DNA from: a virus
Strand: one strand, 5' to 3'
IMG/VR virus record: IMGVR_UViG_3300036770_005682
Span: 73,812 to 137,811 of that record
Length of the DNA: 64,000 nucleotides
The notes beneath the pieces were generated by a model that ran no database searches, was not told where the DNA came from, and worked only from the letters and a program-made list of their open reading frames with translations. The position numbers and the translations under genes are program-made. Of this stretch, positions 1 through 64,000 are shown piece by piece (within the stretch, counting starts at the first letter, position 1; every line of letters starts with the position of its first letter).

Positions 1-144
1 CCATAACACTCCAAACTCATGCTTGCCAATAATTATAGTGAAACCACCCCACCTGCTGATACGGATAAAAGGCCTCATCGGCGGGTTCATCTTTTGTTGC
101 TTGTGATGGTGTAGTCGCAGACGTGTCACGGCATCATTTTCCAT
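1..144 (-). CDS. hypothetical protein, partial (runs off window start)
   Basis: ATG at 144 just downstream of tRNA-Leu; frame open to the edge (MENDAVTRLRLHHH...). Confidence 0.35.
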   Translation of the reverse strand, partial: MENDAVTRLRLHHHKQQKMNPPMRPFIRISRWGGFTIIIGKHEFGVLW

Positions 145-146
145 AG

Positions 147-226
147 TGGGCCCGGAGGGACTCGAACCCTCACTCCGTGGAACCAGGACCTAAACCTGGC
201 GCGTCTGCCAATTCCGCCACGAACCC
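147..226 (-). tRNA. tRNA-Leu(TAG)
   Basis: Reverse complement folds as a cloverleaf: GGGTTCG/CGGGCCC acceptor, CCAGG-TTTAGGT-CCTGG anticodon arm, variable arm, GGTTCGAGTCC T-loop. Confidence 0.93.
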
Positions 227-447
227 TAAGTGTCTGCCTTCCACCGTCTGACATTTTTGATGTAGACGACGATGTAAGCGATAGAACCAAGGATAAAGCC
301 ATATGTGCCAGTTTGCAAGGCGAAAACTATCCACAGGCATTCCATGACGATGAGCCACAAGAACGCCTCCCAGCGCTTCTTGCCGACGAAATACATGCCG
401 GCGACGCCCATGCACGCCAAAAGCCAGGACCACTGTAGTTCGCTCAT
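226..447 (-). CDS. small membrane protein, PnuC-like
   Basis: 73 aa with about three hydrophobic helices (WSWLLACMGVAGMYF, AFLWLIVMECLWIVF). Confidence 0.6.
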   Translation of the reverse strand: MSELQWSWLLACMGVAGMYFVGKKRWEAFLWLIVMECLWIVFALQTGTYGFILGSIAYIVVYIKNVRRWKADT

Positions 448-469
448 AAGGGAATTAGCTTATACCCAG

Positions 470-542
470 CGCCCTGAGTAGGGGTCGAACCTACAACCTA
501 CAGATTAGAAGTCTGTTGCTCTATCCATTGAGCTATCAGGGC
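470..542 (-). tRNA. tRNA-Arg(TCT)
   Basis: GCCCTGA/TCAGGGC acceptor, ACAGA-CTTCTAA-TCTGT anticodon arm, GGTTCGA T-loop. Confidence 0.95.
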
Positions 543-687
543 CTTCCAGGTAGAATAACGCACAAGCACCGGGGGATTTCGGATAAATCCAGCCGAAGTC
601 CATGAGGTGAAAATTGTGGCGTACGCTCCCACACACACCACCACGGCGAGTGGAAAGTTTACAAGAGCCCCGTTACTCGCAGGACAT

Positions 688-730
688 TTGATGCCGCCAC
701 ATATAAATATTTATATTGATGCCGCCACAT
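688..730. repeat. 15-bp direct repeat TTGATGCCGCCACAT x2 flanking the AT palindrome ATATAAATATTTATAT
   Basis: Copies at 688-702 and 716-730; perfect 16-bp palindrome at 701-716. Confidence 0.85.
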
Positions 731-773
731 GTATTAGCGTTTGAGGCCGGCGTCGCCAGTGTCCCAAACGACA

Positions 774-802
774 TTGACAAACCTGACACACAAGAGTAAC
801 GT
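774..802 (+). promoter_or_regulatory. sigma-A-type promoter
   Basis: TTGACA-17bp-TAACGT upstream of AGAAAGG SD and ATG 827. Confidence 0.7.
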
Positions 803-826
803 TGCTGATGTAGAAAGGCAGAACCT

Positions 827-1267
827 ATGAACAACCTGCTCCCAGAGACCCTTTACCACGCCACTTTCCCAGACGCCGTCGATGCAATCCTAATGTCAGG
901 CTTAGACGAAAACCAAGAAGGCGTAGTCAACCTAGCGAACAACCCTATCTATGCAGCAGGATTCGTTTCGATACGAGACTTCTCCCGCCTGGGGGAGATA
1001 ACTATTGTGGATATCGACGGTATCCCGACTCCCAATATCGACCGCCAGCGCTTCGATGTGGCTCAGGTGTTGGCGATAGATGCGCGACGCCTTGACCCAG
1101 AGAAGCTTGAGATTAACCACGAAGAGGTTCGTGCCTCAGCAATAGGGGCTTTGCCCAGCGACCTAGTCACCTACCGATACAAGGGGCACATCCCTCGTGA
1201 GGCGATTCACATAGCTGACATATTCATTCGTAACGACAGCCGCATCCCGCCCCACTTCGCTCCATAG
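827..1267 (+). CDS. ADP-ribosyltransferase-fold protein (Tpt1/KptA- or DUF952-like NAD-binding domain)
   Basis: LYHAT...IL.SGL....VNLA N-terminal motif, VLAID strand, C-terminal Y.GHIP..AI. Confidence 0.55.
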   Translation: MNNLLPETLYHATFPDAVDAILMSGLDENQEGVVNLANNPIYAAGFVSIRDFSRLGEITIVDIDGIPTPNIDRQRFDVAQVLAIDARRLDPEKLEINHEEVRASAIGALPSDLVTYRYKGHIPREAIHIADIFIRNDSRIPPHFAP

Positions 1268-1284
1268 TCCACGGGTGACACGGG

Positions 1285-1914
1285 TCACATCCACTGACAA
1301 GCGAAGCCGCGTTTCATAAGACCATCGCCTATCGCTGCGTAGTAGGTCGCCTCGTCTTCAGGTGGCATCTCGTTCTCCACCTCTCGCAGTACCCTGCCAA
1401 ATAAGTTTGGATACATGGCATTCTGACCCCTCACCTTGGTGCTGCCAGGAAAGTACAGCTCCTCGTCCCACTCAACCTTCCTGCCCCACATCTCTTTGTA
1501 AGGCTTGGCTATGAAGGTGACCTCGTCGTTTTCAACGTGTGTGATAGTCAGACAAGTGCTCACGGGTGACTCTGGCGCAAGATAGGCGACATGTAGCTCC
1601 TGTCCTGCTGTTGCTTCAGGATTGGTACTGACCCACCCTTCTGCCACCATCGTGAACGCATCTATGTGCCATGCCTTCTTGACTATGCACACAGCATCAC
1701 TGACACGCTTGAACCGCTCAGTGTGGTCTCTCACCTCAGGCGTCAACGCCATAGATAGGACTAACTCTAAAGCGTGGTCTTTCCAGCAAAAGATTGACAT
1801 AGGCAGGTCTTCTCCTATGCCAAATTCCTTGACACACTGCTCCTTTGCATTGACAGCACTGAGCATAGATATAGCAATCTTGTCAAGACGATGTGTATAG
1901 CGAACGTTTCCCAC
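1285..1914 (-). CDS. hypothetical protein (probable distant paralog of 25436..26011)
   Basis: 209-aa ORF; shares AK..C.E..G..D.P and (V/I)(A/V)EG(W/Y) pattern with 25436..26011. Confidence 0.75.
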   Translation of the reverse strand: MGNVRYTHRLDKIAISMLSAVNAKEQCVKEFGIGEDLPMSIFCWKDHALELVLSMALTPEVRDHTERFKRVSDAVCIVKKAWHIDAFTMVAEGWVSTNPEATAGQELHVAYLAPESPVSTCLTITHVENDEVTFIAKPYKEMWGRKVEWDEELYFPGSTKVRGQNAMYPNLFGRVLREVENEMPPEDEATYYAAIGDGLMKRGFACQWM

Positions 1915-1972
1915 ATCTGAATACTAGCCCTACTTCCGCCACGGGTGACATCGGACGACTAATGTATGGCAC

Positions 1973-2311
1973 ATGGCTCAGAAGAAAACCAATAAGACAA
2001 AGAAGACTGCAGAGAAGAAGGCTCCGGCAAAGAAGAAGCCAGCCAAGAAAGCTGTAGCTAAGAAGACAGCAGCTAAGAAGACTCCTGCGAAGAAGGCTGC
2101 GCCTAAGAAGGCAGCACCCAAGAAGGCGGTACCAAAGGCTGTCGCAACAAGTTCCCAGACAAGCACAAGCACAGTCGACGCTGATGTGATTTGGACAATC
2201 TTCAATTCAGAGACCACTGTCGACGCCACAGTAAACGGCGAAGTCATCTATGCAAATGACGTCAAGCCTGCTTCAGTAAAGAAGCGTTTCCTCGCCTGGT
2301 TCAAGCGCTAA
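1973..2311 (+). CDS. Lys/Ala-rich histone-like DNA-binding protein
   Basis: PAKK/AAKK/APKK repeats like histone H1 or the HupB tail. Confidence 0.7.
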   Translation: MAQKKTNKTKKTAEKKAPAKKKPAKKAVAKKTAAKKTPAKKAAPKKAAPKKAVPKAVATSSQTSTSTVDADVIWTIFNSETTVDATVNGEVIYANDVKPASVKKRFLAWFKR

Positions 2312-2344
2312 AGGCTCACGGGTGACCCCGTGTAAAATATTCAA

Positions 2345-2659
2345 GTGAGCGATTCATTCAGAAGTCAAGACACTGTATTCGGCATACCCATACTTAGAGC
2401 AGGTAGAGCAGAGTGTCCAGTCTGTCAGCATCCCACTGGCGACTGTTCGGAACATGAAGGTATAGAGCCAGCTGGATTGAATCACATCGCATTCACTGAC
2501 AGCACTATCGAAACAATGAAAGACATACAAACAGTTCTTGTCGAAGAAAATATCTATGAAGACAGACAGATAACTCCCTTTACAAAAGTTCGCGTGATTG
2601 TTCATCACAAAGGAAGTTATGTGACAGTAGACAAAGCGAAAGAGTTAGGAATTATCTAG
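2345..2659 (+). CDS. hypothetical protein with CPVC..HPTGDC motif
   Basis: 104-aa ORF co-oriented upstream of the RNR gene. Confidence 0.75.
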   Translation: MSDSFRSQDTVFGIPILRAGRAECPVCQHPTGDCSEHEGIEPAGLNHIAFTDSTIETMKDIQTVLVEENIYEDRQITPFTKVRVIVHHKGSYVTVDKAKELGII

Positions 2660-2725
2660 ACTGACTTGCCTACGGGTGCTGCTGTACAATAGAGTTTCCT
2701 ATCGTAAGGGACCTATACAGAAAGC

Positions 2726-4657
2726 ATGGTTATGTCGGTATTCACCTCAGAATTCCTCTCTTCATACGCATCAAAACAGACCCCTTGGGGGTTTGGCGGC
2801 CTAGGGGAGGTCGTATATCTGAGGACGTATAGCCGCCCTATTGATGGACTTAATCGTAATGAGACTTGGCCTGAAACCATCGTACGGGCTATTGACGGCG
2901 CTATTGAGATTGGTGCGCCACTCAAACAAGAGCAAGCAGAAAAACTCTTCGACCACATGTTCAATCTCCGTTGCTCTCTATCAGGGCGCGCACTGTGGCA
3001 GCTTGGTACACCTCTGGTGCAAAAGTTCTCTGGCACTTCACTGAACAACTGCTACTTCACAAACATCGAGAAGATTGAGGACTTCGAACTGCTGTTTGAC
3101 TATCTCATGCTTGGTGGCGGCGTTGGCTTCTCAGTAGAGCGCAGCAAGATTCACGAACTGCCAAAAGTAAAAGCAGGCGTCAACATCACACATGAACGTA
3201 CCAATGACGCAGACATCATCGTGCCAGACAGTCGCACAGGATGGCGTCGCCTTTTGCACAGCGTCTTGAAGTCGTTTTTTGACACGGGTAAGTCTTTCTC
3301 GTACTCCACAATTCTGGTTCGCGAATTTGGAGCACCACTCAAGACATTTGGTGGAACAGCAAGCGGACCTGGCGCGCTCATCGAAGGCATTGACGACATC
3401 TGCAAGGTGATGAAGAATCGCGAAGGAAAGAAGCTTCGCTCCATCGATGTTCTCGACATCTGCAACATCATAGGAAAGATTGTCGTATCAGGTTCATCGC
3501 GTCGCTCTGCACAGATTGCTATTGGCGACCCCGATGATGTTCTCTTCCTCCGTGCAAAGAATTGGTCCACGGGTAATGTTCCGGCGTATCGTGCGAACTC
3601 CAACAACAGCATCTACGCAGACCACTTCGATGAGATTCTGCCAGAACTATGGAAAGGCTATGACGGTTCAGGCGAGCCCTATGGTTTGGTCAATCGTCGT
3701 CTCGCACGTACACATGGACGTCTTGGAGAGCGCAAGCTGGACAACACCATCGAAGGCTTCAACCCATGTGCCGAGATTGGTCTCGGAGATGGCGAGTCGT
3801 GCAACTTGTCAACGCTGTTCTTGCCGAATATCGAATCGTTTGAGCAACTGTGCGAAATCTCCGAACTTCTCTACATCGTTCAAAAGAGCATCACTCGCCT
3901 GAACTACCCATATGACAAGACGACAGACATCGTCCGCAAGAATGCTCGTCTTGGCCAGAGCATCACGGGTGTTCTTCAGTGTTCGCCAGAAAAGATTTCA
4001 TGGCTGTCACCTGCTTACGAAAAGCTCGAAGCAATGGACAAGGAATACTCAAAGAAGCACGGGTTGCCAACATCAGTGCGTCTGACGACAGTCCAGCCAT
4101 CCGGAACGCTGTCCCTTCTTCCTGGTGTGACCCCAGGCATCCACCCTGCGTACGCTAAGTACTACATCCGTCGTGTTCGCTTTGGTGCCGCTGACCCACT
4201 TGTCGCAGCATGTCGTGCTCGCGGGCACAAGGTCCAATGGGATATCGGTCTCGACGGCCGTGAAGACCATACTCGCTATGTTGTGGAGTTCCCATGCATG
4301 TCGCCTGAGGGCTCTGTGCTCGCCGCCGAGATGACGGCAATAGAGCAACTTGAGTGGGTGAAGAAGATGCAGACGGAGTGGGCTGACAACGCCGTATCTG
4401 TGACCGTTTATTACCGCAAAGAAGAGCTTGCGGGAATCAAGGAATGGCTCGAAAAGAACTACGACAGCAGCGTCAAGAGTGTGTCGTTCCTTCTCCACAC
4501 AGACCATAACTTCCCACTGCCGCCATACGAAGAAATTGACGAGCAGACGTACAGCAAGTTGGTCAACAAGCTAGATATGACAGTACCGCTCCAATTGACT
4601 ACGGGTGGCCTGTTGGAGTTGGACGATTGCTCTACGGGAGCTTGTCCGGTTCGCTAG
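2726..4657 (+). CDS. nrdJ: class II (adenosylcobalamin-dependent) monomeric ribonucleotide reductase
   Basis: RTYSR, LNNC, GGGVG, RRSA, FNPCAEI finger loop, TTVQPSGT, C-terminal CSTGACPVR cysteine pair. Confidence 0.95.
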   Translation: MVMSVFTSEFLSSYASKQTPWGFGGLGEVVYLRTYSRPIDGLNRNETWPETIVRAIDGAIEIGAPLKQEQAEKLFDHMFNLRCSLSGRALWQLGTPLVQKFSGTSLNNCYFTNIEKIEDFELLFDYLMLGGGVGFSVERSKIHELPKVKAGVNITHERTNDADIIVPDSRTGWRRLLHSVLKSFFDTGKSFSYSTILVREFGAPLKTFGGTASGPGALIEGIDDICKVMKNREGKKLRSIDVLDICNIIGKIVVSGSSRRSAQIAIGDPDDVLFLRAKNWSTGNVPAYRANSNNSIYADHFDEILPELWKGYDGSGEPYGLVNRRLARTHGRLGERKLDNTIEGFNPCAEIGLGDGESCNLSTLFLPNIESFEQLCEISELLYIVQKSITRLNYPYDKTTDIVRKNARLGQSITGVLQCSPEKISWLSPAYEKLEAMDKEYSKKHGLPTSVRLTTVQPSGTLSLLPGVTPGIHPAYAKYYIRRVRFGAADPLVAACRARGHKVQWDIGLDGREDHTRYVVEFPCMSPEGSVLAAEMTAIEQLEWVKKMQTEWADNAVSVTVYYRKEELAGIKEWLEKNYDSSVKSVSFLLHTDHNFPLPPYEEIDEQTYSKLVNKLDMTVPLQLTTGGLLELDDCSTGACPVR

Positions 4658-4817
4658 GCCGATTACGAGCATAAAGGTGCTCGGGATAGTATTCCATGAC
4701 TATCTCGGGCACCTTTCTGCATATTCCGCACGTTCCGCGTCTATAGAGTGCCTCTGGGTAGTGGCATGGCCAATCCCTGCAACAGCGAAGAATGATTAAC
4801 CCGTCAGACGGAGGCAT
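4632..4817 (-). CDS. small Cys-rich hypothetical protein
   Basis: 61 aa with CC..WPC and CGIC; overlaps the stop of an upstream small ORF. Confidence 0.45.
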   Translation of the reverse strand: MPPSDGLIILRCCRDWPCHYPEALYRRGTCGICRKVPEIVMEYYPEHLYARNRPSEPDKLP

Positions 4818-4953
4818 TGGGCTTATTTTTCCGCTTCTTTATTTTGTAGCCATTCAGGCGCAGCACCGTCTCGATGTGCTCAGGTATTCCATCAGTAATG
4901 GGGATGCCCTTGTGATTTAGTGCTTTGCGGATTATGTCTTGTTTCTTGCTCAT
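4804..4953 (-). CDS. small basic hypothetical protein (49 aa, MSKKQDIIRKAL...)
   Basis: Read manually; fills the gap downstream of tRNA-Lys. Confidence 0.5.
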   Translation of the reverse strand: MSKKQDIIRKALNHKGIPITDGIPEHIETVLRLNGYKIKKRKNKPNASV

Positions 4954-4964
4954 GTTTTATCCAG

Positions 4965-5037
4965 TCGGTCTGGTGGGACTCGAACCCACAACTCTCGGGT
5001 TAAAAGCCCGTTACTCTGCCAATTGAGTTACAGACCG
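4965..5037 (-). tRNA. tRNA-Lys(TTT)
   Basis: CGGTCTG/CAGACCG acceptor, CGGG-CTTTTAA-CCCG anticodon arm, GGTTCGAGTCC T-loop. Confidence 0.95.
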
Positions 5038-5043
5038 GAGTCA

Positions 5044-5361
5044 TTAACCCAAATAAGCTTTTATTTTCTCTACGAACTTGTCTTTAGGGTATGCGCCAAC
5101 AACCTGTTTGTCAACACGCCCATCAACAAATACGAGAACCGTAGGAATACTCATGACGCTGTAGCGCTGAGCAATATTGGGGTAGTCGTCAACATTAAGC
5201 ATGCCCACGGAAATATGCTGAGCATGCTCACGGGCTACTTCCTCAATAATAGGGCTAAAGAATGAACATGGGCCACACCAGGATGCCCATACGTCTACCA
5301 GCACGGGCTTATCAGAAGACCTGATAAAGGAATCAAAATTCTTGTCTGTTAGCTCATTCAT
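5044..5361 (-). CDS. trxA: thioredoxin
   Basis: WASWCGPC active site, SIPT cis-Pro motif. Confidence 0.95.
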   Translation of the reverse strand: MNELTDKNFDSFIRSSDKPVLVDVWASWCGPCSFFSPIIEEVAREHAQHISVGMLNVDDYPNIAQRYSVMSIPTVLVFVDGRVDKQVVGAYPKDKFVEKIKAYLG

Positions 5362-5650
5362 TGTTTATATCCGCCATCAAAACTTCTCTCATAACCCGAA
5401 TCTGCTTGATTTTGGCGAGTTTCTCATTATACAGTCTAACTACTTCGGAACAGACCAAATCATTTATTTCGTCGTAATGAAAAGGGTCGAGTTTTGTTCC
5501 TCGAATGGCGTTTGCAATGTCTGGGTGCTCCAGGTGCATGATATTGAAGAACGCCTGCCCTAGTCGCTCCATTTGACGCTGAGCTCGATATCCAGCAGCG
5601 GGCAGCAGAAATGCCAAGTACTCCTCACCTGTGGAAAACCGAGGTTCCAT
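5354..5650 (-). CDS. hypothetical protein
   Basis: 98 aa with R.GQAFFN...DPF motif seen in small phage proteins; lies in an operon. Confidence 0.7.
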   Translation of the reverse strand: MEPRFSTGEEYLAFLLPAAGYRAQRQMERLGQAFFNIMHLEHPDIANAIRGTKLDPFHYDEINDLVCSEVVRLYNEKLAKIKQIRVMREVLMADINNE

Positions 5651-5658
5651 ACGTCTAT

Positions 5659-5985
5659 TTAACCACTCAATCTCTTATTGCACGACAAACAGAATGTTGC
5701 CCACGGGTAATTCTTGCGGGATTCAACTGGGTGTTGACAGTCTCCAGCCTTAACGCATGCGTCATTGACTGCAAGACGTATGAACTCAGCCATGGACATC
5801 CCAGACTTCTCTGCTGACGATTTCCATATCTCGTGGTCAGCATCGGTTACCCGGACAATTACCTGCTTCTGGGCTGGTTCGCCAGGAGCTGAACCAGTAT
5901 TCTTCTTGCGGGTTGGGGTTATCCCCTCAGCAACCTTGGCCATCGCGGCATCGAGGTTGTCAATCTGCTCGTCTTTACTGGTCAT
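5659..5985 (-). CDS. ribbon-helix-helix DNA-binding protein with C-terminal Cys/His cluster
   Basis: KQVIVRVT...WK..AE..GMSMAEFIR..V pattern; C.HP...CLSC. Confidence 0.65.
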   Translation of the reverse strand: MTSKDEQIDNLDAAMAKVAEGITPTRKKNTGSAPGEPAQKQVIVRVTDADHEIWKSSAEKSGMSMAEFIRLAVNDACVKAGDCQHPVESRKNYPWATFCLSCNKRLSG

Positions 5986-6616
5986 CTTCCATGTCCTCCA
6001 CAACCTCGGCGTCAACTATGTCTTCATCTGGAATAGTAATCGTCTCCAGCTGTCTACCCTTGTTAAGTATTGAATCAATGTAGTCAGCTGGCATGACACC
6101 TGACTTACCCATCAATTCAAGCAACTTGCGTGCTTCTGCCTCTGGGCTGAATTCGTCGATGGCAGCCTTGGGCGTAGCACCAGCCAAGACAGCACGGGCT
6201 GGAATCCGTTGCCCGATATCCACATTCACGTTCACATTCTGTTGGTCCATGCCCAGGAGCTTTGCTCTTCTATCCATAATCGACAGCACTGACGTAATGG
6301 CCTTCAGGTCGGGCTCAATCTGGACTTCACTGCCGTCCGGCTGAGTCATCTTGCGATGCTGTGTCATGGGCCAGATGGCCTGCTGGAGGGCATCAAGGCG
6401 CTCAAGCTCCATACGGAGGACTTCTGGGTATGCCAGCAACGCCTCTTGGTTAAGTTTCTCTAACTGCCTTGAAATAGCATTAGTGACAGCTTTTGTCGTG
6501 ATGTTGAATCGCCGTGCAATCTCGTTATGCGGCACGCCAGCTTGGCGCATCTTGAATATTCTCAAGTCGCGCTCGGCAAGGAACTCGCGTGTCAAGCCAT
6601 TGGATTTTTCCGCCAT
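5975..6616 (-). CDS. HTH protein, terminase small subunit-like
   Basis: R.AG....EIA.R.......V HTH; LERLDAL...IW and DLKAI..VL.IMDRRAKLLG motifs. Confidence 0.6.
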   Translation of the reverse strand: MAEKSNGLTREFLAERDLRIFKMRQAGVPHNEIARRFNITTKAVTNAISRQLEKLNQEALLAYPEVLRMELERLDALQQAIWPMTQHRKMTQPDGSEVQIEPDLKAITSVLSIMDRRAKLLGMDQQNVNVNVDIGQRIPARAVLAGATPKAAIDEFSPEAEARKLLELMGKSGVMPADYIDSILNKGRQLETITIPDEDIVDAEVVEDMEDDQ

Positions 6617-6624
6617 ACTATTTC

Positions 6625-8418
6625 CTAAGAGTGTTTAGTAAATTCTAGTACGACGAATGGCCAATCTGTGCCACGGGCGAGCTGCTTGGGCCAGTCGCGC
6701 TGGTCACGGGCTCCACGGAAGTGCCCCACGTTGTACACGTATCCGCTGGGGTTTGTCGGGTCTGGGGTGAGTGCGAGACCAAACTCGGGCCAGCGAGACC
6801 ATACAGAAGACCCAAACGGACGCAGGTCACGAGACGACATGGAGGTTCCCAGGGGGGCGTGGTGTTCAAGCCACAAAGCGCACCCATACACATCACGAAT
6901 CATGTCAAGGTACTTTGCTACCTCAACGGCGAGAGCCTCGCTTGTACGGGTGCCATTGTCAACAAAGGACTTGTACATAGGGCCCATGCAGATGAGTTGA
7001 GGCTGGATTTGCTCAATGTATTGCTCAATGAGAATACGGTCGCGAGCACTCGTAAGGTCCAACCCATCTGGTTTCACGACCAAGTGCGCATCTACATGCT
7101 TTGCACCAGAGTGACGTATCGCCTGTTGCATGATGCTGCGTGAGGTACGACGAATAATGCGCTCTGGGTTTTCCAGGTCAATTGTCAGCGTTCTGACGGG
7201 TGGGATTTTTTGGAAGGTAAATGGGTGTACCCCAGCCGCTGCACAGAGTGCGACTTGGCGGGCCAGCATTGTCTTGCCGACGCCCTCCGCAGCAACGACC
7301 ATAACGCGCTCGCTGCGTTCCAAAATTCCAGGAATAACCCATTCATATGATTCATCATCTGCCTCCTCTAGGAACTCCTGCCACACGACAAGGCGGCCAG
7401 GGTTGGGATTAATGTGTTGGGTGTCAGCGCTGTTCAGCAACAGCACCGAGCGATTTATTTTCTGCTGAAGAGTGAGCTTGTCTTTGTCAAATACATCAAT
7501 GATTTGAGCCAGCAATGAATCCTCTGGCTTGTCTGTCTCTTCGATTTGCTCTAACTCCGGCAGCGACGATGCGCGCTCATAAAACTCGAGCTCTACTAAA
7601 TCCTCAATGTTCTTGCCAGCCGTTATGTGGTCAGTAATGTCCTTACCTACGGGTGACATCCATATGTTGCACCCACGGGCTCCCGCTGCCTTCAATAGTG
7701 CTGCCACAGCAAGAGCGTGCTGCTTTCCTACTTCATCATTGTCGGCCACTATCTCCACATGGGCTCGTGACAAGATTTCCGTATAGGACTGGTCCCACTT
7801 GCCAGCACCGCTGTCCATAGTCGTTGCACAGATACCCAGACCAACGAGGGTTTCTACGTCTTTCTCACCCTCAACGAGCCATACGGGCTCCCCTGCTTCA
7901 ATAGCCTTGATAACGCTGGGCAAACGATAGAGAACACGACGAACCGGCGGGTCCTTGAGATTCCAAATGAATTCACCAGGGCGATTTGGGTCTGGCTGTC
8001 GGTTAGCGAACGACTTACCGCCATCATCCAGGCGGAAGCGAACCTTCTCATAAAGCAGAACTCCATCTTCGTCATAGTAGGGATATGTGGTCTCTACTTT
8101 CTTTCCGACGTTGCGCTTAGCAGATGGGCTACGAGTATCTGTTTCAAACTTTGGTGCAGGCACCCACTCGTCATCGTCATCAGCGAATAGTTCACGCGGC
8201 TCCATCCCTATCGACTTACATATCTCATCGAGCGAACATGAATTTCCACGATGACAGTGCAGCAGCGCAGTGCCCTCTTCGTTCTGCGAGATTGCTAGCG
8301 ATGGATTTGAGTCATCATTACGACAAGGACAGCGTGCCATCCACTGATTGCGTCCTGTTTGTCGCACGCCATCAAGGAGGCCAAGGACTGTGTCTACTGG
8401 TTTAGAGATGTTGTTCAT
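6625..8418 (-). CDS. DNA primase-helicase (Zn finger, TOPRIM, RecA-like AAA_25)
   Basis: CPC..D..PSL...HCH..C; VEGEKD and ADND TOPRIM motifs; AAEGVGKT Walker A; RPFGSS. Confidence 0.9.
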   Translation of the reverse strand: MNNISKPVDTVLGLLDGVRQTGRNQWMARCPCRNDDSNPSLAISQNEEGTALLHCHRGNSCSLDEICKSIGMEPRELFADDDDEWVPAPKFETDTRSPSAKRNVGKKVETTYPYYDEDGVLLYEKVRFRLDDGGKSFANRQPDPNRPGEFIWNLKDPPVRRVLYRLPSVIKAIEAGEPVWLVEGEKDVETLVGLGICATTMDSGAGKWDQSYTEILSRAHVEIVADNDEVGKQHALAVAALLKAAGARGCNIWMSPVGKDITDHITAGKNIEDLVELEFYERASSLPELEQIEETDKPEDSLLAQIIDVFDKDKLTLQQKINRSVLLLNSADTQHINPNPGRLVVWQEFLEEADDESYEWVIPGILERSERVMVVAAEGVGKTMLARQVALCAAAGVHPFTFQKIPPVRTLTIDLENPERIIRRTSRSIMQQAIRHSGAKHVDAHLVVKPDGLDLTSARDRILIEQYIEQIQPQLICMGPMYKSFVDNGTRTSEALAVEVAKYLDMIRDVYGCALWLEHHAPLGTSMSSRDLRPFGSSVWSRWPEFGLALTPDPTNPSGYVYNVGHFRGARDQRDWPKQLARGTDWPFVVLEFTKHS

Positions 8419-8732
8419 AGGTTTTCAGTAATAGGAATCTTTGTAAATAGTTTGAGCGTGCCGTCTTTCTTGCGTTGACGGATTACCTTCTCTCGTTCTT
8501 CTAGGCTAAGCCCTCCCCAGATGCCGTGCATTTCCTGTGCTGATATTGCGTATTCAAGACATTCTGACTTGACATGGCACTCACGACATATTTCCTTAGC
8601 AACTAGAAAGTCTCGTGCTCGTTCCCCTTTTGCATGCCTCTCTGGAAACCACCAGTCAGTTGGATAACCGATGCATGCACCATCCTGAGGTGGATGCACT
8701 TCGTATGGTAGTACCCAGCGTATTGCTGACAT
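8415..8732 (-). CDS. whiB: WhiB family transcription regulator
   Basis: C-x22-CxxC-x5-C and GIWGG motif. Confidence 0.92.
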   Translation of the reverse strand: MSAIRWVLPYEVHPPQDGACIGYPTDWWFPERHAKGERARDFLVAKEICRECHVKSECLEYAISAQEMHGIWGGLSLEEREKVIRQRKKDGTLKLFTKIPITENL

Positions 8733-8790
8733 TTAGCCTCCCTGCGTGACAGCAAGTGAGACTAGTTCGTCAAGAACAAAAACGCAACGG

Positions 8791-9258
8791 CTAATCGAAC
8801 AAATCTGCTACGCGGCGAATTGCAGAGGCGACACGCTCGCGAGCTGTGCGCCGAATGCCTAAGTGGTTTTCGACAAACTCTTGCGCATGACGATTTGACA
8901 CTGAAGTTATCTCGTACACCATGTTGCGATATGAATCGGAATTAATGAAATGCTCCCACAAGAATGGGTCAAAGCCATCAAACATGTGGAACGTCATTGA
9001 CTCAAGACCAGCTTTGTCAGCAATTATCTCAAGACGCCAATCAGTGTTCTTTTCGATAGCTATGAGCAATTCCGTCATAGCTGTTGCACCATCATTATTG
9101 AATGCTGCCTTGACAAAAGCATTTATTTGACGCTGCCGGTGCAATGTCCATGCATCGTCAATCTCTTCTAGCTCCTCATCCGTCATGGATTCGGTGCTCA
9201 CCTCGATGTCGTCGTCGTCTTCCCAGTCGAACATGTCATCGGCGAAAAAATCTCCCAT
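8791..9258 (-). CDS. acidic hypothetical protein
   Basis: 155-aa ORF in an operon. Confidence 0.75.
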   Translation of the reverse strand: MGDFFADDMFDWEDDDDIEVSTESMTDEELEEIDDAWTLHRQRQINAFVKAAFNNDGATAMTELLIAIEKNTDWRLEIIADKAGLESMTFHMFDGFDPFLWEHFINSDSYRNMVYEITSVSNRHAQEFVENHLGIRRTARERVASAIRRVADLFD

Positions 9259-9262
9259 GTGT

Positions 9263-10291
9263 CTAGTTTAGCACCAACGAATGAGTTAGCAATTTTTTCT
9301 GAGTGACACTTGATGTATCGTCCATTGACGCCATCGCATTGCTGTACTTGTCATCTGTTCTTGAGTGGTCTAAGAACTCACCTATTGCGTTATACAAAGC
9401 CCACCCATTAAAGCCATATCCGCCTGCATTGCGGTCATTCATATAAATGTCGAGCACGTGCTCAATCAGTGATTCCCTATTTTGCTTCTGTCTTTCTGTC
9501 TCATTGCGCTGAGCGGGGAACACGCCATTGATTACATCGCTGAGTTTTTTGCTTCGCAGAGGGGTGTTTATGGAAAGCATGCGCTCGGCTTCCTTCTTGA
9601 AAGAATCGCTCCATGCAGTAGAAAGGCGCAGCACTGTCTTGGCGTCATCTATTACTGTGTCGACATTTCTTGTGTGGCGAGCAGTGAAGACGCGCTCAGC
9701 GTTGCGAAGGCCGAGGACAACGGTGTTATTGCAGACAGCACGAATGTCGGTGTTGGCGTAACGAATTGGCCACACACCATCATGCCCTGTTGACACGACC
9801 AGGTAACGAGCAATCTTGTCATTGACTCCGGCTGGGTCAACGAATGTTGCACCCATCTCAATAGTGGCGAAGAAACGAGCTCCACCTCGGAGACATCCGA
9901 CAGTATCCATGACAGCATCGCCGGATGAAGCACCAACAACTGCTAGCGCCCTCTCTAGTACTTCCCTGTTCTGCCTGACGACATAACGGGTGCCCACTGT
10001 CGCGATTGGGTCAATACTGCCGTCAGTATTTTGACGAACAGTTGCCCTGCTGTCATTGATAATCACTACAGAGCCGTCTGAATTGCGTATTAGTTCGCCA
10101 TTGTCGTCCACTGCGGCTACGCGTGTCAGGAGTACGTCATAATCAGCATCGGCTGCTTCTAGCATCGCATCAACCGTCTGGAGACCAGCCATGGGTGTTC
10201 CAAGCCTGTGCCAGGGGATTACCCTGTCACCCCCTGTGGCATAAGCCATGCGAGCTTCGCCGTTTGCCCTGAAATCTAGTTCGTGACTCAT
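9263..10291 (-). CDS. DUF932 family phage/plasmid protein
   Basis: PWHRLG, VG.RY...QN.E, GHDG, IRAVCNNT, RHT, W..YNA..E..DH motifs. Confidence 0.88.
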   Translation of the reverse strand: MSHELDFRANGEARMAYATGGDRVIPWHRLGTPMAGLQTVDAMLEAADADYDVLLTRVAAVDDNGELIRNSDGSVVIINDSRATVRQNTDGSIDPIATVGTRYVVRQNREVLERALAVVGASSGDAVMDTVGCLRGGARFFATIEMGATFVDPAGVNDKIARYLVVSTGHDGVWPIRYANTDIRAVCNNTVVLGLRNAERVFTARHTRNVDTVIDDAKTVLRLSTAWSDSFKKEAERMLSINTPLRSKKLSDVINGVFPAQRNETERQKQNRESLIEHVLDIYMNDRNAGGYGFNGWALYNAIGEFLDHSRTDDKYSNAMASMDDTSSVTQKKLLTHSLVLN

Positions 10292-10360
10292 ATAAATTCA
10301 CCTGGAAGTACAATAGCAGCAAGGCTTTGCGGGGGGCAGAACATTTTCTGTGCTAAGGGG

Positions 10361-10390
10361 TTGCAAATCCCTTGAACTCATGTCTATCAT
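10361..10390 (+). promoter_or_regulatory. sigma-A-type promoter
   Basis: TTGCAA-18bp-TATCAT upstream of AAGGA SD and ATG 10437. Confidence 0.55.
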
Positions 10391-10436
10391 GACTCCATCC
10401 CCAACGTAGGGTTGGGGCCTTACCCGAAGGAAACCT

Positions 10437-11474
10437 ATGATTATCAAGGGAACCGACGCGGCGAAGACACCCGCGACTGGCACGGCAGACACCGTGAGCA
10501 TCATCAACACTGGAATCCAGACTCTTGGTTCATACAACCATGGTCGTGGGCTGACTATGAACGACATTGTCGTGACGTCTCTTACCCAGCCTGGCCACGT
10601 GATGAAGGCAACAATCACCCCAGAGCTTGCTCAGGCAATGCTTGAAACAATCAATGGCGAAAATCGCCCGCTGTCCCATGCCCGCGTCAAGCAGTATGCA
10701 GACGTCTTGACCCGCGGCCAGTACGTGTTCAACGGGGAATCAATCCAGGTTGGAGTCAAGGATGACAACACACTCGTCCTGCTCAATGGTCAACACCGCC
10801 TCAGTGCATGCGTGACATCCGGTGTGTCGTTCGACACAGTGCTTGTTCTCGGCCTCCCTCAGACAGTGTTCTCCACAATCGACCGTGGCAAGACCCGCAG
10901 TCATGCCGATGTGCTGTCCGTTGCTGGATACAAGAACACTCACAACATCCAGCCTGCAGCACGTATTCTCGTGTCGATGGAGGCAGGATTCAGCCCGACA
11001 GTGCGTTCAACCCTGAACCTCGTCACCGCTGAGGACATCCTGCAGTACGTCAAGAACAACGAGGAGTTGCTCCAGGAGGCGCATGCGATTGCCTGCCGCA
11101 TCAACTCTGTCGTTGGAGGCATCAGCAGCGCATGGATTATCGCCTACGTCCGCTTGATGCAGGAGCGCCAGGCTGCTGGACACTCTGGCATCGAGGTCGC
11201 TCAGTTCTGCCACATCGTGGAGACGGGAATCGGCCTCTCGTTTGGGAACCCTGCTCTCGCACTGCGTCAGTGGTTTGGGCGTGGCGGCTCCAAGCGCAAG
11301 GGCGCATCTGGCAAGAACGTACTGGAAGCAGCAACAATCATCACGACTTTCAACAAGTGGGTCAATGGTGAGGCTCTCCAGGTCTGTCGTCCTTGGTCTG
11401 CAGACTCAACTGACTTCCCGTCAGTCACGACGGCACCACTCAGCGCAACTGCCATTTGGCACATTGGTCGCTAA
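10437..11474 (+). CDS. ParB/Srx-like N-terminal domain protein
   Basis: ITPELA..ML, NRPLS...V..YA, NGESI, LLNGQHRL.A, TIDRG..R motifs. Confidence 0.75.
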   Translation: MIIKGTDAAKTPATGTADTVSIINTGIQTLGSYNHGRGLTMNDIVVTSLTQPGHVMKATITPELAQAMLETINGENRPLSHARVKQYADVLTRGQYVFNGESIQVGVKDDNTLVLLNGQHRLSACVTSGVSFDTVLVLGLPQTVFSTIDRGKTRSHADVLSVAGYKNTHNIQPAARILVSMEAGFSPTVRSTLNLVTAEDILQYVKNNEELLQEAHAIACRINSVVGGISSAWIIAYVRLMQERQAAGHSGIEVAQFCHIVETGIGLSFGNPALALRQWFGRGGSKRKGASGKNVLEAATIITTFNKWVNGEALQVCRPWSADSTDFPSVTTAPLSATAIWHIGR

Positions 11475-11573
11475 TGATTAAGGCGCTCTGAGAAGCGCTA
11501 TCATCGTTTGGAACGTTCGTCAGCGTCGCACAAGTTCGAACGCGGCGCTGGCGAACTCCATACGGGAGGAAAT

Positions 11574-11810
11574 ATGCCAGTTGAATATGGACACGGAGTG
11601 AAGCAACACCTCTCGGATACCGAAGGTGCCATCACCCAATACACAAAATGGTTTGAAATGCATGGGTATGACTACAGCCTCATGTATCAGAACAAGTCTT
11701 TCTACGTTTTGGCCTACAAGCGTGGAACAAGCGAAACAATCCGCTGCGAAGCCGCTGACACCGTGCAAGCAGCACTACATAACGCTTATTGCAAAATTAA
11801 ATACAAGTGA
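11574..11810 (+). CDS. hypothetical protein
   Basis: GGGAGG SD before ATG 11574. Confidence 0.65.
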   Translation: MPVEYGHGVKQHLSDTEGAITQYTKWFEMHGYDYSLMYQNKSFYVLAYKRGTSETIRCEAADTVQAALHNAYCKIKYK

Positions 11811-11816
11811 GGGGTA

Positions 11817-12236
11817 ATGCAAACCTTTGTACCTTATGACACGTTCGCTCTGTCTGCGGCATGTCTTGATTATCGTCGCCTTGGGAAACAGCGGGTAGAG
11901 ACCTACCAACTTCTCCGCGCAAACCTTGGTATTGCTGGCGGGTGGAAGAACCATCCTGCTGCAGTGATGTGGCGCGACAACCCCAACGGCCTCATTGCAT
12001 ATGGCGTCGCAATGTGTGATGAATGGGTCAAGCGTGGCTACAAAGACACAACAAAAGAGAAAATTCTTGCGCTTGGAGAATCAAACGCATTAGACCTTCC
12101 TTGGTGGTGGGGAGATGAGGCCGTGCACTCTTCGCATCGTTCTAACCTGCTCCGCAAGGACGCCGTATGGTATTCCCAGTGGGAATGGGAAGACGACCCA
12201 AATGCACCATATGTCTGGCCCGCGCTTGTAGCATGA
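11817..12236 (+). CDS. pyrimidine-dimer DNA glycosylase-like protein (MSMEG_6728 family)
   Basis: MQTF.PY, LD..RLGKQRVE, HPA..MW, H.SHRSNLLRKD. Confidence 0.88.
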   Translation: MQTFVPYDTFALSAACLDYRRLGKQRVETYQLLRANLGIAGGWKNHPAAVMWRDNPNGLIAYGVAMCDEWVKRGYKDTTKEKILALGESNALDLPWWWGDEAVHSSHRSNLLRKDAVWYSQWEWEDDPNAPYVWPALVA

Positions 12237-12240
12237 TTGC

Positions 12241-12435
12241 ATGAACCGCCGAACCTTCCTCCGCAGTGCTGGCTCCATTGCAGCAATCTCCCCGGTTGTG
12301 CTGATGTCGAAGCTCGCTGATATTGGACGACAAAAACGTGAACCAATGCAGCCGATGAAAACAGGTCAAGTGCTAACTGCCTCGTACCTCAACGAAATCA
12401 CAGACCGAATAAATGAATTAGAGCAGCGCCTGTGA
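12241..12435 (+). CDS. small protein with twin-arginine-like N-terminus
   Basis: MNRRTFLR followed by a hydrophobic stretch. Confidence 0.6.
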   Translation: MNRRTFLRSAGSIAAISPVVLMSKLADIGRQKREPMQPMKTGQVLTASYLNEITDRINELEQRL

Positions 12436-13583
12436 CACGACAACGCCTATTTCTTGATATGACATGTGTCGATGCCGCGCGTGAGCGCATGCGTCACGTA
12501 TACGACACATTTGACACTGTGTGTGTACAGTTCTCAGGCGGGAAGGACAGTACTGCTGTTCTATATCTAGCTAAAGAGATTCACGAAGAACGAGGCCTAG
12601 GACCAGTTAAAGTCATCTTCCGTGACGAAGAAATGGTCTCACCTGCAGTAATCAGGTTCATTGAAGAAGTCCGTGATTACGACTGGGTGGATATGGAGTG
12701 GTACTGCCTACCCACCGGACAAGAGGTATGGGTGCTTGGTCGGCGCGAATACTGTCTGCTGTGGTCCCCATACAGGGCTTCGCAGGGGCGATTGGTCAGA
12801 GAGATGCCGCCATACGCTATTCGTGCAGAGCACTTCGGGTTGAACCCCTCAGAAGTGCTGCCGCAGTCAATCGATTACTACACAATGCAGGGTAAAAAGG
12901 GGCGTGTTGCGTTCCTCACAGGGGTGCGGGCTAATGAATCAATGATTCGCTACCGCTCCTGTGTGCAAAAGCTGCATGAAAACTACATCGTCACCCCTTA
13001 CCGCATGAAGAAAAATATCCCCCTGCGGTTTGCTAAAGTTATATATGACTGGACAACAGACGACGTGCTCAAATTCATTACTGAAGAGCACGGTGCGACG
13101 TACTGTGAGTATTATGACCGCGCTGCGATTACAGGGTCTAATACAAGGGTTGGTATACCTCTCCATGCTGTGGCAATTCGAAGACTCAATGATGTCTGCA
13201 ATACGGAGCCAGAGTTCTATGACCGACTCTACGAATGCTTCCCCCACATCGACGCCCAAAGGCGACTCTGGGCAGACTACGACCTAGACGCCCGCATCAT
13301 GTCATACGCAATAGACGGTTGGAATGGTGTTCGCCGTTGCGTGGAGGAGAACATCGTCACTCCTGGATTGAAGAACCGAGCTATGGCGTTTTGTTCCGAG
13401 TTTCGCAAAAAGCACAACAAAGACCCACGCTCTTACCCTCTGCATTGGTTGGTGCGAAATCTTCTGATTAATGAATTCAGCGTCACTTCGGTAACACCAA
13501 TTGGACCAGGCACACGTGCCTACACGATTCAATCACAAATCGATGAGTCGCTAGACAGGTTTGATGAGATTATTGATGGCTGA
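12432..13583 (+). CDS. PAPS-reductase family protein (IbrA/DUF3440-like)
   Basis: FSGGKDS PP-loop, F.DEE, GVRANES..R, IYDW...DV. Confidence 0.85.
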   Translation: MTRQRLFLDMTCVDAARERMRHVYDTFDTVCVQFSGGKDSTAVLYLAKEIHEERGLGPVKVIFRDEEMVSPAVIRFIEEVRDYDWVDMEWYCLPTGQEVWVLGRREYCLLWSPYRASQGRLVREMPPYAIRAEHFGLNPSEVLPQSIDYYTMQGKKGRVAFLTGVRANESMIRYRSCVQKLHENYIVTPYRMKKNIPLRFAKVIYDWTTDDVLKFITEEHGATYCEYYDRAAITGSNTRVGIPLHAVAIRRLNDVCNTEPEFYDRLYECFPHIDAQRRLWADYDLDARIMSYAIDGWNGVRRCVEENIVTPGLKNRAMAFCSEFRKKHNKDPRSYPLHWLVRNLLINEFSVTSVTPIGPGTRAYTIQSQIDESLDRFDEIIDG

Positions 13584-13991
13584 GGGCCCCAAAAACACCA
13601 TCGCCTGAGACACGACCATCTCTCCTGTCTCTGTCTCCGCAACGATTAGCTCGACATCGGATACCGTCACGCCCAGTGCGGCTGCAAGCGAAGCCCGCAT
13701 GCGACCCACTTCCTGCTCCTTGGTTGCTATTTCTGTAGCGAATACATCATGGATGTCGGCAGTGTCTACAAACACGGGTGAAGCGCTGGCTAGTGTCGCG
13801 AGTGTGTCTTCTGCCATCTTTGCTTTGACACAGCCTGTGCAGGCAATGTATTTAGTGCCTGAAACCCGCTTCCTGGTCTCGGTGTGGCCACACTCCAGCC
13901 TGTGCAGGTACTCAACATGCCCCCAGTGGCCAGTTTTGATTATTTCAAGTACCGCCCTTTGTGGGGCACTCTTCTTGTTAATCTTCATCAT
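13551..13991 (-). CDS. hypothetical protein with LECGH...CTGC Zn site
   Basis: ORF with Cys/His motif, in an operon. Confidence 0.7.
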   Translation of the reverse strand: MMKINKKSAPQRAVLEIIKTGHWGHVEYLHRLECGHTETRKRVSGTKYIACTGCVKAKMAEDTLATLASASPVFVDTADIHDVFATEIATKEQEVGRMRASLAAALGVTVSDVELIVAETETGEMVVSQAMVFLGPSAINNLIKPV

Positions 13992-14148
13992 CTTCAAACA
14001 TATCAGCGATGAGCTTGGTGAATTCGTGGAATTCTGGGGTTAGCTTGAACAACGGTTCACCGTCGAAGCCTTCACCGATGAATTCAACCAGCCCGTTCTC
14101 GAGCATGAAAAATAACTGCCACTCGAGTTCCCACTCGTCGTCAGTCAT
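13978..14148 (-). CDS. small acidic protein (56 aa, MTDDEWELEW...)
   Basis: Read manually; overlaps both flanking genes, typical of coupled operons. Confidence 0.65.
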   Translation of the reverse strand: MTDDEWELEWQLFFMLENGLVEFIGEGFDGEPLFKLTPEFHEFTKLIADMFEDDED

Positions 14149-16123
14149 CCACTCCATTTAATTTGCTCCGGCGTAAGCCTTCTGCAAAGTAGTCAAGAAC
14201 AAGCTGCTGGTTTCCATCACTAAATTCTACATCGCTATTCGTATGAATAGCTTCTAGGTCGTTACCTTCTGTGGCTTGATTGACAACATCGCGCTTCGAC
14301 TCGATGAGACCATAAATCTTTTCATCGATTGTCCCTTCAGCGAGAATGTACGTAGCCATGACGGAGCCCTTCTGTCCAATGCGATGGCAACGACTATAAG
14401 TTTGGTCGACATCGGCGGGCGTCCATGGAAGCTCAACAAACACGACATCCTGTGCTGCAGTTAGTGTGTGACCCGTCTTTGCTGCCTGGATGGAGAGAAC
14501 CATCACGGGAGCGTCGTCTATCGGCATCGTCTGGAAAAGGCGCTTGTTCTCTTCGACGTCCTCTACCCTCATGCCGCCTTGAATCTTTAGGCCCCCGTAC
14601 TTCTTTGCAATGAGGTCAACTATTTCTCGGTGGTGAGCCGCAACAACAACCTTGTCTCCGGCTGTCAGTTTTCCGTCAATCCACTCATTCACCGCATCCA
14701 TCTTTGCCTTGGCAGCAAGACGGCGAAGCACGGATATTCGGACTAGGTGTTCATTGGATTCAGCTTTGATGCGGGCCTGCACGGCTGCAGAGTATGGAGA
14801 CTTGCCGAGTTCCTTGGCTAGCTCTTTGGCGCGATTTGCCATGTACTCGATGATGTCGTCTTCAGCCTTGGTGTATTCAGCCATGGCTGTGGGGTTGGGT
14901 GCAACAACTATCTTCGAATGCCGTACGGGTGGCAGCTCTTCGAGTACATCTGCTTTGATGCGGCGGATATAACACTGGCTGCGCAGCATGTCATTCAGTT
15001 CGTCAAGATGTGATGCACCGTCGATATGCCACTGCCCGAACCTGTCGCGGAATGCTCCGCAGTACCGCCGGTAGAACCCCCACAGGCCGCCAAACTTGTT
15101 TAGGTTCCCCAGGATGTCCAGCTGGCTGGCATACTCGGCTGGCCGGTTGGTTATTGGTGTACCAGTGAGACACAGAACAATTCCCTCTTTGGGGGCGGAA
15201 CGAGCCATCTTGACGGCAGCCTTGGTCCGCTTTGCCGTAGGCGTCTTTGCGTAGTGCGACTCATCGTAAACATACGACCGATGACCCTTTAATTCATTCT
15301 GCCAGTGGTCAATGTTGCTATACCCAACAACAAGGACATCATAAGTCCCAGCTTCAGGGAAGTCTTTGCGGTTAGTGACCGTTGCGACACGTCGTAGTGG
15401 CAGCCACTTTTCGTATTCCTTTGCCCAGTTGAGAACGAGGGTTGGAGGACAAACGACTACAGCCGGGTAGGAGTCATGGACGTACTCGAGAGTTGCTATG
15501 GCTTGCATTGTTTTGCCTAGGCCCATGTCATCGGCAATGAAGCAGCGGCGCGCATTGGCCGCATATTTGACCCCGGCACGCTGGTAGGGGAGAAGTTCGC
15601 CCTGGAGATTCGGTATCCGTATCTCCGCATCTCGTGCCCTGGATGCTGCGATGGTCTCGTTCTTGCTCTTCTCCATAGCGGAGGCAATAACCCTGACCCG
15701 CTCGGCTATCGGTTCATCGAACTTGTCGGCCCAGGCTATGGCGTCATGAATAACCGCCAGTGGGACTCGCCATGCCTTTGTTGGTGGGTGCCATGTAACG
15801 GATGGCAACGACTTGACAGAACGCACTTTTACTGGGTCATACAAAAAACTGAGATACACCCAGTCTTCGTCAACGTAGACACCGGCGGCTTTGTTGGTCG
15901 ACTCTGGCAGATTGAACTTGAGTACCTCATTGTCAACTTTGAACCGGTTACGCTCGGCAAACTCACGGGCTTCGTGCAGGCTAGTCATGGGTATGCGCCA
16001 CACCCTGGCTACCTTGTCCCACTTTGACCCCGGTATCGCCTTGACTTGAGATACTTGCTCAGCGTTGTATGGGAAAGATGCGGCAAGGTGGTCATCCCAA
16101 ATAAATAGCGTACTATCATCCAT
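14141..16123 (-). CDS. SNF2-family helicase with two N-terminal HARP-like domains (SMARCAL1-like)
   Basis: Two F.Y...V..VK..P...W......WR.P repeats; ADDMGLGKT, DESH, TGTP, SRCHRIGQ. Confidence 0.9.
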   Translation of the reverse strand: MDDSTLFIWDDHLAASFPYNAEQVSQVKAIPGSKWDKVARVWRIPMTSLHEAREFAERNRFKVDNEVLKFNLPESTNKAAGVYVDEDWVYLSFLYDPVKVRSVKSLPSVTWHPPTKAWRVPLAVIHDAIAWADKFDEPIAERVRVIASAMEKSKNETIAASRARDAEIRIPNLQGELLPYQRAGVKYAANARRCFIADDMGLGKTMQAIATLEYVHDSYPAVVVCPPTLVLNWAKEYEKWLPLRRVATVTNRKDFPEAGTYDVLVVGYSNIDHWQNELKGHRSYVYDESHYAKTPTAKRTKAAVKMARSAPKEGIVLCLTGTPITNRPAEYASQLDILGNLNKFGGLWGFYRRYCGAFRDRFGQWHIDGASHLDELNDMLRSQCYIRRIKADVLEELPPVRHSKIVVAPNPTAMAEYTKAEDDIIEYMANRAKELAKELGKSPYSAAVQARIKAESNEHLVRISVLRRLAAKAKMDAVNEWIDGKLTAGDKVVVAAHHREIVDLIAKKYGGLKIQGGMRVEDVEENKRLFQTMPIDDAPVMVLSIQAAKTGHTLTAAQDVVFVELPWTPADVDQTYSRCHRIGQKGSVMATYILAEGTIDEKIYGLIESKRDVVNQATEGNDLEAIHTNSDVEFSDGNQQLVLDYFAEGLRRSKLNGVDD

Positions 16124-16158
16124 GAACAGAAGTCTAATGCGTTAAGGATTGGAAGACA

Positions 16159-16473
16159 ATGCCGGAAGAAGTATTTTACGACCCAGAAGACGTGTCTCGT
16201 TCGTGGACCGAATTGAACATCGGCACACCCGGTATACGCACTACTCCACCGTTGCTCGAGTACTTGGAGCTGCTCGAGTCAGTCCGGTGGATGCTGCCGC
16301 GCGTAATGGCCTACTACTCCGAGCAGGACTGGTGTGCTGGTTGGCTTGTAGACCTCGAAAAGATACTTCCCGACCGCTACCCACAAATAGGCGTAGCAGC
16401 TAAGCATCTTGGGTCAATCTGTACATACTGGGACGGCAGCGAAGGCAGTCCTGGTGAATGGGGAGAGTTTTAG
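16159..16473 (+). CDS. hypothetical protein
   Basis: 104 aa with SEQDWCAGW motif. Confidence 0.7.
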   Translation: MPEEVFYDPEDVSRSWTELNIGTPGIRTTPPLLEYLELLESVRWMLPRVMAYYSEQDWCAGWLVDLEKILPDRYPQIGVAAKHLGSICTYWDGSEGSPGEWGEF

Positions 16474-16811
16474 TCTTCTCCCCGCAACGAACGTCGGTTA
16501 GCGTTGCGCTTTGACACCCTGATGTAGCCGTCAAGTCCCTTGGCTGTTATTGAATACTGGCCATTCGGAAGTTTCTGGATGAAACCCATCGTGGCGAGCT
16601 TCTTTATTGCATTGGTGAACATTTCCTTCTTGGGTGGAGAGGTAACTCGAAATGAGCAGTAGTCCTCATAACTGAAAATCCCACTCGGTCGTATCTTCCG
16701 CACAAAGAACGCGTATCCGAGAACCCTCTCAGCCCAAGAGTTGCGATTGAGAACCTTGAATGGGATTCCATAGTCTGGGTAACGCTGGTCCCACGGGATT
16801 TGCTTAGACAT
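16470..16811 (-). CDS. winged-helix-like protein
   Basis: AIKKL..MGFI......YSIT.KG pattern. Confidence 0.55.
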   Translation of the reverse strand: MSKQIPWDQRYPDYGIPFKVLNRNSWAERVLGYAFFVRKIRPSGIFSYEDYCSFRVTSPPKKEMFTNAIKKLATMGFIQKLPNGQYSITAKGLDGYIRVSKRNANRRSLRGED

Positions 16812-16920
16812 ACTGGCAGTCTACGGCCGCCACCACAAAATCAAACATACGGGGCTTTTAAGAACCCCGTTATTAAAAGCCGGGGCTGCGAAGCAGTTGT
16901 GAAGCGAGGTGTTCTGGGGC

Positions 16921-16953
16921 AAAACAAAAGGGGCGCACCAGAAGGTACGCCCC
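16921..16953 (-). terminator. intrinsic terminator
   Basis: GGGGCGTACC/GGTGCGCCCC stem then TTTTGTTTT on the - strand. Confidence 0.7.
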
Positions 16954-16967
16954 CAAAGTTCAGGCTT

Positions 16968-17021
16968 TTATGATGTCGCCATCAAAGCGACTAACGCCAA
17001 AGTGACAACTACGGCAACCAT
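16968..17021 (-). CDS. 17-aa hydrophobic micropeptide MVAVVVTLALVALMATS
   Basis: Starts 1 nt after the stop of 17023..17217, GGGGGTGA SD, followed by a terminator. Confidence 0.55.
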   Translation of the reverse strand: MVAVVVTLALVALMATS

Positions 17022-17022
17022 C

Positions 17023-17217
17023 TCACCCCCCTATCTCGGCTGTTGGGTCAAAGTACGGGTCGGGTACTGTCGTATCCCACGGACACGGGTAGTGAAAGTA
17101 CTCGCAGTCGGGTACATCGCTCACGCCGAACTCCATTTTGGAACAAGCGAACGCTCCAAGACAGAGGCAGATGAACAACAAACCCCACCGCACGCACGAG
17201 CGTACGAAGTAGTACAT
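17023..17217 (-). CDS. small secreted/lipoprotein-like protein
   Basis: Hydrophobic N-terminus ending AFAC; AGAAAGGA SD; own promoter. Confidence 0.65.
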   Translation of the reverse strand: MYYFVRSCVRWGLLFICLCLGAFACSKMEFGVSDVPDCEYFHYPCPWDTTVPDPYFDPTAEIGG

Positions 17218-17249
17218 AACAGTCCTTTCTTAGGACTCCGCCCATCTGA

Positions 17250-17304
17250 AATGTACAGGTGACAAGAGCAAATGTCAAGGTTTTCGCCTGTGTTCTCCGT
17301 CACA
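17250..17304 (-). promoter_or_regulatory. sigma-A promoter with upstream CRP-like box
   Basis: TTGACA-17-TACATT (17278-17250); TGTGT-N6-TCACA at 17289-17304. Confidence 0.75.
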
Positions 17305-17790
17305 CGGCTCAAAGTCACCGAAAGCCGTCGGGCGACCTGCCGGAAGAACTCCAACTGACCGGCGATGCTGGCTCAACAGTCCCGTATAGCTCTTAGAGCT
17401 CTACGGGGCTAACGCGGCGGGAAGAAGGTTTCCTGCGGGAAGTTCCGCAACCTAACACGAAAAACTCAAAAGTCAAGTTTTTGGAACCTTGAAAATAAAG
17501 GATTTCAAGTTTTGGGTTTTTGAAAATAAAAAACAAGAAACTGAAAACTCGGTTTTGCCGTCGGCACGAGTGCCATCTGAGTCCCCGTGCGGCTGACCTC
17601 GGCAGCCCCGCCGCCAGCATCTCAAAAAGATTTGACGGTGGCGGAAGAGCGGGTTCGGGTCAGGGTTTTGTGCCAAACCTAGACGCTCAGAACGGCTCAG
17701 GCTGAAACGGGGTCACCGATACCGCAGAAGAGGACGAACTCCCGTGAGAGGGCGTGTGAGGGGGCTATCCGAGGCGTTTAGGGGCATGGC

Positions 17791-17821
17791 AAAGCCGACC
17801 CACCCAACTGGCAGGTCGGCT
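17791..17821 (-). terminator. intrinsic terminator
   Basis: AGCCGACC/GGTCGGCT stem followed by TT on the - strand. Confidence 0.55.
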
Positions 17822-17834
17822 CAACCGATAACTA

Positions 17835-17885
17835 CTAGACGAAGAACAGCGCAGTCAAGGCGATGACTACAACGATGGCGGTCAT
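17835..17885 (-). CDS. 16-aa hydrophobic micropeptide MTAIVVVIALTALFFV
   Basis: ATGA overlap with the stop of the upstream gene; followed by a terminator. Confidence 0.6.
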   Translation of the reverse strand: MTAIVVVIALTALFFV

Positions 17886-18154
17886 GCTTGGGGAATACCC
17901 AAAGCGGCGAGCGTTGGGTGCGTTGAGTGTGTTTCTCCCTGTGCGTCTACCCACACAACAACATCACGACGAGGTGGTTCTTGCCCGCATGGGTAAAAGG
18001 CTGCCTTGTGCCAACCCTTAGAGCCACAGTTGTCGCAGTAGCGTTCCCAGTCTTGCGGGTCGTCCCACCACGCATGAGTTGCGTAGTTCGCATCTGCTTC
18101 TTCTTGTGTCCCAGCGAAAGGGACTGGTTCGTTTATGAGTTGGATTACCTTCAT
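17882..18154 (-). CDS. hypothetical protein with CDNC motif, leaderless
   Basis: ATG is 7 nt downstream of a TACACT -10 element. Confidence 0.75.
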   Translation of the reverse strand: MKVIQLINEPVPFAGTQEEADANYATHAWWDDPQDWERYCDNCGSKGWHKAAFYPCGQEPPRRDVVVWVDAQGETHSTHPTLAALGIPQA

Positions 18155-18161
18155 GTTGTGA

Positions 18162-18190
18162 AGTGTACCTAGCACATCGCAGAAAGTCAA
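18162..18190 (-). promoter_or_regulatory. sigma-A promoter (leaderless)
   Basis: TTGACT-17-TACACT. Confidence 0.8.
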
Positions 18191-18364
18191 GCGATGTCGG
18201 AAGAAACTTTCGAGACCTTCCTGGACGCCTGGCTGATGAACCCGATAGTCCCGTATCCCCAAGATGGGTATACGGGGCTGATGGCACGGGAAGGAAAACT
18301 TCCGGAGTTGACTTTTCACGGGCGGCTTGTTAGGTTATGCGTTTTGGTGTTTTGAGGTTTTTCA

Positions 18365-18407
18365 CCACTTTTAGTGGTTTTTGAGCAAAGTTCGCCACGG
18401 AAAGTGG
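18365..18407. repeat. paired CCAC-N5-GTGG palindromes within A/T tracts (copy 1)
   Basis: CCACTTTTAGTGG at 18365 and CCACGGAAAGTGG at 18395, starts 30 bp apart. Confidence 0.75.
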
Positions 18408-18540
18408 CGATTCCGAGAAAAACAACAAAACAACAACGAAGTTCTCGCCCGCCGAACGTGCGCTGAGCCGACATCAACTGGGTCGTCTGCGGGGCTGATG
18501 ACCCAGTCACATTTACGACGGTGGCGGAAGACGGGCAACA

Positions 18541-18570
18541 AGAAAGCCCGCCCCCTTTCGGAGACGGGCT
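18541..18570 (-). terminator. intrinsic terminator
   Basis: AGCCCG...CCGAAAGG...CGGGCT then TTCT on the - strand. Confidence 0.65.
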
Positions 18571-18575
18571 CTTGG

Positions 18576-18626
18576 TCAAACTGCCAGCAGAAGAACAACT
18601 GCCAGCGTAATCACTAACGCTGTCAC
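18576..18626 (-). CDS. 16-aa hydrophobic micropeptide MTALVITLAVVLLLAV
   Basis: GTG 2 nt after the upstream stop, GAGGGG SD, followed by a terminator. Confidence 0.55.
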   Translation of the reverse strand: MTALVITLAVVLLLAV

Positions 18627-18628
18627 TC

Positions 18629-18826
18629 TTAGTTTGTGTCCCCCTCTTCGGGGGAAACGATGTAATCAACATCGCCCCAAACTATTTCGTGCTCTCGCAC
18701 TGCTTTTACTTTTCCCAATTCGTTGGTGATGAGGTCAAGGTATGCCTCCACCTTCGCTTCTGCTTCACTTTCTGACTTTGCGTCAAAAGTGTGAACCATC
18801 AGCGTGATGTTCGCTATGTATTTCAC
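18629..18826 (-). CDS. hypothetical protein, leaderless GTG start
   Basis: GTG 6 nt after a TACATT -10. Confidence 0.7.
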   Translation of the reverse strand: MKYIANITLMVHTFDAKSESEAEAKVEAYLDLITNELGKVKAVREHEIVWGDVDYIVSPEEGDTN

Positions 18827-18832
18827 AGGTGG

Positions 18833-18877
18833 AATGTACACCCTGTACAACACAACGTCAATGTGTTCTGCGTCACA
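18833..18877 (-). promoter_or_regulatory. sigma-A promoter with abutting CRP-like box
   Basis: TTGACG-17-TACATT; TGTGT-N6-TCACA at 18862-18877. Confidence 0.75.
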
Positions 18878-19088
18878 CCTACGTCCAGCCGATGACCTGT
18901 CGTTGCTGTGAGATGTCAGCCGCCGCAGCGATGACCAGCATCTCGTGGGCTGAGCCCCAGGTGGGCAAAAGCCCCGATGGGGTAATACCCCAGCACGGGG
19001 CTGCCAGGCGCAACCGGCCGGAAGGCCTCGATGGCCGGCCCTCCCCGAGTTATTCGAATAAGTTTTGGTCTTTGTCGAGCAAAAACGA

Positions 19089-19131
19089 CCACTTTTTGTG
19101 GTTTTTGGATAAATCCGACCACGGAAAGTGG
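19089..19131. repeat. paired CCAC-N5-GTGG palindromes within A/T tracts (copy 2)
   Basis: CCACTTTTTGTGG at 19089 and CCACGGAAAGTGG at 19119, starts 30 bp apart. Confidence 0.75.
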
Positions 19132-19286
19132 TTTTTCCTAAAACTAAAACGGAAAAGTCGAGCTCAGCTCCTCGAGCTCACGTAGCTTCGCCAGCTATGC
19201 GGGGTTGTGGGGCGGGGCTCACAACCCCGACGCATCTACTTTGACGGTGGCGGAAGACGGCTAGCGCACCTGAGCCGAGACAGCAA

Positions 19287-19325
19287 CAAGCCCGCCGTGC
19301 GGGGGGAAGGGGCACGGCGGGCTTG
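19287..19325 (-). terminator. terminator-like hairpin with C-rich loop
   Basis: CAAGCCCGCCGTGC/GCACGGCGGGCTTG stem; loop CCCTTCCCCCC on the - strand. Confidence 0.65.
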
Positions 19326-19344
19326 TGCGATTGGTGAGAATGGA

Positions 19345-19707
19345 CTACTTCCAGCAGGCAGCGGAATAGACGACTTCGCTCAGGTTGTCGCAATAGACAT
19401 CAAGCACTTCGTGCTCAACGACTAGCGTACCTTTCGCTTCGCCACGGTTCACGAGTCGGACACGGCGCACTTCGTACAGGTCTAGGTAGTTGAGTACCAC
19501 CTCAACCGCACGACTCTCTCCGCACAGCATTAGCAAGCCAATGGTCACGCCATCGCTAGCGTTCACCTTTGCCCACTTTCCACCGCACACAGCGAGAAAG
19601 GTCATCTTGCCCATTTGGGCTATGACCTCTTGCGGGTCGCAGTCACGACCTGAACGGTCAAGGTTGCGCAAGGCAATCAGAGACAGGTCGGTTTTCGTTG
19701 CTTTCAT
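19345..19707 (-). CDS. hypothetical protein
   Basis: GAAAGGGGG SD; 120 aa ending DVYCDNL.E.VY. Confidence 0.8.
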   Translation of the reverse strand: MKATKTDLSLIALRNLDRSGRDCDPQEVIAQMGKMTFLAVCGGKWAKVNASDGVTIGLLMLCGESRAVEVVLNYLDLYEVRRVRLVNRGEAKGTLVVEHEVLDVYCDNLSEVVYSAACWK

Positions 19708-19730
19708 TTCTTCACCCCCTTTCACCTTGC

Positions 19731-19775
19731 AGGGTACAAGTCGCAAGTGGGTAAGTCAATAGGACAAGTGTCACA
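19731..19775 (-). promoter_or_regulatory. sigma-A promoter with abutting CRP-like half-match
   Basis: TTGACT-17-TACCCT; TAGGA-N6-TCACA at 19760-19775. Confidence 0.7.
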
Positions 19776-19786
19776 CTCGCCAGCCA

Positions 19787-19834
19787 GCCCGCCCGCACGC
19801 CCGCCCGCACGCCCGCCCGCACGCCCGTACGCAC
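19787..19834 (+). repeat. 12-bp tandem repeat GCCCGCCCGCAC x3 plus one variant
   Basis: Read directly. Confidence 0.9.
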
Positions 19835-19925
19835 GCGCGCGTAAGAGTCCCGGACGGGATTTATTCCCGACGGGGCTCCCGCACGGGATTGACGGTGGTG
19901 GAAGAGTTCCGATGCGGGCACAAAC

Positions 19926-19955
19926 AAAATGCCCGCCCCCTTGCGGAGACGGGCA
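19926..19955 (-). terminator. intrinsic terminator
   Basis: TGCCCG...CGGGCA then TTTTG on the - strand; near copy of the 18541 hairpin. Confidence 0.65.
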
Positions 19956-19972
19956 GTTCGTTGGAGTTTCAG

Positions 19973-20329
19973 TTAGCGGTCTGGATTCGGCGTTGCCTTC
20001 ACCGTAAAAGTTCCGCTTGCATCGTGGTGGGCGAGGTGGCAAGTGAGCACTTTCGTTTCAGGGTCAAGCGAGTAACGCAATGACCATTCCGAACGGACAG
20101 TGATACTTTCCAACAACTTCATCGGAGTATCGGCGTGGAAAATGCCGTCTATCGTGCGTGCCCACAAAGGGAATCCTTCAATGCGCCACCAAGTGTCGCC
20201 TTCGTGAAGTTCCTTGTTGTGTTCAAGCATGACTTCGGCAGTCATGGCAAACAAGTCTGTCGCCATGTCCCACTCCCACTCTTCGGAAGTGTTGCTTACC
20301 TCTTCCCACTCCAAGTCGGAGTCAAGCAT
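19973..20329 (-). CDS. hypothetical protein
   Basis: GAAAGGGGGG SD; 118 aa with C-terminal HHD motif. Confidence 0.8.
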   Translation of the reverse strand: MLDSDLEWEEVSNTSEEWEWDMATDLFAMTAEVMLEHNKELHEGDTWWRIEGFPLWARTIDGIFHADTPMKLLESITVRSEWSLRYSLDPETKVLTCHLAHHDASGTFTVKATPNPDR

Positions 20330-20359
20330 GACTCCCCCCTTTCATGAGTTGAGAATGAC

Positions 20360-20414
20360 AGACTACCGACTTAGTAGCGATTAGTCAAGTAGGCATCGTG
20401 TGACATTAGGCACT
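20360..20414 (-). promoter_or_regulatory. sigma-A promoter with upstream CRP-like box
   Basis: TTGACT-17-TAGTCT; TGTGA-N6-GCACT at 20399-20414. Confidence 0.7.
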
Positions 20415-20654
20415 TCCGAGTAAGACGATAAGAATAAGGACTACAAAGATAGGCACTAATGACATGACAGCAACTTACCGCACCTGAGCCGAAAAAACAA
20501 CAACCCGATGTCGGCGATGTCGGGATGGGACGGGAGCCCCGGAGGCCCGCTGCCGGCCCACGGGGCTAACGGGTATCCGACGGTGGCGGAAGAAGGGCTC
20601 GCACTTCTCGTCGGGCTGACTTGGTCTGCTCAGTTTCAGTCGTGCTGTTTCGTG

Positions 20655-20731
20655 CGAACGCCTGTTCGGGTCGTGAGACGCTCTGCCCCTGTGTGTCTCA
20701 TGCGAACACCTGTTCGGCGAACATCTGTTCT
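20655..20731. promoter_or_regulatory. three LexA (SOS) boxes CGAAC-N4-GTTCG
   Basis: CGAACGCCTGTTCG 20655, CGAACACCTGTTCG 20703, CGAACATCTGTTCT 20718. Confidence 0.75.
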
Positions 20732-20774
20732 GTGACAAACGACACTTGCAATGTGTCCTTGACACCTGTACCCT
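20731..20774 (+). promoter_or_regulatory. sigma-A promoter with abutting CRP-like box
   Basis: TGTGA-N6-ACACT at 20731-20746; TTGCAA-17-TACCCT. Confidence 0.7.
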
Positions 20775-20908
20775 ACTAGGTGGGACAACCTGCCCGCCTA
20801 GCCTGTGGTGAAGCGACCTGCGTCACGGGGGGAACTAGAAAAGGTAGGGGGTGCGCCGTAGGGAAGGCGTACCTGTCCCACTCAACATAAGAACCGAGAA
20901 GGGGAACC

Positions 20909-21085
20909 ATGACACGCAAAGATTATGTCTTGCTTGCCAGTCATCTCCGCTACGCTCGTACGGGCGTTTCCGTCTCTCTGCTTGCAGGGTTTGACGAAGC
21001 CGTAGAAGCAATAGCGGACGCACTCGCAAGTGAGAACCACCGTTTTGACCGCGATAAGTTTTTGGAAGCGGTGAACCCGAACTAA
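20909..21085 (+). CDS. small phage protein (58 aa, MTRKDY...ENHRFDRDKFLEA)
   Basis: Read manually; GAAGGGG SD; resembles a common MTRKDY/N.RFD..KF small phage-protein pattern. Confidence 0.8.
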   Translation: MTRKDYVLLASHLRYARTGVSVSLLAGFDEAVEAIADALASENHRFDRDKFLEAVNPN

Positions 21086-21109
21086 ACATTCCCAACACCA
21101 CAGGCACAG

Positions 21110-21141
21110 AAAGCCCCATGCCGTTTGGCGTGGGGCTTTTT
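21110..21141 (+). terminator. intrinsic terminator
   Basis: AAAGCCCCATGCC-GTTT-GGCGTGGGGCTTTTT. Confidence 0.8.
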
Positions 21142-21322
21142 GTTTGCCCTCAACTCCCAGTCGGAACACCTCGCCAGATGGCTTTGATGGCATCTGGTAG
21201 CCCCGGAAGCCGTGCGGCAGCAACGGGGCTCCCACAGGAGTGCGACGGTGGTGGAAGTCCCCTGGTCTCCGCCTCTCCTCGCCTACCTCGCCCGCTGTCA
21301 TCATTCGTCTGTCTCAAACTGA

Positions 21323-21367
21323 TGTGACAAACGTCATGTTGTGATGTGTACCTGACAGGTGTAGTGT
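21323..21367 (+). promoter_or_regulatory. sigma-A promoter (leaderless) with abutting CRP-like box
   Basis: TGTGA-N6-TCATG at 21323-21338; TTGTGA-17-TAGTGT; ATG 7 nt later. Confidence 0.7.
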
Positions 21368-21374
21368 GCTATGT

Positions 21375-21962
21375 ATGGAAACAGCAACGAAGGAAGCCAT
21401 AGCACTACGGGTGCTTGCCGAATACTGGCAGACAGATGTAGCCCCAATGGTGAACCCACGAGCCTGTGTGCTTGCTGGACGCTTGGCGACTGTTGTGCTT
21501 GGTCGCATCGGCATTTCCACCGCCGTCTACCACACCGACACCGTTGCTATGAATGACCTGTGGTACAACCTGTTCATCGTCAAGGGGCTTGGTCAGCAGT
21601 TCCTTCCCCCTGAGGCATGGTGTGTTGGTGCTGTCACCGCAGATGTCAAGGGAACGCACAGCACGATGGTTGGCGGTTTCAGCGGTCACCTTGTTGTGAC
21701 AACCCCGCACCACTTTGTAGACCTGAGCGCAAGCCAGTTTGACCGTCCCTCACATGACATCGTGACTGGCTCGCCACTCATCGTCCCCCGTGAGAACATC
21801 ACAGACACGCCACATGGCAAGATGGTTCCGATACAGCGTGGTGTTTACATCACGAAGCCTGCCGAGAACCCTGCGTCATACCAATGGACACCCGACTGGC
21901 AGACCAACTACAAGACCTTTGCGAAGCCACTCATCACCCGCCTGCGGGAGATGTTCTCGTGA
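21375..21962 (+). CDS. hypothetical protein, possible Cys-His-Asp transglutaminase-like fold
   Basis: ACV.A...GHLVV....VDLSA.QF pattern. Confidence 0.7.
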   Translation: METATKEAIALRVLAEYWQTDVAPMVNPRACVLAGRLATVVLGRIGISTAVYHTDTVAMNDLWYNLFIVKGLGQQFLPPEAWCVGAVTADVKGTHSTMVGGFSGHLVVTTPHHFVDLSASQFDRPSHDIVTGSPLIVPRENITDTPHGKMVPIQRGVYITKPAENPASYQWTPDWQTNYKTFAKPLITRLREMFS

Positions 21963-22216
21963 CCGTACGAGACTGGTACGAGTTTGTGGAAACGGACTTG
22001 GAGAACTACGAGCGTGAGAAGTTTCGTGAGATGCTGTCCGACATCGGCTTTGATGACCTGTATGTGGAACGCACCGATGACCACGGCATTTGCTACTTGT
22101 GCGAGCGTGATGGAGTGTTGTACCTTGTAATGAACAGAGGACAACTGCGTGAGACAAATGCCTACTACCTTTGCTCTACCTGTACTAACGAGATGAAGCG
22201 AAAGACCGAAGAATGA
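21959..22216 (+). CDS. Zn-finger hypothetical protein
   Basis: GTGA overlap; CYLC...CSTC. Confidence 0.7.
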   Translation: MTVRDWYEFVETDLENYEREKFREMLSDIGFDDLYVERTDDHGICYLCERDGVLYLVMNRGQLRETNAYYLCSTCTNEMKRKTEE

Positions 22217-22371
22217 CCGGAATGTTGTATTCGCAGCGCAACGCACACTCATGCCCGTGGGGGTGCTGTGGCGATTTCGTCAAGGGTCGTGGAACGAAGC
22301 ACCGCTGTAAGAAGTGGCATCGCATCTTGCGTACCCGTGAGAAGCGCAACTGGAAGAAAGAGGAATGGTGA
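22213..22371 (+). CDS. small basic Cys-containing protein (52 aa)
   Basis: Read manually; ATGA overlap; CPWGCC, R.REKR.WKK. Confidence 0.65.
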   Translation: MTGMLYSQRNAHSCPWGCCGDFVKGRGTKHRCKKWHRILRTREKRNWKKEEW

Positions 22372-22838
22372 CTGCACCCGAATACGAAAGTTGGTGGGAC
22401 AGCGATGCTGGCAAGCCCGCCAGTCTCTGCGATGCCTGCGGGCAGAAGCAACTACTAACCCAACAGACATCGCCCGCCCTTCCTGATGGGGGCTGGATTA
22501 TGGAGTTTGAGCATTTCGGCTATTACGGCGGGTTCTCTGACGACATTGAGGTTGCGTTTGGCAAGCGAGACAGTAACTCATGGTCGCTTTGCCATGACTG
22601 CGTTGTGAAGTTCTTTGAGACATTCCCTGCGCTAGCGGAGAAGTTCGGTCGGGGGCACCACCCCAACTTCATTCACACAGACGACCTGCCGTACAGTGAG
22701 CGAGGCACATCTAGCCCGTCATGCTGTCGCTTTGCGTGGACATGGAATGTGACCGTTGAGAACGGAGAGAAGGTCTACGAGACTTTCTACGGAGATGGCA
22801 CAGGTGGCTGGGTTGCCCAGTCTAAGGAGCGAGTCTGA
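22365..22838 (+). CDS. Zn-binding hypothetical protein
   Basis: CDAC...GYYGGF.D...LCHDC. Confidence 0.75.
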   Translation: MVTAPEYESWWDSDAGKPASLCDACGQKQLLTQQTSPALPDGGWIMEFEHFGYYGGFSDDIEVAFGKRDSNSWSLCHDCVVKFFETFPALAEKFGRGHHPNFIHTDDLPYSERGTSSPSCCRFAWTWNVTVENGEKVYETFYGDGTGGWVAQSKERV

Positions 22839-22888
22839 TGGTTGTCAGCATCGTCGCCCTGATAGCCATCCTTCTGCTGTTGTCCTAG
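22838..22888 (+). CDS. 16-aa hydrophobic micropeptide MVVSIVALIAILLLLS
   Basis: TGATG overlap with the upstream stop, AAGGAG SD, last gene of the operon. Confidence 0.6.
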   Translation: MVVSIVALIAILLLLS

Positions 22889-23097
22889 AACAGCATTTCC
22901 CCGCTACTGCCCTCTTTCTTTTTTCTGCTTGTCTCTGTCTCTACGCAGATGGAGTGGGCGTACTTGTGCTGGTTCTTCACGCCCCTGATGCCTGTGTTGT
23001 TGTCACGCACCCACGCCAACACGAGTTTCATAGTTCCACTTTGGTTCGGAACTACCTCTTGGTCACAGAACTCACATCGGAAGCGAACGTACGACAT
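22885..23097 (-). CDS. small Zn-binding protein, leaderless
   Basis: CEFC...HSIC; TTGCGC-17-TATTAT (23133-23105) then ATG 7 nt later. Confidence 0.7.
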   Translation of the reverse strand: MSYVRFRCEFCDQEVVPNQSGTMKLVLAWVRDNNTGIRGVKNQHKYAHSICVETETSRKKKEGSSGEMLF

Positions 23098-23183
23098 TAT
23101 GGAAATAATACCGGCCGGGGCTCCCGAGCGCAACAGCATCTTCTTTGACGGTGGTGGAAGAAGCCCCTGAACGGGGACAGCAG

Positions 23184-23213
23184 AAAGCCCACACCCGTTT
23201 CCGAGTGTGGGCT
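23184..23213 (-). terminator. intrinsic terminator
   Basis: AGCCCACAC/GTGTGGGCT stem, TTCT on the - strand. Confidence 0.65.
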
Positions 23214-23236
23214 GACTGTTGGAAGCGAGTTGTGCG

Positions 23237-23692
23237 CTAGTTGTTCTTGGCGATGAGTTGGTAAAGCGTGGAGAGCAGAGCGTCTGCGAGAGAGCCGTGC
23301 GCTTCACCTTCGTCTGTCATCGGTTCATCGGGGTCGTGCTGAAAGACGACTGCCGAACCCATTGTTCCGTCACGCTCAACGCAAGCACAGAGACGCACAC
23401 GCTGACGGAGTGGGTGCTGGCTTGGTGCGCCTTCCACTTCGCCGTTGGAGTTGAGTGGGGAAGCCCACCCCGTCGTCAGGACACCAATGCCCTGCTCGTA
23501 CTCCTGAATGTTCTCAATGCTCGGCAGGCTCGCAAGCCCTTCGTAGATGTCTCCTGCTGTCGCAAGGACACGGAAGCCGTCGGCACAGTACGCAAACAGG
23601 ACTGCCTGTTCCATACTGAAACCTTCGTCTCCTTCCTTGGAGAGTGAGTGCTGGGCGAGTAACGCCATACGCACAGGTGTTGGTGTTGTCAC
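23237..23692 (-). CDS. hypothetical protein
   Basis: GAAAGGGG SD; TTGWA.P...PSQHP.R.RVRL motif. Confidence 0.8.
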   Translation of the reverse strand: MTTPTPVRMALLAQHSLSKEGDEGFSMEQAVLFAYCADGFRVLATAGDIYEGLASLPSIENIQEYEQGIGVLTTGWASPLNSNGEVEGAPSQHPLRQRVRLCACVERDGTMGSAVVFQHDPDEPMTDEGEAHGSLADALLSTLYQLIAKNN

Positions 23693-23722
23693 TTGTTCCC
23701 CTTTCGTAGTGGTGACAGTTAC

Positions 23723-23767
23723 ACACTACACAGAACACAAACAAATGTCAATGTGTCGTTAGGCACA
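23723..23767 (-). promoter_or_regulatory. sigma-A promoter with abutting CRP-like box
   Basis: TTGACA-17-TAGTGT; TGTGT-N6-GCACA at 23752-23767. Confidence 0.75.
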
Positions 23768-23958
23768 GCCGGCAAGTCCAAACTTTGACCGAGTCCAAAC
23801 TTTGAGCAGGTCAAGACCGACAAACCGGAACGCCGGTGACATCTGGGGCTGAGAGCCCCGCGCCCCGCCGCAGCCCAACGGGGCTCCACACCACTTTGAC
23901 GGTGGCGGAAGAAGCCCTCGTGTGCGCCTGCGTGTGTGCGCCTGCGTGTGTGCGTGAA

Positions 23959-24013
23959 TGTGCCGAATGTCACTACGCACCCCTATTGACTTGCTGTTCC
24001 TGTCAAGTACACT
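23959..24013 (+). promoter_or_regulatory. sigma-A promoter with upstream CRP-like box
   Basis: TGTGC-N6-TCACT at 23959-23974; TTGACT-16-TACACT. Confidence 0.65.
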
Positions 24014-24045
24014 CAACAACACCTACTAACCGAAGGGACGGAACA

Positions 24046-24630
24046 ATGGGAATGGACGTAATCGGGAAGAACCCGAAGAACAAGAAGGGCGAATACTTCC
24101 GCAACAATGTGTGGTGGTGGCGACCCCTGTGGCAATACTGCGAGTATGTCGCACCCGAACTGACCGACAAGGTGGAATACGCTGGCTCTAATGACGGAGA
24201 CGGGCTGGACGGAGATGACGCTCGCAAGTTGGGCAACGCTCTGCGGAAAGAACTCCGCAAGGGCATGACCGCCGTGTACATCTCTGCTCGTCAGGAATAC
24301 TTGGACAGCCTGCCTGTTCGCCCGTGCGCCCATTGTGAGGCAACGGGAACTCGCAAGTGGCTGGTCAATGCCACTACAAACGAGCGCAAGCCGGCTGTGA
24401 CCTACAACTTCTTGGAAGCGTTCACCAACGAGCAGACGAACAACGGGCAACTGCCGACTTACGAGTACCACACGCCCGAAGAAGGCTGGGTGGAAGAGAC
24501 AACCGAATGTAATGGTTGTGAAGGCACGGGTGGACAGCCTGCGTGGGAACGCTCGTACCCCCTCACCGAAGAGAATGTTCGTGAGTTCGCCACCTTCTTG
24601 GTGAACTGCGGTGGATTTGAGATTTGGTGA
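24046..24630 (+). CDS. hypothetical protein with split DnaJ-type CxxCxGxG Zn finger
   Basis: MGMD, YFRNNVWWWRPLW, CAHCEATG...CNGCEGTG, C-terminal GGFEIW. Confidence 0.8.
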   Translation: MGMDVIGKNPKNKKGEYFRNNVWWWRPLWQYCEYVAPELTDKVEYAGSNDGDGLDGDDARKLGNALRKELRKGMTAVYISARQEYLDSLPVRPCAHCEATGTRKWLVNATTNERKPAVTYNFLEAFTNEQTNNGQLPTYEYHTPEEGWVEETTECNGCEGTGGQPAWERSYPLTEENVREFATFLVNCGGFEIW

Positions 24631-24848
24631 TGACCCCCGTACATGACCTTGTGCTGCGCTTCATGCGCTCAAACCTCATTGGCAAGCGTGTCACTTTGTT
24701 GTTCACTTCCGACCCCTACACCAACCTCACACGGGGTGATGAAGGCGTTGTGGACTACATTGACGACATTGGTACTGTGTTCGTCAAGTGGGACAACGGC
24801 TCTCGCTTGGGTCTTGTGGAAGGAGAAGATTTGTGGACATACAACTGA
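24630..24848 (+). CDS. DUF4314-like SH3-fold protein
   Basis: G.RV.L....DPY..L..G..G.V..IDD.GT..V.WDNGS.LGL..GED. Confidence 0.75.
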   Translation: MTPVHDLVLRFMRSNLIGKRVTLLFTSDPYTNLTRGDEGVVDYIDDIGTVFVKWDNGSRLGLVEGEDLWTYN

Positions 24849-25087
24849 CAGATGAATGGGCTGACATCTCTATTGCTGAGTTGGCTGACCTCATGGAAGA
24901 GAACTACTACCTGCTCGCAAGTACGGGTCAGGACGCTTTTTTGGCGTTCGCAGATGATGTGTTGCGTGGTGCGTTCACCGAGTATCACGGCATGAGCGAG
25001 GAACGGACTGCTTTGCTCATGGTTGAGTTTGTCAAGCGTATGGTTCTTGTGTGGGACAAGCCTGCCGTGCCTTACGAGGTGCGCTAA
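24833..25087 (+). CDS. hypothetical protein
   Basis: AAGGAG SD before GTG 24833. Confidence 0.65.
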   Translation: MDIQLTDEWADISIAELADLMEENYYLLASTGQDAFLAFADDVLRGAFTEYHGMSEERTALLMVEFVKRMVLVWDKPAVPYEVR

Positions 25088-25152
25088 TGCTGTGGTTTAT
25101 CGGTATGTCGGCACTCGCTAGTCTTATTTTGTACCTGCGCTTCTCTGACTAA
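25087..25152 (+). CDS. 21-aa hydrophobic micropeptide MLWFIGMSALASLILYLRFSD
   Basis: TAATG overlap, GAGG SD, last gene before hairpins. Confidence 0.55.
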   Translation: MLWFIGMSALASLILYLRFSD

Positions 25153-25200
25153 GTTCTCCAACAGGGGTAATCCGTCCCCCCTTTCACCTCTGTTGGACTG

Positions 25201-25244
25201 AAACCCCCAAGTCGTGTCTCACGCTGGCACGGCTTGGGGGTTTT
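25201..25244 (+). terminator. intrinsic terminator
   Basis: AAACCCCCAAG...CTTGGGGGTTTT. Confidence 0.75.
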
Positions 25245-25380
25245 CTCATGTCCGAACTTCGGTGGCCATCTACGGCCAGCATCACAGATGGTAAATACGA
25301 CCCGCCGGGGCTCCCGCCCGCCCGCCCGTCACTACTTTGACGGTGGCGGAAGAGCAGGGACACGAGAGTGGGTACACGAG

Positions 25381-25417
25381 AAAGGGGTCGCCCACCGCAT
25401 TTGGCAGGCGACCCCTT
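25381..25417 (-). terminator. intrinsic terminator
   Basis: AAGGGGTCGCC/GGCGACCCCTT stem. Confidence 0.65.
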
Positions 25418-25435
25418 AGCAGGGACGGTCAGTTG

Positions 25436-26011
25436 TCAGTTCTGCGAGTTCTGATAGGCGTGACACGCCTTCGTGAAGGCACGGAAGATGTCGGAGACAA
25501 CGCCGTGGAGTTCTCCATCAGCGATGTCAGGCTCGTCATACACAGGCAGTCCGTTGTCGTCATAGCGATAGAACACGGTCGCACCGATGGGTTCTCCGTC
25601 CCACGGATACACGCTGACGATGATGCCTTCACGAACATCGGTGGAAGGGTTCGTCTTGTATTCCTCTTCGTACGCACCACGGTCGTGATTTTCCAACTCT
25701 TCTTCGGTCACACTTCCAGCAGGCTTGGCGTAGCCTTCCACGATGTAGGCGAGCCACTTCCAGCGAACAGACTGAAAGTTGTCCACCATTCCTTCTGCGA
25801 GTCCTGACAACATCAACGGCAAGGTGTCGGTCGGGTGTCCTTCCATCAGGTCGGGCATAATGAAGCCGTCACCGCTCGGCAGTTCACCAACAAGGGTGGG
25901 CGGTGCGTCCGTTATCCCTTTGTTCTCTTCACAGATGCCGTACTTGGCTTCCATCGCACGGGCAACGACAGCCAACAGAATGTCTGTTGGCGTCATCTCT
26001 TCTTCTTCCAT
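25436..26011 (-). CDS. hypothetical protein
   Basis: 191 aa, AAGGGG SD, own promoter and terminator. Confidence 0.8.
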   Translation of the reverse strand: MEEEEMTPTDILLAVVARAMEAKYGICEENKGITDAPPTLVGELPSGDGFIMPDLMEGHPTDTLPLMLSGLAEGMVDNFQSVRWKWLAYIVEGYAKPAGSVTEEELENHDRGAYEEEYKTNPSTDVREGIIVSVYPWDGEPIGATVFYRYDDNGLPVYDEPDIADGELHGVVSDIFRAFTKACHAYQNSQN

Positions 26012-26046
26012 TTGGTTCCCCCTTATGGGTAGTAGGTACAGGTGTC

Positions 26047-26090
26047 AGTTTATGGTGTGTCCAACCTGTTGTCAAGTGCCATCGGTCACA
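26047..26090 (-). promoter_or_regulatory. sigma-A promoter with abutting CRP-like box
   Basis: TTGACA-17-TAAACT; AGTGC-N6-TCACA at 26075-26090. Confidence 0.75.
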
Positions 26091-26253
26091 CGCCTGAAAC
26101 TTGGAGTCAGTCCAAAGTTTGAGCAAGTCCAGCCCGCACCACGAGCCAGAAGGTCTGGCTGAGGGCAGAAGCCCCGCGCCCCGATGCTGCCGTCCGGGGC
26201 TCATCAGCCTGACGGTGGCGGAAGAAGCCCCTGCGCCCTGTACCCTGTACCGT

Positions 26254-26415
26254 ATGGGTCGGCGTAAGCACATCGCACAACCGAAATGGACGGCAGACGA
26301 GCGCACAGCGTTCGGTGATGGGGTGCGTACACGAGCAAGCACCGTGCCTGACAAGCGCAAGCGGGAGAGCAAGCGAGCCTGCCGACAGCCTGTGACGGAC
26401 GACACAGAGAAATAG
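26254..26415 (+). CDS. small basic protein
   Basis: TACCCT 7 nt before ATG; RA.TVPDKRK..SK.ACR. Confidence 0.6.
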   Translation: MGRRKHIAQPKWTADERTAFGDGVRTRASTVPDKRKRESKRACRQPVTDDTEK

Positions 26416-26484
26416 TTGCTTTTCGTGTGTGGGGTGTGTAGTGTTCCCCTTGTACCTGACACCCACAGCAGGAAGCGATAAGGG

Positions 26485-26539
26485 TGTGGCGAATGTCACA
26501 CAAGAACCTATTGACAAGTGCTTGTGTCCCCTGTAAGGT
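26485..26539 (+). promoter_or_regulatory. sigma-A promoter with upstream CRP-like box
   Basis: TGTGG-N6-TCACA at 26485-26500; TTGACA-17-TAAGGT. Confidence 0.75.
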
Positions 26540-26577
26540 ACACATTGTCCACAAGTCCCCAAACAAGAAAGAAGGAA

Positions 26578-27000
26578 ATGACCGTGGCACACTCAGTAGA
26601 GCAGGCAACCCGCCTGTACCTGTTGGCAAAGGAAGCCAGCGCACAAGCGGAAGCACAGAAGAAGGAAGCGGAACAGGCGTTGCGTGAGGCACTCGCCATC
26701 GCAGGCATCAGCGCAAGCGTGGTGGACGGCATCAAGGTCGCCATCGTGGAAGGCGAGCGCAAGTCCTACGACGCAGACAAGTTGGCGATGCTCGTGAAGC
26801 CCGCCACCTACAAGAAGGTCACCAAGCCCGTCGTGGACGGGGAGATGCTCGCAAGCGCAGTCAGCGTTGGCATCATCTCGCAGGAAGTGGCAGACACCAT
26901 CACAAAGGTCACCACCTACTCGCAGGTGCGTACCACCGCCGTCTCGCCCGATGCGAAGGCGAAGTCCCTGTCCGACAACGGCAAGGCGCAGGTCGCCTAG
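26578..27000 (+). CDS. coiled-coil protein (architecture reminiscent of Mu Gam/Gp157-like proteins)
   Basis: AAAGAAGG SD; N-terminal helix then KVTK.VVD...L segment; family is a guess. Confidence 0.7.
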   Translation: MTVAHSVEQATRLYLLAKEASAQAEAQKKEAEQALREALAIAGISASVVDGIKVAIVEGERKSYDADKLAMLVKPATYKKVTKPVVDGEMLASAVSVGIISQEVADTITKVTTYSQVRTTAVSPDAKAKSLSDNGKAQVA

Positions 27001-27141
27001 CACCCACAAGTCTCGTGTGGGGTGGGAGACACCGCAGATGCTCGCCCACCCCACACAAGAAAGTGGCTACGCAGGTTGTGACTATCAACCGAAGTGGCTA
27101 CACTCCACAACACCAACAACTCCCACGAAAGGGGAACCCCA

Positions 27142-27882
27142 ATGACAAGTGTGGCAGACACACAAGAGACACTTCCCGCCTGTTGGCAGGAAGTCCACGA
27201 TGCGCTGGAAGCGGGCATTGACCGCCTTATCCTGTTCGGCGTTCCAGGAACAGGCAAGACCTACGCAGGTCTGAACTACGGCAACACCGATGCGGGTGCG
27301 TTCCGTCTCATCTGTACCGATGACATGACCAACGCCGATGTGACAGGGTGCTGGCAACCCAATGACCACGGCTCGTGGTCGTGGCTGGAAGGCTCGGCTA
27401 TCCGTGCGTGGAAAGGCGATGGCACAGTCGGTGGTCGTCTCGTCATTGACGAGATAGACAAGGCTGGTGGCGATGTGTTCGCTACCCTGCTTGCGATGAC
27501 CGACAGCCCTGAGAGCGCAAAGTGGGAACACCCGCACACCCGCAAGGTGTTGCGCCCCAACGCAGGTTTCAGCGTGGTGATGACCACCAACATTGAGCAG
27601 ATGAGCGACCTGCCGATGGCACTCAAAGACCGTTTCCCCGTGTGCGTCCGTATCAACGAACCGCACCCGTCAGCACTCGCCCGTCTGAGCGAGGACTTGC
27701 GTGACTACGCCCGTCAGATGGCAGACGCAGGCGAACGCCGTATCTCTCTCCGTGCGTTCTACGCCTTTGACCAACTGCGTACCGCACTCGGCACGAAGCG
27801 GGCGGCGCAGATGGTGTTCCGTGACCGTGCTAAGAGCGTGGTGGACGCTATCGCCATCAACACCATGACCCCGCAGAAGTAG
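27142..27882 (+). CDS. MoxR/CbbQ-type AAA+ ATPase
   Basis: GVPGTGKT Walker A, LVIDEID Walker B, MTTN sensor, ALKDRF. Confidence 0.9.
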   Translation: MTSVADTQETLPACWQEVHDALEAGIDRLILFGVPGTGKTYAGLNYGNTDAGAFRLICTDDMTNADVTGCWQPNDHGSWSWLEGSAIRAWKGDGTVGGRLVIDEIDKAGGDVFATLLAMTDSPESAKWEHPHTRKVLRPNAGFSVVMTTNIEQMSDLPMALKDRFPVCVRINEPHPSALARLSEDLRDYARQMADAGERRISLRAFYAFDQLRTALGTKRAAQMVFRDRAKSVVDAIAINTMTPQK

Positions 27883-27887
27883 GGGTC

Positions 27888-29420
27888 ATGTCCAAGAGCA
27901 ACGAAACGCCTGTTGAGGCGACCATCAAGAAAGGCGCAACGCCACAGTATCCCGAACCTGAGATGCTGTCTCGTGGTGACCTGACTGCCACAACCGACAA
28001 CAAGCGTTGGAACATCGTGAATGTCCAACCTGTGCGTGGCGAGCCAATGACGGAAGTGACGCACCGTGAGATGCGTGTGCCGATGTACGACACCGAACAC
28101 TCACGCCACATACGGGCGCACGAGATGACCCACGCCAAAGTCTCGCCAACTGCGAAGCAGTTTGAGAAGTGGGTCGCTCGTGGCTACGCCAAGCCCGCAA
28201 CGCTCGTGCGCTGTGAGGAACTGCGTGTGAATGTGCTGTGCGCCCGTGCGGGCTTTGAGCCGATGACGCACCTGACGGACGGAAGCGAGTATCTCGCAGG
28301 CAAGCGCACAGCAGAGGCGAGCGACTTTCAGAGTGCCGTGCTGGACGCTATCTCGTTCCGTGGCACGGCAGGATACGCACCGTACTTGGAAGGGGTGAAG
28401 CAGGTGAAGCCGATGTGGGCAGACCTGCTGGAAGCCATCTCCAAGACGGGCGAGGACTACTTCACGAGCGTCACCGACAACCCACGCTCGCAACCGCAAC
28501 TGTGGGACACCCACAGCCGTCTCCACTTGTCAGGCTTTGGCTATGTGGAGAACTACGCCAAGTGGGTAGAAGAACAGGTGGGTGCGCTGTGCGACAACCC
28601 GACAGGCGAGCCACAACCACAGCCCGCAGGCAAGGAAGGCGAGGGCAAGGAAGGCGAGGGCAAGCAACCTGACAAGTCACCTGCCGAAGCAACTGCCAAC
28701 GCAGGTGAACGCCTGACGCAAGACCGGTGGGGTCGTGGCAGTATCCCGAAGCGTGGTCGTGCGACCTTGTGGGAAGAACTGCGTGTCGCCACGCCTGCGT
28801 TGGAACGGAATGTGATGGGTGCTATCGGGCGCAAGCGTGTGGCATCGCAGACAGGGCGCAACCCACGCCGTCTGTCTCGTATGCTCACCGACCCTGAGAA
28901 GCGCATCTTTGACCGCACCGTGAAAGGCGCAGGTGGCGTGGTACTCATTGACACAAGCGGGTCAATGTCGCTAGACCACGATGAAGTGATGGCGATGGTA
29001 CTGAACGCACCGTCAGCACTCGTGGCGCAGTATTCGGGTGGCAAGCCATCACGCCCCAACCTGTATGTGGTCGCCAACAAGGGCAAGTGTGTGAACCAAC
29101 TCCCGACACCGAATGGTGGGAACGGAATGGACGCACCCGCCTTGCGTTGGGCTATCTCCAAGCGTCAGCGCAACACCGCACCTATCATTTGGGTCACAGA
29201 TGGTGGGGTCACGGGCAAGGGCGATGGCTGGTACGAGGACTTGGCGATGGAATGTATCAACCTTGTGAAGCGTCACGGCATCTACACCGCCGAAACGCCT
29301 GAGCAGGCTATTGAGATGTTGCGGGCGATGTCAAAGGGCGAGAAGGTCAAGAGCATTGTGCCATCGCACCTGTCAGCCGTCTATCAGTCCATCACGGGTC
29401 ACGAACTGACCTTCCGCTAG
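27888..29420 (+). CDS. vWA-domain partner of the AAA ATPase, with N-terminal HExxH
   Basis: RAHEMTH; DTSGSM MIDAS, GGNG.D, VTDG. Confidence 0.85.
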   Translation: MSKSNETPVEATIKKGATPQYPEPEMLSRGDLTATTDNKRWNIVNVQPVRGEPMTEVTHREMRVPMYDTEHSRHIRAHEMTHAKVSPTAKQFEKWVARGYAKPATLVRCEELRVNVLCARAGFEPMTHLTDGSEYLAGKRTAEASDFQSAVLDAISFRGTAGYAPYLEGVKQVKPMWADLLEAISKTGEDYFTSVTDNPRSQPQLWDTHSRLHLSGFGYVENYAKWVEEQVGALCDNPTGEPQPQPAGKEGEGKEGEGKQPDKSPAEATANAGERLTQDRWGRGSIPKRGRATLWEELRVATPALERNVMGAIGRKRVASQTGRNPRRLSRMLTDPEKRIFDRTVKGAGGVVLIDTSGSMSLDHDEVMAMVLNAPSALVAQYSGGKPSRPNLYVVANKGKCVNQLPTPNGGNGMDAPALRWAISKRQRNTAPIIWVTDGGVTGKGDGWYEDLAMECINLVKRHGIYTAETPEQAIEMLRAMSKGEKVKSIVPSHLSAVYQSITGHELTFR

Positions 29421-29534
29421 ACCGCACAGGCGGACTGTTCCCCCACCCACAGGGACAGCCCGCCCAAGCGTGGCGGGCGGGTGGCACTTCCCCCTTTCAG
29501 TCACCCGCCCGCCTGAACACGAAAGAGAACGCAG

Positions 29535-29696
29535 ATGAAGTGGAACACCACAGCAGTCATGGGTCACATTGTTGAGACTGTGACCACCGAAGCAGACGAC
29601 ATTGACACCGCAACGGAGATGGCATACGACCTGCTGGAAGGCAAGGGCTATGACCTGTCAGCCTTTGACGAAGTGACAACGGAGAGCGAGCGATGA
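29535..29696 (+). CDS. small acidic protein (53 aa)
   Basis: Read manually (MKWNTTAVMGH...); ATGA overlap with the next gene. Confidence 0.65.
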   Translation: MKWNTTAVMGHIVETVTTEADDIDTATEMAYDLLEGKGYDLSAFDEVTTESER

Positions 29697-29953
29697 GCAA
29701 GTACCGTGTTCAGGTCATGGTCGGCGTAGATGTCTCAGCCGACACAGATGGCGAGGCGATGGTGAACGCCGTTGCGAAGGTGCGTGGCATTATCGGGGAG
29801 AACCCGACAGAGCCAATGCCGAAGGAAGCGTGGGTGACGGGCATCGCACTTGCCGACCCCGCACATTGGCATCACACGAGCGTTGAGGGGTACATGGTAT
29901 TCCGACAGCCCGACCGAGCCGAGGACAACTCTTTGACGGTGGCGGAAGACTAG
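29693..29953 (+). CDS. hypothetical protein; its 3' end encodes a motif copy (..SLTVAED)
   Basis: 86-aa ORF. Confidence 0.7.
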   Translation: MSKYRVQVMVGVDVSADTDGEAMVNAVAKVRGIIGENPTEPMPKEAWVTGIALADPAHWHHTSVEGYMVFRQPDRAEDNSLTVAED

Positions 29954-30177
29954 TCGCTGAACACTTTTTTGTCGTAGATGCGTAGGGCATTTACGGCAAG
30001 GCTGGTCACGGCGCACTTCCAGTAAGGTGCGTTCCAGTCTGTGATGTCAGACGAACGCAAGAACCACAGCACAACCCACAGCACTCCGCCGTAAATAGAA
30101 CCCGCAAGTCCAGCCCCTGCTAGCGTAACTAAGAACGCTGGTTTGGGGCTGTTTGTTATCTCAGGGTGTTTAGGCAT
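29950..30177 (-). CDS. small membrane protein
   Basis: MPKHPE start; FLVTLAGAGLAGSIYGGVLWVVLW transmembrane segment. Confidence 0.6.
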   Translation of the reverse strand: MPKHPEITNSPKPAFLVTLAGAGLAGSIYGGVLWVVLWFLRSSDITDWNAPYWKCAVTSLAVNALRIYDKKVFSD

Positions 30178-30544
30178 TGACGGTCTTGCCCAAGCGGTTG
30201 ATGATTTGGTGAACGCGCTGGCGCGACAACCCGTACTCATCACCGATGCTTTGGAGCGACCTGCCATTTTGACGGGCAACGAGCATGGCGTTGTCCCTGT
30301 CGGGATTACCTGATGGGCCGGGCTTACATGGCCCCCATGCCCACCCTGCGAACTTCTCCAACTGTGCGATGCGCTCAGGAGACAGAGTGCCTGCCCGATA
30401 CTTGATACGCACATAGGTCACCCATGACCCAAGTGAAACTGTCTCTCCGTCCACCGAACACTTGTACGAGGTCGGTACAAGGGCTGTTCCGTGTTCTGAA
30501 ACGTAGGTGGATAGTGCTTGAATGTTTTTGTCCCATCGGCTCAT
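30170..30544 (-). CDS. helicase-associated (HA) domain plus sigma70-region-4-like HTH
   Basis: W......L..Y...HG...VP..Y......LG.WV...R......L...RI..L; SLQSIG..YGLSRQRVHQI; leaderless after TAATGT. Confidence 0.8.
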   Translation of the reverse strand: MSRWDKNIQALSTYVSEHGTALVPTSYKCSVDGETVSLGSWVTYVRIKYRAGTLSPERIAQLEKFAGWAWGPCKPGPSGNPDRDNAMLVARQNGRSLQSIGDEYGLSRQRVHQIINRLGKTVNA

Positions 30545-30682
30545 AGTCTTGACATTACTCGACCGGCCACCGGCTGCGGCGGAACCGGCTTGACAGCCCC
30601 GCGATGCGGCCGCCAGCTTCCGGGGCCCCTGATGACGGTGGTGGAAGACAGGGCCGGCCCTCGAGAAAGTTTTCGCCACGTG

Positions 30683-30711
30683 TTGCATTTGTCAGTTGTA
30701 CTGGGTAGTGT
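30683..30711 (+). promoter_or_regulatory. sigma-A promoter
   Basis: TTGCAT-17-TAGTGT. Confidence 0.65.
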
Positions 30712-30743
30712 GACGGCACCACTTCACAAGGAAGGAGAAGGAA

Positions 30744-30953
30744 ATGGAAACCTATGACAAAGAAGCAGTAGAGAAACTGCAACCAGAGAAAGCACGGGGG
30801 GAAGTGGGAGTGCTCTCAATGGAAGGACTAGATGTCGGCGTCAAAATCGCAGACGTTCGTGTCCGCTTCGGTCATATTGATTACCTAGTCAAGCCACTCA
30901 ACGGCAAGGGCGAGGTATGGGTGGAGCGCCACCGTGTCAAAGTGATGGCGTGA
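30744..30953 (+). CDS. small beta-rich hypothetical protein
   Basis: AAGGAG SD; D.R.RFG..DY.V.P..G.GE.WV. Confidence 0.75.
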   Translation: METYDKEAVEKLQPEKARGEVGVLSMEGLDVGVKIADVRVRFGHIDYLVKPLNGKGEVWVERHRVKVMA

Positions 30954-30992
30954 CAAACGTCACTTGACAAACTGGCTTGTGGGGTGTAGCGT
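30949..30992 (+). promoter_or_regulatory. sigma-A promoter with abutting CRP-like box
   Basis: CGTGA-N6-TCACT at 30949-30964; TTGACA-17-TAGCGT. Confidence 0.75.
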
Positions 30993-31033
30993 GTACCCCA
31001 CAAGTCACTACTTATCTATTAGCAAGGGGAACA

Positions 31034-31183
31034 ATGTCAGACGAACTGACCTACTGGAACTGCCACAAGTGCAAGGACACTTGGGAGCCGTACTACGGCA
31101 TGCTGAGCATCAAAGACGATGTCACGCCCGCCATCATCATCTACACCTGCATCAACTGTATGCCAGACGACGAGGAGGAATGA
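31034..31183 (+). CDS. small Zn-ribbon protein
   Basis: AAGGGG SD; CHKC...CINC. Confidence 0.65.
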   Translation: MSDELTYWNCHKCKDTWEPYYGMLSIKDDVTPAIIIYTCINCMPDDEEE

Positions 31184-31344
31184 TGCGTACCCTCATCATC
31201 ACACTCACCACACCCGACGAGATTGACCCATCAGAGGTCGCTGAAATCATGGTTGACGACTTTTACTACTCAAACCGTGCTACCGAGGACTTCGGCCCGC
31301 ACATGGAGGAGATTCTCATCTCATGGAAGGAAGAAGAGAAATGA
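31180..31344 (+). CDS. small acidic protein
   Basis: GAGGAGG SD, ATGA overlaps on both sides. Confidence 0.65.
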   Translation: MMRTLIITLTTPDEIDPSEVAEIMVDDFYYSNRATEDFGPHMEEILISWKEEEK

Positions 31345-31661
31345 GAGCCATAGCAAGCGCTCCGATGCGCATCATGCCCATTACTGAAGCGATAGAAATC
31401 CGCTTCAGTTCCACGTCATACAAAGGCGACGTCACAAAATGGCAACTGCTCGCCAGCGTGAACACAAACGGCACCATCTCCTACACGCTTCACCGTGTTC
31501 CCCGTGCCTCGTACGGTTACTCATTGACCAGCCTTGTGGGTACCTCTCGTGTGATTCTTCCGATGAAGGCCTACGATGGGTGGCACGGCGATGTTCTTGA
31601 GTGGGTTCGTGACCACACTCTGTCAGGCAAGACCGTCTACGAGATTGAGAAGGTGCTCTAA
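31341..31661 (+). CDS. hypothetical protein
   Basis: Coupled operon gene. Confidence 0.7.
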   Translation: MRAIASAPMRIMPITEAIEIRFSSTSYKGDVTKWQLLASVNTNGTISYTLHRVPRASYGYSLTSLVGTSRVILPMKAYDGWHGDVLEWVRDHTLSGKTVYEIEKVL

Positions 31662-32119
31662 TGGCTACGCGTTCTGTTGTCGCTCGCTTGACTGAAAGCG
31701 GTATTGAGGGTCGCTACGTTCATTGGGATGGTTACCCCATCCACATGATGACAGCGCTCTACGAGTTGATTCGCCGTGACGGCTACGAGACCGTCACACG
31801 TGTTCTTCTTGACGAACACGACGGGTGGTCATCCATCAACCCGTTCCAAGAAGAAGACGACGACACGATTGGACACGTGGAGACGCTTGAGTACTGGGGC
31901 AAGTACTACACGGACACACCGAACGAACCATTCTTCACGACATTGAGCGAGGCGTACGACGCTTGGGCGGAATACGTGTACATCATCGTCGCAGAGGGTG
32001 AACAGCCTGTGGAGATTCGCTGTTACCGCCAAGACACAGACGAACCGATTCAGGTGATGCAGGTGCTGTGCGACCATGAATACGACTCGTACTGTGCGAA
32101 CTGCGGGGTGGACTCATGA
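31661..32119 (+). CDS. hypothetical protein (MATRS...YVHWDGYP type)
   Basis: Recurrent phage motif M.TRS, Y.HWDGYP, EY.Y. Confidence 0.8.
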   Translation: MATRSVVARLTESGIEGRYVHWDGYPIHMMTALYELIRRDGYETVTRVLLDEHDGWSSINPFQEEDDDTIGHVETLEYWGKYYTDTPNEPFFTTLSEAYDAWAEYVYIIVAEGEQPVEIRCYRQDTDEPIQVMQVLCDHEYDSYCANCGVDS

Positions 32120-32259
32120 AAGATTTGATTGAGGAAATCATCAACATTCTCAACTTGCCTGGTGAGCAATACACAGACGGCGAATGCCTGGACCTCATCG
32201 CAGAGTTGTTGACGGAAAATGGATTTGAAGTTTTTGAGGAGCAGAATGAAAGCGCATGA
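32116..32259 (+). CDS. small acidic protein (47 aa, TDGECLD motif)
   Basis: Read manually; ATGA overlap. Confidence 0.6.
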   Translation: MKDLIEEIINILNLPGEQYTDGECLDLIAELLTENGFEVFEEQNESA

Positions 32260-32497
32260 ACTCATCAAGCAATTGATGGAACTTCCGCCAGACGAGCCCG
32301 TCTGTGCACTCGTGTGGACAAAAGCAGAGTTTGATTTCAACGACGAGTATGACGAGTTGGAATTGACCCCCGAGGGTTGGCAAAAGGTCTGCGACGACTT
32401 CTACAGTTCCCTGAACGTGCTGTGCCACACGATTGACGAAAGTCTCAACAACGCAGTATTGGACTACGCAATAGAAAAGAGTTTTGATGCCGAGTGA
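32246..32497 (+). CDS. hypothetical protein
   Basis: GAGGAG SD, MKAHELIKQL start. Confidence 0.7.
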   Translation: MKAHELIKQLMELPPDEPVCALVWTKAEFDFNDEYDELELTPEGWQKVCDDFYSSLNVLCHTIDESLNNAVLDYAIEKSFDAE

Positions 32498-32894
32498 ACA
32501 AGTACTCGTAAACGACGACGGGGAAATCCAATGCATATGCATGAACGAGCCGTCGTGGGATGGGTTCAGCGCATGCCACCGCAATGGCCAAGTGGATGAC
32601 AATCTGCTTTCAAAGCACAACGTCGACAGCGTCTACTACCTGTGTCAGCGCTGTGGCCGAATCATTAACGAAACAACCCTCGAGGTTGTGGCAGTGCTGC
32701 AGTCAGATGAAGAAAATTTTGATGACCTGTTCACTGCGGCCGTCGGGATGAAGGAACGTGCACACCGCATAGCCCAGCAGGCGCTGGAGGAGAAACCATG
32801 GAACGTCGAGGAAATGATGGGTGACCTCTCGAGTATCGAGCGACTTCTGGTGTGCCTCCAGAAGGTGAAACTCCAGGAGCTCCAAACGTTCTGA
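32487..32894 (+). CDS. Zn-binding hypothetical protein
   Basis: C.C.N.P..DGF..C...CQRCGRII. Confidence 0.75.
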   Translation: MPSEQVLVNDDGEIQCICMNEPSWDGFSACHRNGQVDDNLLSKHNVDSVYYLCQRCGRIINETTLEVVAVLQSDEENFDDLFTAAVGMKERAHRIAQQALEEKPWNVEEMMGDLSSIERLLVCLQKVKLQELQTF

Positions 32895-33204
32895 CAACTC
32901 TTTTACGGTGGTGGAAGAGGTTGTAATTACATAACGAAGTAGCTATTATGACTAAACAAATGCTGACGCCTGATATGACGCTCCGCTCGACACTGTGCGA
33001 GCTCAAGAAATTTGAACACCCTCCAGTGAGCCGCTTTAAATTAGGCAGTCCTTGTCGTTTCATCCGAACAATTGACATATTTGTCCACATCGTTATCCCC
33101 GAACTTGTGGAAAAACCTTTTCCACATCTCGCGCGATATCTGCGCAACACATCCCCTCGCTGGGGCCGCAGCTGGCGGCACTGGTAACTACAGAAAGGAA
33201 AACC

Positions 33205-33513
33205 ATGTTTGACGACATGCCCAACCCATACGAAGACCTCTATATCTGGGATTCCCTGGAGAAACGCGGCTTCCCTATCGGCTCGGCCGTGCAATGCATT
33301 CATCTCAACGCACCAGGCGTACGTGAGGTAATTGTCAACGGAGACCCCGAAGCAATCCAGACTCTCATGAATTCCGAGGGCCGTGAGCTCAGCGAAACCA
33401 TGGTCGAGGTCCTGAAGACGTTCGTCGGAATCATGTTCAAGGTTTACGCTGACCAGCCAGACGAAAAGCGGATGGAAATCCTCGAGTACATCAAAGGCCT
33501 GGCTGGCCAATGA
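33205..33513 (+). CDS. hypothetical protein
   Basis: AGAAAGGA SD. Confidence 0.75.
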   Translation: MFDDMPNPYEDLYIWDSLEKRGFPIGSAVQCIHLNAPGVREVIVNGDPEAIQTLMNSEGRELSETMVEVLKTFVGIMFKVYADQPDEKRMEILEYIKGLAGQ

Positions 33514-33585
33514 TGGCCACATTAATATTCGCTGCGGCGGTAGTAGCGCTATTCACGTGTAACTGATGTGGTACCATCCCGGACC

Positions 33586-33762
33586 ATGTCGAAAAGATTT
33601 ATCTGGAAATGCCCCAAGTGCTCGAACAAGCTCGAGGTGCGTGTGTCTTTGTCGACCGCCCCAGTCTGTGCGAACAAGAAAAGTCACACCTCGAAGCCCC
33701 AGGTCATGGAGCTCATCGAGGGCGGCGAAGGGGCCATCGTTAAAAAACCAGCCAATAAATAA
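33586..33762 (+). CDS. small Zn-ribbon protein
   Basis: CPKC...C....H; TACCAT -10 just upstream. Confidence 0.6.
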   Translation: MSKRFIWKCPKCSNKLEVRVSLSTAPVCANKKSHTSKPQVMELIEGGEGAIVKKPANK

Positions 33763-33807
33763 TCACTGACAACTCTTTTACGGTGGCGGAAGACCTAGTA
33801 TTACTGC

Positions 33808-34293
33808 ATGAACACAACCGCATACAACATCGAAACCTGGAATGATGGGGCCGCCGCTGCGGCAGAGAAGATATTCGACTTCCCAGTCCCCCACCCCGGT
33901 TTATCCATCATCGAGCTCCGGTCGAGCTTCACAAAGATGGAAGATTATTTCGCCCGTCATGAAAACAGTGGCATGTTCTCTATTGCCTGGTCAGACGTAG
34001 GCAACGTAGCTGCGCGCTATGCCGCTAATAGCGGCCATCGCTTTACGCAGGATGAGCTAGTTGAGACATTAGTTCGCAAGCAACGTGACTACGGTCATAA
34101 TAATATTCTCCGTTTTGGCACGTATGGCGTCATCGTCCGCTGCCACGACAAAATCGCACGCCTCGAGCACCTCCTCGAGAACGGCAAGACACCCCAGAAC
34201 GAATCAATCAAAGACAACTTGATGGACGTCGCCGGCTACGCGGCAATTGGCATCATGCTCAACCATGGATGGTTCGAAAAAGAGCTGAAGTGA
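33808..34293 (+). CDS. nucleotide-modification-associated domain protein (DUF1599-like, MazG/dUTPase-type helical fold)
   Basis: KQRDYG..NI..FG..G..VR..DK.ARL, ES..D.L.D.AGYA. Confidence 0.8.
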   Translation: MNTTAYNIETWNDGAAAAAEKIFDFPVPHPGLSIIELRSSFTKMEDYFARHENSGMFSIAWSDVGNVAARYAANSGHRFTQDELVETLVRKQRDYGHNNILRFGTYGVIVRCHDKIARLEHLLENGKTPQNESIKDNLMDVAGYAAIGIMLNHGWFEKELK

Positions 34294-34389
34294 GGGGAGT
34301 CTCAGCGCAGCCAACCTACCCACAAACCGCGCTGAGACTCTAACCCTCGTGAGGGGAAGGGGACCCTCGAGGTCCAGGTTACACCATTA

Positions 34390-34403
34390 CGAACACATGT
34401 TCG
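34390..34403. promoter_or_regulatory. LexA (SOS) box
   Basis: CGAACACATGTTCG, perfect consensus. Confidence 0.7.
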
Positions 34404-34599
34404 GGGATGCCGGGGCTCCCACCCACGTTGCGCTCATTAACATTTGACGGTGGCGGATGACCCCAAAAAAATTTCCCGAATCTGCTTGCAGCCGCCACAC
34501 CCTCCTGCTACAGTTCCTCCCACAACCGAAGGCCGGCCTAAAACCTTCACTTTCAACGTTGCCCAAATCCAGCAACGTTATTTGTGTTGCCCCAACTCA

Positions 34600-34823
34600 T
34601 GTTTTTTACCCCTGCCGCCTAGTGGGGGGGACTACAGGGGGGGGGTAAGTCACCTTACTGAACAATAATTGCGTTCTAGTACATCAGCTAGCGCTGATTG
34701 TTCTAGAAGCGTGAAATAACTTGAAGTTCTATAGTTCTTGAGTAAGGTAAGTCATAGTTAGTACTACAACTCCCCTACCAGTATGTTGTAGTACCAATGG
34801 TCGCGTAGAAGGAGTAAGTAATT
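34600..34823. other. candidate replication origin
   Basis: Non-coding; G7-ACTACA-G9 element, AT-rich stretch with four GTTCT(A/T) repeats, directly upstream of initiator-like and loader-like genes. Confidence 0.4.
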
Positions 34824-35180
34824 TTGGCGCGGAAAAAATTGTCCGATAAAAAAGTTCCGGTAGAAAACCTCCCATACTTTTCCTCCGTAACAGAAGATTC
34901 GGTATTTCAGGTTTTCACTATTTGGGTGGATACTTTTTGGTCCGGACGCGGACGACGTCCTGAGTTGACGCATAGCCGGCGCGACGCCATCACTCGAGGA
35001 ATAGCTGGACATGGCCTCCAGAAGGCTATTAAGGCCGTACGGGGCTGTTCACAGTCCGAGTTCCACATGGGCGGGAACGACCTGGGGAAGCAGTACACGT
35101 CGCTCGAGCTCATCTTCCGCGATGACTGGCGCATCAAGAAATTCGCTAGCATGTACAAACCGACGGTGGAGGAAGAATGA
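34824..35180 (+). CDS. replication-initiator C-terminal-like protein
   Basis: W......LT..RR..I....G......AV.GC..S.FHMG.ND.GK.Y..LELIFRD...I.KF. Confidence 0.55.
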   Translation: MARKKLSDKKVPVENLPYFSSVTEDSVFQVFTIWVDTFWSGRGRRPELTHSRRDAITRGIAGHGLQKAIKAVRGCSQSEFHMGGNDLGKQYTSLELIFRDDWRIKKFASMYKPTVEEE

Positions 35181-35647
35181 CCAAGGATGAAGTAGTCAAA
35201 GCAGTAGAACTTCTCTACTCGCACTGGAATGACCGCCTGCCCAGCTCAGATGCCCCCAAGAAGGCCGCTCTGCGTGCCTGGGCCGAGTTTCTTATTGACC
35301 TTGACTACGAAGCCGTCGTCCGAGCCATATCGCACGCAGCCGTCTACGACACGTACATGCCGCGTCCAGGTCAGATTCGGAAAGCCGTACTCCAGGAGTG
35401 CAGCCAATTACCAATCCCCCCGACTCCCGTGGAGGCTTGGGGTCAAGTTCGCTCTCTATGCGAATCAGTAGCGACTGGGACTTACAGCGAAGATAGCTTT
35501 CATCCCTGCGTGCTCGCCACAGTACGACAAATGGGAGGCATCGCCGGCGTCTCAGTGAACACAAACGGGGACCGAACATACTTCTTGGAAGCGTATCAGG
35601 AGCAAGTACGAGCCTGGGAAAAGCTCCACTATAAACTGATTCCGTGA
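35177..35647 (+). CDS. helicase loader/inhibitor (G39P-like)
   Basis: MT.DE....V..L...W, W...L.DL.Y..V..A, P.P..IR, EAW..V. Confidence 0.65.
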   Translation: MTKDEVVKAVELLYSHWNDRLPSSDAPKKAALRAWAEFLIDLDYEAVVRAISHAAVYDTYMPRPGQIRKAVLQECSQLPIPPTPVEAWGQVRSLCESVATGTYSEDSFHPCVLATVRQMGGIAGVSVNTNGDRTYFLEAYQEQVRAWEKLHYKLIP

Positions 35648-35661
35648 ATTAACATCTTGCC

Positions 35662-35841
35662 ATGCGCAAGAGGATGGGCCGACCGGCCAAACACGCTGCC
35701 GGCGACACGACGATTACTTTACGCGTCCCTGCCGACATCAAGAACCGGATTGTCGACATGGCAGACGCTTACGACATGACGATTACCGAGTACCTCTTGA
35801 CACTTGTGGAGAGAGATGTCTCGGACACCCCAGCGCGCTGA
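35662..35841 (+). CDS. ribbon-helix-helix protein (59 aa)
   Basis: Read manually: GRP....TITLRVPADIKNRIVDMADAYDMTITEYL. Confidence 0.75.
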   Translation: MRKRMGRPAKHAAGDTTITLRVPADIKNRIVDMADAYDMTITEYLLTLVERDVSDTPAR

Positions 35842-36154
35842 GTTACCAGACGGTAAGTACAACCTCGTCGTCCAGATACCGGGCTGGCTGAAGAACGAGA
35901 TACTCGACGCCTGCGGGGACGCGAGAATCAACCAGTGGGTTTCGACGGTGTTGTATGAGGCTGTGCGCGAAGCACGCGGCCTGCCGCCTGCGCCGCCACC
36001 AGCCGCGCCGAAGCCGACGACTGCCGACCAGATACGGGCCTACATGGTTGGTGAAACACTGCTCCAACCGTGTGGGAAGACCGACTGCGAACCAGTCTGG
36101 CAGGAAATACAAAACATGCAGTTTTGTGAAAAATGCGGTGTGCGGGGTATCTAG
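35816..36154 (+). CDS. RHH-like protein with C-terminal Cys cluster
   Basis: NLVVQIP.WLK..I...INQWV; PCG..DC...CEKC. Confidence 0.7.
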   Translation: MSRTPQRAELPDGKYNLVVQIPGWLKNEILDACGDARINQWVSTVLYEAVREARGLPPAPPPAAPKPTTADQIRAYMVGETLLQPCGKTDCEPVWQEIQNMQFCEKCGVRGI

Positions 36155-36189
36155 CGCCCTTTATTCACCACGGTGGCGGAAGTGTGTTA

Positions 36190-36540
36190 TCAGTCGCCCC
36201 ACATTTGCGACAGCGTCGGTCTAGTCGGTCCGATTCCCCTACGTCTCTGTTCTGCCGCCAGTTGTCGGCTCGTCATTCCTGCCCATATCCCATGCATGTC
36301 AGCCACAGGGAACTCCAGGGCGTAATCCAGACACTGGGTTCGTACGAAGCATCCGTCGCATAGTGCTCTTGCCCCAGGTATGTAGCTGATGTCCTTATGC
36401 CCCTTCGGGAACATCTCGTTCGTACGTCCTTTACAGTTTGCGTAGAACATCCAGCCGTTATCTTGTATATCTTGTTCCGATGGTGGCTCGGGTACTTCTA
36501 GTACGTCTTCTTCACCGGGTACTTCTAGTTGTTCTTCCAC
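36190..36540 (-). CDS. whiB: WhiB family transcription regulator (second copy)
   Basis: W...ANC....FP...A..LCDGC.V...C..YAL...GIWAG. Confidence 0.9.
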   Translation of the reverse strand: MEEQLEVPGEEDVLEVPEPPSEQDIQDNGWMFYANCKGRTNEMFPKGHKDISYIPGARALCDGCFVRTQCLDYALEFPVADMHGIWAGMTSRQLAAEQRRRGIGPTRPTLSQMWGD

Positions 36541-37162
36541 TGACTGCCTTTGGCTTAGTGGTAGGTTCTTGGATATGGGTCGAGTACGGTGCCCCTGTGC
36601 CAGGGTCGTACTTCGCAGCAATAGCAATAGCCTTGAGGGCTACCCTCTTCGCCTGCTGCAGTTCTAGCTTTTTTCCATTCACCAGAGCTTGTATTGCCCC
36701 CAGGGCGTACTGTGCTCCACTGCCGATGGCGTATAGGCCAGAAGAATCAATAATCCACGAATAATCACTGTCAACTATGTAAATGACTCCATTTACCGAA
36801 ACCATGAGTGTGGAACCATGTTCGGCTACATGTTGACTAGAGTCTCTTTCGGGTAAAGAATATCCGTGATAATCAAAGCAGGACCGTAGTTCGGGTATGA
36901 ACTTTAGGGTCATGTAGGCGTCAAGCTTTTTCCCAGTGACAGCCGGTGGCGGTGGTGGAACAAAAGCATGCGCAAGGAGATTTATGGCTCGTAGGTCTCC
37001 GGCAGCACCCAGTAGGAACTGTTTACTGTTGGTAATCTTGTTTACTCCCCCGCCAAGCGTAGAAGTAGACAAAATCTCTCCATCTCTCCCTATATCGGAT
37101 ATACGAGAGTCTCCTACCATGAGAGAGTATCCATCTCCCTGTATTCCTATTATGGTGGTCAT
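36512..37162 (-). CDS. Ntn-hydrolase protease (HslV/proteasome beta-like)
   Basis: N-terminal MTTI Thr nucleophile, GDSR, KI, GAAGD, AIGSG..YALGA. Confidence 0.85.
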   Translation of the reverse strand: MTTIIGIQGDGYSLMVGDSRISDIGRDGEILSTSTLGGGVNKITNSKQFLLGAAGDLRAINLLAHAFVPPPPPAVTGKKLDAYMTLKFIPELRSCFDYHGYSLPERDSSQHVAEHGSTLMVSVNGVIYIVDSDYSWIIDSSGLYAIGSGAQYALGAIQALVNGKKLELQQAKRVALKAIAIAAKYDPGTGAPYSTHIQEPTTKPKAVSGRTTRSTR

Positions 37163-37209
37163 CGCTGCCTCTGCTTTACGTTGCGGTTTGAAATGCCGCG
37201 CGTCTTTAG

Positions 37210-38382
37210 TCAGACCTTATATTCAGTGCCACGGAAGGCGCACCAACCGTCATAAATCAGGACCGACTCATAGGAGAAGCGGTGTTCTCCGCTGTCCTCG
37301 TATGTCACGACACCAAGCCCCTGTTGCCAGTCCTCATGGCGCACCAGAGGGCGTCCGTCAAGGTCTACTCCGCCTTTTGTTGACGGGATAGCACCGTCAA
37401 TACGGGCCAGACAGCCTGGTGATGCTGCCATCACCGTCTTTGGGCCGTCGTAATCCTCGCGGGTCTTGTATGCCATCTCGATTCGGTGGATATGTCCATA
37501 GATAACGGACACCTTTTCATTACTCAGGTATCGGGTTGCTGTCACGCCATTGGAATTGACACGGTCGCCGTGGATAACACGGAGCTTCTCATTTATCCAG
37601 CAGTGTGATGCGGGATAACCAGGGAAGTACTCCACTCCGTACTCGTCCATACGGCACAGGTAAGGGACAGTCATTACTGGCCAATCGGCTGGGGTATTTC
37701 CCCTGCGAAGTCCATAGGCCGCCGCCGCATTGGTCAGAAGGTACTTGGGCAGTCTTTCCTCATGGTTTCCTGCCAACCAGCGTATTGCCGCCCCTGGTGC
37801 TGCCGCTCTCATCTGTGCGCATAGGGTCGTTGCAGCGTCAATAGACGCTTGCGTTGTCTGCTGAAATGCCGGCGTCGTCAGGTACTTACCCATTTCCGGT
37901 AGGTCCAGGTTATCGCCCACACAGACAATCAGGTCAGGCTGAAGGTCTGTGATAATCGCCAGAGCGATACTGATAGCACGCTCGTCATGAGTGGGCTCGA
38001 GCTGCCCATCAGCATTCCTGAAATATCCGATTTGGATATCAGGTACTATCACGGCTGTTTTGAACCCTTTTGTACGTTTCTTGGGAATCTTGACTTTTGG
38101 TAATTGCACTGACGGCCCAGGATGAATAACTGGCCATTGAGGGCCGTCTTCAAAGGCCGGAGAGAACTGAAGTGCCACCAAATCGTGTACTTCGGCTTCA
38201 CCTTCTTCGTTCTTTGTCAATGATTGATACAAAGACACTCTTTTAATGGAGCCGACTTCGTCAATATTGATGTTCTTCCTCTCCAGCATGGCCGCGATAT
38301 CACCAAGGACCTTTGTGCGGTTGTCCTTACGCTGTTGCTCTGTAGAGAGGTTCTTCAGATTGTCTGCTAGTTTCTTAGTCAT
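37210..38382 (-). CDS. calcineurin-like metallophosphoesterase
   Basis: PD.Q, GD.LD, GNHE, HGD, GHIH motifs. Confidence 0.88.
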   Translation of the reverse strand: MTKKLADNLKNLSTEQQRKDNRTKVLGDIAAMLERKNINIDEVGSIKRVSLYQSLTKNEEGEAEVHDLVALQFSPAFEDGPQWPVIHPGPSVQLPKVKIPKKRTKGFKTAVIVPDIQIGYFRNADGQLEPTHDERAISIALAIITDLQPDLIVCVGDNLDLPEMGKYLTTPAFQQTTQASIDAATTLCAQMRAAAPGAAIRWLAGNHEERLPKYLLTNAAAAYGLRRGNTPADWPVMTVPYLCRMDEYGVEYFPGYPASHCWINEKLRVIHGDRVNSNGVTATRYLSNEKVSVIYGHIHRIEMAYKTREDYDGPKTVMAASPGCLARIDGAIPSTKGGVDLDGRPLVRHEDWQQGLGVVTYEDSGEHRFSYESVLIYDGWCAFRGTEYKV

Positions 38383-38690
38383 TAGACTTCCTCTGTGTAT
38401 TTGTCAGGAAAGCACTCGCAGCGGCTGGAACCAGCAGCAGTGAAGCACGCCCTCTTTTGTACGACTGTGGAACGTGCAATTGTGAACCCAGCCTCACGGA
38501 GACTGTTGCAAATGCTGTTGGAGCTAGCTGAACTACGCATTGCGTCGAACAGCGCCTCCCGCGTTTCCGAGTCGAGCTCGTTGGCAAGCCGACCGAAAGC
38601 GCAGCTACCCGCGCTTGTTACAGTCAGGCTATTCAGCCTGTCCTTCAGAGACAGAGCTTGTGGTTGCTCTGGTTTGGCATGTATGCTCAT
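38382..38690 (-). CDS. small HTH-like protein
   Basis: C.......L...R..L..A......I...L...G......V...R.C.C pattern, commonly upstream of phage phosphoesterases. Confidence 0.7.
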   Translation of the reverse strand: MSIHAKPEQPQALSLKDRLNSLTVTSAGSCAFGRLANELDSETREALFDAMRSSASSNSICNSLREAGFTIARSTVVQKRACFTAAGSSRCECFPDKYTEEV

Positions 38691-38738
38691 GGATAATCAA
38701 CCTCCCGCATGGATTGCCATTGATGAATAATACTATTA

Positions 38739-38752
38739 CAAACATATGTTCG
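38739..38752. promoter_or_regulatory. near-consensus LexA box between divergent genes
   Basis: CAAACATATGTTCG next to a TTGACT on the - strand. Confidence 0.5.
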
Positions 38753-38771
38753 CGAGTCAAGGATAGTTCGG

Positions 38772-39200
38772 ATGTCAATAGATAAAAGGCGAAAAGAGTA
38801 TGGTGGCCTCACTGAGCCGCTCGAAGCCCTCATCAAGCAGGGAATCACTGAAAAGCGTTCACCCCAGGAACTAGCAATAGAAATAGCTAAGGCACTTGAT
38901 GGCAAAAGCGCACAATACGCATCTGATGGAATATCGATGCTGACAGCACCAGCAAGGATGCTCATCACCCTTCTTCTTGAGCCTTCGATGACTCAGCGCG
39001 CACTATCTATTTATCTGGGTATTTCAGAGGCCGCAGTGCAGAAAACGATACGCCAATTGACCGACATGAAGCTCGTAGCAAAGACAAAAGTTCAAAACAA
39101 AAATATGTACACAGTTGATGTCGACAAGTTTCTCAACTTGAGTGATATCAGGTACCTTCAGCAGGCAGTTTCGGCCGCTATCGAGAGCGAACCGTTCTAG
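38772..39200 (+). CDS. MarR-like winged HTH regulator
   Basis: P.MTQR.L...LGISE.AV...I..L....LV. Confidence 0.8.
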   Translation: MSIDKRRKEYGGLTEPLEALIKQGITEKRSPQELAIEIAKALDGKSAQYASDGISMLTAPARMLITLLLEPSMTQRALSIYLGISEAAVQKTIRQLTDMKLVAKTKVQNKNMYTVDVDKFLNLSDIRYLQQAVSAAIESEPF

Positions 39201-39514
39201 TTTTGGGCTTCAGCCCACGCAGAAAAGATTTCGTCCTTAGTGGGGATTATCCACAACTGAGACGCTTCTAGGGGGTTGTCAAAGTCCCCGATAAAAGCCC
39301 AAGCAAAATCGAGCATCGGTTCTGCGTTTACCACCCCAACATTGCACTCAAGACCATAAATGTCAATAAACAGCTTAAATACGCAGATTCCGTGCTTATT
39401 TCTGCAGGGTCCGGTTTCCGAGGGGCAGTTGATTGCGGAGATTATTAAATTCGACTTATCAATAATGAACTCTATTGAGTGGCCATCATTGTGCCACGTC
39501 ATCTCTTTTTCCAT
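39197..39514 (-). CDS. hypothetical protein
   Basis: 105-aa ORF in an operon. Confidence 0.7.
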   Translation of the reverse strand: MEKEMTWHNDGHSIEFIIDKSNLIISAINCPSETGPCRNKHGICVFKLFIDIYGLECNVGVVNAEPMLDFAWAFIGDFDNPLEASQLWIIPTKDEIFSAWAEAQN

Positions 39515-39696
39515 TACTGAAGTTTATCTACTTCTCGTTGCAGGAGCATGACCGCCTCGCCTATACTGGGGTTGTCTAGGTTGCGAATGCGAATATTGCG
39601 AAGAAGCCAGCGTACGTTCTCTGGCTTGCTGATGTCACGCCGCATAGCAGGGACATCCATTTCTCGAAGAAGAATATTTAAACGAATAGGTGCCAT
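39514..39696 (-). CDS. hypothetical protein
   Basis: MDVP..RR...N.RWLLRN motif; TAATG coupling. Confidence 0.65.
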   Translation of the reverse strand: MAPIRLNILLREMDVPAMRRDISKPENVRWLLRNIRIRNLDNPSIGEAVMLLQREVDKLQ

Positions 39697-39784
39697 AGGC
39701 GCATACTACAGGGGTTTCAGGTAGGCGCGGATAAATTTAGAAAAAATCCTACATCCCCTTGACGGGCGCATAGGCCCACTTATA

Positions 39785-40051
39785 TTATACAGCCTTTGAG
39801 CGTGACTTCTTTGCTGCGGTCATTGAATTATCTCCACCAAAAGCAGCAGATATTTCATCCTTGTCGAGTACGCCGTCGTCAGCATATGACTTGAGCAGCG
39901 ACTCGGTGACTTTTGCAGCAGCCATCACGCCAGCGATAGCAGCGCTCTTCCACAGCTCTACACCGAAAACGGCACCACCAGCTATCGCGGCAAGGGCGCT
40001 GGAGCCAAACACCGCACCAACGCGGCCAACTAGAGATAGAAATGTTTTCAT
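39785..40051 (-). CDS. holin-like membrane protein
   Basis: Two Ala/Gly-rich helices, DG.L...EI..AF; in the lysis cluster. Confidence 0.6.
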   Translation of the reverse strand: MKTFLSLVGRVGAVFGSSALAAIAGGAVFGVELWKSAAIAGVMAAAKVTESLLKSYADDGVLDKDEISAAFGGDNSMTAAKKSRSKAV

Positions 40052-40284
40052 GATGGAACTTCCTCTTTTTTCATAGTGACAGAAGTCACACAATTCTTTG
40101 AGCAATATCTGGATTCGCCAATAATGCGAATCATCCCACGAACAGTTTCGCGGCCACATTTGTCGCAGGCGCACCTAGCTGTCTTGGAACCAATGAACAT
40201 GGTGAGTGTGCCATATATTGCTGGGTCTTCAGCCTTTTGCTTCGACTGTCCTGCAATCGGTTTTGCTGGTTTTTTGCCGGCCAT
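40048..40284 (-). CDS. small Zn-binding protein
   Basis: CDKC...YCSKNC. Confidence 0.7.
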   Translation of the reverse strand: MAGKKPAKPIAGQSKQKAEDPAIYGTLTMFIGSKTARCACDKCGRETVRGMIRIIGESRYCSKNCVTSVTMKKEEVPS

Positions 40285-40514
40285 TATTCTTCTCCATCGC
40301 TTTTGCTCTTACCGGCGAAATATCCGCCAATGATTCCGATGAGACCAACTAGGGCATTCTGTACCAGGGCTATGGCTTCGGGGTTTGTCGCAACTGTTTC
40401 ACCGGTCTGGTTCTGTGCATACAGCAGAGATGCATACTCACCCAAGACAACAAGCCCAATGAAACCCAAAATACCCAGGGTTATATAAATCATGAGCTTG
40501 TCTTTTATTTTCAT
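40284..40514 (-). CDS. two-TM membrane protein (holin candidate)
   Basis: Two transmembrane helices, GIIGGYF. Confidence 0.7.
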   Translation of the reverse strand: MKIKDKLMIYITLGILGFIGLVVLGEYASLLYAQNQTGETVATNPEAIALVQNALVGLIGIIGGYFAGKSKSDGEE

Positions 40515-40762
40515 TAGAATTCGCCTTTTGCGTGGTCCCTGATGTGCTGGTCAATTTTTTGCTCTGTCCGCTCCACTCCCTTTTCCACTCTGTCAATGGA
40601 AATACCGAGAGATTTACCTAAGTTGTCAATCTTGTCGACAACAAAGTTGTGGTCTTGTTTATTTTCATCCCAGCGAGAATTGTTTTTTCTTCTCCCGGAC
40701 TCAACCATGGCTACAAGAATCGCGCCAAAGGTCGTGATAAGTGCAACGTATACGGCTTCCAT
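40514..40762 (-). CDS. TM plus coiled-coil lysis-cassette protein
   Basis: N-terminal TM, C-terminal ID.HI.DH as in actinophage lysis cassettes. Confidence 0.7.
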   Translation of the reverse strand: MEAVYVALITTFGAILVAMVESGRRKNNSRWDENKQDHNFVVDKIDNLGKSLGISIDRVEKGVERTEQKIDQHIRDHAKGEF

Positions 40763-40777
40763 GGCGAAAAGTGGCTA

Positions 40778-41578
40778 TCAGCCGAACATGGCCTTCCATG
40801 TTTTAGGACCGACCTTGGTGCCTTTTCCTAGGCCGTTCTTCTCGCGCCATGCGGATACTGCCTGGCCTGTCTTTGCCCCAAAATCGCCGTCTGGCTTGGC
40901 TCCGACCTTTGCTTGAACGAGTTTAACCGCTTTTCCCTTTGAACCAACATCCAGGTCACCAGGGAATGCAGGGCCGGATGGGCTTGCAGCAGGGGCAGCA
41001 GGTGCGGCTGGGGCAGCAGCAGGTGCAGAGCCGCCACTAACAGCGGCAGGAGGGGTATCGCCGCAGACGTACTGCCAGTGCCATGCTTCAAACTCTGGTG
41101 ACTTCGGGTTATCCCCTTGGAGGTAGAAACCGTACTTTGGTGCGTTTTCGCACATCCATTCGAGGCACTTCCCGCCCATCGAGGTGAGTTTGCCTTTTAC
41201 TTCGTAACCAAGGTCTATCGCGAGACCAAATCCATGATTTGAATTGCCAGGGGTTGAGCTTGGGGCTTTACCGGGCTTGAGGTACCAAGTCTTGCCTTCG
41301 TACTTACGGGTGACCTGTGGTTTTCTACCCATGTCTTTCTCGCTGTAACGGTCTTTGAACATTGCAAGCTGACCCTCGAACGGGCGGAAGTCGCCGACGT
41401 TGCGCAGTTTGAACCCGGCTGCAAGTGCTGCGTCATACATCATGTTGAATGCATCAGCAGCTTCTGTCCACATGACACCGCCGGTCTTGACCTTTTTTAG
41501 CATTTTCGGCGTCAACTTGCCGTTGCCTACTTTTTCAACTTCCTTAGGTAGCACCATCTTTTTGTATGGATACTTCAT
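40778..41578 (-). CDS. endolysin: M15 Zn-peptidase plus peptidoglycan-binding domain
   Basis: R....Q, PG.SNHG.GLAID, E.WHW; Ala/Pro linker; GSKG.AV..VQ...DG.FG..T...V..W...G.VGPKTW. Confidence 0.9.
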   Translation of the reverse strand: MKYPYKKMVLPKEVEKVGNGKLTPKMLKKVKTGGVMWTEAADAFNMMYDAALAAGFKLRNVGDFRPFEGQLAMFKDRYSEKDMGRKPQVTRKYEGKTWYLKPGKAPSSTPGNSNHGFGLAIDLGYEVKGKLTSMGGKCLEWMCENAPKYGFYLQGDNPKSPEFEAWHWQYVCGDTPPAAVSGGSAPAAAPAAPAAPAASPSGPAFPGDLDVGSKGKAVKLVQAKVGAKPDGDFGAKTGQAVSAWREKNGLGKGTKVGPKTWKAMFG

Positions 41579-41680
41579 CTTGTTCCTTTTAAGTCGTAGT
41601 GGACGTATGCGAGAAGGCATATGCATATTTTACAACACAAATAAAGCTACTTGCGTTAACAACTAAAAGTAAGAAGTGTA

Positions 41681-43114
41681 CTATTTGTAAGACTTCTTGA
41701 CGCGGCCAAGAGTAGAAATTGCCACGCCGATACACATAATCCACAAGCCAATAATTAAGGTCCGCCAAGAATCGCTACCAGTCTCGGGGAGTGGTCCGTG
41801 ACTATGAGTGCTGTGGTCATGGACTGTCGTGGTTGTTGATTCCACCATCCGCCCGTCAACTGTTTGCACAAGGCTCGTTGTTGGGGCGACAGTCGTAGTA
41901 TCCGCAACTGTCGTTGTGGGCGCATCGGTCGTAGGAACAGTTGTGGGCGCAACAATTTCAGGGGAAGTAGTTGCGGGTGCAACTGTTGTAGTCGTAGGGG
42001 GTTCTGTCGTGGTCGTCGGAGGATTCCATGAAACCGTCGCAGATACGGTTTTTGCCACACCGTTTACTGTTGCTGTGGCCGTGTAAACAGCCGTGCCCTG
42101 AGTGTTTGTACGTACAGTTATTGTTGCAACTCCACTTGAGTCGGTTGTCGCTGTGAATGTTTGGCCAGCATCAGGGCCGGCGCTCACTGTCACCGTTACC
42201 GTTACGCCAGATTGCGGAACGCCAGCCAATGTTTGTGCGGTTGCTGTAATTGTTAGGTCCTCTCCGGCGTTGGGATTCGTAGGAGAAATAGCCAAAGTGA
42301 AAGAACTAGGAAGAGACACCGAGCCGCCACCAATCGATACGGCCACTCTTGCGCTAGTTGGAGAAGGGTATGGATAGTCAACTAGGGTTTTTAGAGTTCC
42401 TACGTTCCCAGTAAAGTATCCATGCCAACAGGCAGCAGTCATTTCATTTGTTAGACCAAAATCTGCCATTCCATCCGGTGTTGCGTCTGGGCCACCGTTG
42501 CAACCACCATTGTTATACACAGCATTTGGTAAAAGCGCAGTCAGCCAGCCGTATGTTCCCATGTTTGCAAACAATCCACCGCCAGAGTTGACGAAGTCTG
42601 CTATCACTTCTGCGTTGGATGTAAACACTGATTCAACAGCAGTTGGGCGACTCCAGTTGTCTGGTATCCATATGATTGCTGGCCTAAGAGTGTTTATGTT
42701 TGAAAAAAAGTTATTTACTTCTGTAGCGGAGTTGTAGAAATTAACTGTTGGCGCTGCGGTGAACTGCCCTAGATACTTTGTGGTCAGCAGTGTGTTCCAG
42801 TTTCCGCCACACGAGTTTGTTGTGCCATTTGTTCCCAGAATAGCTATGGTGCCATTGTTCACAGAACTTACTGAGTCATAGGTTTTCTTCAATACCTGGG
42901 CTATGTATCCCCATGTTCCTTCGTATCCAGAATGGCAAACCGGGTCCATTCCGTCCAAGACAATTGGCCCGCCTGTCCCAGATGCATTAGCAACGCTAAT
43001 TATTTCAGTGTTGGTAAACGGAATAGACGAACCGAGCGATAGGCTCGAGAACACCATGATTGCTCCAAAGACGACAAGCAATCTGGAAAGTGACTGTTTA
43101 ATATTATTTTTCAC
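41681..43114 (-). CDS. secreted surface protein with Ig-like domain, Thr-rich stalk and LPETG sortase signal
   Basis: Signal peptide; GVTVTV...ATTDSSGVATIT Big_1-like domain; LPETG, hydrophobic helix, basic tail. Confidence 0.8.
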   Translation of the reverse strand: MKNNIKQSLSRLLVVFGAIMVFSSLSLGSSIPFTNTEIISVANASGTGGPIVLDGMDPVCHSGYEGTWGYIAQVLKKTYDSVSSVNNGTIAILGTNGTTNSCGGNWNTLLTTKYLGQFTAAPTVNFYNSATEVNNFFSNINTLRPAIIWIPDNWSRPTAVESVFTSNAEVIADFVNSGGGLFANMGTYGWLTALLPNAVYNNGGCNGGPDATPDGMADFGLTNEMTAACWHGYFTGNVGTLKTLVDYPYPSPTSARVAVSIGGGSVSLPSSFTLAISPTNPNAGEDLTITATAQTLAGVPQSGVTVTVTVSAGPDAGQTFTATTDSSGVATITVRTNTQGTAVYTATATVNGVAKTVSATVSWNPPTTTTEPPTTTTVAPATTSPEIVAPTTVPTTDAPTTTVADTTTVAPTTSLVQTVDGRMVESTTTTVHDHSTHSHGPLPETGSDSWRTLIIGLWIMCIGVAISTLGRVKKSYK

Positions 43115-43322
43115 TAGAATCTTCCTCGTCTTCTTTTTTCATTGCTTGCCAGAGGGAACCAACAAGATGTACGACCAGGGCAGCTACCGAAATCCAGATG
43201 CCCTGTGAGCGAGTGTCTCCAGAGAGGGTTATGAGAACCGTTCCGGTTCCAGCCAAAGTCCAAGCAAGGGCGTGAAACTCTGTCCCTAACGCCTTGACAA
43301 ACTTAATGACGAAACCTTTCAT
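43104..43322 (-). CDS. small two-TM membrane protein
   Basis: AWTLAGTG.VLITLSG.T motif; coupled to both neighbours. Confidence 0.7.
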   Translation of the reverse strand: MKGFVIKFVKALGTEFHALAWTLAGTGTVLITLSGDTRSQGIWISVAALVVHLVGSLWQAMKKEDEEDSSEK

Positions 43323-45070
43323 TACTTCCTACCCCCGGTGGTAGCTACAGAAACATTAGCTAATCCCACAGTAGATAATACAACACTTACAGTCACTATG
43401 GCGCGACGCGCGCCAACAGAAACCACGGAACCAGTTGGTACATAGGTGTCAAACTGTCCGCCGTATACGTTGATTTCTTCCTCGAAGGCTGCCCTAACCT
43501 CCTCGGGCGCAGACTGGACTGCTTCAATTATTTGTTCGGCTTGTTCTTCCGTAAGTTCTTCAACCGGAATGGCTGCAAAAACCTCAGCAGCCTGCTCTTC
43601 CGAGAGAGCCTGTACAACTTCGGTGCTAGTTGCCAACTCCAGAGCAACTTCATCTGATATTGCTTCTTCTTCAATAAGTTTGGTAAGTATTGCATCAATC
43701 TGTTCCTCGCTAGCGTCCCCCGATAAGAGAACGTCAACAGCAGCAGATATGTTTTCGTCTGTAATCGGCTCATTTAGTAAGTCATCTACCGCGTTTTGTA
43801 TTTGGACCGCTTTTTCTTCATCTTCGTTGTCTGGCGCTGGTTCAGGTAACGGAGTCTGCGGACTCGGCTCAACAGGTGCCTCCTGTGTAGTCGTTGGTGT
43901 AATTATAGGTTCTGGCTCAGTAGTGGTAGTGGTAATAGGTTTTAGAGAACTCGTAGTAGACGGAATAGTTGTTGGGGTATCTGTCGTAGTTGGTTCTTGA
44001 GTAACTACCGGAGCCTCTGTAGTAGTTGGCTCAGGCGCGACAGTAGTTGTGGTTGTTTCTGGGGCAACAGTGCTAGTGGTTGTACTAGTAGTGGTGGTAG
44101 TACTGGTGGTAGTTGTACTGGTGGTAGTTGTACTGGTGGTGGTGGTGATTACACCCCCTGAATATTCAAGAACAATGTAAAGTCGTTTATACGTCCCACC
44201 ACATGGGTCGCCGAATATGGAATTATTAGAAGAAATTGTGGCAGACGATAAACCAATAAACGATTCAGATACTTGCTGTATCGTGTTTGTCGCGTGACAT
44301 GGACCCTGCGTGAACTGTCCATTCAGTCCTTCGGGGTTGCCGTAGCTAGCAAAAACAACAGAGGTAAACGTCCCATTGTTTGGTGCCTCTATGAATAAAT
44401 CCCAACCTTCATCTGCTTGCGCCCAAACCATATTGTCCGTCAATTGATAGGGAACATTGTCAACAGGGAAAACAGGAGCGGGCGGCGAATAAGCGCATGG
44501 ACGACCCCCTCCGCCACCAGAACATTCCTGCCATCCAATGTCCGATGTCCAGTTATTGGTCCCATTGAATTCCGTATTTTGGAGAAGTTCATCTCCGTCA
44601 ACCGTGAGTGAAGCGGATTCAATTCTTGTTCCGTAGTTACCGGCCCAAAATTCCCCATCGCTTCCGTATATCGAAACCCTGACAGTCGCTACAGCAGACC
44701 AACCTGCGTCGCCAACTCCGTTTTTATCAACAGTCAATGAAAAATCAGAAAAAACAGTCGAATCAACAGAGATATTCCCAGTTGAGTGTTGGTATATAAG
44801 TCCGCCACCTTGCCCGTAGAGCAATATGCCGATATTTAGTACGTCTGAAGATGGTTTCCAGTCCTGTGTTTCAGAAGCACTGACTTTTAGTTCTAACGTA
44901 GATTTGCCATTGAGGCTGGTGTACACATCCTGATATATGTTTGCACCCTGGAATCCAAACACAAAAACATTTCCGTCAAGAGCATGAGCTGTCCTGGGGA
45001 TTGCTGAAACTGATATCCATGCGCACAATGTCAACAGAATCCAAATACCTCGAATACTGCGCAATCGCAT
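43322..45070 (-). CDS. secreted/membrane protein with SUEL-type (Gal/Rha-binding) lectin domain and Thr-rich stalk
   Basis: Signal peptide; FASYG.P.G.....G.CHA...FGDPC.GTYKRL...Y; poly-Thr; acidic helical domain; C-terminal TM. Confidence 0.8.
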   Translation of the reverse strand: MRLRSIRGIWILLTLCAWISVSAIPRTAHALDGNVFVFGFQGANIYQDVYTSLNGKSTLELKVSASETQDWKPSSDVLNIGILLYGQGGGLIYQHSTGNISVDSTVFSDFSLTVDKNGVGDAGWSAVATVRVSIYGSDGEFWAGNYGTRIESASLTVDGDELLQNTEFNGTNNWTSDIGWQECSGGGGGRPCAYSPPAPVFPVDNVPYQLTDNMVWAQADEGWDLFIEAPNNGTFTSVVFASYGNPEGLNGQFTQGPCHATNTIQQVSESFIGLSSATISSNNSIFGDPCGGTYKRLYIVLEYSGGVITTTTSTTTTSTTTTSTTTTTSTTTSTVAPETTTTTVAPEPTTTEAPVVTQEPTTTDTPTTIPSTTSSLKPITTTTTEPEPIITPTTTQEAPVEPSPQTPLPEPAPDNEDEEKAVQIQNAVDDLLNEPITDENISAAVDVLLSGDASEEQIDAILTKLIEEEAISDEVALELATSTEVVQALSEEQAAEVFAAIPVEELTEEQAEQIIEAVQSAPEEVRAAFEEEINVYGGQFDTYVPTGSVVSVGARRAIVTVSVVLSTVGLANVSVATTGGRK

Positions 45071-45166
45071 TACACCTCCAGACTAGCTAATTTTATCATT
45101 AGCCAGCATGGCTAATGGGGTCATTCTTTCGTTGTATAATTAGCAAAACGCGTTTAGTGAGGTGCA

Positions 45167-46048
45167 ATGACTCTTCAGGTATTTACAGCTGGGCAAACAC
45201 TTACCGCAGCACAGATGAATACGCTGCAGGCAAGTACTTACAACTATCCACTGTCAACAGTTTCAGGAACAACTTATACAGTTGAATCCGATGACGTGGG
45301 CCATATTTTGGTTTTTACAAGCAATGCCAACCCGGTGACAGTAACTGTTCCAGCAAGCTTGAGCATTAACAATGGCGACTCAATAGAAATTGTTTATGGA
45401 GGGACTGGCTCGTTGTCAATTAGCGGCGCAGTCGGGGTGACAATCAATTCAGAGGGCTCTCTTACTTCCATCAGCAGCAGATGGGGAAGGGTGTCGCTGG
45501 TAAAAACCGCCGCCGATACTTACCTGCTTTCATGGATGACATCAATCACGGAAGCCGAAATATCTGCTGGCTCAGTAACCGAAGGGAAAATTGGTACTGG
45601 AGCAGTAACATCAGCAAAACTTGGCTCAGACCTAGACCTCAATGGCACAACAGAAATTGACGAAATTGTAGAGACGGTTGTTATAAATGAAACTGCCTTG
45701 ACGGGGACGGTAAACATCGATGCCAAAAGCGGCGCTGTTCATTACTTCACGTCGAATTCATCAGCCAACTGGACATGGAACTTTAGGGGCGATGGTTCAA
45801 CAACTCTTAACTCAATGTTAGATACAGGCCAATCAATGACATTTGCTTTATTTGCCACAAATGGTGCTAATGCATACAAGCCAACGTCCTTAACCGTCGA
45901 TACAACAGGAACGGTATCGGTGAAGTGGTTTGGGGGGAACTCGTATCCATCCGGCAATGCCAGCTCCGTTGATTGCTATACAGTTACAATCGTTAAAACA
46001 GCAGCAGACACGTATACAGCATTTGCTAGCCAATCAAAGTTTGCGTAG
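45167..46048 (+). CDS. virion/tail-fibre-like protein
   Basis: F.AGQ.LTAAQMN N-terminus; beta-rich; W.GG..PS.....D.Y....KTA C-terminal module. Confidence 0.7.
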   Translation: MTLQVFTAGQTLTAAQMNTLQASTYNYPLSTVSGTTYTVESDDVGHILVFTSNANPVTVTVPASLSINNGDSIEIVYGGTGSLSISGAVGVTINSEGSLTSISSRWGRVSLVKTAADTYLLSWMTSITEAEISAGSVTEGKIGTGAVTSAKLGSDLDLNGTTEIDEIVETVVINETALTGTVNIDAKSGAVHYFTSNSSANWTWNFRGDGSTTLNSMLDTGQSMTFALFATNGANAYKPTSLTVDTTGTVSVKWFGGNSYPSGNASSVDCYTVTIVKTAADTYTAFASQSKFA

Positions 46049-46054
46049 GTAATC

Positions 46055-47260
46055 ATGCCGTTTCTTGGAGGACGCGGACAGTCATCTAGGGGTTATTTCG
46101 GTGGTGGAACAACGCCTGACGCCCCTACCTCATTGTCCTCGACTGCCGGCGACCAGCAGCTATTCATAGCATTTACCGCCCCAGCGTTCAATGGCGGCCT
46201 TGATATAACCAACTACGAATATGCCATATCGTCCAACGGCGGTTCGACATACAGCGTGTGGACACCGATATCTCCTCCAGACACAACGTCGCCAGTAACA
46301 ATTCCAGGCTTAATAAACGGCACCACATATTACGTTAAATTGCGTGCAGTAAACTCTCTTGGTGGCGGCGTTGAATCCGCTGCACTGAGCACCAACACAA
46401 CTCCATACACAGTCCCATCAAGCCCCACTGTCACAAAAACAGCAGACACAGATACCACAGTTACGTGGACATGGTCGTCCAACGGTAACGGCGGAAATGC
46501 AATTACACAGTGGGGATATAGTCTATCTACAGACAATGGGGCCACATGGGGAGCAGAAACAGTAGTCGGCGCAGGAACTACAACATTTAGCAAGACCATT
46601 CAAAGCGGCTCTACGTATGATACGAGTAGCTACCTTCTTAGGGCTAGGGCTTACAACGCTGCAGAATGGGGTCCATATGGGCAGGCAGCGTCGCAGTCTG
46701 TTCCATGGGTCTACGAAACGCGCAATACAGTCGAGACGGACACTAGCTGTACAGATGGAAGCTGTTCTTCAACATCGTCGACTTCACGCTCGTGTGGAAC
46801 ATGCGGTACAGAGTCTGGAACAACAACCGGCACAAGAACAAGAAGCAGAACTCGCACTAACGTAGAATACAGATACACAAAAACTGGATACACGGCATCC
46901 GCATGGGAGGTTTCAACGTATGGCGAGTGGTCTGCATACACATACACTGATTGGTCTTACTCGACATCCTGGAGTGGAACATGTACCGAAAGTGGATGCG
47001 GCGGTGCGGGATGGACAAATGTCGGTTCAGAATATCATGGACAGTACGTCACTGCTAGCGGCTTAACTCTATTTATCACATACTGGGACCTCGATGCAAA
47101 CAATACTGGCCCAACTGGATACGGTGGTTCAATCCAGAACGGATGTAGCGAGTCTACGCCATCTGGATACACTCAGGCCGTTTACTACCTCTACAGATGC
47201 ACAGCAACTGGAGCACTATGCTTCTCCTATGCTGGATGCTGGGCTGTACCGGACACATAA
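46055..47260 (+). CDS. fibronectin type III repeat protein with Cys/Thr-rich C-terminus
   Basis: Two FN3 repeats (P.APT...FTAP..NGG..IT.Y.Y...GL.NGT.Y...RAVN..G). Confidence 0.85.
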   Translation: MPFLGGRGQSSRGYFGGGTTPDAPTSLSSTAGDQQLFIAFTAPAFNGGLDITNYEYAISSNGGSTYSVWTPISPPDTTSPVTIPGLINGTTYYVKLRAVNSLGGGVESAALSTNTTPYTVPSSPTVTKTADTDTTVTWTWSSNGNGGNAITQWGYSLSTDNGATWGAETVVGAGTTTFSKTIQSGSTYDTSSYLLRARAYNAAEWGPYGQAASQSVPWVYETRNTVETDTSCTDGSCSSTSSTSRSCGTCGTESGTTTGTRTRSRTRTNVEYRYTKTGYTASAWEVSTYGEWSAYTYTDWSYSTSWSGTCTESGCGGAGWTNVGSEYHGQYVTASGLTLFITYWDLDANNTGPTGYGGSIQNGCSESTPSGYTQAVYYLYRCTATGALCFSYAGCWAVPDT

Positions 47261-47270
47261 AGGAACATGA

Positions 47271-47855
47271 ATGTCGCAAACCTCGAATAAAGAGATGCTC
47301 AGGCTAACTGGATTCCCTAGGAGCGGGAACAAGTTTGTCATATCCGCAGTAAAGCTTCTTTACTTCCCAGAGCTAGACCATAATTCTACATACCACTCAC
47401 CAGATGGTGTATTTTCTAATACGGAATATCCTAATTTATTCGTTGTTAGAAATCCAAAAGATGCAGTTTCATCCTGGGTGTATCATGCGCGACACAATAT
47501 GGGGGAGAGGAATAACCCCAACTACGCGCCACCTGGTTCCCTTTTGTTTTATGAATCATTTCTGTTGGCAGCCCTAAACAATATAGAAAATGTCTGCATA
47601 TTGTCATTCGACAGCTTTACTAACGATATTGAATACATAAAACAAAGAATAAACAATGCTTTCATGATTGAAAATACTGGCGAAGCAACGGTGCAAGATG
47701 TAAAAGACTATATGACAACTAATTCGATGGAACTAAGCTTGCCCTCAGACGCAGACCTAACAGGGCTAAGAATTGAAACAGAGTCAGACCCCGAATATGC
47801 AAGAATATACAGCCTGTATCAAGACATTATAGAAGCACACGACATTCAGGGCTAG
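47271..47855 (+). CDS. sulfotransferase-like protein
   Basis: GFPRSGN 5'-PSB loop and VRNP.D...S 3'-PB motif. Confidence 0.7.
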   Translation: MSQTSNKEMLRLTGFPRSGNKFVISAVKLLYFPELDHNSTYHSPDGVFSNTEYPNLFVVRNPKDAVSSWVYHARHNMGERNNPNYAPPGSLLFYESFLLAALNNIENVCILSFDSFTNDIEYIKQRINNAFMIENTGEATVQDVKDYMTTNSMELSLPSDADLTGLRIETESDPEYARIYSLYQDIIEAHDIQG

Positions 47856-48116
47856 TTACCATTTCCCAATTGGGCAAGTTGCACCAAGAAGTGTGGTTTT
47901 TAAGTTCATAAAGCACCCACACTCTTTACATCTAGACGATTCACTGATGAAGTGCTCACATTCAGTACATATGGCAAAACGTTCATCTTGCACCTCTTTG
48001 CTCGCGTAGGTTGTCAGTGGGTTAACGAAACTAAGCGGTGTGACACCATTTTTTAAGTGTTTTTGTAGTTTTTCTTGCTTCCACTTTTCCCAAAACGAAA
48101 TGTCCATAAATGCCAT
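47856..48116 (-). CDS. small Cys-rich protein (DUF6171-like)
   Basis: R..IC..C......C..CGCFM..KT......CP.GKW. Confidence 0.8.
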   Translation of the reverse strand: MAFMDISFWEKWKQEKLQKHLKNGVTPLSFVNPLTTYASKEVQDERFAICTECEHFISESSRCKECGCFMNLKTTLLGATCPIGKW

Positions 48117-48164
48117 TTACTCCACTGGATTCCGATATTATTGACGTACTGACGAAAGGTTATC

Positions 48165-48917
48165 ATGATAGTTCTAGTAATTGGATTGCCGGGGTCTGGT
48201 AAAACAGCACTTGCAGAGCAGCTATCAAAGCGGACAAATTCTGTTCACCTAAACGGAGACGACGTCAGGTCTGAACTGAGTTCAGACTTAGGATTTTCTC
48301 ACGAGGACAGACTTGAGCAGGCCAGAAGAATGGGTTCCATGGCCAGAATATTGGAACGCCAGGGACTTGACGTAGTCGTAGACTTCGTATGTCCTACTAA
48401 CGAAACTCGCCTATCTTTTGGACATGCAGACCACATCTTGTGGGTAGACAGAATCGATAAAAGTAGATATGAAGACACCAATTTAATGTGGGAAAATCCT
48501 TCTTCTTACACTCTTCGCATAAAACACGGCTTATCGATAGAAGACGAGGTTCATGCGTCTATTTCTGCTTGCGGGATGTTTGACTGGCGCAAGCCTACGA
48601 CGCTAATGCTTGGAAGATACCAGCCGTGGCATGAAGGACACGATGCATTGCTGCAGGAATCTCAAAAAAATGGTGGACAGCATGTGCTGGCAGTACGCGA
48701 TACGTACCAAACATCGGTAAAAGACCCATTTGATTATGAATTTGTTAAGTCGAAAATTCTGGAATCTCGCCCTGAAGCTTTTGTTATAAAAATGCCAAAC
48801 ATTACGAAAATAGTATATGGACGAGATGTCGGGTATTCAATAGAAAAAATTTCCCTTGATGAAAAGACGGAATCAATCTCAGCAACAGACAAACGCAAAG
48901 AGATGGGGATAATCTAA
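48165..48917 (+). CDS. adenylyl-sulfate kinase-like domain fused to a cytidylyltransferase-like domain
   Basis: GLPGSGKT, LNGD.VR..L..DLGFS..DR; GRYQPWH.GH, YGRDVGY, ISAT..R. Confidence 0.85.
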   Translation: MIVLVIGLPGSGKTALAEQLSKRTNSVHLNGDDVRSELSSDLGFSHEDRLEQARRMGSMARILERQGLDVVVDFVCPTNETRLSFGHADHILWVDRIDKSRYEDTNLMWENPSSYTLRIKHGLSIEDEVHASISACGMFDWRKPTTLMLGRYQPWHEGHDALLQESQKNGGQHVLAVRDTYQTSVKDPFDYEFVKSKILESRPEAFVIKMPNITKIVYGRDVGYSIEKISLDEKTESISATDKRKEMGII

Positions 48918-49133
48918 ATGGCCAAAGAAGCTCGCCCGTGGGACTTATTTAAACGTAGCACTCAGTATGTATCAGATGAGATTCAAGAAGCACGTTATTC
49001 AATTTGTGAGAACTGCGAGTTCTTCAGACATTCGACACGCCAGTGCCGCAAGTGTGGATGCTTCATGCATATCAAGACAACTATGGCTCATGCAGAGTGC
49101 CCGATAGGCAAATGGTCAGCCGTTAATCTGTAA
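48918..49133 (+). CDS. small Cys-rich protein (DUF6171-like), paralog of 47856..48116
   Basis: Same C..C/C..CGCFM..KT/CP.GKW pattern. Confidence 0.8.
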   Translation: MAKEARPWDLFKRSTQYVSDEIQEARYSICENCEFFRHSTRQCRKCGCFMHIKTTMAHAECPIGKWSAVNL

Positions 49134-49827
49134 AAAGATACTTGCCTTGCGGCGTATCGTCTGTGTCTGCCACGAAATCGAGAACACGTTTTTCTGAGTA
49201 TAGAAATGAACTAATGATTAGTTTGGGCCCAGATATGGGTATTCGCGCCTCGTGAGGGTGCGTCCAGTTTGCCGGGAATATTGCGATGCGTCCTTTTTTG
49301 GGTTTCACTAATACGTTCTGATACCTAAAAGCTGTTTCGCCGCCCTCTATTACGTCGTTCATATACATAACAACACCCGCAACTCGACCATTGTTGTGTT
49401 GATTATCGTTCCATGGGTCTCCATCTATGTGTTCTTTGTACATCCCGACTTTTGGCTCATACCACTGCCACTGATACCCACTATCAAATATCCCTGGGGA
49501 GTAATTGAGCCAGTCATAAATCCGCATGTACTCAGAGACACAAGCATGAAACGGGTCGTATATGGCTGAACACAACCCGTCGTACTCCATACGTTCTGAC
49601 GAATAATCGTTGTCTTTGAATCTAAATTCTTCTGTCCATTTTACGGATGGGTCCGTACCGCCGATTGTGTAACCACCAACAGCTAAGTCTCTGTGTGTCT
49701 CAAAAAAATCAAAAATTGCGTCACAAAGGTTTGCGGGTAACGCGTTATCAAAAATAACTATTCCGCCACCATGGCCAGCTGGCATATCAACAGAGATATT
49801 TACTTCTTCTTGAATTTTTGTTTCCAA
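49123..49827 (-). CDS. 2OG-Fe(II) oxygenase
   Basis: HID, Y.NDV..GGET.F, IFP..WTHPH, K. Confidence 0.88.
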   Translation of the reverse strand: METKIQEEVNISVDMPAGHGGGIVIFDNALPANLCDAIFDFFETHRDLAVGGYTIGGTDPSVKWTEEFRFKDNDYSSERMEYDGLCSAIYDPFHACVSEYMRIYDWLNYSPGIFDSGYQWQWYEPKVGMYKEHIDGDPWNDNQHNNGRVAGVVMYMNDVIEGGETAFRYQNVLVKPKKGRIAIFPANWTHPHEARIPISGPKLIISSFLYSEKRVLDFVADTDDTPQGKYLFTD

Positions 49828-50627
49828 TTTTTTGTTCCTTCTTCTTGCTGTCGCAATTCTTCATCAATTTTGGCTTTTTCTTGGCGGTAAGATTTTCCAG
49901 CATCAGACCTGTCGCCAACAAGATGGCCTATAGGCATAATGTATCCAGAACCAAGCCCTCTACCTGTCGCTAGTTTAAATTTGTCTTCGCTTTCAAATAT
50001 TATTTCAGTTAGTTCAGGAGAGCGTTTAAAAGGAATGATGCGCGCTATCGGCGTATTCCATTTTATTACAAAGGGCTGGTCTCCCTTAAGGTTAAGAACA
50101 ATATTTGCATTGTGATAAAAATCTGTATGCACAACTGCTGGCAAAACGTCGTAGTGCTCATTTGGCTCATACGGAATAGGCATAATTATAGATGACCAAC
50201 CTGGTGCTGTGATGAAGCACCAAGGGTTGACCAGTTTTGGGTATTCGCTGTTTTCTATTTTTCGCACGCTTGTCATTGGGCATGCTCCAGTTGATTCATA
50301 TGAGAAAGGGCTATTTTCGAACTTTAGCGGTTCTGTTGAAAAATCCCCCATAGCGAATTCCCATCCAAGCCCTATCGGTGATGGCCTGAAATGAACATTT
50401 GTCCACATCGGTATCGTGACACCCATTGTGAGCAAATCCTGTGTACCTGCACATTTTCTAATAGAGCCTTTATGTTTACCGGCTGACTTGAACCATCCAG
50501 GCAAATTGACCATTGAATTGATGTATGGTGCGGCATCAAATAGACGTTCGTCTTCTGGAACTATGACTATTTGCCCAGGCTTTGGTTTTGTTATTTTTGA
50601 ATAACCTTTGTTACTGCCGAATTTCAT
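49800..50627 (-). CDS. conserved phage protein found in oxygenase clusters (DUF6065-like beta fold)
   Basis: P.WFK, ..KC....D....G..IP.W, K..NPW...T.PG.S, ..V.TD.Y, TP....IP.KR. Confidence 0.6.
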   Translation of the reverse strand: MKFGSNKGYSKITKPKPGQIVIVPEDERLFDAAPYINSMVNLPGWFKSAGKHKGSIRKCAGTQDLLTMGVTIPMWTNVHFRPSPIGLGWEFAMGDFSTEPLKFENSPFSYESTGACPMTSVRKIENSEYPKLVNPWCFITAPGWSSIIMPIPYEPNEHYDVLPAVVHTDFYHNANIVLNLKGDQPFVIKWNTPIARIIPFKRSPELTEIIFESEDKFKLATGRGLGSGYIMPIGHLVGDRSDAGKSYRQEKAKIDEELRQQEEGTKNWKQKFKKK

Positions 50628-52086
50628 TGAGCGCCTCTGCATGGTCTACCAATTCATGGTTGTATCGTCCAAGCCTGAATTCGGACATGTCTTTCGAAAC
50701 CATAACCCGTATATCTAGTCTGTCTATCGCCCGGGATGCTACCGCTTCGTTCAGCACGCCCTGGCCCTGGGCAACATGGAACATGTGTGGCCCCAGAAAC
50801 ATCTCTCCATGAATATGTGAGTAATCGTTTCTTGTTGGTGGACGCTCTTGCCATAGCTCGAGCATTTCGGCAAGTGAGTCATTGACTTTTGCGTTTTTAG
50901 AAGCCACCCAAAATTCTGAGTTAGTTTTGTCAGTGTAATAGTGCAACCTAATCATTGACAAAATATTGTCCATCATGATGGATATCGTCTTGTTGTAGTG
51001 CTTCTGTGATGCAGTGTGCACTTTGTCGTATGTTGCAAGATACGGTATCAAAAGTTTTATTTGTTGAATTGTTGAGCCGATGCTTGTTGCCTCAAGCGGC
51101 TCTACAAAGCCTGAAGCAAGACCTACGGCGACGCAGTTTTTCACCCATTGTTGCTCGAGGTAACCGGGGTCAAATTTAAAAACGCGCGGTGACGTTGGCT
51201 CCACTCCAACCATATCTGCGGCTTCACTGATTGCTTTTTCATCTGAAATAAAGCCAGATGAATAAACGTACCCATTACCCCGACGTTCCTGTGTTGGGAT
51301 TTCCCATATCCATCCAGCGCTGGCTGCCCGTGCTCTCGTATATGACTTGATTTTTCCTGATGGGTCCGATGCTGTCGGGAAAGCAATTGCAGAATCGCAC
51401 AATAGGTATTCTGAGAAGCTGACCCAATTTGCATCTGATATTTTGGATATCAGAGTTCTAGAAAAACCAGAAGCATCAACCCAAAAATCAGCTTGAAGCG
51501 TTAGTCCATCTGTGGTTTTTACTTCCGTGATTGTCCCATGCTCTGGTTCGACTAGGCAATCTTCAACCTCTCCGTCAACCATTTTGATTGCCCTACTGAA
51601 GCACAGTTCGATAAAAAATGCATTCAATTTGAAAGTATCAAAATGAAACTGGTTCACATTGTTGTGAAGATTGTGTCTCTGTACTTTGTCTTGTATGAGG
51701 CCAGCAGATGACGTTTGACTGGTGATGCTTCTTCCAGATTCAAGTATCCCCATGTAGGTGGCATAATGCCCCCACGCAAAAACATTTTCGTCTCCAGTGA
51801 CGCTGTGGAAATAGTCAGGGAAAGCGTTCGACCACCCCTCAAAACGTATCCCATATTTATGCGTGGCTGCAGTCTTGCTTAATAAATCAGCCAGCGGTAT
51901 GTCGCATACCTGCATAAACTGCTTCCAGTGCTCCGTGCTTCCCTCTCCAACGCCAACTATTCCAATCTTGCTAGAAGACAAAATAGTTATTTCAGCACGT
52001 GGGAAGGCGCGTCTAAGCATTAAGGCCGAAATAAGGCCAGCTGTTCCGGAGCCAATTATTCCAATAGAAAACTTTTCTCTATTCAT
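50611..52086 (-). CDS. flavin-dependent halogenase (tryptophan-halogenase family)
   Basis: GSGTAG FAD loop, VGEGS, K.GI.F..W, DASGF, WIWEIP (WxWxIP), GFVEPLEATSI. Confidence 0.9.
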   Translation of the reverse strand: MNREKFSIGIIGSGTAGLISALMLRRAFPRAEITILSSSKIGIVGVGEGSTEHWKQFMQVCDIPLADLLSKTAATHKYGIRFEGWSNAFPDYFHSVTGDENVFAWGHYATYMGILESGRSITSQTSSAGLIQDKVQRHNLHNNVNQFHFDTFKLNAFFIELCFSRAIKMVDGEVEDCLVEPEHGTITEVKTTDGLTLQADFWVDASGFSRTLISKISDANWVSFSEYLLCDSAIAFPTASDPSGKIKSYTRARAASAGWIWEIPTQERRGNGYVYSSGFISDEKAISEAADMVGVEPTSPRVFKFDPGYLEQQWVKNCVAVGLASGFVEPLEATSIGSTIQQIKLLIPYLATYDKVHTASQKHYNKTISIMMDNILSMIRLHYYTDKTNSEFWVASKNAKVNDSLAEMLELWQERPPTRNDYSHIHGEMFLGPHMFHVAQGQGVLNEAVASRAIDRLDIRVMVSKDMSEFRLGRYNHELVDHAEALNEIRQ

Positions 52087-52088
52087 GC

Positions 52089-52799
52089 TCAACGCTTTAT
52101 GAGTGTGGTGACGGCAACAAAACCCTGTGCATGATAAATATCAAAGTCACCCCTATTTTTGATATTGAGATGTGTTTCTTTTGTAAAAGAATCGCCACCA
52201 TACATTTCGCCTGCGATGCTCGACTCATTGATACACACAACGCCGCCAGGTTTAATTGAATCAAGAATCGTATTTAGGAGTGATTCATCGATAAGGGTCA
52301 TGCCTCCAGAGATAAGACCAAAATCGTATTGTCTGTCGTCAATTTCATCGAAACCTATGACATTGAGGTTTGACCATTTTGATGTGTCAAGATACCTGTC
52401 CGCTAGAAGAAGTTGAAGGCTTGACGGCGTGTACACATTCTGGCTTGCGATACATGCCATATCTATTGCCGAAGCGAAGCCAATGACAAAACAATCAACA
52501 GGGTCGCACATTCTCAGGTGCATTTCAACTGGCGCTACAACAGACTTAATCATCGACCTGAATGCCGGCAACACAGGAATTGTGTAGTGGTAATAATCAG
52601 TAAGGACCCCAAGAATTCTGGAATCTACATTTCTAGAATTCCATATTTCGTTAACCGTATTGTAAAACTCTACAAAGCTATCCTCGTCTGGAAGAATACT
52701 CTCCTCACGGGATGCCACGGTGTGAAAATCCGTTACTTCTGCTGCTGCAATTGCTGCCTGTACAGCTGCAGGAACGTCGTTTGATGAAGTATCAGACAC
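52089..52799 (-). CDS. degenerate Rossmann methyltransferase-like protein
   Basis: YDF.......L...KPGGV motif; weak match. Confidence 0.5.
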   Translation of the reverse strand: MSDTSSNDVPAAVQAAIAAAEVTDFHTVASREESILPDEDSFVEFYNTVNEIWNSRNVDSRILGVLTDYYHYTIPVLPAFRSMIKSVVAPVEMHLRMCDPVDCFVIGFASAIDMACIASQNVYTPSSLQLLLADRYLDTSKWSNLNVIGFDEIDDRQYDFGLISGGMTLIDESLLNTILDSIKPGGVVCINESSIAGEMYGGDSFTKETHLNIKNRGDFDIYHAQGFVAVTTLIKR

Positions 52800-53028
52800 C
52801 CTCCACCTCCAGGCCGCGCAACATTTCCACTATGTAAACAATTCTGCGCAATTCATATTTCAGACGTTTTTTGGTTGTTTGGGATACCGGGCATGAAGAT
52901 ATGGCATCCCTAACTTGTGTGTAATTTGAACTATCTGGAAGCACTGGCTCAATACCGGCTACAGAACAAATATATGTAGACCGGGACAGAATGTAGTCCA
53001 TATGTTTTTCATGGTCGTAAAGGGGCAT
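52792..53028 (-). CDS. hypothetical protein
   Basis: Coupled operon gene. Confidence 0.65.
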   Translation of the reverse strand: MPLYDHEKHMDYILSRSTYICSVAGIEPVLPDSSNYTQVRDAISSCPVSQTTKKRLKYELRRIVYIVEMLRGLEVEGV

Positions 53029-53040
53029 GCGCCGATACTA

Positions 53041-53271
53041 TCAGTCGTCTTCCGACTCCATGGGAATGTACGGTGCTAGGGAATCGAGACCCCAGCACCC
53101 GCTGATGCCAGCAGCGACGTCACTAGATAATCCATTTCCCCAATCAAGGATATATATTGACTGGAGCTCTCCTTCATTAAGTTGTGTGACCGCTATCTCA
53201 GGACTGCCCTGTGGCAAGTTGCTCTGGTCTCCGACAAATATGCGGCTTTCTGTGTTTCGTGGAGAGGTCAT
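53041..53271 (-). CDS. hypothetical protein
   Basis: ATGA overlap with the oxygenase stop. Confidence 0.65.
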   Translation of the reverse strand: MTSPRNTESRIFVGDQSNLPQGSPEIAVTQLNEGELQSIYILDWGNGLSSDVAAGISGCWGLDSLAPYIPMESEDD

Positions 53272-53870
53272 ATCGGAGAACTCCTGTACCAAGTGACCAT
53301 TGAATATTTAACTCCGGTATGAACCGGGTGAGCTATGTGTATATATGGGAAGTTGGCAGGAAATATGACAGTCGTATTTGGTTCAGCTTCGACAGTGATG
53401 CCAAGACGTGGGAATTCCAACTGGCCTTCCCCTTGTGATGTGTTGCCCAAGAATGAAACGACAGAAAATATACGCGAATTCATGCTGTGATGGTCGTAGT
53501 GGGCGTTGTATCTGCCGCCGCCCTGGTACTTGAGGAGCTCAAATTCCTCGTGTATACAGGGGTCGAGCATGTTTACCTGCTGATAATGTTCAACAGCCAG
53601 AATTACTGGCTCATATACGTGGCGACGGAACATGAAACCCAATGGGCTTGCGTTGTAGTTAGTAAACGGTGGGAACAATGGCACAAGCGAGCAGCGTAGG
53701 GAGCTTCTGTACTCGCTAACTATTCCGTCAGCAATTGTTGAATTTGACCATTGCAAGGAAGACCATTCAGATTTGGTCTCGTTTTCTAACATCTCTACAA
53801 ATGTTGCACCATCTGTGAGGTTTTTGTATCTATGCAGGCCTACGAAAAGCTCTTCGTATTCCATGGTCAC
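53268..53870 (-). CDS. 2OG-Fe(II) oxygenase (prolyl-4-hydroxylase-like)
   Basis: LLKY..G..Y..HYD, G.L.F, IFP.NFPY.H..HPV..G.KY..VTW. Confidence 0.88.
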   Translation of the reverse strand: MTMEYEELFVGLHRYKNLTDGATFVEMLENETKSEWSSLQWSNSTIADGIVSEYRSSLRCSLVPLFPPFTNYNASPLGFMFRRHVYEPVILAVEHYQQVNMLDPCIHEEFELLKYQGGGRYNAHYDHHSMNSRIFSVVSFLGNTSQGEGQLEFPRLGITVEAEPNTTVIFPANFPYIHIAHPVHTGVKYSMVTWYRSSPI

Positions 53871-54097
53871 CCAAGAGCCGCTAGTTTTTCCTCTATTAGG
53901 GCGAGGCTTTCTTTTATTTCTCCAAGACGCTGCTGTTCATAAAAAAGTATTACGTCTGGGGTTGTCCAGGTTGATATATCAAAAGTGTCAGGGTCGATAC
54001 CCAAAACCAGACACGCCCTGTAAACATCTGCCAACAGAGTTGACTTAGTTTGCTCCAGGATTGTTCTCTTTTGTTGCTCGGAAATATTGACAGTCAT
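53867..54097 (-). CDS. small coiled-coil protein
   Basis: AGGAG SD; LG.DP.TFD. Confidence 0.7.
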   Translation of the reverse strand: MTVNISEQQKRTILEQTKSTLLADVYRACLVLGIDPDTFDISTWTTPDVILFYEQQRLGEIKESLALIEEKLAALG

Positions 54098-54105
54098 GTT
54101 GTCTC

Positions 54106-55695
54106 CTATTGATTAAGAATAACATAGGCATAACCAGAGGATGCGCTATACGAGTCTGCATCTGCGGTCAGGCCGGACCTTGTATCGTAATTAATTGACG
54201 CTGGCTCAGATTCCGTAATGACGACTATGCCGCCACCTCCGCCAGCTCCCCCTCGTTTTCCTGTTCCACCCTGAACTGCTGGTGCAGCTGCACCTCCGGC
54301 TCCTCCAGTACCTCCGGTTCCGCCAGGGGCGGTGTGTGAGGGGTTGTGTGTGGAGGGGTTGTGTGTTGTTGGATTGTGGGTTTGCGGGTTGTGTGACCAG
54401 TTCGGGTTTTGGTAATGATGGTCATGGCCAGGGTATATAAAACCTTCGTGGTGTCTGTGCTCTTCGTTGTAATAGAACTCATAGACCCTATGATGCCCGT
54501 GCGGTTCGCCGTGAGAGTGGCCATGATGACCGCTTGAGTGGTAGTCATTGTTCCAGCCATGAACATTCCCATGGGTTCCGTCGTTATGTGGATTATGGTA
54601 ATGACCCGCGTTTACCTGGTATGCACTTGCGCCGGTTATGTGACCGGGATTATGCGCTCCGTGTTTTGAATCATGACTATCACAACAATGGTGCCCTGAG
54701 TTGTGTCCATGCCCTCTGTGCCCATGAAAATTGCTATGTCTATTTTGGTGATGGTGATGGCTTGGATTAAATGTGGACGGATTTACGTTTCCCGGTATTG
54801 CATTACCAGGGTTGACGTTCCCGGGCGCATGGAATGTTGGTGCAGTATTCCCACTAGCTCCGGTAGTACCCGCCGTCCCTGGATTGCCAAAAGAACCAGA
54901 TGAGCCAGAAGAACCAGAGCGACCTAATGAAGCTATTGTTCCGGAGCCGAGAATGTTTTTTGCAATGACTACAACAACACCGCCTCCGTTCCCCGGTGAG
55001 CCACCGGCTCCGCCTGGACCCGGTGTAGCCCCAGTTGCTGTGCCAGAGTTTCCTTGAGCTCCAGAGTTTCCGCGACCACCCGGTGCGCCAGCTGTGTTGG
55101 CATTTGGAGAATATGTTCCTGGATTTCCCGGATTCCCCGTCGCTCCGGCCTTGCCTGGCCAGCTATCACTATCTGTATATGCGGGCGTTGTTGAGCCAGC
55201 TGAGCCGGTTGTACCAGATGCCCCTCCAGAAAATTTTGTAACCGAACCGCCAGGAGTAACCAGCACTCCTCCAGTTGCATTGTCTAACGCGTACAGCATT
55301 CCTGTCGGGATTGGTGTTGAGCCAGACGCAGAACCACCACCACCATCGCCACCGATTCTGTATGTGATAGCCGACGTAGGGTTTGTGCCAGCAACTGTCC
55401 CTGTGCTTACAGAGCCTGGTTCACCAATCGTGCCGTTACTCACGCCAGCAGAATTACCGCTGACTGAGCAGATACCAACAACACCATTTATTATGGCCGT
55501 GTCTTTGACGAATACTCTAAAACCATTCGTAAGAAGAACAGAGCCTAATGGAACTGTCAAATTGTTGACATGCAAGTCAGAGGTAAGTGTTTGGGTTCCT
55601 GAAACAGTTAGGTCTTGAGTACCAATTCCATAAATTTGGTCATTGCCAGCTCTCTGACGCGGTGCTTCTTCTCCATATCTTTGTATTGCAGACAT
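54106..55695 (-). CDS. Gly-rich virion protein with collagen-like segments and a His/Asn-Pro-rich insert
   Basis: L.TNGFRVFV N-domain; GxxGxx runs; GGGGG.V.. motifs; about 130-aa His-rich block with THNP repeats. Confidence 0.8.
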   Translation of the reverse strand: MSAIQRYGEEAPRQRAGNDQIYGIGTQDLTVSGTQTLTSDLHVNNLTVPLGSVLLTNGFRVFVKDTAIINGVVGICSVSGNSAGVSNGTIGEPGSVSTGTVAGTNPTSAITYRIGGDGGGGSASGSTPIPTGMLYALDNATGGVLVTPGGSVTKFSGGASGTTGSAGSTTPAYTDSDSWPGKAGATGNPGNPGTYSPNANTAGAPGGRGNSGAQGNSGTATGATPGPGGAGGSPGNGGGVVVVIAKNILGSGTIASLGRSGSSGSSGSFGNPGTAGTTGASGNTAPTFHAPGNVNPGNAIPGNVNPSTFNPSHHHHQNRHSNFHGHRGHGHNSGHHCCDSHDSKHGAHNPGHITGASAYQVNAGHYHNPHNDGTHGNVHGWNNDYHSSGHHGHSHGEPHGHHRVYEFYYNEEHRHHEGFIYPGHDHHYQNPNWSHNPQTHNPTTHNPSTHNPSHTAPGGTGGTGGAGGAAAPAVQGGTGKRGGAGGGGGIVVITESEPASINYDTRSGLTADADSYSASSGYAYVILNQ

Positions 55696-55696
55696 G

Positions 55697-56404
55697 TCAC
55701 ACCAACTGCATGTAATTCAAGGTTCCGGGATTTTGGCCAGTCACGTCAGTCTGAATATTTGCCGGCAATGCTGAATGGGTTGAAACTATAAGAATAACCC
55801 CACCGCCAGCAGGAGAAGTTGCTGCTGCTTTAATCGAAGCAGTTCCACCATCGGGTCCAGAAAGATACCTAGCCGCAATAATGACAACACCTCCGCCAGG
55901 TTGGCCTAGACCTCCAGCACCACCCCTAAGCATGAAAGGTCCACCAGAAGCCGTAATTGAATATCCTTTAACCGCCTGGTGGGGTATTTTGTAATAATCA
56001 GAGCCACCCTCGATATCAAGCGGAGCTGTCGCGGTAAGGGTCGCAGAAGAACCGCCAAGACTGTGGAGAACAGCAGTTGCGATTTCACCACCTTGCATTA
56101 TCGAGCCGGAAGTTGAATATCCTGAAGAAAACCCAATGATGGAGTTGTCCCCCATTTGAAGGATATGTTTCACAAATATTCTGTAGCCGTTTGGCTGTAG
56201 GTGCACGTCATCGGCAATGGTCAGGTTTTGGCAAAAAATATCTCTTGTTAAAGAATATTTACCGAGTACCGGAATCATTCCCAAAACGGTTGAAGAGCCA
56301 TCTAGAGAAACATTGCCATCTAGGCCTGTTCCGTATATTGGGTCAGCAGCATCGATAAATGCATCCATGGGGTCTGGAGCCCCATAGCGGACTATGCCAG
56401 CCAT
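55697..56404 (-). CDS. Gly-rich virion protein, paralog of 54106..55695 without the insert
   Basis: IYG.G.DG, L.PNGYRIFVK, GGGVVII. Confidence 0.75.
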   Translation of the reverse strand: MAGIVRYGAPDPMDAFIDAADPIYGTGLDGNVSLDGSSTVLGMIPVLGKYSLTRDIFCQNLTIADDVHLQPNGYRIFVKHILQMGDNSIIGFSSGYSTSGSIMQGGEIATAVLHSLGGSSATLTATAPLDIEGGSDYYKIPHQAVKGYSITASGGPFMLRGGAGGLGQPGGGVVIIAARYLSGPDGGTASIKAAATSPAGGGVILIVSTHSALPANIQTDVTGQNPGTLNYMQLV

Positions 56405-56763
56405 TACGTCTCCTCGATGCCATTTACCGTTATGTTGACAGACGTAGCCGAGCTGCAAAAAGCGGTTAATTGGTCACTGTTGGTTGCACTTGCAGCACTA
56501 CCGTTATTATTCATCACAATTGAGCAATTGAAAGCCATGGTCTCATTGGCAGCCAAGCTCATTCCACTGATGATGTCATGGGATGTTGCTTCACTGTCAC
56601 CTAGTGGCTTGATTCTCACGGTTACTGTCTTTGCGCTCGCAGTGGTATTGGTTAGGACAATCTGCTTAACGATTGTTGTGGTGTTCACCGGCACCGTGTA
56701 GTAGACAGCCGTAGAAGCAGTTAGCTGCGATGGGCCTGCGAGTCGTTTTTGTGTAATGGCCAT
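56404..56763 (-). CDS. small beta-sandwich virion protein
   Basis: YTVP..TT.IVKQI.L.N pattern; paralog of 60972..61304. Confidence 0.75.
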   Translation of the reverse strand: MAITQKRLAGPSQLTASTAVYYTVPVNTTTIVKQIVLTNTTASAKTVTVRIKPLGDSEATSHDIISGMSLAANETMAFNCSIVMNNNGSAASATNSDQLTAFCSSATSVNITVNGIEET

Positions 56764-58106
56764 TAGAAAACCTCCATGAAGAATCGTATGTCAATATCTC
56801 TGACACTGCCATAAATTACACCCTGAACCGTAATGTCATTGGTAAATGTATGACTTGCGCTAATTGTCCTGGCCTCGGAGACATGGACATACTGTGAGTG
56901 GTCGTCATCTGCTAGGCCGGTCATTGAACCATGGTCTGACACCGGTGTAGTCGGAATTGAGTCGCCGGCAGACGTAACGCGTCTCAGGTCGTATACTCCG
57001 CGAAATGCTGCTTTTACAGAGTTTGTATAACCGGAGTTGTACTGGTAAATAACCTTATGCAGTGGCCTAAATTCAAAAACTGGGAAACCATCAAGATTCA
57101 AGTCTTCCCATGTGGCGGCTTCTGCTTCGCCTGTGTTGTTGTATGAGTATTGGCCCAGGACAGCAATTACTGGCTCATTAAGGTTGTTTGTCGCAATTAT
57201 CCACGAGATTCCAAACTTGTTGTCAGCTAATGCTGTTGTGGACCATGAACCGCTATAAGAGTTATATACCGGGATACTAGAGCCGTTGACTTTTAACGGA
57301 AATTCCGTTGCTGAGTCTTTAACCCACGCGGAACCAGAGTGATAGAAAACAGGTATCTCGGCATTCCCCTGAAGAACCTGTTCCCATGTGTTTGACGTTG
57401 GGGTCGCATCATGGACGATGTCTACCTGAAGGTCTTCGTCAAAGAAGGTTCCATCAGCAATGTCAAGTTTTGCATGCGCATCAGACGTACCGTCTCCGGT
57501 AGTTGAATAGTTTGATGCACCAAAACCGCTAGCGATTACTGCACCGCGCGTCCTATGGAGGTATTCGTGTGTTTGCCAGTCAAGAGTTATTCCATGACGT
57601 TCATCCGCAACGAACTGCGCAGCGCCTGCTGACGAGTTCCAGTATATATATGCTGTCGGCGTATCTTCATCCCACGTAAAATATGTGGTTTTATAAGAAA
57701 GAACACCAGACGAATTGTAGTAAATGTAATAGAGACCAGTCGTATCCGGAATTGTGACTGTCTCAACGTCGTCTTTTACATATCTGACGCCTGCACACCA
57801 AACCGTATGAGATGCTGCTTCAGGTTGGATTGAGAAAATTCGTGTGCTGTTATTAAATGATATAGAGCTGTCTGCTCGGTTTTCGTGGCCTATCGGCTCA
57901 GATGTCGGCTGAGTGGCGTTGACCCACTCTGAACCGTCGTACTGTAAAAGTTGCCCATTCGCAGGTGACGAAACAGTTACATCGCTGTTGTCCGAAATGG
58001 ATTGAGTAAATACCAAAATCCATTTTTCACCGTCGTAGCGCCATTTGCGACTGCCAACTGTGTGTTCGTCATTTAGTGCTGGTGAGTTAGGGAAATCTAT
58101 AGCCAT
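56763..58106 (-). CDS. tail-fibre-like protein
   Basis: MAIDFP.SP module, DV..SSP.NGQ.L.Y.G..WVN repeat, HG..TGL.DDDH.QY. Confidence 0.75.
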   Translation of the reverse strand: MAIDFPNSPALNDEHTVGSRKWRYDGEKWILVFTQSISDNSDVTVSSPANGQLLQYDGSEWVNATQPTSEPIGHENRADSSISFNNSTRIFSIQPEAASHTVWCAGVRYVKDDVETVTIPDTTGLYYIYYNSSGVLSYKTTYFTWDEDTPTAYIYWNSSAGAAQFVADERHGITLDWQTHEYLHRTRGAVIASGFGASNYSTTGDGTSDAHAKLDIADGTFFDEDLQVDIVHDATPTSNTWEQVLQGNAEIPVFYHSGSAWVKDSATEFPLKVNGSSIPVYNSYSGSWSTTALADNKFGISWIIATNNLNEPVIAVLGQYSYNNTGEAEAATWEDLNLDGFPVFEFRPLHKVIYQYNSGYTNSVKAAFRGVYDLRRVTSAGDSIPTTPVSDHGSMTGLADDDHSQYVHVSEARTISASHTFTNDITVQGVIYGSVRDIDIRFFMEVF

Positions 58107-58111
58107 GGCGT

Positions 58112-58384
58112 TTATCCGAGCTGGGCGATTGCATTGGTTTGCGGTCCGCCCATACCGCTTATTTCCACCCAGTAAGAATCATAGTAAAGAAATGTTCTTC
58201 CAGAGTCTGATTCGAACCATAAGTCGCCAGGTATTGGCGACGCCGGAGGTGTTTCGGATACAGTCATCTGAACAGCAGAACGTGCCTGAATATTCCATAC
58301 AGTGCCGGTCCACACCCATGTAGTGGTACCGACTGTATGGGTGTCGTTAACTGAAGGAGAATCGGGAAAGTTAATAGCCATCAT
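58112..58384 (-). CDS. short tail-fibre-module protein
   Basis: MAINFP.SP and VS...P.SP..GDLW..S modules. Confidence 0.7.
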   Translation of the reverse strand: MMAINFPDSPSVNDTHTVGTTTWVWTGTVWNIQARSAVQMTVSETPPASPIPGDLWFESDSGRTFLYYDSYWVEISGMGGPQTNAIAQLG

Positions 58385-58390
58385 CTACCC

Positions 58391-59020
58391 CTAGTACGGC
58401 CCAACGTCTTCCACAATAAGACGAGCAACTTCCGATGCCCCTCTTGTGCAGAAACCATTACCTGATGTGTTAAGAACGGTGACGAGGGTAACAGAACCAG
58501 CAGCAAATGTAAGCGGTCCAGCTATTATGGTCATAGCAACGCCCTCGCCAGAAACATCTGACCATGCGCGCGATAGTAGTGTTCCAGTTGCGTTTGTTTG
58601 CCTAAGTTCTAGATAGTTGTAACCGTTAGACACAACCTCAGGCTCATACCACGTAATTTTGTAGTACCTATTTGCCACAGCAGTAAAAGTAACAGTAGGC
58701 ATATTTGTTGTTGTGAAATAAGATGTAACAGAACTGCCGGAAGTAAATGTCCCAAATGACACCAATCCCCACGGGAGATTCCATGGCTTTGTAGATATAT
58801 TAATACTTGATGCTTCACCACTGGAAGAGCCACTAGTTGCGTTGAACCAAGTCGAAATATCTTGCTTTTTGCTTAGATAGTCCCAAGCCGAACCATCCCA
58901 TACAAGCAAATAACCTGTATCCGTCTCATAGATAATCTGCCCGGTGTACGGGCTGGTGGGGCGGGTAGTGCTAGTGCACACACCTGGGCGGAGGCCCGTA
59001 GCGTTCGACGAAATGCTCAT
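58391..59020 (-). CDS. tail-fibre-like protein
   Basis: PGVCTS.TRP.SPY.GQ.IYETDT module; C-terminal VEDVG. Confidence 0.75.
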   Translation of the reverse strand: MSISSNATGLRPGVCTSTTRPTSPYTGQIIYETDTGYLLVWDGSAWDYLSKKQDISTWFNATSGSSSGEASSINISTKPWNLPWGLVSFGTFTSGSSVTSYFTTTNMPTVTFTAVANRYYKITWYEPEVVSNGYNYLELRQTNATGTLLSRAWSDVSGEGVAMTIIAGPLTFAAGSVTLVTVLNTSGNGFCTRGASEVARLIVEDVGPY

Positions 59021-59022
59021 AA

Positions 59023-59712
59023 CTAATCCCTGTACCCGTAGACGTTGATGCGGGCTACCATTGTTCCGCCTTGGCTGTTGTGTATTTTGATTCCAGTAAA
59101 AACATCCGCTCCAGTGTGCATGCCGACTATCTGGCCGCCAAGAAATGCTGAACCGGAACTTATACCAGTAAATTGACCACTCACATTTGTTGCAGTAGCT
59201 ACATATGGGTGATAAACGTCAATTGCTCCCGAAAGAGTGTAACTATTGGCTCCTGAGTTTGGAATCCATCCTAGATATATAACAGTAGTGGCTGTCGCTG
59301 TCTGGAATGTCGTGCTAGCTGTAGTAAAATCTTGTCCATAAATTGAACCGTAGTATCCTACCCCGGCAGCAGTACCTGCTGAATTAAGAAACTGCATCCA
59401 CATATTATTGAACTGTTGATTTGCGTATGCTTCAAATACAATCCGATAATTCCTAAACGAACTACTGAATATATTATTGATGTCGTAGTTGGTGCTACCT
59501 GAAAGAACAGAAGTGCTTATGTGCTGTAGTCCTGGAGGGTAAGAAGTTCCAGTTGACAGCAGAACCCACGATGAGCCATTCCATATTTGTGTCTTGTCTG
59601 TGTCGGTCTCATATATGACCTGTCCCTGGTATGGCGACGCAGGCCGAGTTGACGAAGTACACACACCTGGCTGTGATATGCGCGAAGAAGGAACGTAGTT
59701 GCTAATCGGCAA
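59023..59712 (-). CDS. tail-fibre-like protein
   Basis: Same PGVCTS..RP.SPY.GQ.IYETDT module; FS....NY.I; C-terminal VYGY; TTG start inferred. Confidence 0.75.
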   Translation of the reverse strand: MPISNYVPSSRISQPGVCTSSTRPASPYQGQVIYETDTDKTQIWNGSSWVLLSTGTSYPPGLQHISTSVLSGSTNYDINNIFSSSFRNYRIVFEAYANQQFNNMWMQFLNSAGTAAGVGYYGSIYGQDFTTASTTFQTATATTVIYLGWIPNSGANSYTLSGAIDVYHPYVATATNVSGQFTGISSGSAFLGGQIVGMHTGADVFTGIKIHNSQGGTMVARINVYGYRD

Positions 59713-59878
59713 TGGGGGCCTCCCACGGTTCGGGTGTATGGCCCTCGGCAAGCCACGCTAGATACTGCTGGTAACGGATATTTGAATTGTCTGGCGGTAT
59801 TAAAGCATTGTCCTCCAAACACAAAACTCCGTCTTGCATCACGCCGTCAATGTCTAAAAAAGAAAGTGTTTTATACAT
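59702..59878 (-). CDS. tail-fibre assembly chaperone-like protein
   Basis: IP.D..N..YQ.YL.WLAEG..P. Confidence 0.75.
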   Translation of the reverse strand: MYKTLSFLDIDGVMQDGVLCLEDNALIPPDNSNIRYQQYLAWLAEGHTPEPWEAPIAD

Positions 59879-59880
59879 AA

Positions 59881-60972
59881 TCACAATTCCGCATTTGCTG
59901 CCCAAGTGAACCGACCAAGACCCGCATCTGTTTGCCCGCCATTGTGGACCAACCCGAACCCGCCATTGGTGTAAACCTCAAACCCAAGAACCGTTGCAGT
60001 ATATTGGGTTGCACTTTTCCAGTATGTTATTTGATTTGCTGTGCCTGTTGCATAATCTTTTACAGTCACGCCATTTGCGCTCGTATTAGTGCTGAACCCT
60101 AAGGAAATACGTTTTTGGACCATATATGGGGTCCAACTCCAGTATGTGTTACCGCCAAAACCTGTTGACCCACCAACAACTTGCGTGTTGCCATTTGACA
60201 CCTCGTAGTACCGCTGGCAGAGTTGCAGTTCGACACCGATAGGGCGCTGCTCAAACGGGGTCGGCTGATAGTTCTGCTCAAGTTGCACACCCGTAATGTC
60301 CCATGTCGCTGCGTTTGTGCCAATCAAACGGACACAACCATTAGCCCCAAGTTTGTTCACATTGTTCCAAGCACCAGCAGCCTGCGTTTCACTTGAATTG
60401 CAGCCGAGGTCAAAAAACAAGTACAGCCCAGCACCGTTGGATGTATCCCACCCGCCTGAAGTAACCCCAGGTATCGAGATTGTTTTGTATTCCCACGTAT
60501 TAGCGGCATTGATTGTGTAGGTAAACGAGTAGGTGTACCAGCCGCCAGAGCCAGCGTTGCGAATTGCACCGCCAAACGTGCCAGTAAGGGATGAGCGCAC
60601 CCAGAAAGAAAGAGTCACCGGCTTTGCTCCAGATGTACCCCAGCCGAATTGAGCCATGTTGAAACCCTCAACAATTTGGTTCAGGGTGTAGTAGGCACCA
60701 GATGTGTCCGCTGTGGCAGCGAGCGATGTAATGCGCTGGTAGTACGCAAACCCTGCTGGGGGCGTTGAGGTCAACCTCTGCAAACTGAATTTACTTGCGG
60801 CTGATAGGTACACGCTCCATCTATCCAGCCCATAACTTCCGCTTGCGGTAGGGGTCAGAGAGGAACCGGCGTTGCGTTGGTCGATGGCCATGTTGCCGTT
60901 GATGAGCGTGTTGCGGAACCCCAACCCGGCAGGCAACAACGCCGACGAACCCAACGCAGTAGAAATACCCAT
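59881..60972 (-). CDS. tail-fibre protein with carbohydrate-binding-like domain
   Basis: RN.LING.M.I.QR, DRW, TLSFWV, ITGVQLE....TPFE.RP...EL.LCQRYY. Confidence 0.85.
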   Translation of the reverse strand: MGISTALGSSALLPAGLGFRNTLINGNMAIDQRNAGSSLTPTASGSYGLDRWSVYLSAASKFSLQRLTSTPPAGFAYYQRITSLAATADTSGAYYTLNQIVEGFNMAQFGWGTSGAKPVTLSFWVRSSLTGTFGGAIRNAGSGGWYTYSFTYTINAANTWEYKTISIPGVTSGGWDTSNGAGLYLFFDLGCNSSETQAAGAWNNVNKLGANGCVRLIGTNAATWDITGVQLEQNYQPTPFEQRPIGVELQLCQRYYEVSNGNTQVVGGSTGFGGNTYWSWTPYMVQKRISLGFSTNTSANGVTVKDYATGTANQITYWKSATQYTATVLGFEVYTNGGFGLVHNGGQTDAGLGRFTWAANAEL

Positions 60973-61304
60973 TAGTTCTGACGCTCCCAGCCAATTAGAA
61001 ACACGTTAACCCCAGCCCTATCCGCATAGCCATAAAGTTGGGTAGACGACTCAAGGACCAAGGCTGTATCAAGAACAATTGTGTCGTTTATTGCGATTGG
61101 CAGTGCCGACATAAACCTATTTCCTGCAGTTGCAGCGCTACCAAGCGCCATGTAAATCAATGCCTCTACACCAGATGTATTACAGAAAATAATTTGCTTT
61201 ATAATCCATGTGTAACCAGCCGATGGACTAACAATCCAGCTATCTGACGTACCAAGCCCATACGGGCCATACAGTAATTTTTCAGTTCTGTCTCCGCTTG
61301 CCAT
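60972..61304 (-). CDS. small beta-sandwich virion protein
   Basis: IIKQI...N; paralog of 56404..56763. Confidence 0.7.
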   Translation of the reverse strand: MASGDRTEKLLYGPYGLGTSDSWIVSPSAGYTWIIKQIIFCNTSGVEALIYMALGSAATAGNRFMSALPIAINDTIVLDTALVLESSTQLYGYADRAGVNVFLIGWERQN

Positions 61305-61305
61305 C

Positions 61306-62475
61306 TCAGACTCCTATATCCATCGTGATAATCGCAGCATTCGCCGAATTGGACATTATATTGCCGCCGATTGAAGTGTAGTTCGTCCCATCGTTGGTGA
61401 ACTCCCATCTATCCGTCGTCTCGTTCCAGCGGATAGTTGGCTTGAAGTTGACCAGCCCCCTGTTCACTTCTATTCCAGCATTTACAGACGCACTTATAGC
61501 GCTGCTATTTAGAGTGATTATGTTGTCTTCTACAGAAAGCGTTTCTGTATTTATAGTTGTTGTCGTGCCATTTACGGTGAGATTCCCGCCGACAGTTATG
61601 TCGGACGTTGTCTGTATCGAATAAAACTGGACACTCGCCGATGTATCAACAGATTGACCAATTGAAACCTGGGGACTCGACCCCTCTCCTGGGGTGTGGG
61701 TAACCGTAACTCCTGTTCCCCCTGTAACGTCTGATACGTAGTTTCCAGCAGTATCGGTAGCCAGGTCGATTGCATCATTGACCCATGCAGTGCCGTTCCA
61801 TTTCAGGAACTGCCCAGACGATGCCGACGTGATGGTTACATCGCCGACATCATCAAGATTATTGATTGTTGGGATTGCCGCAGGAACCCAGGCCGCAGAA
61901 GCTGATACATATTTTAGGAACTGGCCGTCAGATGGGGATGATGCAACTACATCGTTTAAACCATCAAGCGTTAATGCTGCAGCGTCGTTAAATAGCGAGC
62001 TTTGCTGTACCCAGTAGCTGTCATAATAAACATAAGTATTGCCATTGGTTGAGTCATACCAAAGGTCGCCCTCTTCTGGGCTTGCCGGAGCCGAGTCCGA
62101 AACCGTAAGCGACGCCCCACCGCCGCCCCCAGTGACCTGGCTCCAGGACCCGTTTGAGCGGAAATAAAATACGTTGTTGGTGGTGTCGATTGCTATTGCA
62201 CCATCAGGAAGGGCAGCAGTTGGAGCGCCGGATGTAGTTAGTGTGACGAGACCACTGGCTGCTTTAAATACATCTGGAGTAAGCAGCAGGTCGTCGGAAT
62301 CTCTATAGAGTTCAACTTGACCAGAGGCGTTAGCGCCGCTTGTCCATGTAATTCGTCCGCCTGCATCTATTCGTATTCTTGGCTGTGCGTCGCTGGCAAC
62401 CCGAGCGGAAACAGCCTCATCAGATGGGGAACTAAATTCAATCCCCCTCAGGGGAGTGCCGACAAATCTTGTCAC
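61306..62475 (-). CDS. tail-fibre-like protein
   Basis: L..L.DV......GQFLK..G.AW repeats; GNLTVNGTTTT.N...L.VEDN.I.LN. Confidence 0.8.
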   Translation of the reverse strand: MTRFVGTPLRGIEFSSPSDEAVSARVASDAQPRIRIDAGGRITWTSGANASGQVELYRDSDDLLLTPDVFKAASGLVTLTTSGAPTAALPDGAIAIDTTNNVFYFRSNGSWSQVTGGGGGASLTVSDSAPASPEEGDLWYDSTNGNTYVYYDSYWVQQSSLFNDAAALTLDGLNDVVASSPSDGQFLKYVSASAAWVPAAIPTINNLDDVGDVTITSASSGQFLKWNGTAWVNDAIDLATDTAGNYVSDVTGGTGVTVTHTPGEGSSPQVSIGQSVDTSASVQFYSIQTTSDITVGGNLTVNGTTTTINTETLSVEDNIITLNSSAISASVNAGIEVNRGLVNFKPTIRWNETTDRWEFTNDGTNYTSIGGNIMSNSANAAIITMDIGV

Positions 62476-62519
62476 GACCTCAATCGCTTTCTGTTTTTAA
62501 GCCCCCTCGAGGGCATTTA

Positions 62520-62708
62520 TTACGCGCCTTTGCCGAACGCTGTGTCGCCAGGGTTCAGATAACGCATGATAACCGGAATAGCGGCAGCCCACAAAGCATT
62601 GAGTGCAAGCTTCCAGTCCTGTGTTGCAACATACGTTGAAACAGCGGCACCTAGGACGCTGCGGCCGTATGAGGCAGCCATCTTTTTTTGTGCATCTGAC
62701 AATTTCAT
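62520..62708 (-). CDS. holin-like small membrane protein
   Basis: SY.RS...AA.........A...A..PV..RYLNP.D.AFG. Confidence 0.7.
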   Translation of the reverse strand: MKLSDAQKKMAASYGRSVLGAAVSTYVATQDWKLALNALWAAAIPVIMRYLNPGDTAFGKGA

Positions 62709-62717
62709 GTGTTTCTC

Positions 62718-64000
62718 CTATCCAATCACAACTACTGTGAAGGCGTTTGATGATGGCGCAGAAGAGAATTGGACGGTTACTGTGTCCGCATCGGTTCTGA
62801 CGGTATCTGCAATAACTGTGTCATAGCTTGATGAGTCGTATACCTGTATCATCACTTCTCTCGTGTTGAAAGCGTGTACAACAGTAAACGATGTATCAAC
62901 ACCGTTGCCGACAGTCTTGGTGACTTTTCTTGCAAGTACTGGAGTTGTTACCCCAGAACCCTGGGTGCCGCCAGCAGCAAGGTTTGTTCTGGCGTTTGCC
63001 TCTGTTGAAGCACCAGTACCACCATTGGCGACAGCTAATTGACCCGTTACAGCAGCGGACTGACCAATCTGTACCGCACCAAATTCAGGTACGCCGCCAG
63101 CACCGGCTTGAAGCACTTGATACTGTGTCCCCGCAGCTGTTACATCAAGAGCGTTGGTGCCGTCACCATAGAGAATCCCGTTGTCAGTAAACGACTCATT
63201 TCCAGTACCGCCAGCAGTAACAGCTACCGTTGTTGCATCCCATGTACCGGTAGTTACGGTGCCGAGGGTAACAATTGTGTTTTGACCAGCATACGTAGCA
63301 GCGATGTCTATGGAGTCAGCATTGACAGTAATTCTGTCTGCAGTACCAACGGCATCAATCGTGTTTCCGGTTTTAGTAAGACCGTTGCCGGCTGTAATTT
63401 GACCTGCGCCAGAAAACTGTGCAAAGTCTAGTGCAGTTGTGCCAAGAGTGATTGTGTCGTTTGTAGTAAGAACCCAGCCGGAGTCTGCGTTTACAGTACC
63501 CTCGGTGACGAATGTAAACATGCCAGCCGTAACTTCAGCCGACAGATTTGCATCGCTAGCCCTATCTGGGGCACCAGTTTCTTTTACAACATAGATACCA
63601 TTCTCTGAGCCACTTGTCTGGTTTTTGACAAGAATTCTGTCGCCGGTCGCGAGAACGACGCCGTCGAGCGTGTCACCGTTCTCGAAATCGGAAGCAAGAT
63701 TCATCGGGCCGTTTGTTGCGGCGCGTACGGACTGTTTTACATCGAGCCCAGAACGTGCTGCGTCTACATAACCCTTAGTAGCTGCGTGAGCATCATCTGT
63801 AGGTGTTCCAAACTTCGCCTGTCCATTGGCATCTCGTTTGACGAATTTGCTTGCGGTCGCCTCTGAAGTTGCGTCATTAATGTCATTCCAGAAAGAACTT
63901 GAAAGCAAGCCCGCAGAGTCGGTATCTGCCAAATTCAGCGTGAGTGTTATTTGCCCGTTTGACTCCGTGATGCTAATTGCGTCGGTGTAAGAACCACCTG
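62718..64000 (-). CDS. tail-fibre/virion protein, partial (5' end beyond window)
   Basis: Frame open to the window edge; AATK.YVD, K.SVRAAT, GDR.LVKNQT...ENGIYV, L.VA.GGTG repeats. Confidence 0.85.
   Translation of the reverse strand, partial: GGSYTDAISITESNGQITLTLNLADTDSAGLLSSSFWNDINDATSEATASKFVKRDANGQAKFGTPTDDAHAATKGYVDAARSGLDVKQSVRAATNGPMNLASDFENGDTLDGVVLATGDRILVKNQTSGSENGIYVVKETGAPDRASDANLSAEVTAGMFTFVTEGTVNADSGWVLTTNDTITLGTTALDFAQFSGAGQITAGNGLTKTGNTIDAVGTADRITVNADSIDIAATYAGQNTIVTLGTVTTGTWDATTVAVTAGGTGNESFTDNGILYGDGTNALDVTAAGTQYQVLQAGAGGVPEFGAVQIGQSAAVTGQLAVANGGTGASTEANARTNLAAGGTQGSGVTTPVLARKVTKTVGNGVDTSFTVVHAFNTREVMIQVYDSSSYDTVIADTVRTDADTVTVQFSSAPSSNAFTVVVIG

Follow-up and report, generated by a model that had tools for sequence, protein, structure and literature searches.

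Does a short word that recurs between the small genes of a phage regulate them, or is it the joint at which they are exchanged? The question is raised by a locus in the complete 137,811-bp (~138-kb) genome of an uncultured actinophage, of which a stretch of 64,000 nucleotides was analysed (the window; positions below are those of the window). The phage looks lytic, and the locus probably represents its early and DNA-metabolism region. The original prediction was an integron-like array of interchangeable, self-contained cassettes with the word as their junction.

Relatives that bear the motif have genomes of 130–170 kb and belong to a large, uncultured actinophage family of freshwater and subsurface metagenomes. 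Neither megablast of 16000–37000 nor tblastn of a 510-aa protein detected a cultured relative among 50,697 phage records; the capsid protein alone matches distant actinophages, at 47–49% identity. The motif was absent in either orientation from the 8.1 million PMC papers and 0.36 million bioRxiv texts searched, and a search of titles and abstracts for conserved intergenic repeats in actinophages returned nothing relevant. No known RNA family was detected at E ≤ 0.1 within 16000–37500. The tRNAs of the genome sit outside this region.

A one-way motif at gene junctions

The motif, (TT)GACGGTGGYGGAAGA, is 15–17 nt long and occurs in 16 copies, all on the + strand (Table 1). Because the array spans 17634–35176, it reaches past 31000, where the region first described ended. 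The window matches GACGGTGGYGGAAGA 18 times at two or fewer mismatches, always on the + strand, while 0.24 were expected and the maximum among 100 shuffles was 2. The whole genome contains 16 forward and no reverse copies at one or fewer mismatches. In 28 related whole records the dominant strand carries 174 copies and the opposite strand 2, and a reversed-pattern control gave 0. Mixed strands were found in none of the 55 contigs with at least two exact copies (173 copies).

The motif core is asymmetric and non-palindromic, and it is unchanged across genomes whose proteins share just 30–45% identity. Copies are restricted to a 10–25-kb stretch of these genomes and nearly all lie at gene junctions. 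Their polarity is independent of gene direction, as eight minus-strand genes lie between + copies. Copy 11 is retained inside coding sequence, between convergent units with zero intergenic space.

Most copies in the clade of this phage have a hairpin bearing CGGGGCT 10–27 nt upstream. The 60 nt upstream of the motif have a mean folding energy of −19.5 in the window, compared with −16.8 after shuffling; the corresponding values in the related record L208 are −19.0 and −13.8. Several long stems differ in sequence yet pair, and some copies have no hairpin. Distant relatives that retain the motif have no hairpin beside it. Placement of the motif within a GGGGCT...AGCCCC loop, seen by eye at a few copies, is not general; GGGGCT lies upstream in 35/150 foreign copies.

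Table 1. Motif copies and the predicted transcription units that they delimit.
Feature	Position	Strand	Description
Motif copy 1	17634..17648	+	Exact
Motif copy 2	18517..18531	+	Exact; hairpin upstream with GCGGGGCT in loop
Motif copy 3	19243..19257	+	Exact; hairpin upstream with GCGGGGCT in loop
Motif copy 4	19891..19905	+	Exact, T variant
Motif copy 5	20579..20593	+	Exact; AGCCCCG...CGGGGCT stem upstream
Motif copy 6	21244..21258	+	1 mismatch
Motif copy 7	23147..23161	+	Exact; L205 and L206 join its left flank to copy-9 right flank
Motif copy 8	23898..23912	+	Exact
Motif copy 9	25339..25353	+	Exact; run X5 contig joint departs at last base
Motif copy 10	26211..26225	+	Exact
Motif copy 11	29935..29949	+	Exact; within final codons of gene 29693-29953
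Motif copy 12	30634..30648	+	Exact; divergent promoter region, f21 gene / unit L
Motif copy 13	32904..32918	+	1 mismatch, TACGG variant
Motif copy 14	33779..33793	+	1 mismatch; directly 5' of conserved gene f29
Motif copy 15	34446..34460	+	1 mismatch; starts 380-nt non-coding stretch before replication-initiator-like gene
Motif copy 16	35162..35176	+	1 mismatch, GGAGG variant; in 3' end of gene 34839-35180
Possible degenerate copy	36169..36183	+	2 mismatches; strand switch before WhiB gene
Unit A	17649..18516	-	Gene 17882-18154/18319; promoter-like site 18190-18162
Unit B	18532..19242	-	Terminator 18539-18574, gene 18629-18799/18853, promoter 18861-18833
Unit C	19258..19890	-	Terminator 19283-19328, gene 19345-19707, promoter 19759-19731
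Unit D	19906..20578	-	Terminator 19923-19962, gene 19973-20329, promoter 20388-20360
Unit E	20594..21243	+	Promoter-like site 20746-20774, gene 20909-21085 (deleted in close relatives), terminator 21103-21148
Unit F	21259..23146	+	Genes 21375-21962, 21959-22216, 22365-22838
Unit G	23162..23897	-	Terminator 23178-23221, gene 23237-23692 (family f10), promoter 23751-23723
Unit H	23913..25338	+	Promoter 23986-24013; genes 24046-24630, 24627-24848 (DUF4314), 24833-25087; terminator 25200-25244
Unit I	25354..26210	-	Terminator 25382-25417, gene 25436-26011 (family f14), promoter 26075-26047
Unit J	26226..29953	+	Genes 26584-27000, 27142-27882 (AAA_5 ATPase), 27888-29420, 29535-29696, 29693-29953
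Unit K	29950..30633	-	Genes 29950-30177, 30170-30544 (family f21: HA domain + sigma-70 region-4-like HTH)
Unit L	30649..32903	+	Six small genes, 30744 to 32497
Units M, N, O	32919..35841	+	Genes 33205-33513; 33808-34293 (DUF1599-like); 34839-35180 (replication-initiator-like), 35177-35647 (helicase-loader-like), 35662-35841

Self-contained units between the copies

The intervals between motif copies form ~15 transcription units, some on each strand. ORFs with a positive coding score in a codon-usage gene caller were found between copies on both strands, and the minus-strand ORFs are considered real genes because they are conserved full-length as proteins in relatives (40–87% identity). A promoter-like site of sigma-A type (TTGAC[ATG]-like −35 box, 16–17-nt spacer, TANNNT) lies upstream of the first gene in 12/15 units, at ~30 to 380 nt from the motif. 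A generic scan found 13 promoter-like sites where 7.9 ± 2.9 were expected. Six minus-strand units were folded. Five of them (B, C, D, G and I) have a hairpin followed by a U-tract (z −2.8 to −8.2) that begins 8–30 nt past the motif, in keeping with the predicted position of minus-strand terminators within ~30 bp of it. The hairpin of unit A falls short of significance (z −0.7). On the plus strand, strong terminators are predicted for units E and H (z −7.6 and −6.8). The terminators near 18541 and 19926, said to be near copies, are indeed 80% identical across 41 nt. The picture of self-contained units on both strands, many with a terminator, was thus borne out.

Most unit proteins have no informative family; the 191-aa protein of unit I, looked up in the Atlas, matched hypothetical clusters only. 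The suggestion that the cargo serves host takeover or anti-defence was not supported.

Rearrangement of units among relatives

Gene content and order vary between relatives. Alignment revealed insertion, deletion and reordering of whole inter-motif units, as had been proposed. The four closest relatives have entire units in permuted order, and their hybrid junctions change over at the motif. In a comparison with 4 close relatives, 21/40 motif junctions are broken compared with 1/41 motif-less junctions, though these counts include shared events more than once, so their p-values are inflated. At 4508 in L205 the left flank of copy 7 (80%) is followed by the right flank of copy 9 (76%), and the joint at 7610 in the same record is its reciprocal, with flanks of 73% and 75%. 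The left flank of copy 6 meets the right flank of copy 8 at 6190 in L206 and at 6200 in L208. An assembly artefact was rejected as the source of the permutations, as L204, L205 and L209 are separate records with one order, L207 and L208 share another, and contigs of three other runs bridge the window's own order. One DNA run (X5) contains a contig joint from 25353 to 23174 at a depth of 3.6 compared with ~16, which could just as well stem from a co-occurring variant in H-G order.

Fifteen of 156 block ends are no more than 8 nt away from the corresponding motif edge. When motifs were redrawn within intergenic DNA the mean was 3.2 and the maximum 11 (2000 redraws). Units begin sharply at the first base of the motif in several comparisons. 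With a 30-nt limit, 16 of the block ends are near a motif, 42 near a gene edge and 99 near neither. Gene order is collinear among relatives at 90–95% identity, whose differences fall at gene edges rather than at the motif. More distant comparisons show no preference for the motif: 32/59 motif junctions and 19/42 motif-less junctions are broken between the window and 12 distant loci (p = 0.42), and 12/42 and 19/81, respectively, in a second comparison (p = 0.66). Gene families occur in both orientations relative to the motif, according to lineage. The motif therefore acts as a clean joint several times in the close clade, as predicted, but it is neither the sole junction nor the preferred one family-wide.

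These results bear on whether the motif is purely regulatory, that is, an operator, a stoperator-like polar roadblock or a promoter element. Shuffling would then be incidental, with rearrangements surviving only at the boundaries of independent transcription units. The breaks of close relatives at gene edges, the 42/156 block ends near gene edges and the lack of excess breaks at the motif in distant genomes agree with such a role. The reciprocal hybrid junctions argue against it, as do block ends 0–8 nt from a motif edge, which are five times commoner than in the redrawn-motif null, and a motif orientation that, unlike that of stoperators, is independent of transcription.

Recombination enzymes

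No integrase or recombinase had been visible in the window, and this extends to the complete genome: neither the tyrosine recombinase family PF00589 (E ≤ 0.01; 14/14 control genomes match) nor the serine recombinase family PF00239 (controls positive) has a match in the 137,811 bp. Among 126 different ORFs scanned with Pfam there is no HUH or transposase family. The phage encodes a Rad52_Rad22 protein (E = 2.2e-12) and an SSB (E = 8.4e-27).

Integron cassettes are mostly promoterless and co-oriented behind a common promoter, with an IntI-type tyrosine recombinase adjoining the array, and attC sites are imperfect palindromes that fold as hairpins. The array resembles an integron, or an attC cluster without an integrase, in that small gene units are separated by a repeated, co-oriented site and differ in content and order between relatives. 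Unlike an integron, it has no IntI-type recombinase and no common promoter, its site is asymmetric and not attC-like, and its cassettes run in both directions with their own promoters and terminators. The integron-like designation was consequently abandoned.

An unrecognised recombinase or DNA-cutting protein could still act on the polar motif, perhaps with the hairpin and motif as folded single-stranded DNA, and excise and insert circles of motif plus cargo in one orientation. Such a dedicated site-specific system would account for the strict polarity (174 vs 2 copies), the core that stays invariant while proteins diverge, the sharp unit starts, the reciprocal joints and the hairpins that vary in sequence but keep pairing. 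The phage also has many proteins of unknown function, some of them giant and without any family: one of 2459 aa matches nothing in Pfam or the PDB. We consider a site-specific system unlikely, as none of the recombinase and transposase families was found, distant relatives retain the motif without the hairpin, the family as a whole shows no excess of breakpoints at the motif, and the motif is tied to promoters and particular conserved genes.

Regulatory association and a candidate reader

The link to promoters was seen among 150 distinct motif copies from other contigs, where TANNNT follows TTGACG at a spacer of 17 or 18 (26% + 8% of copies, background 1.2%). Outside the close clade 17/105 copies appear to act as a −35 box, compared with 4/73 inside it, and an extended −10 box follows the motif in 14/105 (background 2%). 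In distant relatives the motif stands at the head of co-directional operons, shares sequence with a sigma-A-type −35 box or lies just upstream of another promoter type. TANNNT was found 15–19 nt past a TTGACG-like hexamer in 0/16 copies of this phage. Since the promoter distance is also variable, a direct promoter role is unlikely here, and a regulatory role is deduced from the relatives. A ribosome-binding role was rejected because it fits copy 16 alone, which is also the putative ribosome-binding site of gene 35177-35647.

Particular genes adjoin the motif. It is immediately left of f41 in 15/15 loci, of f29 in 14/17 and of f22 in 6/6, and immediately right of f85 in 9/10. The fixed positions before f41, f29 and f22 lie in stretches that never rearrange and, together with the promoters of relatives, they favour a purely regulatory motif. 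Weighed against the joints described above, that role alone is rather unlikely.

The position at f41, which is initiator-like, suggests yet another function. A polar DNA-processing signal apart from transcription, such as a Chi-like nuclease-modulating hotspot, a pause site for replication forks or DNA entry, or dispersed iterons of the neighbouring replication-initiator-like protein, could explain why one copy or a pair lies just before this gene in 15/15 loci, why another copy lies within the 3' end of the initiator-like gene, and why strand polarity is independent of gene direction. Chi-type words are genome-wide, unlike these copies, which are confined to 10–25 kb and nearly all at gene junctions; iterons normally cluster within a few hundred bases; and the motif is associated with promoters in relatives. 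We regard such a signal as very improbable.

Invariance of the motif across the family points to a sequence-specific reader. The f21 protein (30170-30544) is a candidate, judged from its sequence and position. Its helix LSRQRVHQI is near-invariant while overall identity is 35–82%, it matches Pfam Sigma70_r4 above the cut-off (26.4 bits), and its gene is antisense to the motif in 11/11 loci tested. The f21 model has no PDB match at E ≤ 0.001, with local sigma-A domain-4-like matches only, and phmmer against PDB found nothing under E = 0.79. A phage RNA polymerase was rejected as the reader, as no polymerase family was seen among the proteins examined, which included the 2459-aa protein and a polyvalent one of 3462 aa that carries NUDIX, HTH, DnaJ and Zeta-kinase domains.

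Discussion

We favour the explanation, at a probability of roughly 0.55, that the motif is a conserved protein-binding boundary or regulatory site that doubles as a short-homology crossover point, with a Rad52-type annealing protein probably involved. The early region would be an array of self-contained transcription units, each between two strand-invariant words. A conserved sequence-specific protein would bind the motif and mark or insulate unit boundaries as its primary role. The hybrid joints show the secondary role: the copies, as direct repeats, recombine with one another and so move whole inter-motif segments. A segment excised as a circle and re-entering at another copy would leave reciprocal hybrid junctions and convert the order G-H to H-G. 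The phage Rad52-family protein and SSB may carry this out with no integrase. A second layer of exchange swaps coding sequences alone inside constant terminator and promoter flanks; the coding part of unit B is replaced by another in close relatives.

Two further observations count against this combined role. Perfect identity between copies extends ~18–26 nt, which is short for homologous recombination, and recombination between direct repeats cannot invert gene families relative to the motif.

The shuffling is much like that of the promoter-early stem-loops (PeSLs) of T4-type phages rather than that of an integron. PeSLs, as described in the cited sections, are strong sigma-70-type promoters fused to a terminator and pointing in the same direction as the genes (Arbiol et al. 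2010, PMC2839356; Comeau et al. 2014, PMC4122927). Both systems have a short repeated regulatory element with a stem-loop (here the hairpin of the close clade) between small genes of mostly unknown function, in a plastic part of a large lytic phage genome, and insertions, deletions, replacements and reorderings join at the repeats (here in the close clade and not in distant relatives). Recombination between direct copies is expected to yield circles, for which the counterpart here is a single low-depth contig joint. Unlike a PeSL as so described, the word is not a complete promoter (0/16 with a −10 box) and the unit promoters are separate, 30–380 nt away; the units run both ways but the word keeps its orientation; a whole phage family shares the invariant core, which is tied to specific conserved genes; and the host is an actinobacterium.

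Stoperators of Cluster A mycobacteriophages such as L5 and TipsytheTRex are also asymmetric sites, 13–15 bp long and present in >15 copies per actinophage genome (PMC9283540). Some overlap promoters and others lie in short intergenic spaces, a parallel that favours a purely regulatory motif. They are read by the immunity repressor, which is a monomer and has two DNA-binding domains (HTH and stoperator domain); f21 likewise has two small domains. According to the same account these phages are temperate and stoperator orientation follows transcription on both genome arms. The motif ignores transcription and remains on the + strand throughout, though units A–D, G, I and K are minus-strand; co-oriented distant relatives approximately match orientation with transcription. 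Neither an integrase nor an immunity repressor was seen here, and the cited portion of that account describes no role for stoperators as shuffling joints.

A dedicated protein, f21 or another unknown one, could both insulate the units and direct excision and re-insertion of circles of motif plus cargo. The array would then be an integron-like platform of lytic actinophages without a tyrosine recombinase, with self-expressed cassettes in either direction and a site of one polarity. We think this improbable.

With these results, modular shuffling at repeats, as known from T4-type phages with Gram-negative hosts, extends to an uncultured family of 130–170-kb actinophages. Its form is unusual, as the one-way joint word is decoupled from gene direction and from the unit promoters and is invariant across the family. 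Gain, loss and permutation within the array, a defined set of small early genes with independent expression, can be followed in metagenomes. The reader of the motif, if identified, would provide a simple way to test how phages keep accessory genes exchangeable while leaving regulation intact.

Motif-delimited expression units

The 15-nt motif GACGGTGGYGGAAGA, mostly with TT in front, has 18 matches at ≤2 mismatches between window positions 17634 and 36962 (expected 0.24), all on the + strand. Allowing ≤1 mismatch, 16 forward and no reverse copies occur genome-wide, all within window 17634–35176 and numbered here from left to right. ORFs between motif copies are coding on both strands, as called by a gene caller trained on the long ORFs of this genome, and the minus-strand ORFs are kept as full-length proteins in relatives at 40–87% identity. 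12/15 units between successive copies (units A–O) possess their own promoter-like site 5' of the first gene, consisting of a TTGAC[ATG]-like -35 box, a 16–17 nt spacer and TANNNT. Minus-strand terminators had been placed near the motif, and 5/6 minus-strand units that were folded have a significant hairpin with a U-tract 8–30 nt from it; the unit A hairpin is not significant. The terminators of units B and D, described as near copies, are 80% identical, and strong terminators also occur in the plus-strand units E and H. Copy 11 is retained within a gene's final codons, at a point where two convergent units meet end to end. The original description of motif-delimited units with a promoter, short genes and terminators was correct; the array continues approximately 4 kb past its end point of 31000.

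In the close clade (the window and related loci L205, L206, L208 and G020), a CGGGGCT-bearing hairpin lies 10–27 nt upstream of many motif copies. CGGGGCT is found either in the loop of a long stem, which varies in sequence among copies but keeps its pairing, or in the 3' arm of an AGCCCCG...CGGGGCT stem. Folding upstream of the motif exceeds that of shuffled sequences in the close clade and in the related record G024, and is no stronger than shuffles in six distant genomes.

Several repeats were also observed around the units. Directly ahead of copy 1, a 0.8 kb stretch with weak coding signal (16812–17633) contains the A/T-rich direct repeats ..TTTTGGAACCTTGAAAATAAAGG.. and ..TTTTGGGTTTTTGAAAATAAAA.. 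GC-rich tandem repeats are found upstream of unit C (19778–19850; 12-nt unit CGCCCGCCCGCA, about five times) and directly after copy 8 (23913–23950; GTGTGCGCCTGC-type). Genes A and B are each preceded by a 63-nt element (18364–18426 and 19088–19150) that holds two small palindromes (ACCACT..AGTGGT and GCCAC..GTGGC), and AGTCCAAASTTTGA repeats (23775–23808 and 26109–26125) lie upstream of the G and I promoters. These upstream elements, common to A/B and to G/I, are possible operator or activator sites.

Polarity of the motif across the phage family

The viral collection contains the exact 17-mer in at least 195 stretches. Among the matches listed, counted by record, 101 contigs contain 219 exact copies; 55 of these contigs have two or more (173 copies) and none has them on mixed strands. 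In 28 whole records searched at ≤1 mismatch, the dominant strand carries 174 copies and the opposite strand 2, both of the latter being 1-mismatch matches distant from the motif cluster. A reversed-pattern control gave 0 matches in the 28 records. The copies are confined to approximately 10–25 kb in each large record. Among 150 distinct copies, the set left after removal of duplicates and of copies too near a locus end, conservation is limited to the motif core and the flanks vary. Across the phage family the motif is a strictly polar signal.

The G024 locus (L215+L216) holds two motif sub-variants in one genome. Minus-strand operons have six GACGGTGGCGGAAGA copies at 3–5 nt from their stop codons, and five AACGGTGGTGGAAGA copies precede plus-strand operons.

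The same gene families occur on either strand relative to the motif, which itself is never flipped. Family f10 is on the minus strand in the window, G020, L208 and G024 and on the plus strand in G012, G013, G014, G005 and G018; f14 lies on the minus strand in close-clade loci and on the plus strand in G001, G012, G013, G014, G009 and G021. Families f15 in G024 and f11 and f12 in G018 are minus, as is f21 in 11/11 loci examined. Because exchange between direct repeats cannot invert a unit, unit inversions need another route, which might be, for example, placement in a minus-strand slot already equipped for expression, or exchange between palindromic hairpins.

Exchange of whole units in the close clade

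Nineteen loci oriented by the motif were compared: the window, L205, L206, L208 and regions from 15 of the 28 records. L204, L209 and L207 were excluded because they nearly duplicate L205 and L208. Genes came from our own caller and families from blastp; because the caller was trained on the window phage, lone opposite-strand genes that it reports in distant genomes may be erroneous. Within the close clade the units switch direction alternately and their order is permuted (Table).

Table. Unit order and hybrid motif junctions in close-clade genomes. Flanks are named by the window motif copy that they resemble, with identity where available.
Genome	Unit order	Junction position	Left flank	Right flank
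Window	C D E F G H I J
L205	C F' I D H G J	4508	copy 7 (80%)	copy 9 (76%)
L205		5386	copy 10	copy 4
L205		7610	reciprocal of 4508 (73%, 75%)
L206	D C F' I E H G J	4623	copy 7	copy 9
L206		6190	copy 6	copy 8
L208	C F' I D E H G J	6200	copy 6	copy 8

Counting only families single-copy in both genomes compared, 21/40 close-clade junctions with the motif are broken vs 1/41 without it (Fisher p = 1.5e-7, which overstates independence because the four comparisons have events in common). The motif is present at 34/45 strand-switch junctions and 31/102 same-strand junctions in this clade. Non-collinear blastn block ends were also enumerated (blocks ≥150 nt, ends ≤200 nt from a locus end dropped). Of 156 ends, 16 are ≤30 nt from a motif, 42 are ≤30 nt from a gene edge and 99 are near neither. 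The ends at motifs are sharply placed: fifteen lie ≤8 nt from the matching motif edge, against a null mean of 3.2 and maximum of 11 when motif positions were redrawn 2000 times within intergenic DNA.

Comparison of 150-nt flanks (background identity 57–65%) revealed motif copies that combine the left flank of one window copy with the right flank of another (Table). Since the reciprocal joints and the permutation of G-H to H-G match the expected product, we infer that the segment between copies 7 and 9 could have been excised as a circle and re-entered through copy 8. One contig joint from sequencing run X5 departs from the window sequence at the final base of copy 9 (25353) and picks it up again at 23174, at a depth of 3.6 vs approximately 16. 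It is the same joint between copies 7 and 9, and may be a circle or a co-occurring variant.

Exchange at gene edges and in distant relatives

The proposal that units are reordered at motif boundaries held in the close clade but is not supported by distant loci. Between the window and 12 distant loci, 32/59 motif junctions and 19/42 motif-less junctions are broken (p = 0.42); with G012 as reference the counts are 12/42 and 19/81 (p = 0.66). In distant loci single genes relocate among multi-gene operons.

Relatives at 90–95% identity in sequencing runs X5, X7 and X12 are collinear over 16690–36227, and their differences fall at gene edges. Unit B has its coding part replaced (18630–18833), gene E is deleted (20894–21077), and one change begins 8 nt past copy 5. 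Terminator and promoter flanks are repeated among units (repeat families D5, D8, D9 and D15). The differences at gene edges, together with the presence of the window's upstream region of E before H in L205, show two layers of exchange. One moves whole inter-motif units; the other replaces coding sequences within terminator and promoter flanks that stay constant.

The motif beside promoters and fixed genes

TANNNT lies 17 or 18 nt past TTGACG in 26% and 8% of the 150 copies, respectively, vs 1.2% in background, and at promoter spacing in 0/16 window copies. Outside the close clade the motif acts as a -35 box in 17/105 copies and is followed by an extended -10 box in 14/105 (background 2%); within the clade the values are 4/73 and 2/73.

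Promoter-type copies mostly form a conserved pair 305–385 nt apart around a conserved non-coding stretch, which may be a small RNA or a replication origin. This stretch directly precedes a replication-initiator-like gene in many relatives, and in L012, L013, L028, L070 and L151 it contains C-runs (..GGTTCCCCC..ACCCCC..TCCAAAG..). The window counterpart (34461–34838) has one motif copy, after which come 380 non-coding nt containing inverted repeats and runs of G/C.

In co-oriented distant relatives a second conserved element, which includes a TGGTA-type extended -10 box, lies 5–20 nt past many copies. A second conserved word, GGTAGATAAGTCTG or GTAAGTCTGTCC and then TGGTACAGT, is found downstream of many motif copies in the distant relatives G001, G012, G013, G014, G005 and G024. 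It is probably a distinct promoter class of the phage family.

Certain gene families keep the motif as a neighbor. It is directly left of f41, which is replication-initiator-like, in 15/15 loci, of f29 in 14/17, and of f22 and f6 in 6/6 each. It is directly right of f85 in 9/10 loci and of f91 in 6/6.

Enzymes, a candidate reader and the host group

Neither PF00589 nor PF00239 matches anywhere in the genome, and positive controls matched, consistent with the observation that no integrase or recombinase is visible in the window. Pfam scans (36 + 54 + 5 + 33 entries, two ORFs scanned twice, thus 126 different ORFs) revealed no transposase or HUH enzyme. They did show Rad52_Rad22, SSB and a staphylococcal-type nuclease. 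The f21 protein (124 aa) contains an HA domain and a Sigma70_r4 match (26.4 bits), with a helix that is near-invariant in 15 members sharing 35–82% identity. A comparison of its structural model (pLDDT 81) with PDB gave no significant match; locally, sigma-A domain 4 and Mu Mor/C-type activators scored best. The f21 protein is only a candidate for the reader of the motif.

The source record is 137,811 bp with direct terminal repeats, is rated 100% complete, and contributes bases 73812–137811 as the window. The phage encodes a terminase, portal, prohead protease, capsid, baseplate protein, ribonucleotide reductase, SNF2 helicase, SSB, a Rad52/22-family annealing protein and two WhiB proteins. 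The capsid protein is 47–49% identical to counterparts in Brevibacterium and Gordonia phages, and neither the DNA nor one protein of the region matched cultured phages. These findings identify it as an uncultured actinophage.

The head-gene module, which lies beyond the window, encodes a 3462-aa protein (genome 50408–60796; L230:409–10797) with NUDIX, HTH, DnaJ and Zeta-toxin-type kinase domains; it is a polyvalent protein that may be delivered together with the DNA. The adjoining proteins (2459, 1713 and 1264 aa) are nearly devoid of recognizable domains. Window regions 48165–53870 and 12432–13583 hold metabolic genes that are unusual in a phage. A cluster of them codes for two 2OG-Fe(II) oxygenases, an APS-kinase-like protein and a member of the tryptophan-halogenase family (E = 2.4e-100), and a PAPS-reductase-like protein is encoded apart from this cluster, still within the window.

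Comparison with known systems

The observation of motif-delimited units was confirmed and its interpretation partly supported. The integron-like array was rejected, as it fails on three defining features. Stoperators (PMC9283540) are likewise asymmetric multi-copy sites in promoters and gaps, but their link with transcription direction has no counterpart in the motif. Among known systems, PeSLs of T4-type phages come closest (PMC2839356, PMC4122927). The shuffling logic is common to T4-type phages and the window phage (PMC2839356). Unlike PeSL, the window repeat is not itself a promoter, shows no dependence on gene direction and is invariant family-wide. The promoter association, the fixed gene neighbors and the retention of copy 11 within codons argue for a sequence-specific function of the motif that would not depend on shuffling.

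Follow-up and report, generated by a model that had tools for sequence, protein, structure and literature searches.

Very short reading frames lying at the 3' end of phage early genes raise the question of whether they are genes in their own right, by-products of an event occurring on the transcript, or chance. The question is posed here by an uncultured phage of about 138 kb (IMG/VR record IMGVR_UViG_3300036770_005682, 137.8 kb), of which the window, the whole stretch that was analysed, covers 64,000 nucleotides. The frames studied here are probably real, translationally coupled micro-genes, and their uncharged peptides of 16-21 residues may act in the membrane like Ibs-type toxins. No cultured relative was found; an actinobacterial host is weakly suggested by the replication proteins of the phage, which share 30-35% identity with those of actinophages.

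A Family of Hydrophobic Micro-ORFs

The original prediction had named five micro-ORFs, called here A to E. All five are present exactly as written, and every start overlaps the stop of the upstream gene or lies at most 2 nt from it. Micro-ORF A (16968-17021, minus strand; 17 residues, MVAVVVTLALVALMATS) starts with an ATG located 1 nt after the TGA of a 64-residue gene having no family match (17023-17217, -), and a Shine-Dalgarno-like GGGGGGT precedes it. Micro-ORF B (17835-17885, -; 16 residues, MTAIVVVIALTALFFV) begins with an ATG that overlaps, as ATGA, the stop of a 90-residue gene, also devoid of family match (17882-18154, -); an upstream Shine-Dalgarno-like sequence is absent. In micro-ORF C (18576-18626, -; 16 residues, MTALVITLAVVLLLAV), the start codon is a GTG found 2 nt after the TAA of a 74-residue gene (18629-18853, -). 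On the plus strand, the ATG of micro-ORF D (22838-22888; 16 residues, MVVSIVALIAILLLLS) is engaged in a TGATG overlap with the stop of a 157-residue gene (22365-22838) and has AAGGAG upstream, and that of micro-ORF E (25087-25152; 21 residues, MLWFIGMSALASLILYLRFSD) is engaged in a TAATG overlap with the stop of an 84-residue gene that itself starts with GTG (24833-25087). As predicted, charged residues are missing from three members of 16 residues, B, C, and D. E contains R and D, is less hydrophobic than the others, and is the weakest member of the family.

A scan of the whole record in six frames showed that the family is larger than the five members first proposed and has at least seven. 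One of the two that had been missed (20406-20465, -; 19 residues, MSLVPIFVVLILIVLLGSA) represents a stand-alone subtype, flanked by a terminator and by the promoter of gene 19973-20329, upstream of which it lies. The other (33510-33566, +; 18 residues, MMATLIFAAAVVALFTCN) shows an ATGA overlap with the stop of a 102-residue gene (33205-33513, +), and the next gene begins about 20 nt downstream. Hence, the position at the end of an operon holds for most members, but not for these two of the seven, one standing alone and the other being operon-internal. By our reading, about half of the roughly ten units found between 16.9 and 26.2 kb have a micro-ORF, and copy number is 6-9 per phage genome. 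The peptides share a layout in which one or two small polar residues on each side flank a core of about 12-13 residues drawn from Leu, Val, Ile, Ala, and Phe; Leu, Val, and Ile make up 58% of the residues of the family. A core of 12-13 residues would be short for a helix spanning the bilayer alone.

The micro-ORFs are not chance. With ORFs of 14-30 residues and a GRAVY of at least 2.4 as criteria and first-order Markov simulations as the null, six ORFs were observed in the whole genome vs. a mean of 0.48 (maximum 3 in 60 simulations), and five within positions 16000-35500 (19.5 kb) vs. a mean of 0.03 (maximum 1 in 300 simulations). One of the six genome matches (1978-2046, -), located inside a longer ORF and opposite a plus-strand gene, was not counted as a member.

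Coupling to Upstream Genes and the Ends of Cassettes

In 18 of the 23 mapped copies, the micro-ORF directly adjoins the stop of an upstream ORF that is 60 residues long or more. Most copies start at this stop or at most 2 nt away, with ATGA, GTGA, TGATG, TAATG, or TAGTG as junctions. Duplexes with the anti-Shine-Dalgarno sequence of -5 kcal/mol or lower are predicted for 42% of 31 ORFs vs. 14% of 2400 ATG/GTG sites used as controls (p = 7e-6). Upstream of the coupled genes, sigma-70-like promoters with a 17-nt spacer are found for cassettes A (17250-17278, -; TTGACA and TACATT), B (18162-18190, -; TTGACT and TACACT), and C (18833-18861, -; TTGACG and TACATT), that is three matches vs. 0.19 expected. 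In cassette B, an ATG lies 7 nt downstream of the -10 hexamer and, in cassette C, a GTG lies 6 nt downstream. These promoters suggest early expression.

Hairpins often follow the micro-ORFs. An intrinsic terminator is located 13 nt past the stop of A (16920-16954, -; -22.8 kcal/mol, tail TTTGTTTTG), and B is followed by a strong hairpin with a short U tail, UUUGCC (17788-17826, -; -29.1 kcal/mol, z = -5.6). After C, the hairpin of an intrinsic terminator begins 4 nt past the stop (18535-18571, -; -22.9 kcal/mol), and a reverse-complement copy of an 18-nt repeat is found 13 nt further on. Two hairpins follow E (25157-25250, +; together -52 kcal/mol, z = -8.0), the second having a UUUUCU tail. 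For D, no convincing terminator was found within 100 nt (z = -1.6). Over the family, the distance from stop to hairpin is 0-23 nt in 18 of 31 unique ORFs, about ten of which show 0-5 nt according to our reading of the gaps.

A near-identical strain carries a different gene in place of 18629-18853 and retains micro-ORF C. When the phage genome (G000) is compared with contig L013, the sequences agree throughout, beginning at the start of C, bar one synonymous change, and the upstream gene is entirely different. Because this mosaic junction is located exactly at the start codon of a peptide, the micro-ORF and its terminator appear as a portable cassette-end module, and the sequences indicate that the two travel together, independently of the upstream gene.

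Relatives and Selection on the Reading Frames

With two ORFs left out because their single-motif loci (L121 and L134) are unrelated, the family set comprises 31 distinct sequences, taken from G000 and from 12 IMG/VR contigs. Its density reaches 27 ORFs in 97.8 kb in 22 multi-motif contigs vs. 2 in 130.9 kb in 87 single-motif control loci. No family ORF was found in the sampled stretches of 11 of the 22 motif-bearing contigs, 20 kb of G005 among them. The family is dispensable.

G000 shares 66-81% nucleotide identity with G001 and G003, and six of the seven micro-ORFs have a positional orthologue in this lineage. The orthologue of A in G001 (L163, 6578-6631) differs at 18 of 54 nt and retains the ORF and its hydrophobicity; counterparts also occur in G002 and G004, as judged by flank similarity. 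The orthologue of B (L163, 7454-7504) differs at 24 of 51 nt, and one F-to-I change is seen in the 98%-identical contig L013. That of C (L163, 8719-8769) differs at 13 of 51 nt, none of them at codon position 2. D has orthologues in L163 (11010-11060; 29 of 51 nt differ) and L164 (13873-13926), and is absent after the homologues of its upstream gene in L009-L012. E has a positional counterpart of 19 residues after a homologous gene in G002 (L164, 9876-9935) and is absent at the orthologous site in G001. The stand-alone micro-ORF has orthologues of 21 residues, with an in-frame length change (L163, 12730-12795), and of 16 residues (L164, 11992-12042), and all three have the same downstream TGTCACA...CTTGACT sequence. 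Finally, micro-ORF 33510 has two orthologues of 17 residues (L165, 3382-3435; L164, 2730-2783), and its downstream gene is conserved.

These comparisons indicate selection on the reading frames to stay open, to retain a start codon and a fixed length, and to remain hydrophobic. In the four ungapped pairs between G000 and G001, 13-29 of 51-54 nt differ, and start, stop, length, and hydrophobicity are kept. Random substitution at equal numbers of sites left an ORF with a GRAVY of at least 2.3 in 2.0%, 0.22%, 0.03%, and 0 of 20,000 trials; our multiplication of the four per-pair frequencies gives a joint probability of about 1e-12. Summed over the pairs, the differences are 39, 15, and 30 at the three codon positions. 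Among orthologues, start codons only switch between ATG and GTG, and lengths only change by whole codons (19 vs. 21 residues; 18 vs. 17 residues). Loss of frame or hydrophobicity in relatives, which had been named as refuting the idea, is not seen at about 70% nucleotide identity. In the closer pairs, pN is below pS: two of them have a pS of 0.68 vs. a pN of 0.08 and a pS of 0.41 vs. a pN of 0.09, pN/pS is about 0.1-0.6 for the closer pairs, and the MNSLLF subgroup gives about 0.16-0.75 for pairs with a pS of at least 0.25. Between G000 and G001, 34 codons show replacements vs. 13 with synonymous changes only, and at this distance selection is visible only on composition and length. The family search used a hydrophobicity filter, which the relatives' ORFs in the orthologue tests also passed; since this filter defined the family, the T-rich second codon position seen across it is partly circular. 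Conservation and the low pN support the proposal that these are genuine genes for hydrophobic micropeptides and form a paralogous set.

Alternative Explanations

The act of translation, rather than its product, might be what matters. In such a cis-acting module, a ribosome at the stop of the micro-ORF would mask the 5' arm of the hairpin, so that translation would decide between termination and read-through into the next cassette whatever the upstream gene, and the peptide would be a by-product. The short stop-to-hairpin distances in 18 of the 31 unique ORFs, the movement of ORF and terminator as a unit separate from the upstream gene, and the tandem arrangement of the cassettes fit this scheme. 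It is nonetheless unlikely, as it leaves hydrophobicity, length, and residue conservation in close pairs unexplained, three subtypes (D, 33510, and the stand-alone one) have no terminator behind them, and each next cassette owns a promoter. Leader-peptide attenuators, in which stalling at codons for Leu, Val, or Ile would serve as a sensor of charged branched-chain tRNA and disable the downstream terminator, would agree with the richness in these three residues and with the terminator behind most copies. However, pairing of the ORF or spacer with the 5' arm of the terminator does not exceed that of shuffled sequences (mean z = +0.49 in 21 hairpin cases), no RNA structure is conserved since codon positions 1 and 3 are near saturation, the ORFs lie at the 3' end of units followed by units with their own promoters, and some copies lack a terminator, all of which makes attenuation highly improbable. 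Ribosomal -1 frameshifting or stop bypass, by which some molecules of each early protein would acquire a membrane-anchoring tail, is very unlikely too, even if, by our arithmetic, 16 of the 18 coupled copies have their hydrophobic frame at -1 relative to the upstream gene and B-type copies carry a TTTGGGT heptamer in the correct frame. Of 23 copies, only 3 have a canonical X_XXY_YYZ heptamer that leads into the frame of the peptide, an ATG or GTG stands exactly at the start of the hydrophobic run in every copy and orthologues swap only these, upstream Shine-Dalgarno-like sequences are enriched, and an upstream gene is missing altogether from the four stand-alone copies.

The peptides may also be real and yet cytoplasmic, or bound at a hydrophobic protein pocket, possibly as decoys for protease, chaperone, or signal-peptide-handling machinery. 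Their layout resembles the core of a signal peptide minus its charged N-region, with 12-13 hydrophobic residues, and they often end in small residues (ATS, GSA, ASG, AMS, AIS). Other members have different ends (FFV, LAV, LAI), however, and uncharged peptides of such hydrophobicity are expected in lipid, so that this location seems rather improbable. As for functionless ORFs, arising by chance or decaying, the absence of the family from half of the motif-bearing contigs sampled would be in their favor; against them stand the excess over simulations, the conservation of frames over about 30% nucleotide divergence, pN below pS, and the enrichment in Shine-Dalgarno sequences, and they are strongly disfavored.

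Comparison with Known Systems

The likeness in composition to Ibs-type toxins drawn in the original prediction is fair: toxins and phage micro-ORFs are both very short, nearly entirely hydrophobic, and without signal sequence. According to a preprint, IbsA, a hydrophobic peptide of 19 residues, acts in the membrane, binds the Fo subunits a and b, and lowers ATP (bioRxiv 10.1101/2025.05.26.656083). The phage peptides are shorter, mostly 16-17 residues, and those of B, C, and D lack charged or aromatic end residues. In contrast with Ibs-type toxins, the micro-ORFs have no stand-alone toxin transcript, occur 6-9 times per genome, and are coupled to the stops of upstream genes unrelated to them. 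With this coupling, and no antitoxin RNA found with Rfam, a type I toxin-antitoxin architecture is not present.

Like the micro-ORFs, those of branched-chain amino-acid leader peptides are short, have a high content of Leu, Val, and Ile, and closely precede an intrinsic terminator; the phage micro-ORFs differ in being 3' of genes rather than 5', in having no antiterminator found, and in preceding units with their own promoters. Regulators of membrane complexes are also found among small bacterial membrane proteins, typically of about 30-50 residues with charged flanks. The phage micropeptides might be likened to them as single hydrophobic helices acting by binding larger membrane proteins, but they are half that length, multi-copy, and phage-encoded. 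In phage lambda (NC_001416, 40567-40647), an unannotated hydrophobic ORF of 26 codons has an ATG that overlaps the ren stop as ATGA. It is likewise an early-region hydrophobic mini-ORF overlapping an upstream stop, but it has charged residues and is present in a single copy instead of a multi-copy cassette array.

A Proposed Role in the Host Membrane

Because evolution has kept the ORFs both readable and hydrophobic, they probably encode real membrane-active peptides. Ribosomes ending an upstream early gene would re-initiate on the micro-ORF, or would start at its Shine-Dalgarno sequence, and every early transcript made by the host RNA polymerase would feed one shared pool of peptides. Once freed, these would partition into the host cytoplasmic membrane and, in the manner of the hydrophobic Ibs-type toxins, may affect the bilayer or a membrane protein complex there through mass action. 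This would lead to takeover of the host, to exclusion of other phages, or to the block of a membrane-bound defence effector.

Hydrophobic Micro-ORFs of the Early Region

All five hydrophobic micro-ORFs of the original prediction, here named A to E, are found at the coordinates and with the translations that it had reported. Three of them are carried by the minus strand: A (16968-17021) starts 1 nt past the TGA of the upstream gene, B (17835-17885) overlaps the upstream stop within an ATGA, and C (18576-18626) has a GTG start, 2 nt past an upstream TAA. The two plus-strand members overlap the upstream stop as TGATG (D, 22838-22888) or TAATG (E, 25087-25152). Two members were added by scanning the whole record (G000) in all six frames. 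One, of 19 aa (20406-20465, minus strand), is a solitary ORF located shortly ahead of the promoter of the gene 19973-20329. The other, of 18 aa (33510-33566, plus strand), overlaps the upstream stop as ATGA and, having another gene downstream, is non-terminal. The seven peptides are 16-21 aa long and six of them have a hydrophobicity score (GRAVY) of 2.0-3.1, that of E being under the 1.9 cut-off of the scan.

ORFs of 14-30 aa with a GRAVY of at least 2.4 are observed six times in the whole record, against a simulated mean of 0.48. In the 19.5-kb stretch 16000-35500, five ORFs of this class are present vs. 0.03 expected, and the maximum was one in 300 simulations. An artefact of recent tandem duplication was considered and rejected: by eye, about one nucleotide in two differs between the paralogues of G000, and orthologues are kept across lineages.

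Organization of the Transcription Units

In G000 and four relatives, 23 copies were mapped. In eighteen, the start adjoins the stop codon of a preceding ORF that is 60 aa or longer, at offsets from -2 to +7; another copy adjoins an ORF of 22 aa, and the remaining four stand alone. The upstream genes of the cassettes (promoter, early gene, micro-ORF, and terminator) are mutually unrelated and almost none of them matches a family in Pfam or PHROGs. Each of the cassettes A, B, and C is equipped with a TTGACN-17-TAYAYT promoter of its own (three matches vs. 0.19 expected), and the micro-ORF units carry host-type promoters. The transcripts of cassettes B (18154-18190) and C (18853-18861) look leaderless, because the start codon is located only 6-7 nt past the -10 hexamer and is devoid of a Shine-Dalgarno sequence.

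Of 31 unique ORFs collected from G000 and its relatives (see below), 18 have a hairpin with a T-rich tail (-17 to -28 kcal/mol) located 0-23 nt past the stop. Strong hairpins are present downstream of A, B, C, and E, that of the B type having -29 kcal/mol and a short U tail; no convincing one was found downstream of D. The micro-ORFs end ahead of the hairpin and not across it.

A One-Way Repeat at the Cassette Boundaries

The spacers between units contain an 18-nt repeat, TTTGACGGTGGCGGAAGA, with 14 copies at up to three mismatches, all on the plus strand, vs. 0.06 expected. A looser pattern gives 15 plus-strand copies within 17631-35176, at 17631, 18514, 19240, 19888, 20576, 23144, 23895, 25336, 26208, 29932, 30631, 32901, 33776, 34443, and 35159. 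The repeat, often preceded by a CGGGGCTCC box, keeps its orientation whichever direction the adjoining genes run. It is also strictly one-way in five relatives (13/0, 0/15, 0/18, 4/0, and 0/10 forward/reverse copies) and could serve in recombination, in replication, or as the site of a regulator. At about 18360-18450 and 19080-19140 (minus strand), recurring small hairpins such as CCACTTTCCGTGG and CCACAAAAAGTGG are seen in the A/T-rich spacers that separate the repeat from the next promoter. Short GC-rich tandem repeats, of units like GCGTGCGGGCGG and GCGCCTGCGTGTGT, are found at about 19790-19850 and 23920-23950, closely ahead of cassette promoters.

Two observations assign the micro-ORF to the cassette boundary rather than to the gene that precedes it. 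In L013, a contig 98% identical to G000, the sequence is identical from the GTG of C on (ORF, terminator, and repeat) save for one synonymous change, and upstream of this start a gene of the type found in the relative G001 replaces that of G000. In addition, homologues of the gene upstream of D occur in four contigs (L009-L012) where no repeat copy was found, and no micro-ORF follows them. The junction at C was also recovered from two sequencing runs, whose contigs show a joint at 18630/18833. Four DNA runs were mapped, and a strain about 91% identical over the region (205 differing letters in 2231 nt) was seen in runs X5, X7, and X10; of these data, the joint alone was used. Compared with 16000-36000, the promoter-gene-terminator units are reordered in stretches of the relatives G001 (L163) and G002 (L164) and in L165, and homologous blocks stop near repeats. 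The early region has the look of an array of shuffling cassettes.

Occurrence in Related Genomes and Possible Host

Relatives were sought by scanning IMG/VR with a 15-nt part of the repeat, which gave at least 149 loci, many of them chance matches. Among the matches listed, at least 22 contigs carry two or more repeat copies. Also among the matches listed, 22 such contigs contain 27 distinct ORFs of 14-22 aa with a GRAVY of at least 2.3 in 97.8 kb, at least one being present in 11 of these contigs; the 87 single-match loci taken as a comparison contain two in 130.9 kb. Adding G000 and L013 gives 33 distinct ORF sequences, and leaving out two from unrelated single-match loci (L121 and L134) gives the 31 unique ORFs, of which 18 encode 16 aa, eight 17 aa, and five 18-21 aa. 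Their residues are mainly Leu (22%), Val (20%), Ile (16%), and Ala (16%), with small polar residues near both peptide ends.

In longer stretches of five diverged relatives, three to nine such ORFs each are present in G002, in G004, and in G001 and G003, which form one lineage. G005 carries 9-10 repeat copies in its first 20 kb (L167), where no clear hydrophobic micro-ORF was found; the repeat and the micro-ORF are therefore separable features. G000 and G001/G003 share 66-81% nucleotide identity where alignable, with a different order of units. Judged by the flanking sequence, six of the seven ORFs of G000 have an ORF at the matching place in G001/G003. The exception is E; at its orthologous site in these two genomes there is no ORF and the orthologous gene leads straight into the terminator. 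E has a counterpart in G002, downstream of a homologous gene.

The window, which is the final 64 kb of the 137,811-bp virus record, codes for an SNF2 helicase, a primase-helicase, a class II ribonucleotide reductase, and a DUF932 protein, as well as for three minus-strand tRNAs, Leu-TAG (146-226), Arg-TCT (469-542), and Lys-TTT (4964-5037). The ends of the record share a repeat of only 127 bp; this "direct terminal repeat" may reflect a circular or permuted assembly. Megablast of 16400-25400 against 50,697 cultured phage records gave no nucleotide match, nor did tblastn of two cassette-region proteins against phages give any match. The replication proteins are 30-35% identical to those of Arthrobacter and Gordonia phages. 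An actinobacterial host is therefore only weakly hinted at.

Selection on the Peptide Frame

Four pairs of micro-ORFs can be compared between G000 and G001/G003 without gaps. They differ at 18 of 54 (A), 24 of 51 (B), 13 of 51 (C), and 29 of 51 (D) nucleotides, and start, stop, length, and GRAVY (2.4-3.1) are retained in all four. When equal numbers of sites were substituted at random, the ORF and a GRAVY of at least 2.3 were retained in 0.22% (A), 0.03% (B), 2.0% (C), and none (D) of 20,000 trials. The differences fall 39, 15, and 30 times at codon positions 1, 2, and 3, start codons switch between ATG and GTG only, and the difference in two length-variant pairs consists of whole codons. The same serine is even written in both serine codon families in one pair. 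The original prediction had named the loss of frame or hydrophobicity in relatives as evidence against itself; the opposite was found, since frame, length, and GRAVY are all retained at 66-81% identity. The comparison of synonymous and replacement differences that it had called for gave pN below pS in closer pairs (pS 0.68 vs. pN 0.08, and pS 0.41 vs. pN 0.09). In the MNSLLF subgroup, pN/pS is about 0.16-0.75 for pairs with a pS of at least 0.25. Shine-Dalgarno-like pairing of -5 kcal/mol or stronger precedes 42% of the ORFs vs. 14% of control ATG/GTG sites (p = 7e-6, for 31 non-independent sequences). Family-wide, 69% of second codon positions are T, which partly reflects the criterion by which the ORFs were selected. 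Judged by comparison between genomes, the micro-ORFs are shown to be selected ORFs with their own start codon, mostly coupled to an upstream stop and coding for uncharged peptides. As for the proposed set of membrane micropeptides, real hydrophobic micro-genes are thus established by the comparative evidence, whereas we only infer their membrane function.

Several other readings of the micro-ORFs bear on this conclusion. A by-product of a gene on the opposite strand is rejected because selection acts in the peptide frame, with pN below pS, and because the region spans terminators and promoters. A programmed -1 frameshift tail, as a general explanation, is also rejected, a slippery heptamer in the zero frame leading into the peptide frame being present in only three of 23 copies and every copy having its own start codon. 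A leader-peptide attenuator would likewise place a short ORF directly ahead of an intrinsic terminator, as seen in 18 of the 31 unique ORFs. Another trait of attenuators, a position 5' of regulated genes with no promoter between, is absent, since cassettes A, B, and C have their own promoters. Moreover, pairing of the ORF or spacer with the 5' arm of the terminator was no better than in shuffled sequences (mean z = +0.49 over 21 hairpin cases, 200 shuffles each), and this reading was rejected.

A purely cis-acting module, in which what matters is a ribosome at the terminator, matches the short gaps between stop and hairpin. However, it accounts neither for the selection on hydrophobicity and residues nor for the copies without a terminator. 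Among the known RNA families of Rfam (E of at most 1, 16000-36000), where a small-RNA antitoxin of the Ibs/Sib kind was looked for, nothing was above threshold, the one match being sbrA at 16923-16971 (24.9 bits vs. a gathering score of 45). The two 21-aa members, the only ones long enough for family searches, matched no Pfam family and gave a single PHROGs match of no meaning (E = 0.62).

Relationships with Known Short Hydrophobic Peptides

With the Ibs/Sib type I toxins, the micro-ORF products share the trait of being hydrophobic peptides under about 60 aa. These toxins are expressed from a separate promoter on a stand-alone transcript that includes an untranslated leader, whereas 18 of the 23 copies here abut an upstream stop. 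IbsA, of 19 aa, is reported to bind Fo subunits and to lower ATP (bioRxiv 10.1101/2025.05.26.656083). An Ibs-type hydrophobic toxin is the nearest functional model.

Phage lambda has a 26-aa hydrophobic ORF at 40567-40647 (1068-1148 of the stretch L168), whose ATG overlaps the ren stop; it is unannotated in the lambda reference record. The likeness lies in the start codon overlapping the upstream stop and in the hydrophobic core. However, the lambda peptide is 26 aa long with charged residues, whereas those described here have 16-21 uncharged residues and, unlike the lambda ORF, occur in six to nine copies per genome, each linked with a module at the cassette end. A multi-copy family of this kind was found neither by non-exhaustive keyword searches of the literature nor in passages of one review, in which the words "hydrophobic" and "transmembrane" are absent; catalogues of small phage genes may hold such ORFs.

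Proposed Action and Significance

Once the upstream gene is finished, ribosomes would re-initiate on the micro-ORF, and each such early transcript would thereby yield a peptide. Having entered the host membrane, the peptides would work by mass action, with either the bilayer or a membrane complex as the target. Candidate outcomes, listed without ranking, are superinfection exclusion, host takeover, and the blocking of membrane defence effectors.

A broader scheme, rather unlikely in our view, can be drawn up. Micro-ORF, terminator, and one-way 18-nt repeat would form a portable cassette-end module within the shuffling early-gene array, so that captured genes would automatically be hooked to a micro-gene. 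All early transcripts would then feed a shared pool of uncharged helices of 16-17 residues, each too short to span the bilayer alone, which jointly would put a host membrane complex or the proton gradient out of action. Were this scheme true, few conserved effector genes known in phages would be as short as the micro-genes, whose dosage would be spread over many transcription units.

The comparative evidence alone shows that a phage clade keeps six to nine such genes per genome, and genes of 16-17 codons are missed by gene callers and by the family databases queried. If membrane-active, the peptides would represent a compact, easily synthesised class of phage-made membrane effectors and a model for the working of very short helices. 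Finally, a micro-gene tied to a cassette boundary is unusual, and bears on gene exchange in early regions and on the co-expression of accessory functions in phages.

Follow-up and report, generated by a model that had tools for sequence, protein, structure and literature searches.

A co-oriented 15-base motif borders gene cassettes that are reordered among related viruses

Here we describe a 15-base motif that is repeated 17 times on one strand of a viral genome, where comparison with relatives supports its copies as the borders of cassettes that those relatives carry in other orders. We read the motif, at roughly even confidence, as an operator/stoperator site like that of mycobacteriophage L5 that is also a recombination joint like the PeSLs of T4, with binding and mechanism proposed from the pattern.

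The window is a stretch of 64,000 nucleotides (positions 73,812 to 137,811 of IMG/VR record IMGVR_UViG_3300036770_005682). The initial annotation had listed 17 motif starts in it, and at every one of them a copy lies on the plus strand (Table 1). Eleven copies match GACGGTGGYGGAAGA exactly (shuffle expectation 0, 100 shuffles), five have one mismatch and one has two; the IUPAC string first proposed is literal for 11 of the 17, and the remaining six carry one or two mismatches. At up to two mismatches the window gives 18 matches against 0.24 expected, the eighteenth (36948, two mismatches) being left out of the 17-copy count. The reported confinement and strand bias were borne out in the whole 137,811-bp phage record, which at up to one mismatch has 16 forward and 0 reverse copies, all inside 17.6-35.2 kb of the window, and a recount again placed 11 of the 16 inter-copy gaps at 648-883 bp. 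The motif has neither dyad symmetry nor a central spacer.

Motif positions in the window are the edges of small gene units. In a BLOSUM frame test across relatives, minus-strand frames win at 17882-18319, 19345-19746, 19973-20329, 23237-23692, 25436-26011 and 30170-30544, so the genes of both orientations beside the motif are real. This upholds the earlier statement that motif orientation ignores neighbouring genes, and with it the idea of a polar cis-signal at the DNA level. In the window, no copy stands at the convergent junction 22838/22885 or among the minus genes left of 17634. The two subtypes described before were also recovered: 10 copies have a CGGGGCT box 15-34 nt upstream, and GACAACTCTTT stands before those at 29935, 32904 and 33779. 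The box is confined to close relatives, and 14 of its 16 occurrences in the whole record fall in the array. Promoters of the form TTGACA-17-TAnnnT and terminator hairpins come with the minus cassettes themselves. Beside the array are genes resembling replication initiators and helicase loaders, and a non-coding stretch of 360 nt (34460-34823).

Table 1. Motif copies and associated features in the window.
Feature	Position	Strand	Remarks
Motif copy 1	17634..17648	+	exact; one minus-strand gene on each side
Motif copy 2	18517..18531	+	exact; then minus-strand terminator-like hairpin
Motif copy 3	19243..19257	+	exact
Motif copy 4	19891..19905	+	exact
Motif copy 5	20579..20593	+	exact
Motif copy 6	21244..21258	+	1 mismatch
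Motif copy 7	23147..23161	+	exact
Motif copy 8	23898..23912	+	exact; divergent junction
Motif copy 9	25339..25353	+	exact; convergent junction
Motif copy 10	26211..26225	+	exact; divergent junction
Motif copy 11	29935..29949	+	exact; over final codons (LTVAED*) of plus gene 29693-29953
Motif copy 12	30634..30648	+	exact; ~90 nt upstream of candidate regulator gene, directed away from it
Motif copy 13	32904..32918	+	1 mismatch, TACGG form; separate promoter-like TTGTAA-17-TATTAT begins 2 nt later
Motif copy 14	33779..33793	+	1 mismatch; ATG at 33808 follows 14 nt on
Motif copy 15	34446..34460	+	1 mismatch; own TTGACG + 17-nt spacer + AAAAAT, promoter-like flag
Motif copy 16	35162..35176	+	1 mismatch, GGAGG; over stop of 34824-35180 and start of 35177-35647
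Motif copy 17	36169..36183	+	2 mismatches; flanked by convergent 35804-36154 (+) and WhiB-like 36190-36627 (-)
Cassette family 4	19243..19891	-	minus gene 19345-19746; different neighbours in relative L072
Cassette family 6	19891..20579	-	minus gene 19973-20329
Cassette family 13	23147..23898	-	minus gene 23237-23692
Cassette family 12	23898..25339	+	three plus genes: about 24046-24630, 24624-24848, 24788-25087
Cassette family 7	25339..26211	-	minus gene 25436-26011
Candidate motif-binding regulator	30170..30544	-	124 aa, HA domain (PF03457) + sigma-70 region-4-like HTH
CGGGGCT box upstream of motif copy 2	18490..18496	+
Other CGGGGCT boxes (starts)	19213, 19871, 20561, 21224, 23116, 23879, 25306, 26195, 34411		each upstream of a motif copy
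Intrinsic-terminator-like hairpin + T run	19930..19955	-	ends minus gene 19973-20329; motif copy 4 is 25 nt away
Sigma-A-type promoter TTGACA-17-TAAACT	26047..26075	-	serves minus cassette gene 25436-26011
Sigma-A-type promoter TTGACA-17-TACATT	17250..17278	-	serves minus gene 17023-17217
Sigma-A-type promoter TTGACT-16-TACACT	23986..24013	+	plus cassette, coding signal from near 24046

The motif is a lineage-wide feature. Among 119 related viral loci found by the motif, 47 have at least two copies and none of the 47 has mixed orientation; because the loci, gathered through either the motif or the protein, contain duplicates and fragments of shared contigs, these and the following locus and copy counts are not independent. 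Five whole relative records have forward/reverse counts of 11/0, 0/8, 9/0, 0/7 and 1/6, and in each of six whole records (this one and the five relatives, genomes of 100-158 kb) the motif is confined to one block of 12-19 kb. The extended site reads wwTTGACGGTGGYGGAwGA. In a logo of 164 distinct copies, T stands at -1 in 126, so most copies read TGACG, and positions -8 to -2 are AT-rich; the TTGACG form (TT before G) is found in 135 of 290 distinct copies. Across 164-290 distinct copies the 15-mer is nearly invariant, in phages whose flanks can no longer be aligned.

The 5' end of the site falls in a promoter register. Of 290 distinct copies from the window and relatives, 41 have a -10 TAnnnT 17-18 nt after TTGACG, in some as the extended form TGnTAnnnT; 22 copies have TAnnnT at offset +21 (17 with TG) and 16 at +22, against 0-8 at other offsets. 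The motif's own TTGACG is the -35 in 24 of 156 copies, while about 11 further copies have a separate -35 located 1-7 nt past the motif (16-22 nt from its start), followed by a -10, an SD or a leaderless ATG. Plus-strand promoter-like matches cluster at +20 to +80 (49, versus about 1-2 per 20-nt bin elsewhere). Good promoter register is present at 0 of the 17 window copies, where 34446 alone has a weak AAAAAT and 32904 a separate promoter, and the promoter argument therefore rests on relatives.

A conserved 124-aa protein encoded inside the arrays is a candidate for the regulator that binds the motif. The true start of its gene is the ATG at 30544, not 30688. Pfam identifies HA at 58.6 bits and Sigma70_r4 at 25.3 bits (cut-off 24.1). 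Twenty-five homologues, 34-82% identical, show almost no variation in the helix LSRQRVHQI and the linker WGPxxPGP. DNA binding by an HA domain is reported in the title of Mills et al. 2013, a reference of PMC12191111. In an AF2 model with two domains (pLDDT 86.9), the last ~48 residues align structurally with sigma-A region 4 at 0.8-1.7 Å, and by sequence the protein resembles solved sigma region 4 weakly (E 0.5-0.9). Foldseek with this model returned nothing at E ≤ 0.001, its weak rows including Mu Mor and Mu C (rmsd above 12 Å) and resolvase HTH domains, and the protein has no match among 50,697 GenBank phage records. A search by the protein alone gave 80 loci, 44 of them with the motif; 241 motif copies are on the strand opposite the gene and 0 on the gene strand, and the 10-mer core occurs 345 times on the opposite versus 18 on the same strand. 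Of the 80 loci, 55 have at least two opposite-strand cores and 25 fewer than two, with none on that strand in 22. In 25 of the 80 a core precedes the gene by 77-137 nt, and in 13 one lies no more than 27 nt past its stop.

One homologue is named "Mor family transcriptional regulator" by its JGI source, from which the 124-aa protein could be an activator. The motif would then mark an activator-dependent (middle-type) promoter, with the HA/sigma-4 protein recruiting host RNA polymerase in the manner of Mor or MotA, and copies with no recognisable -10 would still fire or be inactive relics. The exact -35 register with extended -10, the copies just upstream of another -35 (the typical activator position), the homologue's name and the Foldseek rows for Mor and C all favour this, and Mu Mor/C and T4 MotA sites likewise overlap or abut the -35 of host-polymerase promoters. 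Nevertheless, we consider it unlikely: TAnnnT at the right spacing is missing in 249 of 290 copies, yet their 15-mer is intact, and at least seven window cassettes have minus-strand terminators and antisense genes after the motif, so a plus promoter there would make only antisense RNA. Mor sites also differ in being dyad-symmetric and few, whereas most copies here have no -10, and at rmsd above 12 Å neither Mor nor C is a significant structural match to the 124-aa protein.

Relatives share motif-bounded cassettes with the window, in a different order and without inversion. L072 has five cassettes in common with the window and zero adjacencies, and another relative, L049, carries a tandem duplicate (cassette 11|11). 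Homology between relatives stops at the motif, and HSP end points are weakly enriched there (7/98 within 10 nt vs 3% expected). In run X5, a low-depth contig joint leads from 25353, the end of one motif copy, to 23174, 13 nt after another. Cassette recombination, suggested initially, stands insofar as copies border cassettes reordered in relatives, but its integron-type form is not supported. A dedicated site of an integron-like platform, worked by a recombinase that escaped recognition (perhaps the HA/HTH protein or an enzyme of the host), would account for co-oriented borders of 0.65-0.9 kb cassettes with genes in either orientation, the permuted order, the duplicate, the homology breaks and the X5 joint, and the resolvase HTH rows fit it. 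Integrons (attC, IntI) similarly have co-oriented sites separating cassettes of about 0.5-1 kb, with promoter-less cassettes sharing one direction and reversed ones self-contained. Against this, the complete record has no Phage_integrase, Resolvase or Y1_Tnp, and no IntI or other tyrosine recombinase was seen; the motif, with no dyad or spacer, is not an imperfect palindrome, and there is no attI/Pc end structure. An AGCCCCG/CGGGGCT inverted repeat accompanies only about five copies here and is missing from distant relatives. That the -35 keeps a fixed register with -10 boxes speaks for a transcription role, and short shared regulatory repeats are enough for T4-like shuffling, according to PMC2839356. 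A dedicated site is thus quite improbable.

It is very unlikely that the motif is a genome-polar signal for a translocating machine, such as a fork barrier near a putative origin, a programmed nick, a DNA-entry pause or Chi-like attenuation. Strict single-strand polarity, the adjoining replication-type genes and non-coding stretch, and the GGTGGYGG core, which the initial annotation likened to Chi-like words, speak for such a signal. However, the Chi/KOPS-type polarity raised earlier finds no support in the 8-mer core, which outside the array shows no strand bias (9 forward vs 14 reverse), or in the single 12-19 kb block in six records; the same confinement in 100-158 kb genomes leaves DNA entry unsupported. 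Copies are restricted to the edges of transcription units and to promoter register, and their link to the sigma-4-like regulator gene argues for a role in transcription instead. The copies could also be passive scars or terminal repeats, useless to the phage, left by a small selfish element that spread through the early region; this would suit repeats at cassette borders with lineage-variable flanks (CGGGGCT box, GACAACTCTTT form) but is scarcely credible given the near-invariant 15-mer beside unalignable flanks, the failure to find a transposase in the complete record and the conserved motif position relative to the regulator gene.

The operator/stoperator reading draws on Cluster A L5 gp71-type sites, which are also asymmetric, about 13-17 bp long, strand-polar and numerous in each genome. 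In L5, too, the site includes TTGAC, a -35-like word. As described in PMC9283540 and PMC6550527, L5 sites are bound by a monomer with two DNA-binding domains, block elongation in an orientation-dependent manner, and lie in promoters (operators), in short intergenic spaces and over start or stop codons; the present motif has the same mixture of locations. In contrast to L5, where sites are genome-wide, the motif here keeps to a single 19-kb block, and the phage is without an integrase and looks lytic. The candidate binder, proposed as such by inference, has another architecture (HA plus sigma-4-like HTH). Motif orientation in the window does not track that of adjacent genes, unlike in L5, which counts against our reading. 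The initial annotation set the L5 analogy aside on this ground; the orientation is as it stated, but the analogy was dropped too early, given the -35 hexamer start, the 41/290 register and the antisense placement to a sigma-region-4-like gene. PeSLs (promoter-early stem-loops), as described in PMC2839356 and PMC4122927, are short conserved repeats of a terminator hairpin and a promoter that flank ORFs in T4-like hyperplastic regions, and homologous recombination at them removes, adds and exchanges cassettes. Here, too, the motif marks both the edges of cassettes and the points of rearrangement. PeSLs differ in combining host-type promoters and terminators that all follow the direction of transcription, whereas the conserved part here is a 15-17-bp site, mostly non-promoter and single-oriented though enclosed genes face both ways.

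The motif belongs to a family of large uncultured phages, whose hosts are probably Actinobacteria, and in each genome 6-17 one-strand copies mark off the transcription units within a single early/replication block. The anatomy of the site, its conservation, its promoter register, its link to the gene and the cassette shuffling are shown; we infer regulator binding, a roadblock role and the direction of regulation as follows. The 15-mer would be the core of an asymmetric site that is bound by protein and begins at its 5' end with a -35-type hexamer, and a monomer of the 124-aa protein may bind TTGAC by its sigma-region-4-like helix and GTGGYGGAAGA by its HA domain. Some copies are the -35 and spacer of real sigma-A-type promoters and others abut a separate promoter, while the remainder, including almost all 17 here, stand alone between units; promoter-type and stand-alone copies together suggest an operator that also occurs promoter-less, as in the L5 system. 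At promoter-type copies the protein may compete with or replace sigma region 4. At stand-alone copies the bound protein would halt RNA polymerase moving in the plus direction, insulating units and shielding minus-strand cassettes, which have their own intrinsic terminators. Since the motif is the sole sequence common to otherwise unrelated cassettes, ordinary recombination there, resembling that at T4 PeSLs, would swap, duplicate and reorder them, and would keep the copies co-oriented irrespective of the enclosed gene.

The 15-bp motif GACGGTGGYGGAAGA has 11 exact matches in the window, all on the + strand, versus 0 expected. Allowing up to two mismatches gave 18 matches versus 0.24 expected, which include all 17 co-oriented copies listed by the initial annotation (11 exact, five with one mismatch, and the copy at 36169 with two); the 18th match, at 36948, was left out of the copy count. 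At up to one mismatch, the 16 copies in the whole 137,811-bp record are all forward (0 reverse) and lie at window 17.6-35.2 kb, so the earlier statements that every copy points the same way and that no full copy lies outside the array are both borne out. Motif sites occupy 19 kb of the 138-kb genome, with 11 of the 16 inter-copy gaps measuring 648-883 bp, as first reported. The two motif subtypes described earlier are also real: a CGGGGCT box lies 15-34 nt 5' of 10 copies, with 14 of its 16 genome occurrences within the array, and GACAACTCTTT stands 5' of three copies. The 15-mer and its complement were absent from the literature texts searched, where a 10-mer matched unrelated primers only. 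No near-identical GenBank phage was found, nor DNA-level similarity to any GenBank phage.

Gene calls came from a comparison with relatives sharing 65-82% DNA identity with the window, in which all six frames were scored with BLOSUM62, and from tblastn of each ORF. Genes of both strands proved real beside + strand copies, which flank at least seven minus-strand genes in the window; the motif is therefore indifferent to gene orientation, as had been claimed.

Genes in and beside the motif array, with strand and basis of the call
Feature	Position in window	Strand	Basis
Gene	17882-18319	-	Cross-relative frame test
Gene	19345-19746	-	Cross-relative frame test
Gene	19973-20329	-	Cross-relative frame test
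Gene	21366-21962	+	Cross-relative frame test
Gene	22365-22838	+	Cross-relative frame test
Gene	~22885-23130	-	Cross-relative frame test
Gene	23237-23692	-	Cross-relative frame test
Gene	~24046-25087	+	Cross-relative frame test
Gene	25436-26011	-	Cross-relative frame test
Gene	26518-29953	+	Cross-relative frame test
Gene (candidate regulator)	30170-30544	-	Cross-relative frame test
Gene(s)	30744-36154	+	Cross-relative frame test
WhiB-like gene	36190-36627	-	

The minus-strand cassettes, or motif-to-motif segments, have their own TTGACA-17-TAnnnT promoters and are closed by hairpin-plus-T-run terminators that leave 8-25 nt to the following motif, and the hairpins adjoining the motif are minus-strand terminators of the neighboring gene. 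On the minus strand lie 19 of the 24 terminator-like matches in the array region, partly a reflection of the many minus genes. Toward its right end (32.9-36.2 kb) the array consists of a compact plus-strand operon, where motif copies overlap stop codons or precede start codons by 0-29 nt. Stop codons are overlapped at copies 29935 and 35162 and start codons in relatives, with the remainder intergenic. There is no motif at the convergent junction 22838/22885 or at the minus genes left of 17634. Tandem GC-rich repeats at 19778-19840 (GCCCGCCCGCAC x4.5) and 23920-23954 (GTGTGCGCCTGCGT x2.5) adjoin motif copies 4 and 8, in the spacers between motif and cassette promoters. Minus-strand direct repeats of CAAAGTTTGGACT (~23760-23800 and 26100-26140) lie just 5' of the -35 of two minus-cassette promoters and may represent a second regulator site or UP-like element.

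The WhiB-like gene points to an actinobacterial host. The array surroundings encode a helicase, class II ribonucleotide reductase, AAA_25 protein, DUF932 protein, replication-initiator-like and helicase-loader-like proteins, an HslV/proteasome-like peptidase (36512-37162, minus strand), a PAPS-reductase-domain protein (12432-13583, plus strand), and a DUF1599 “nucleotide modification associated” protein (33808-34293, plus strand); the PAPS-reductase-domain and DUF1599 proteins hint at DNA modification in the phage. Directly 5' of the replication-initiator-like gene (34824-35180) and helicase-loader-like gene (35177-35647), about 360 nt at 34461-34823 have no conserved coding signal, G runs (GGGGGGGACTACAGGGGGGGGG), AT-rich parts, and no Rfam match, and may be a replication origin or a non-coding RNA. 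G+C is 0.54-0.60 at 17-36 kb versus 0.43-0.53 in the remaining genome, and GC3 is ~0.6-0.7 in array genes versus ~0.41 in the giant structural genes. The record ends overlap by 127 bp, indicating a circular assembly of which the window is the final 64 kb. Outside the window, in coordinates of the whole phage record (C1), a 3462-aa protein at C1:50408-60796 contains a NUDIX-like stretch and matches several PHROG families whose function is unknown. Neither this protein nor the other giant proteins scanned showed any RNA polymerase family. A ParB_N domain (51 bits) lies at C1:66235-66486 within an open frame of 291 aa, and might serve partition, as in a plasmid prophage, or another role.

Scanning viral contigs for exact motif matches gave at least 119 loci, a number that includes duplicates and pieces of single contigs. 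Among the 119 listed, 47 carry two or more copies at up to one mismatch, and orientation is mixed in none. Five related records, each taken whole (100-158 kb), give forward/reverse counts of 11/0, 0/8, 9/0, 0/7, and 1/6, each confined to a 12-19 kb block except for two lone one-mismatch matches (51745 in record G001 and 61547 in G005). Strand bias and confinement are thus found in relatives as well, and by sequence comparison the feature extends to the whole phage family. In a logo of 164 distinct copies the 15-mer is nearly invariant, varying only at position 8 (C/T) and position 12 (A/T), with T at -1 in 126 copies and AT-rich sequence from -8 to -2. The extended site is mostly wwTTGACGGTGGYGGAwGA, whose first six bases form a -35-type hexamer. 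In more distant phages that encode a member of the same regulator family, different TTGAC-containing words are repeated opposite the strand of the regulator gene: TTGACACACCC in loci L155, L164, L165, and L167, and ATGACTTGACAGC in L166 and L203. They may represent variants of the site or another class of promoter.

In a first set of 156 copies, the motif's TTGACG is the -35 in 24, with a spacer of 16-18 nt. A typical promoter-type copy reads TTGACG-gtggtggaagactctgc-TATGTT, and in several an ATG follows 8-9 nt later in a leaderless layout. Among 290 distinct copies from the window and relatives, TAnnnT falls at offset +21 in 22, with TG in front of 17 of these, and 16 have it at +22; 41 in all have it at +20..+22, while each remaining offset from +15 to +79 accounts for 0-8 copies. 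About 11 further copies have a separate -35 (TTGTAA or TTGAGA) starting 1-7 nt past the motif, followed by a -10 and SD. Plus-strand promoter-like matches number 49 at +20..+80 versus ~1-2 per 20-nt bin elsewhere, and those on the minus strand peak at -220..-160, which are the minus-cassette promoters. In the window only 32904, with a separate downstream -35, and 34446, with a weak AAAAAT, qualify; there is essentially no promoter-type copy there. The promoter module accompanies a minority of copies and the majority stand alone, with equal conservation in both, a pattern that points to a site bound by protein and not to a promoter in itself. Boxes of the -10 type (TAGTGT or TAGAAT) 3-9 nt before start codons at 21340-21370, 30690-30745, and in several relatives (L029, L092, L027) suggest leaderless mRNAs, which are common in Actinobacteria. 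A sigma-70 promoter formed by the motif itself was rejected for the window, as neither the logo nor the window copies have a conserved -10. A phage-RNA-polymerase promoter, a T7-like reading of GGAAGA, was dismissed because motif orientation does not match the genes; the large proteins also gave no RNA polymerase family against PHROGs.

The candidate binder is encoded within the array. The ORF at 30170-30688 matches Pfam HA (PF03457) at 58.6 bits and Sigma70_r4 at 25.3 bits (cut-off 24.1). Homologues align from residue 49 and begin MSRWDKN at the ATG at 30544, so the gene is 124 aa long, the longest ORF over-calls it by 48 codons, and the motif at 30634 is upstream of the regulator gene rather than within it. 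The helix LSRQRVHQI and linker WGPxxPGP hardly vary across 25 homologues (34-82% identity). In the AlphaFold2 model (mean pLDDT 86.9), residues 1-63 and 81-122 each form a well-folded domain, and the linker between them is of low confidence. The C-terminal ~48 residues superpose on sigma-A region 4 at 0.8-1.7 Å (7kuf_B, 4g6d_A, 1ku7_A), and on LuxR-type HTH domains too; profile-to-PDB likeness to sigma region 4 is weak (E 0.5-0.9), and Foldseek with the predicted structure returned nothing at E<=0.001. The HA domain reportedly binds DNA, to go by the title of Mills et al. 2013. The protein has no match in 50,697 GenBank phage records; its 50 homologues in a large protein collection come from metagenome sources only and are mostly 126-131 aa. 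If this reading holds, the protein is a candidate for a new architecture among small regulators, with an HA domain for DNA binding linked to a sigma-region-4-like helix by which the -35 box would be recognized. It might instead be an activator, as one homologue is labeled “Mor family transcriptional regulator” by JGI.

The gene and motif were also linked starting from the protein. Searching viral contigs by protein alignment alone gave 466 pattern matches, of which 319 encode a relative, and the best 80 of these 319 loci were kept. Across those 80, all 241 motif copies (up to one mismatch) lie opposite the gene, with 0 on the gene strand; the motif is present in 44 of the loci. The 10-mer core GACGGTGGYG occurs 345 times opposite versus 18 times on the same strand: 55 loci have at least two opposite-strand cores, three have one, and 22 have none (fewer than two in 25 of 80), five of these 22 having same-strand copies only. 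Many of the “motif-less” loci bear 3' variants, e.g., GAAAGC, TATGA, or TATAGC. When 3' variants (GAAGA, GATGA, TATGA, GAAAGC, TATAGC) were compared with the protein, phylogeny and the mixture of variants inside genomes confounded any covariation. Among the best 80 loci, the core lies 77-137 nt 5' of the regulator gene, pointing away, in 25, up to 27 nt past its stop codon in 13, and 228-264 nt past it in 17; the window distances are ~90 nt upstream and ~235 nt beyond the stop. We infer from this arrangement a regulator gene set among its own operators, to which its product would bind.

Each locus was then cut at its motif copies and the pieces clustered by blastn into numbered cassette families. 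The window order is 2/-/-/4/6/-/-/13/12/7/8/23/40/..., compared with 2/42/43/21/4/22/7/6/12/13/8 in loci L072 and L080, 2/35/4/-/7/6/4 in L107, and 2/11/11/39, with a tandem duplicate, in L049. Families 4, 6, 7, 12, and 13 have the same motif-to-motif extent in the window and L072 with no common adjacency, and all cassette matches between loci are on the same strand. In boundary alignments homology reaches the motif and stops there, placing breakpoints between relatives at the motif, and the CGGGGCT box moves with the cassette on its left. HSP end points show only weak enrichment at the motif (7 of 98 fall within 10 nt of it versus 3% expected), so the cassette-level comparison was relied on instead; ungapped flank comparison yielded few pairs (3 left-only and 5 right-only). 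Contigs from freshwater runs represent a collinear variant ~93-95% identical. In run X5, a single low-depth contig connects the final base of one motif (25353) back to a point 13 nt past another (23174), giving the 12/13 order of L072; this joint is a weak hint, as its source is metagenome contigs at 90% likeness. The proposal of cassette recombination thus stands as to borders and joints at the motif (five families reordered, one tandem duplicate), but not as to an enzyme: Phage_integrase, Resolvase, and Y1_Tnp were not found in the complete record with positive controls, and PF00589 gave 0 matches there with its control found in 14 of 14 genomes. An integron or transposon was rejected on these searches, and a dedicated recombination role for the motif seems unlikely.

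Further readings were rejected. A start-associated sequence was set aside since 46 of 152 copies have the start of an ORF of at least 60 codons within 60 nt, versus 13-60 at shifted controls, and the distances are scattered; the start-associated sequences of Cluster K have a fixed spot a few bases 5' of start codons, a position the motif lacks. Coding of a TVAE(D/E) peptide was rejected because the frame is open for at least 60 codons downstream in 30 of 153 copies versus 24-25 in the other plus frames, so coding is not general, although a few gene families do begin (MTVVEE) or end (LTVAED*, PTVEEE*) in the motif frame. Wherever the motif falls inside a gene, its reading frame is the same (T-V-A/V-E-D/E; 29935-29953, 35162-35180, and relatives L017, L029, L031, and L073). 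In the two window genes the peptide is C-terminal, and several gene families in the relatives have it at the N terminus (M(L)TVVEE), perhaps by chance or perhaps under a constraint. An RNA element was rejected with 0 Rfam matches at gathering score over 16000-37500 and with promoter-type copies upstream of their own start sites. Finally, a Chi- or KOPS-type genome-polar word does not fit: such words are over-represented and strand-skewed genome-wide, whereas GGTGGYGG outside the array occurs 9 times forward and 14 reverse and the full motif is absent there.

Two described systems come close. According to PMC9283540 and PMC6550527, the operators/stoperators of Cluster A mycobacteriophages are asymmetric and polar, lie in promoters and short intergenic spaces, and are bound by a two-domain monomer; PMC2839356 and PMC4122927 describe the PeSLs of T4-like phages as regulatory repeats where cassettes recombine. 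Like phage L5 (~13 bp, >20 copies), the array has an asymmetric multi-copy site (15-17 bp, 16-17 copies) in promoters plus short intergenic spaces or over start/stop codons. However, L5 sites are oriented with transcription, spread genome-wide in a temperate phage, and bound by the immunity repressor, whereas array copies ignore transcription, are confined to 19 kb, and occur with no integrase or resolvase found; failing orientation, spread, and temperate lifestyle, the array falls outside the L5 class. As with PeSLs, repeats flank variable ORFs and swaps between relatives join at the repeat. A PeSL, though, is a terminator stem-loop, host early promoter, and SD pointing with transcription, whereas most array copies lack a -10 and their orientation is gene-independent; not being such a host promoter/terminator composite, the array falls outside that class too. 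Integrons encode an IntI-type tyrosine recombinase at the array, with none found in the phage record, and attC is an imperfect inverted repeat folding as a hairpin, whereas the motif has no dyad; AGCCCCG, the partner of CGGGGCT, is near only ~5 of 17 copies and absent in distant relatives. By this comparison, the array appears to work like both L5 operators/stoperators and PeSLs and to be a member of neither. The candidate regulator would be the new element; the stoperator-like site and PeSL-like joint resemble known kinds.

We propose that the HA/sigma-4 protein binds the motif site. At promoter-type copies it would control initiation, and at stand-alone copies the bound protein would stop plus-direction polymerases, insulating the units, with minus-direction transcripts ending at intrinsic terminators. 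Co-orientation would need no tie to the enclosed gene: it may descend from the gene layout of distant relatives, which is mostly plus-strand (crude ORF counts of 236 on the motif strand versus 111 opposite), and persist because direct repeats remain direct when exchange takes place at them. A fork- or nick-related role for the motif seems unlikely. A wider version of the HA/sigma-4 proposal is a phage-borne cassette platform, in which the bound polar site stalls polymerases or forks at unit borders, insulating early-gene cassettes and creating breaks that drive exchange, an integron-like gene capture without integrase; we regard this as improbable. Overall, the initial picture of a polar site that borders exchanged cassettes and is indifferent to gene orientation is supported, and Chi/KOPS and integron readings are not.

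The motif is usable as a practical marker of the accessory-gene region in such phage genomes. If the reading holds, the stoperator idea would no longer be limited to temperate Cluster A mycobacteriophages but would also cover an extensive family of uncultured phages that are big and apparently lytic (319 loci encoding the regulator and >119 with the motif), and the array would be a concrete case of one conserved regulatory site organizing a hypervariable region of self-contained early genes while also serving as its exchange joint.
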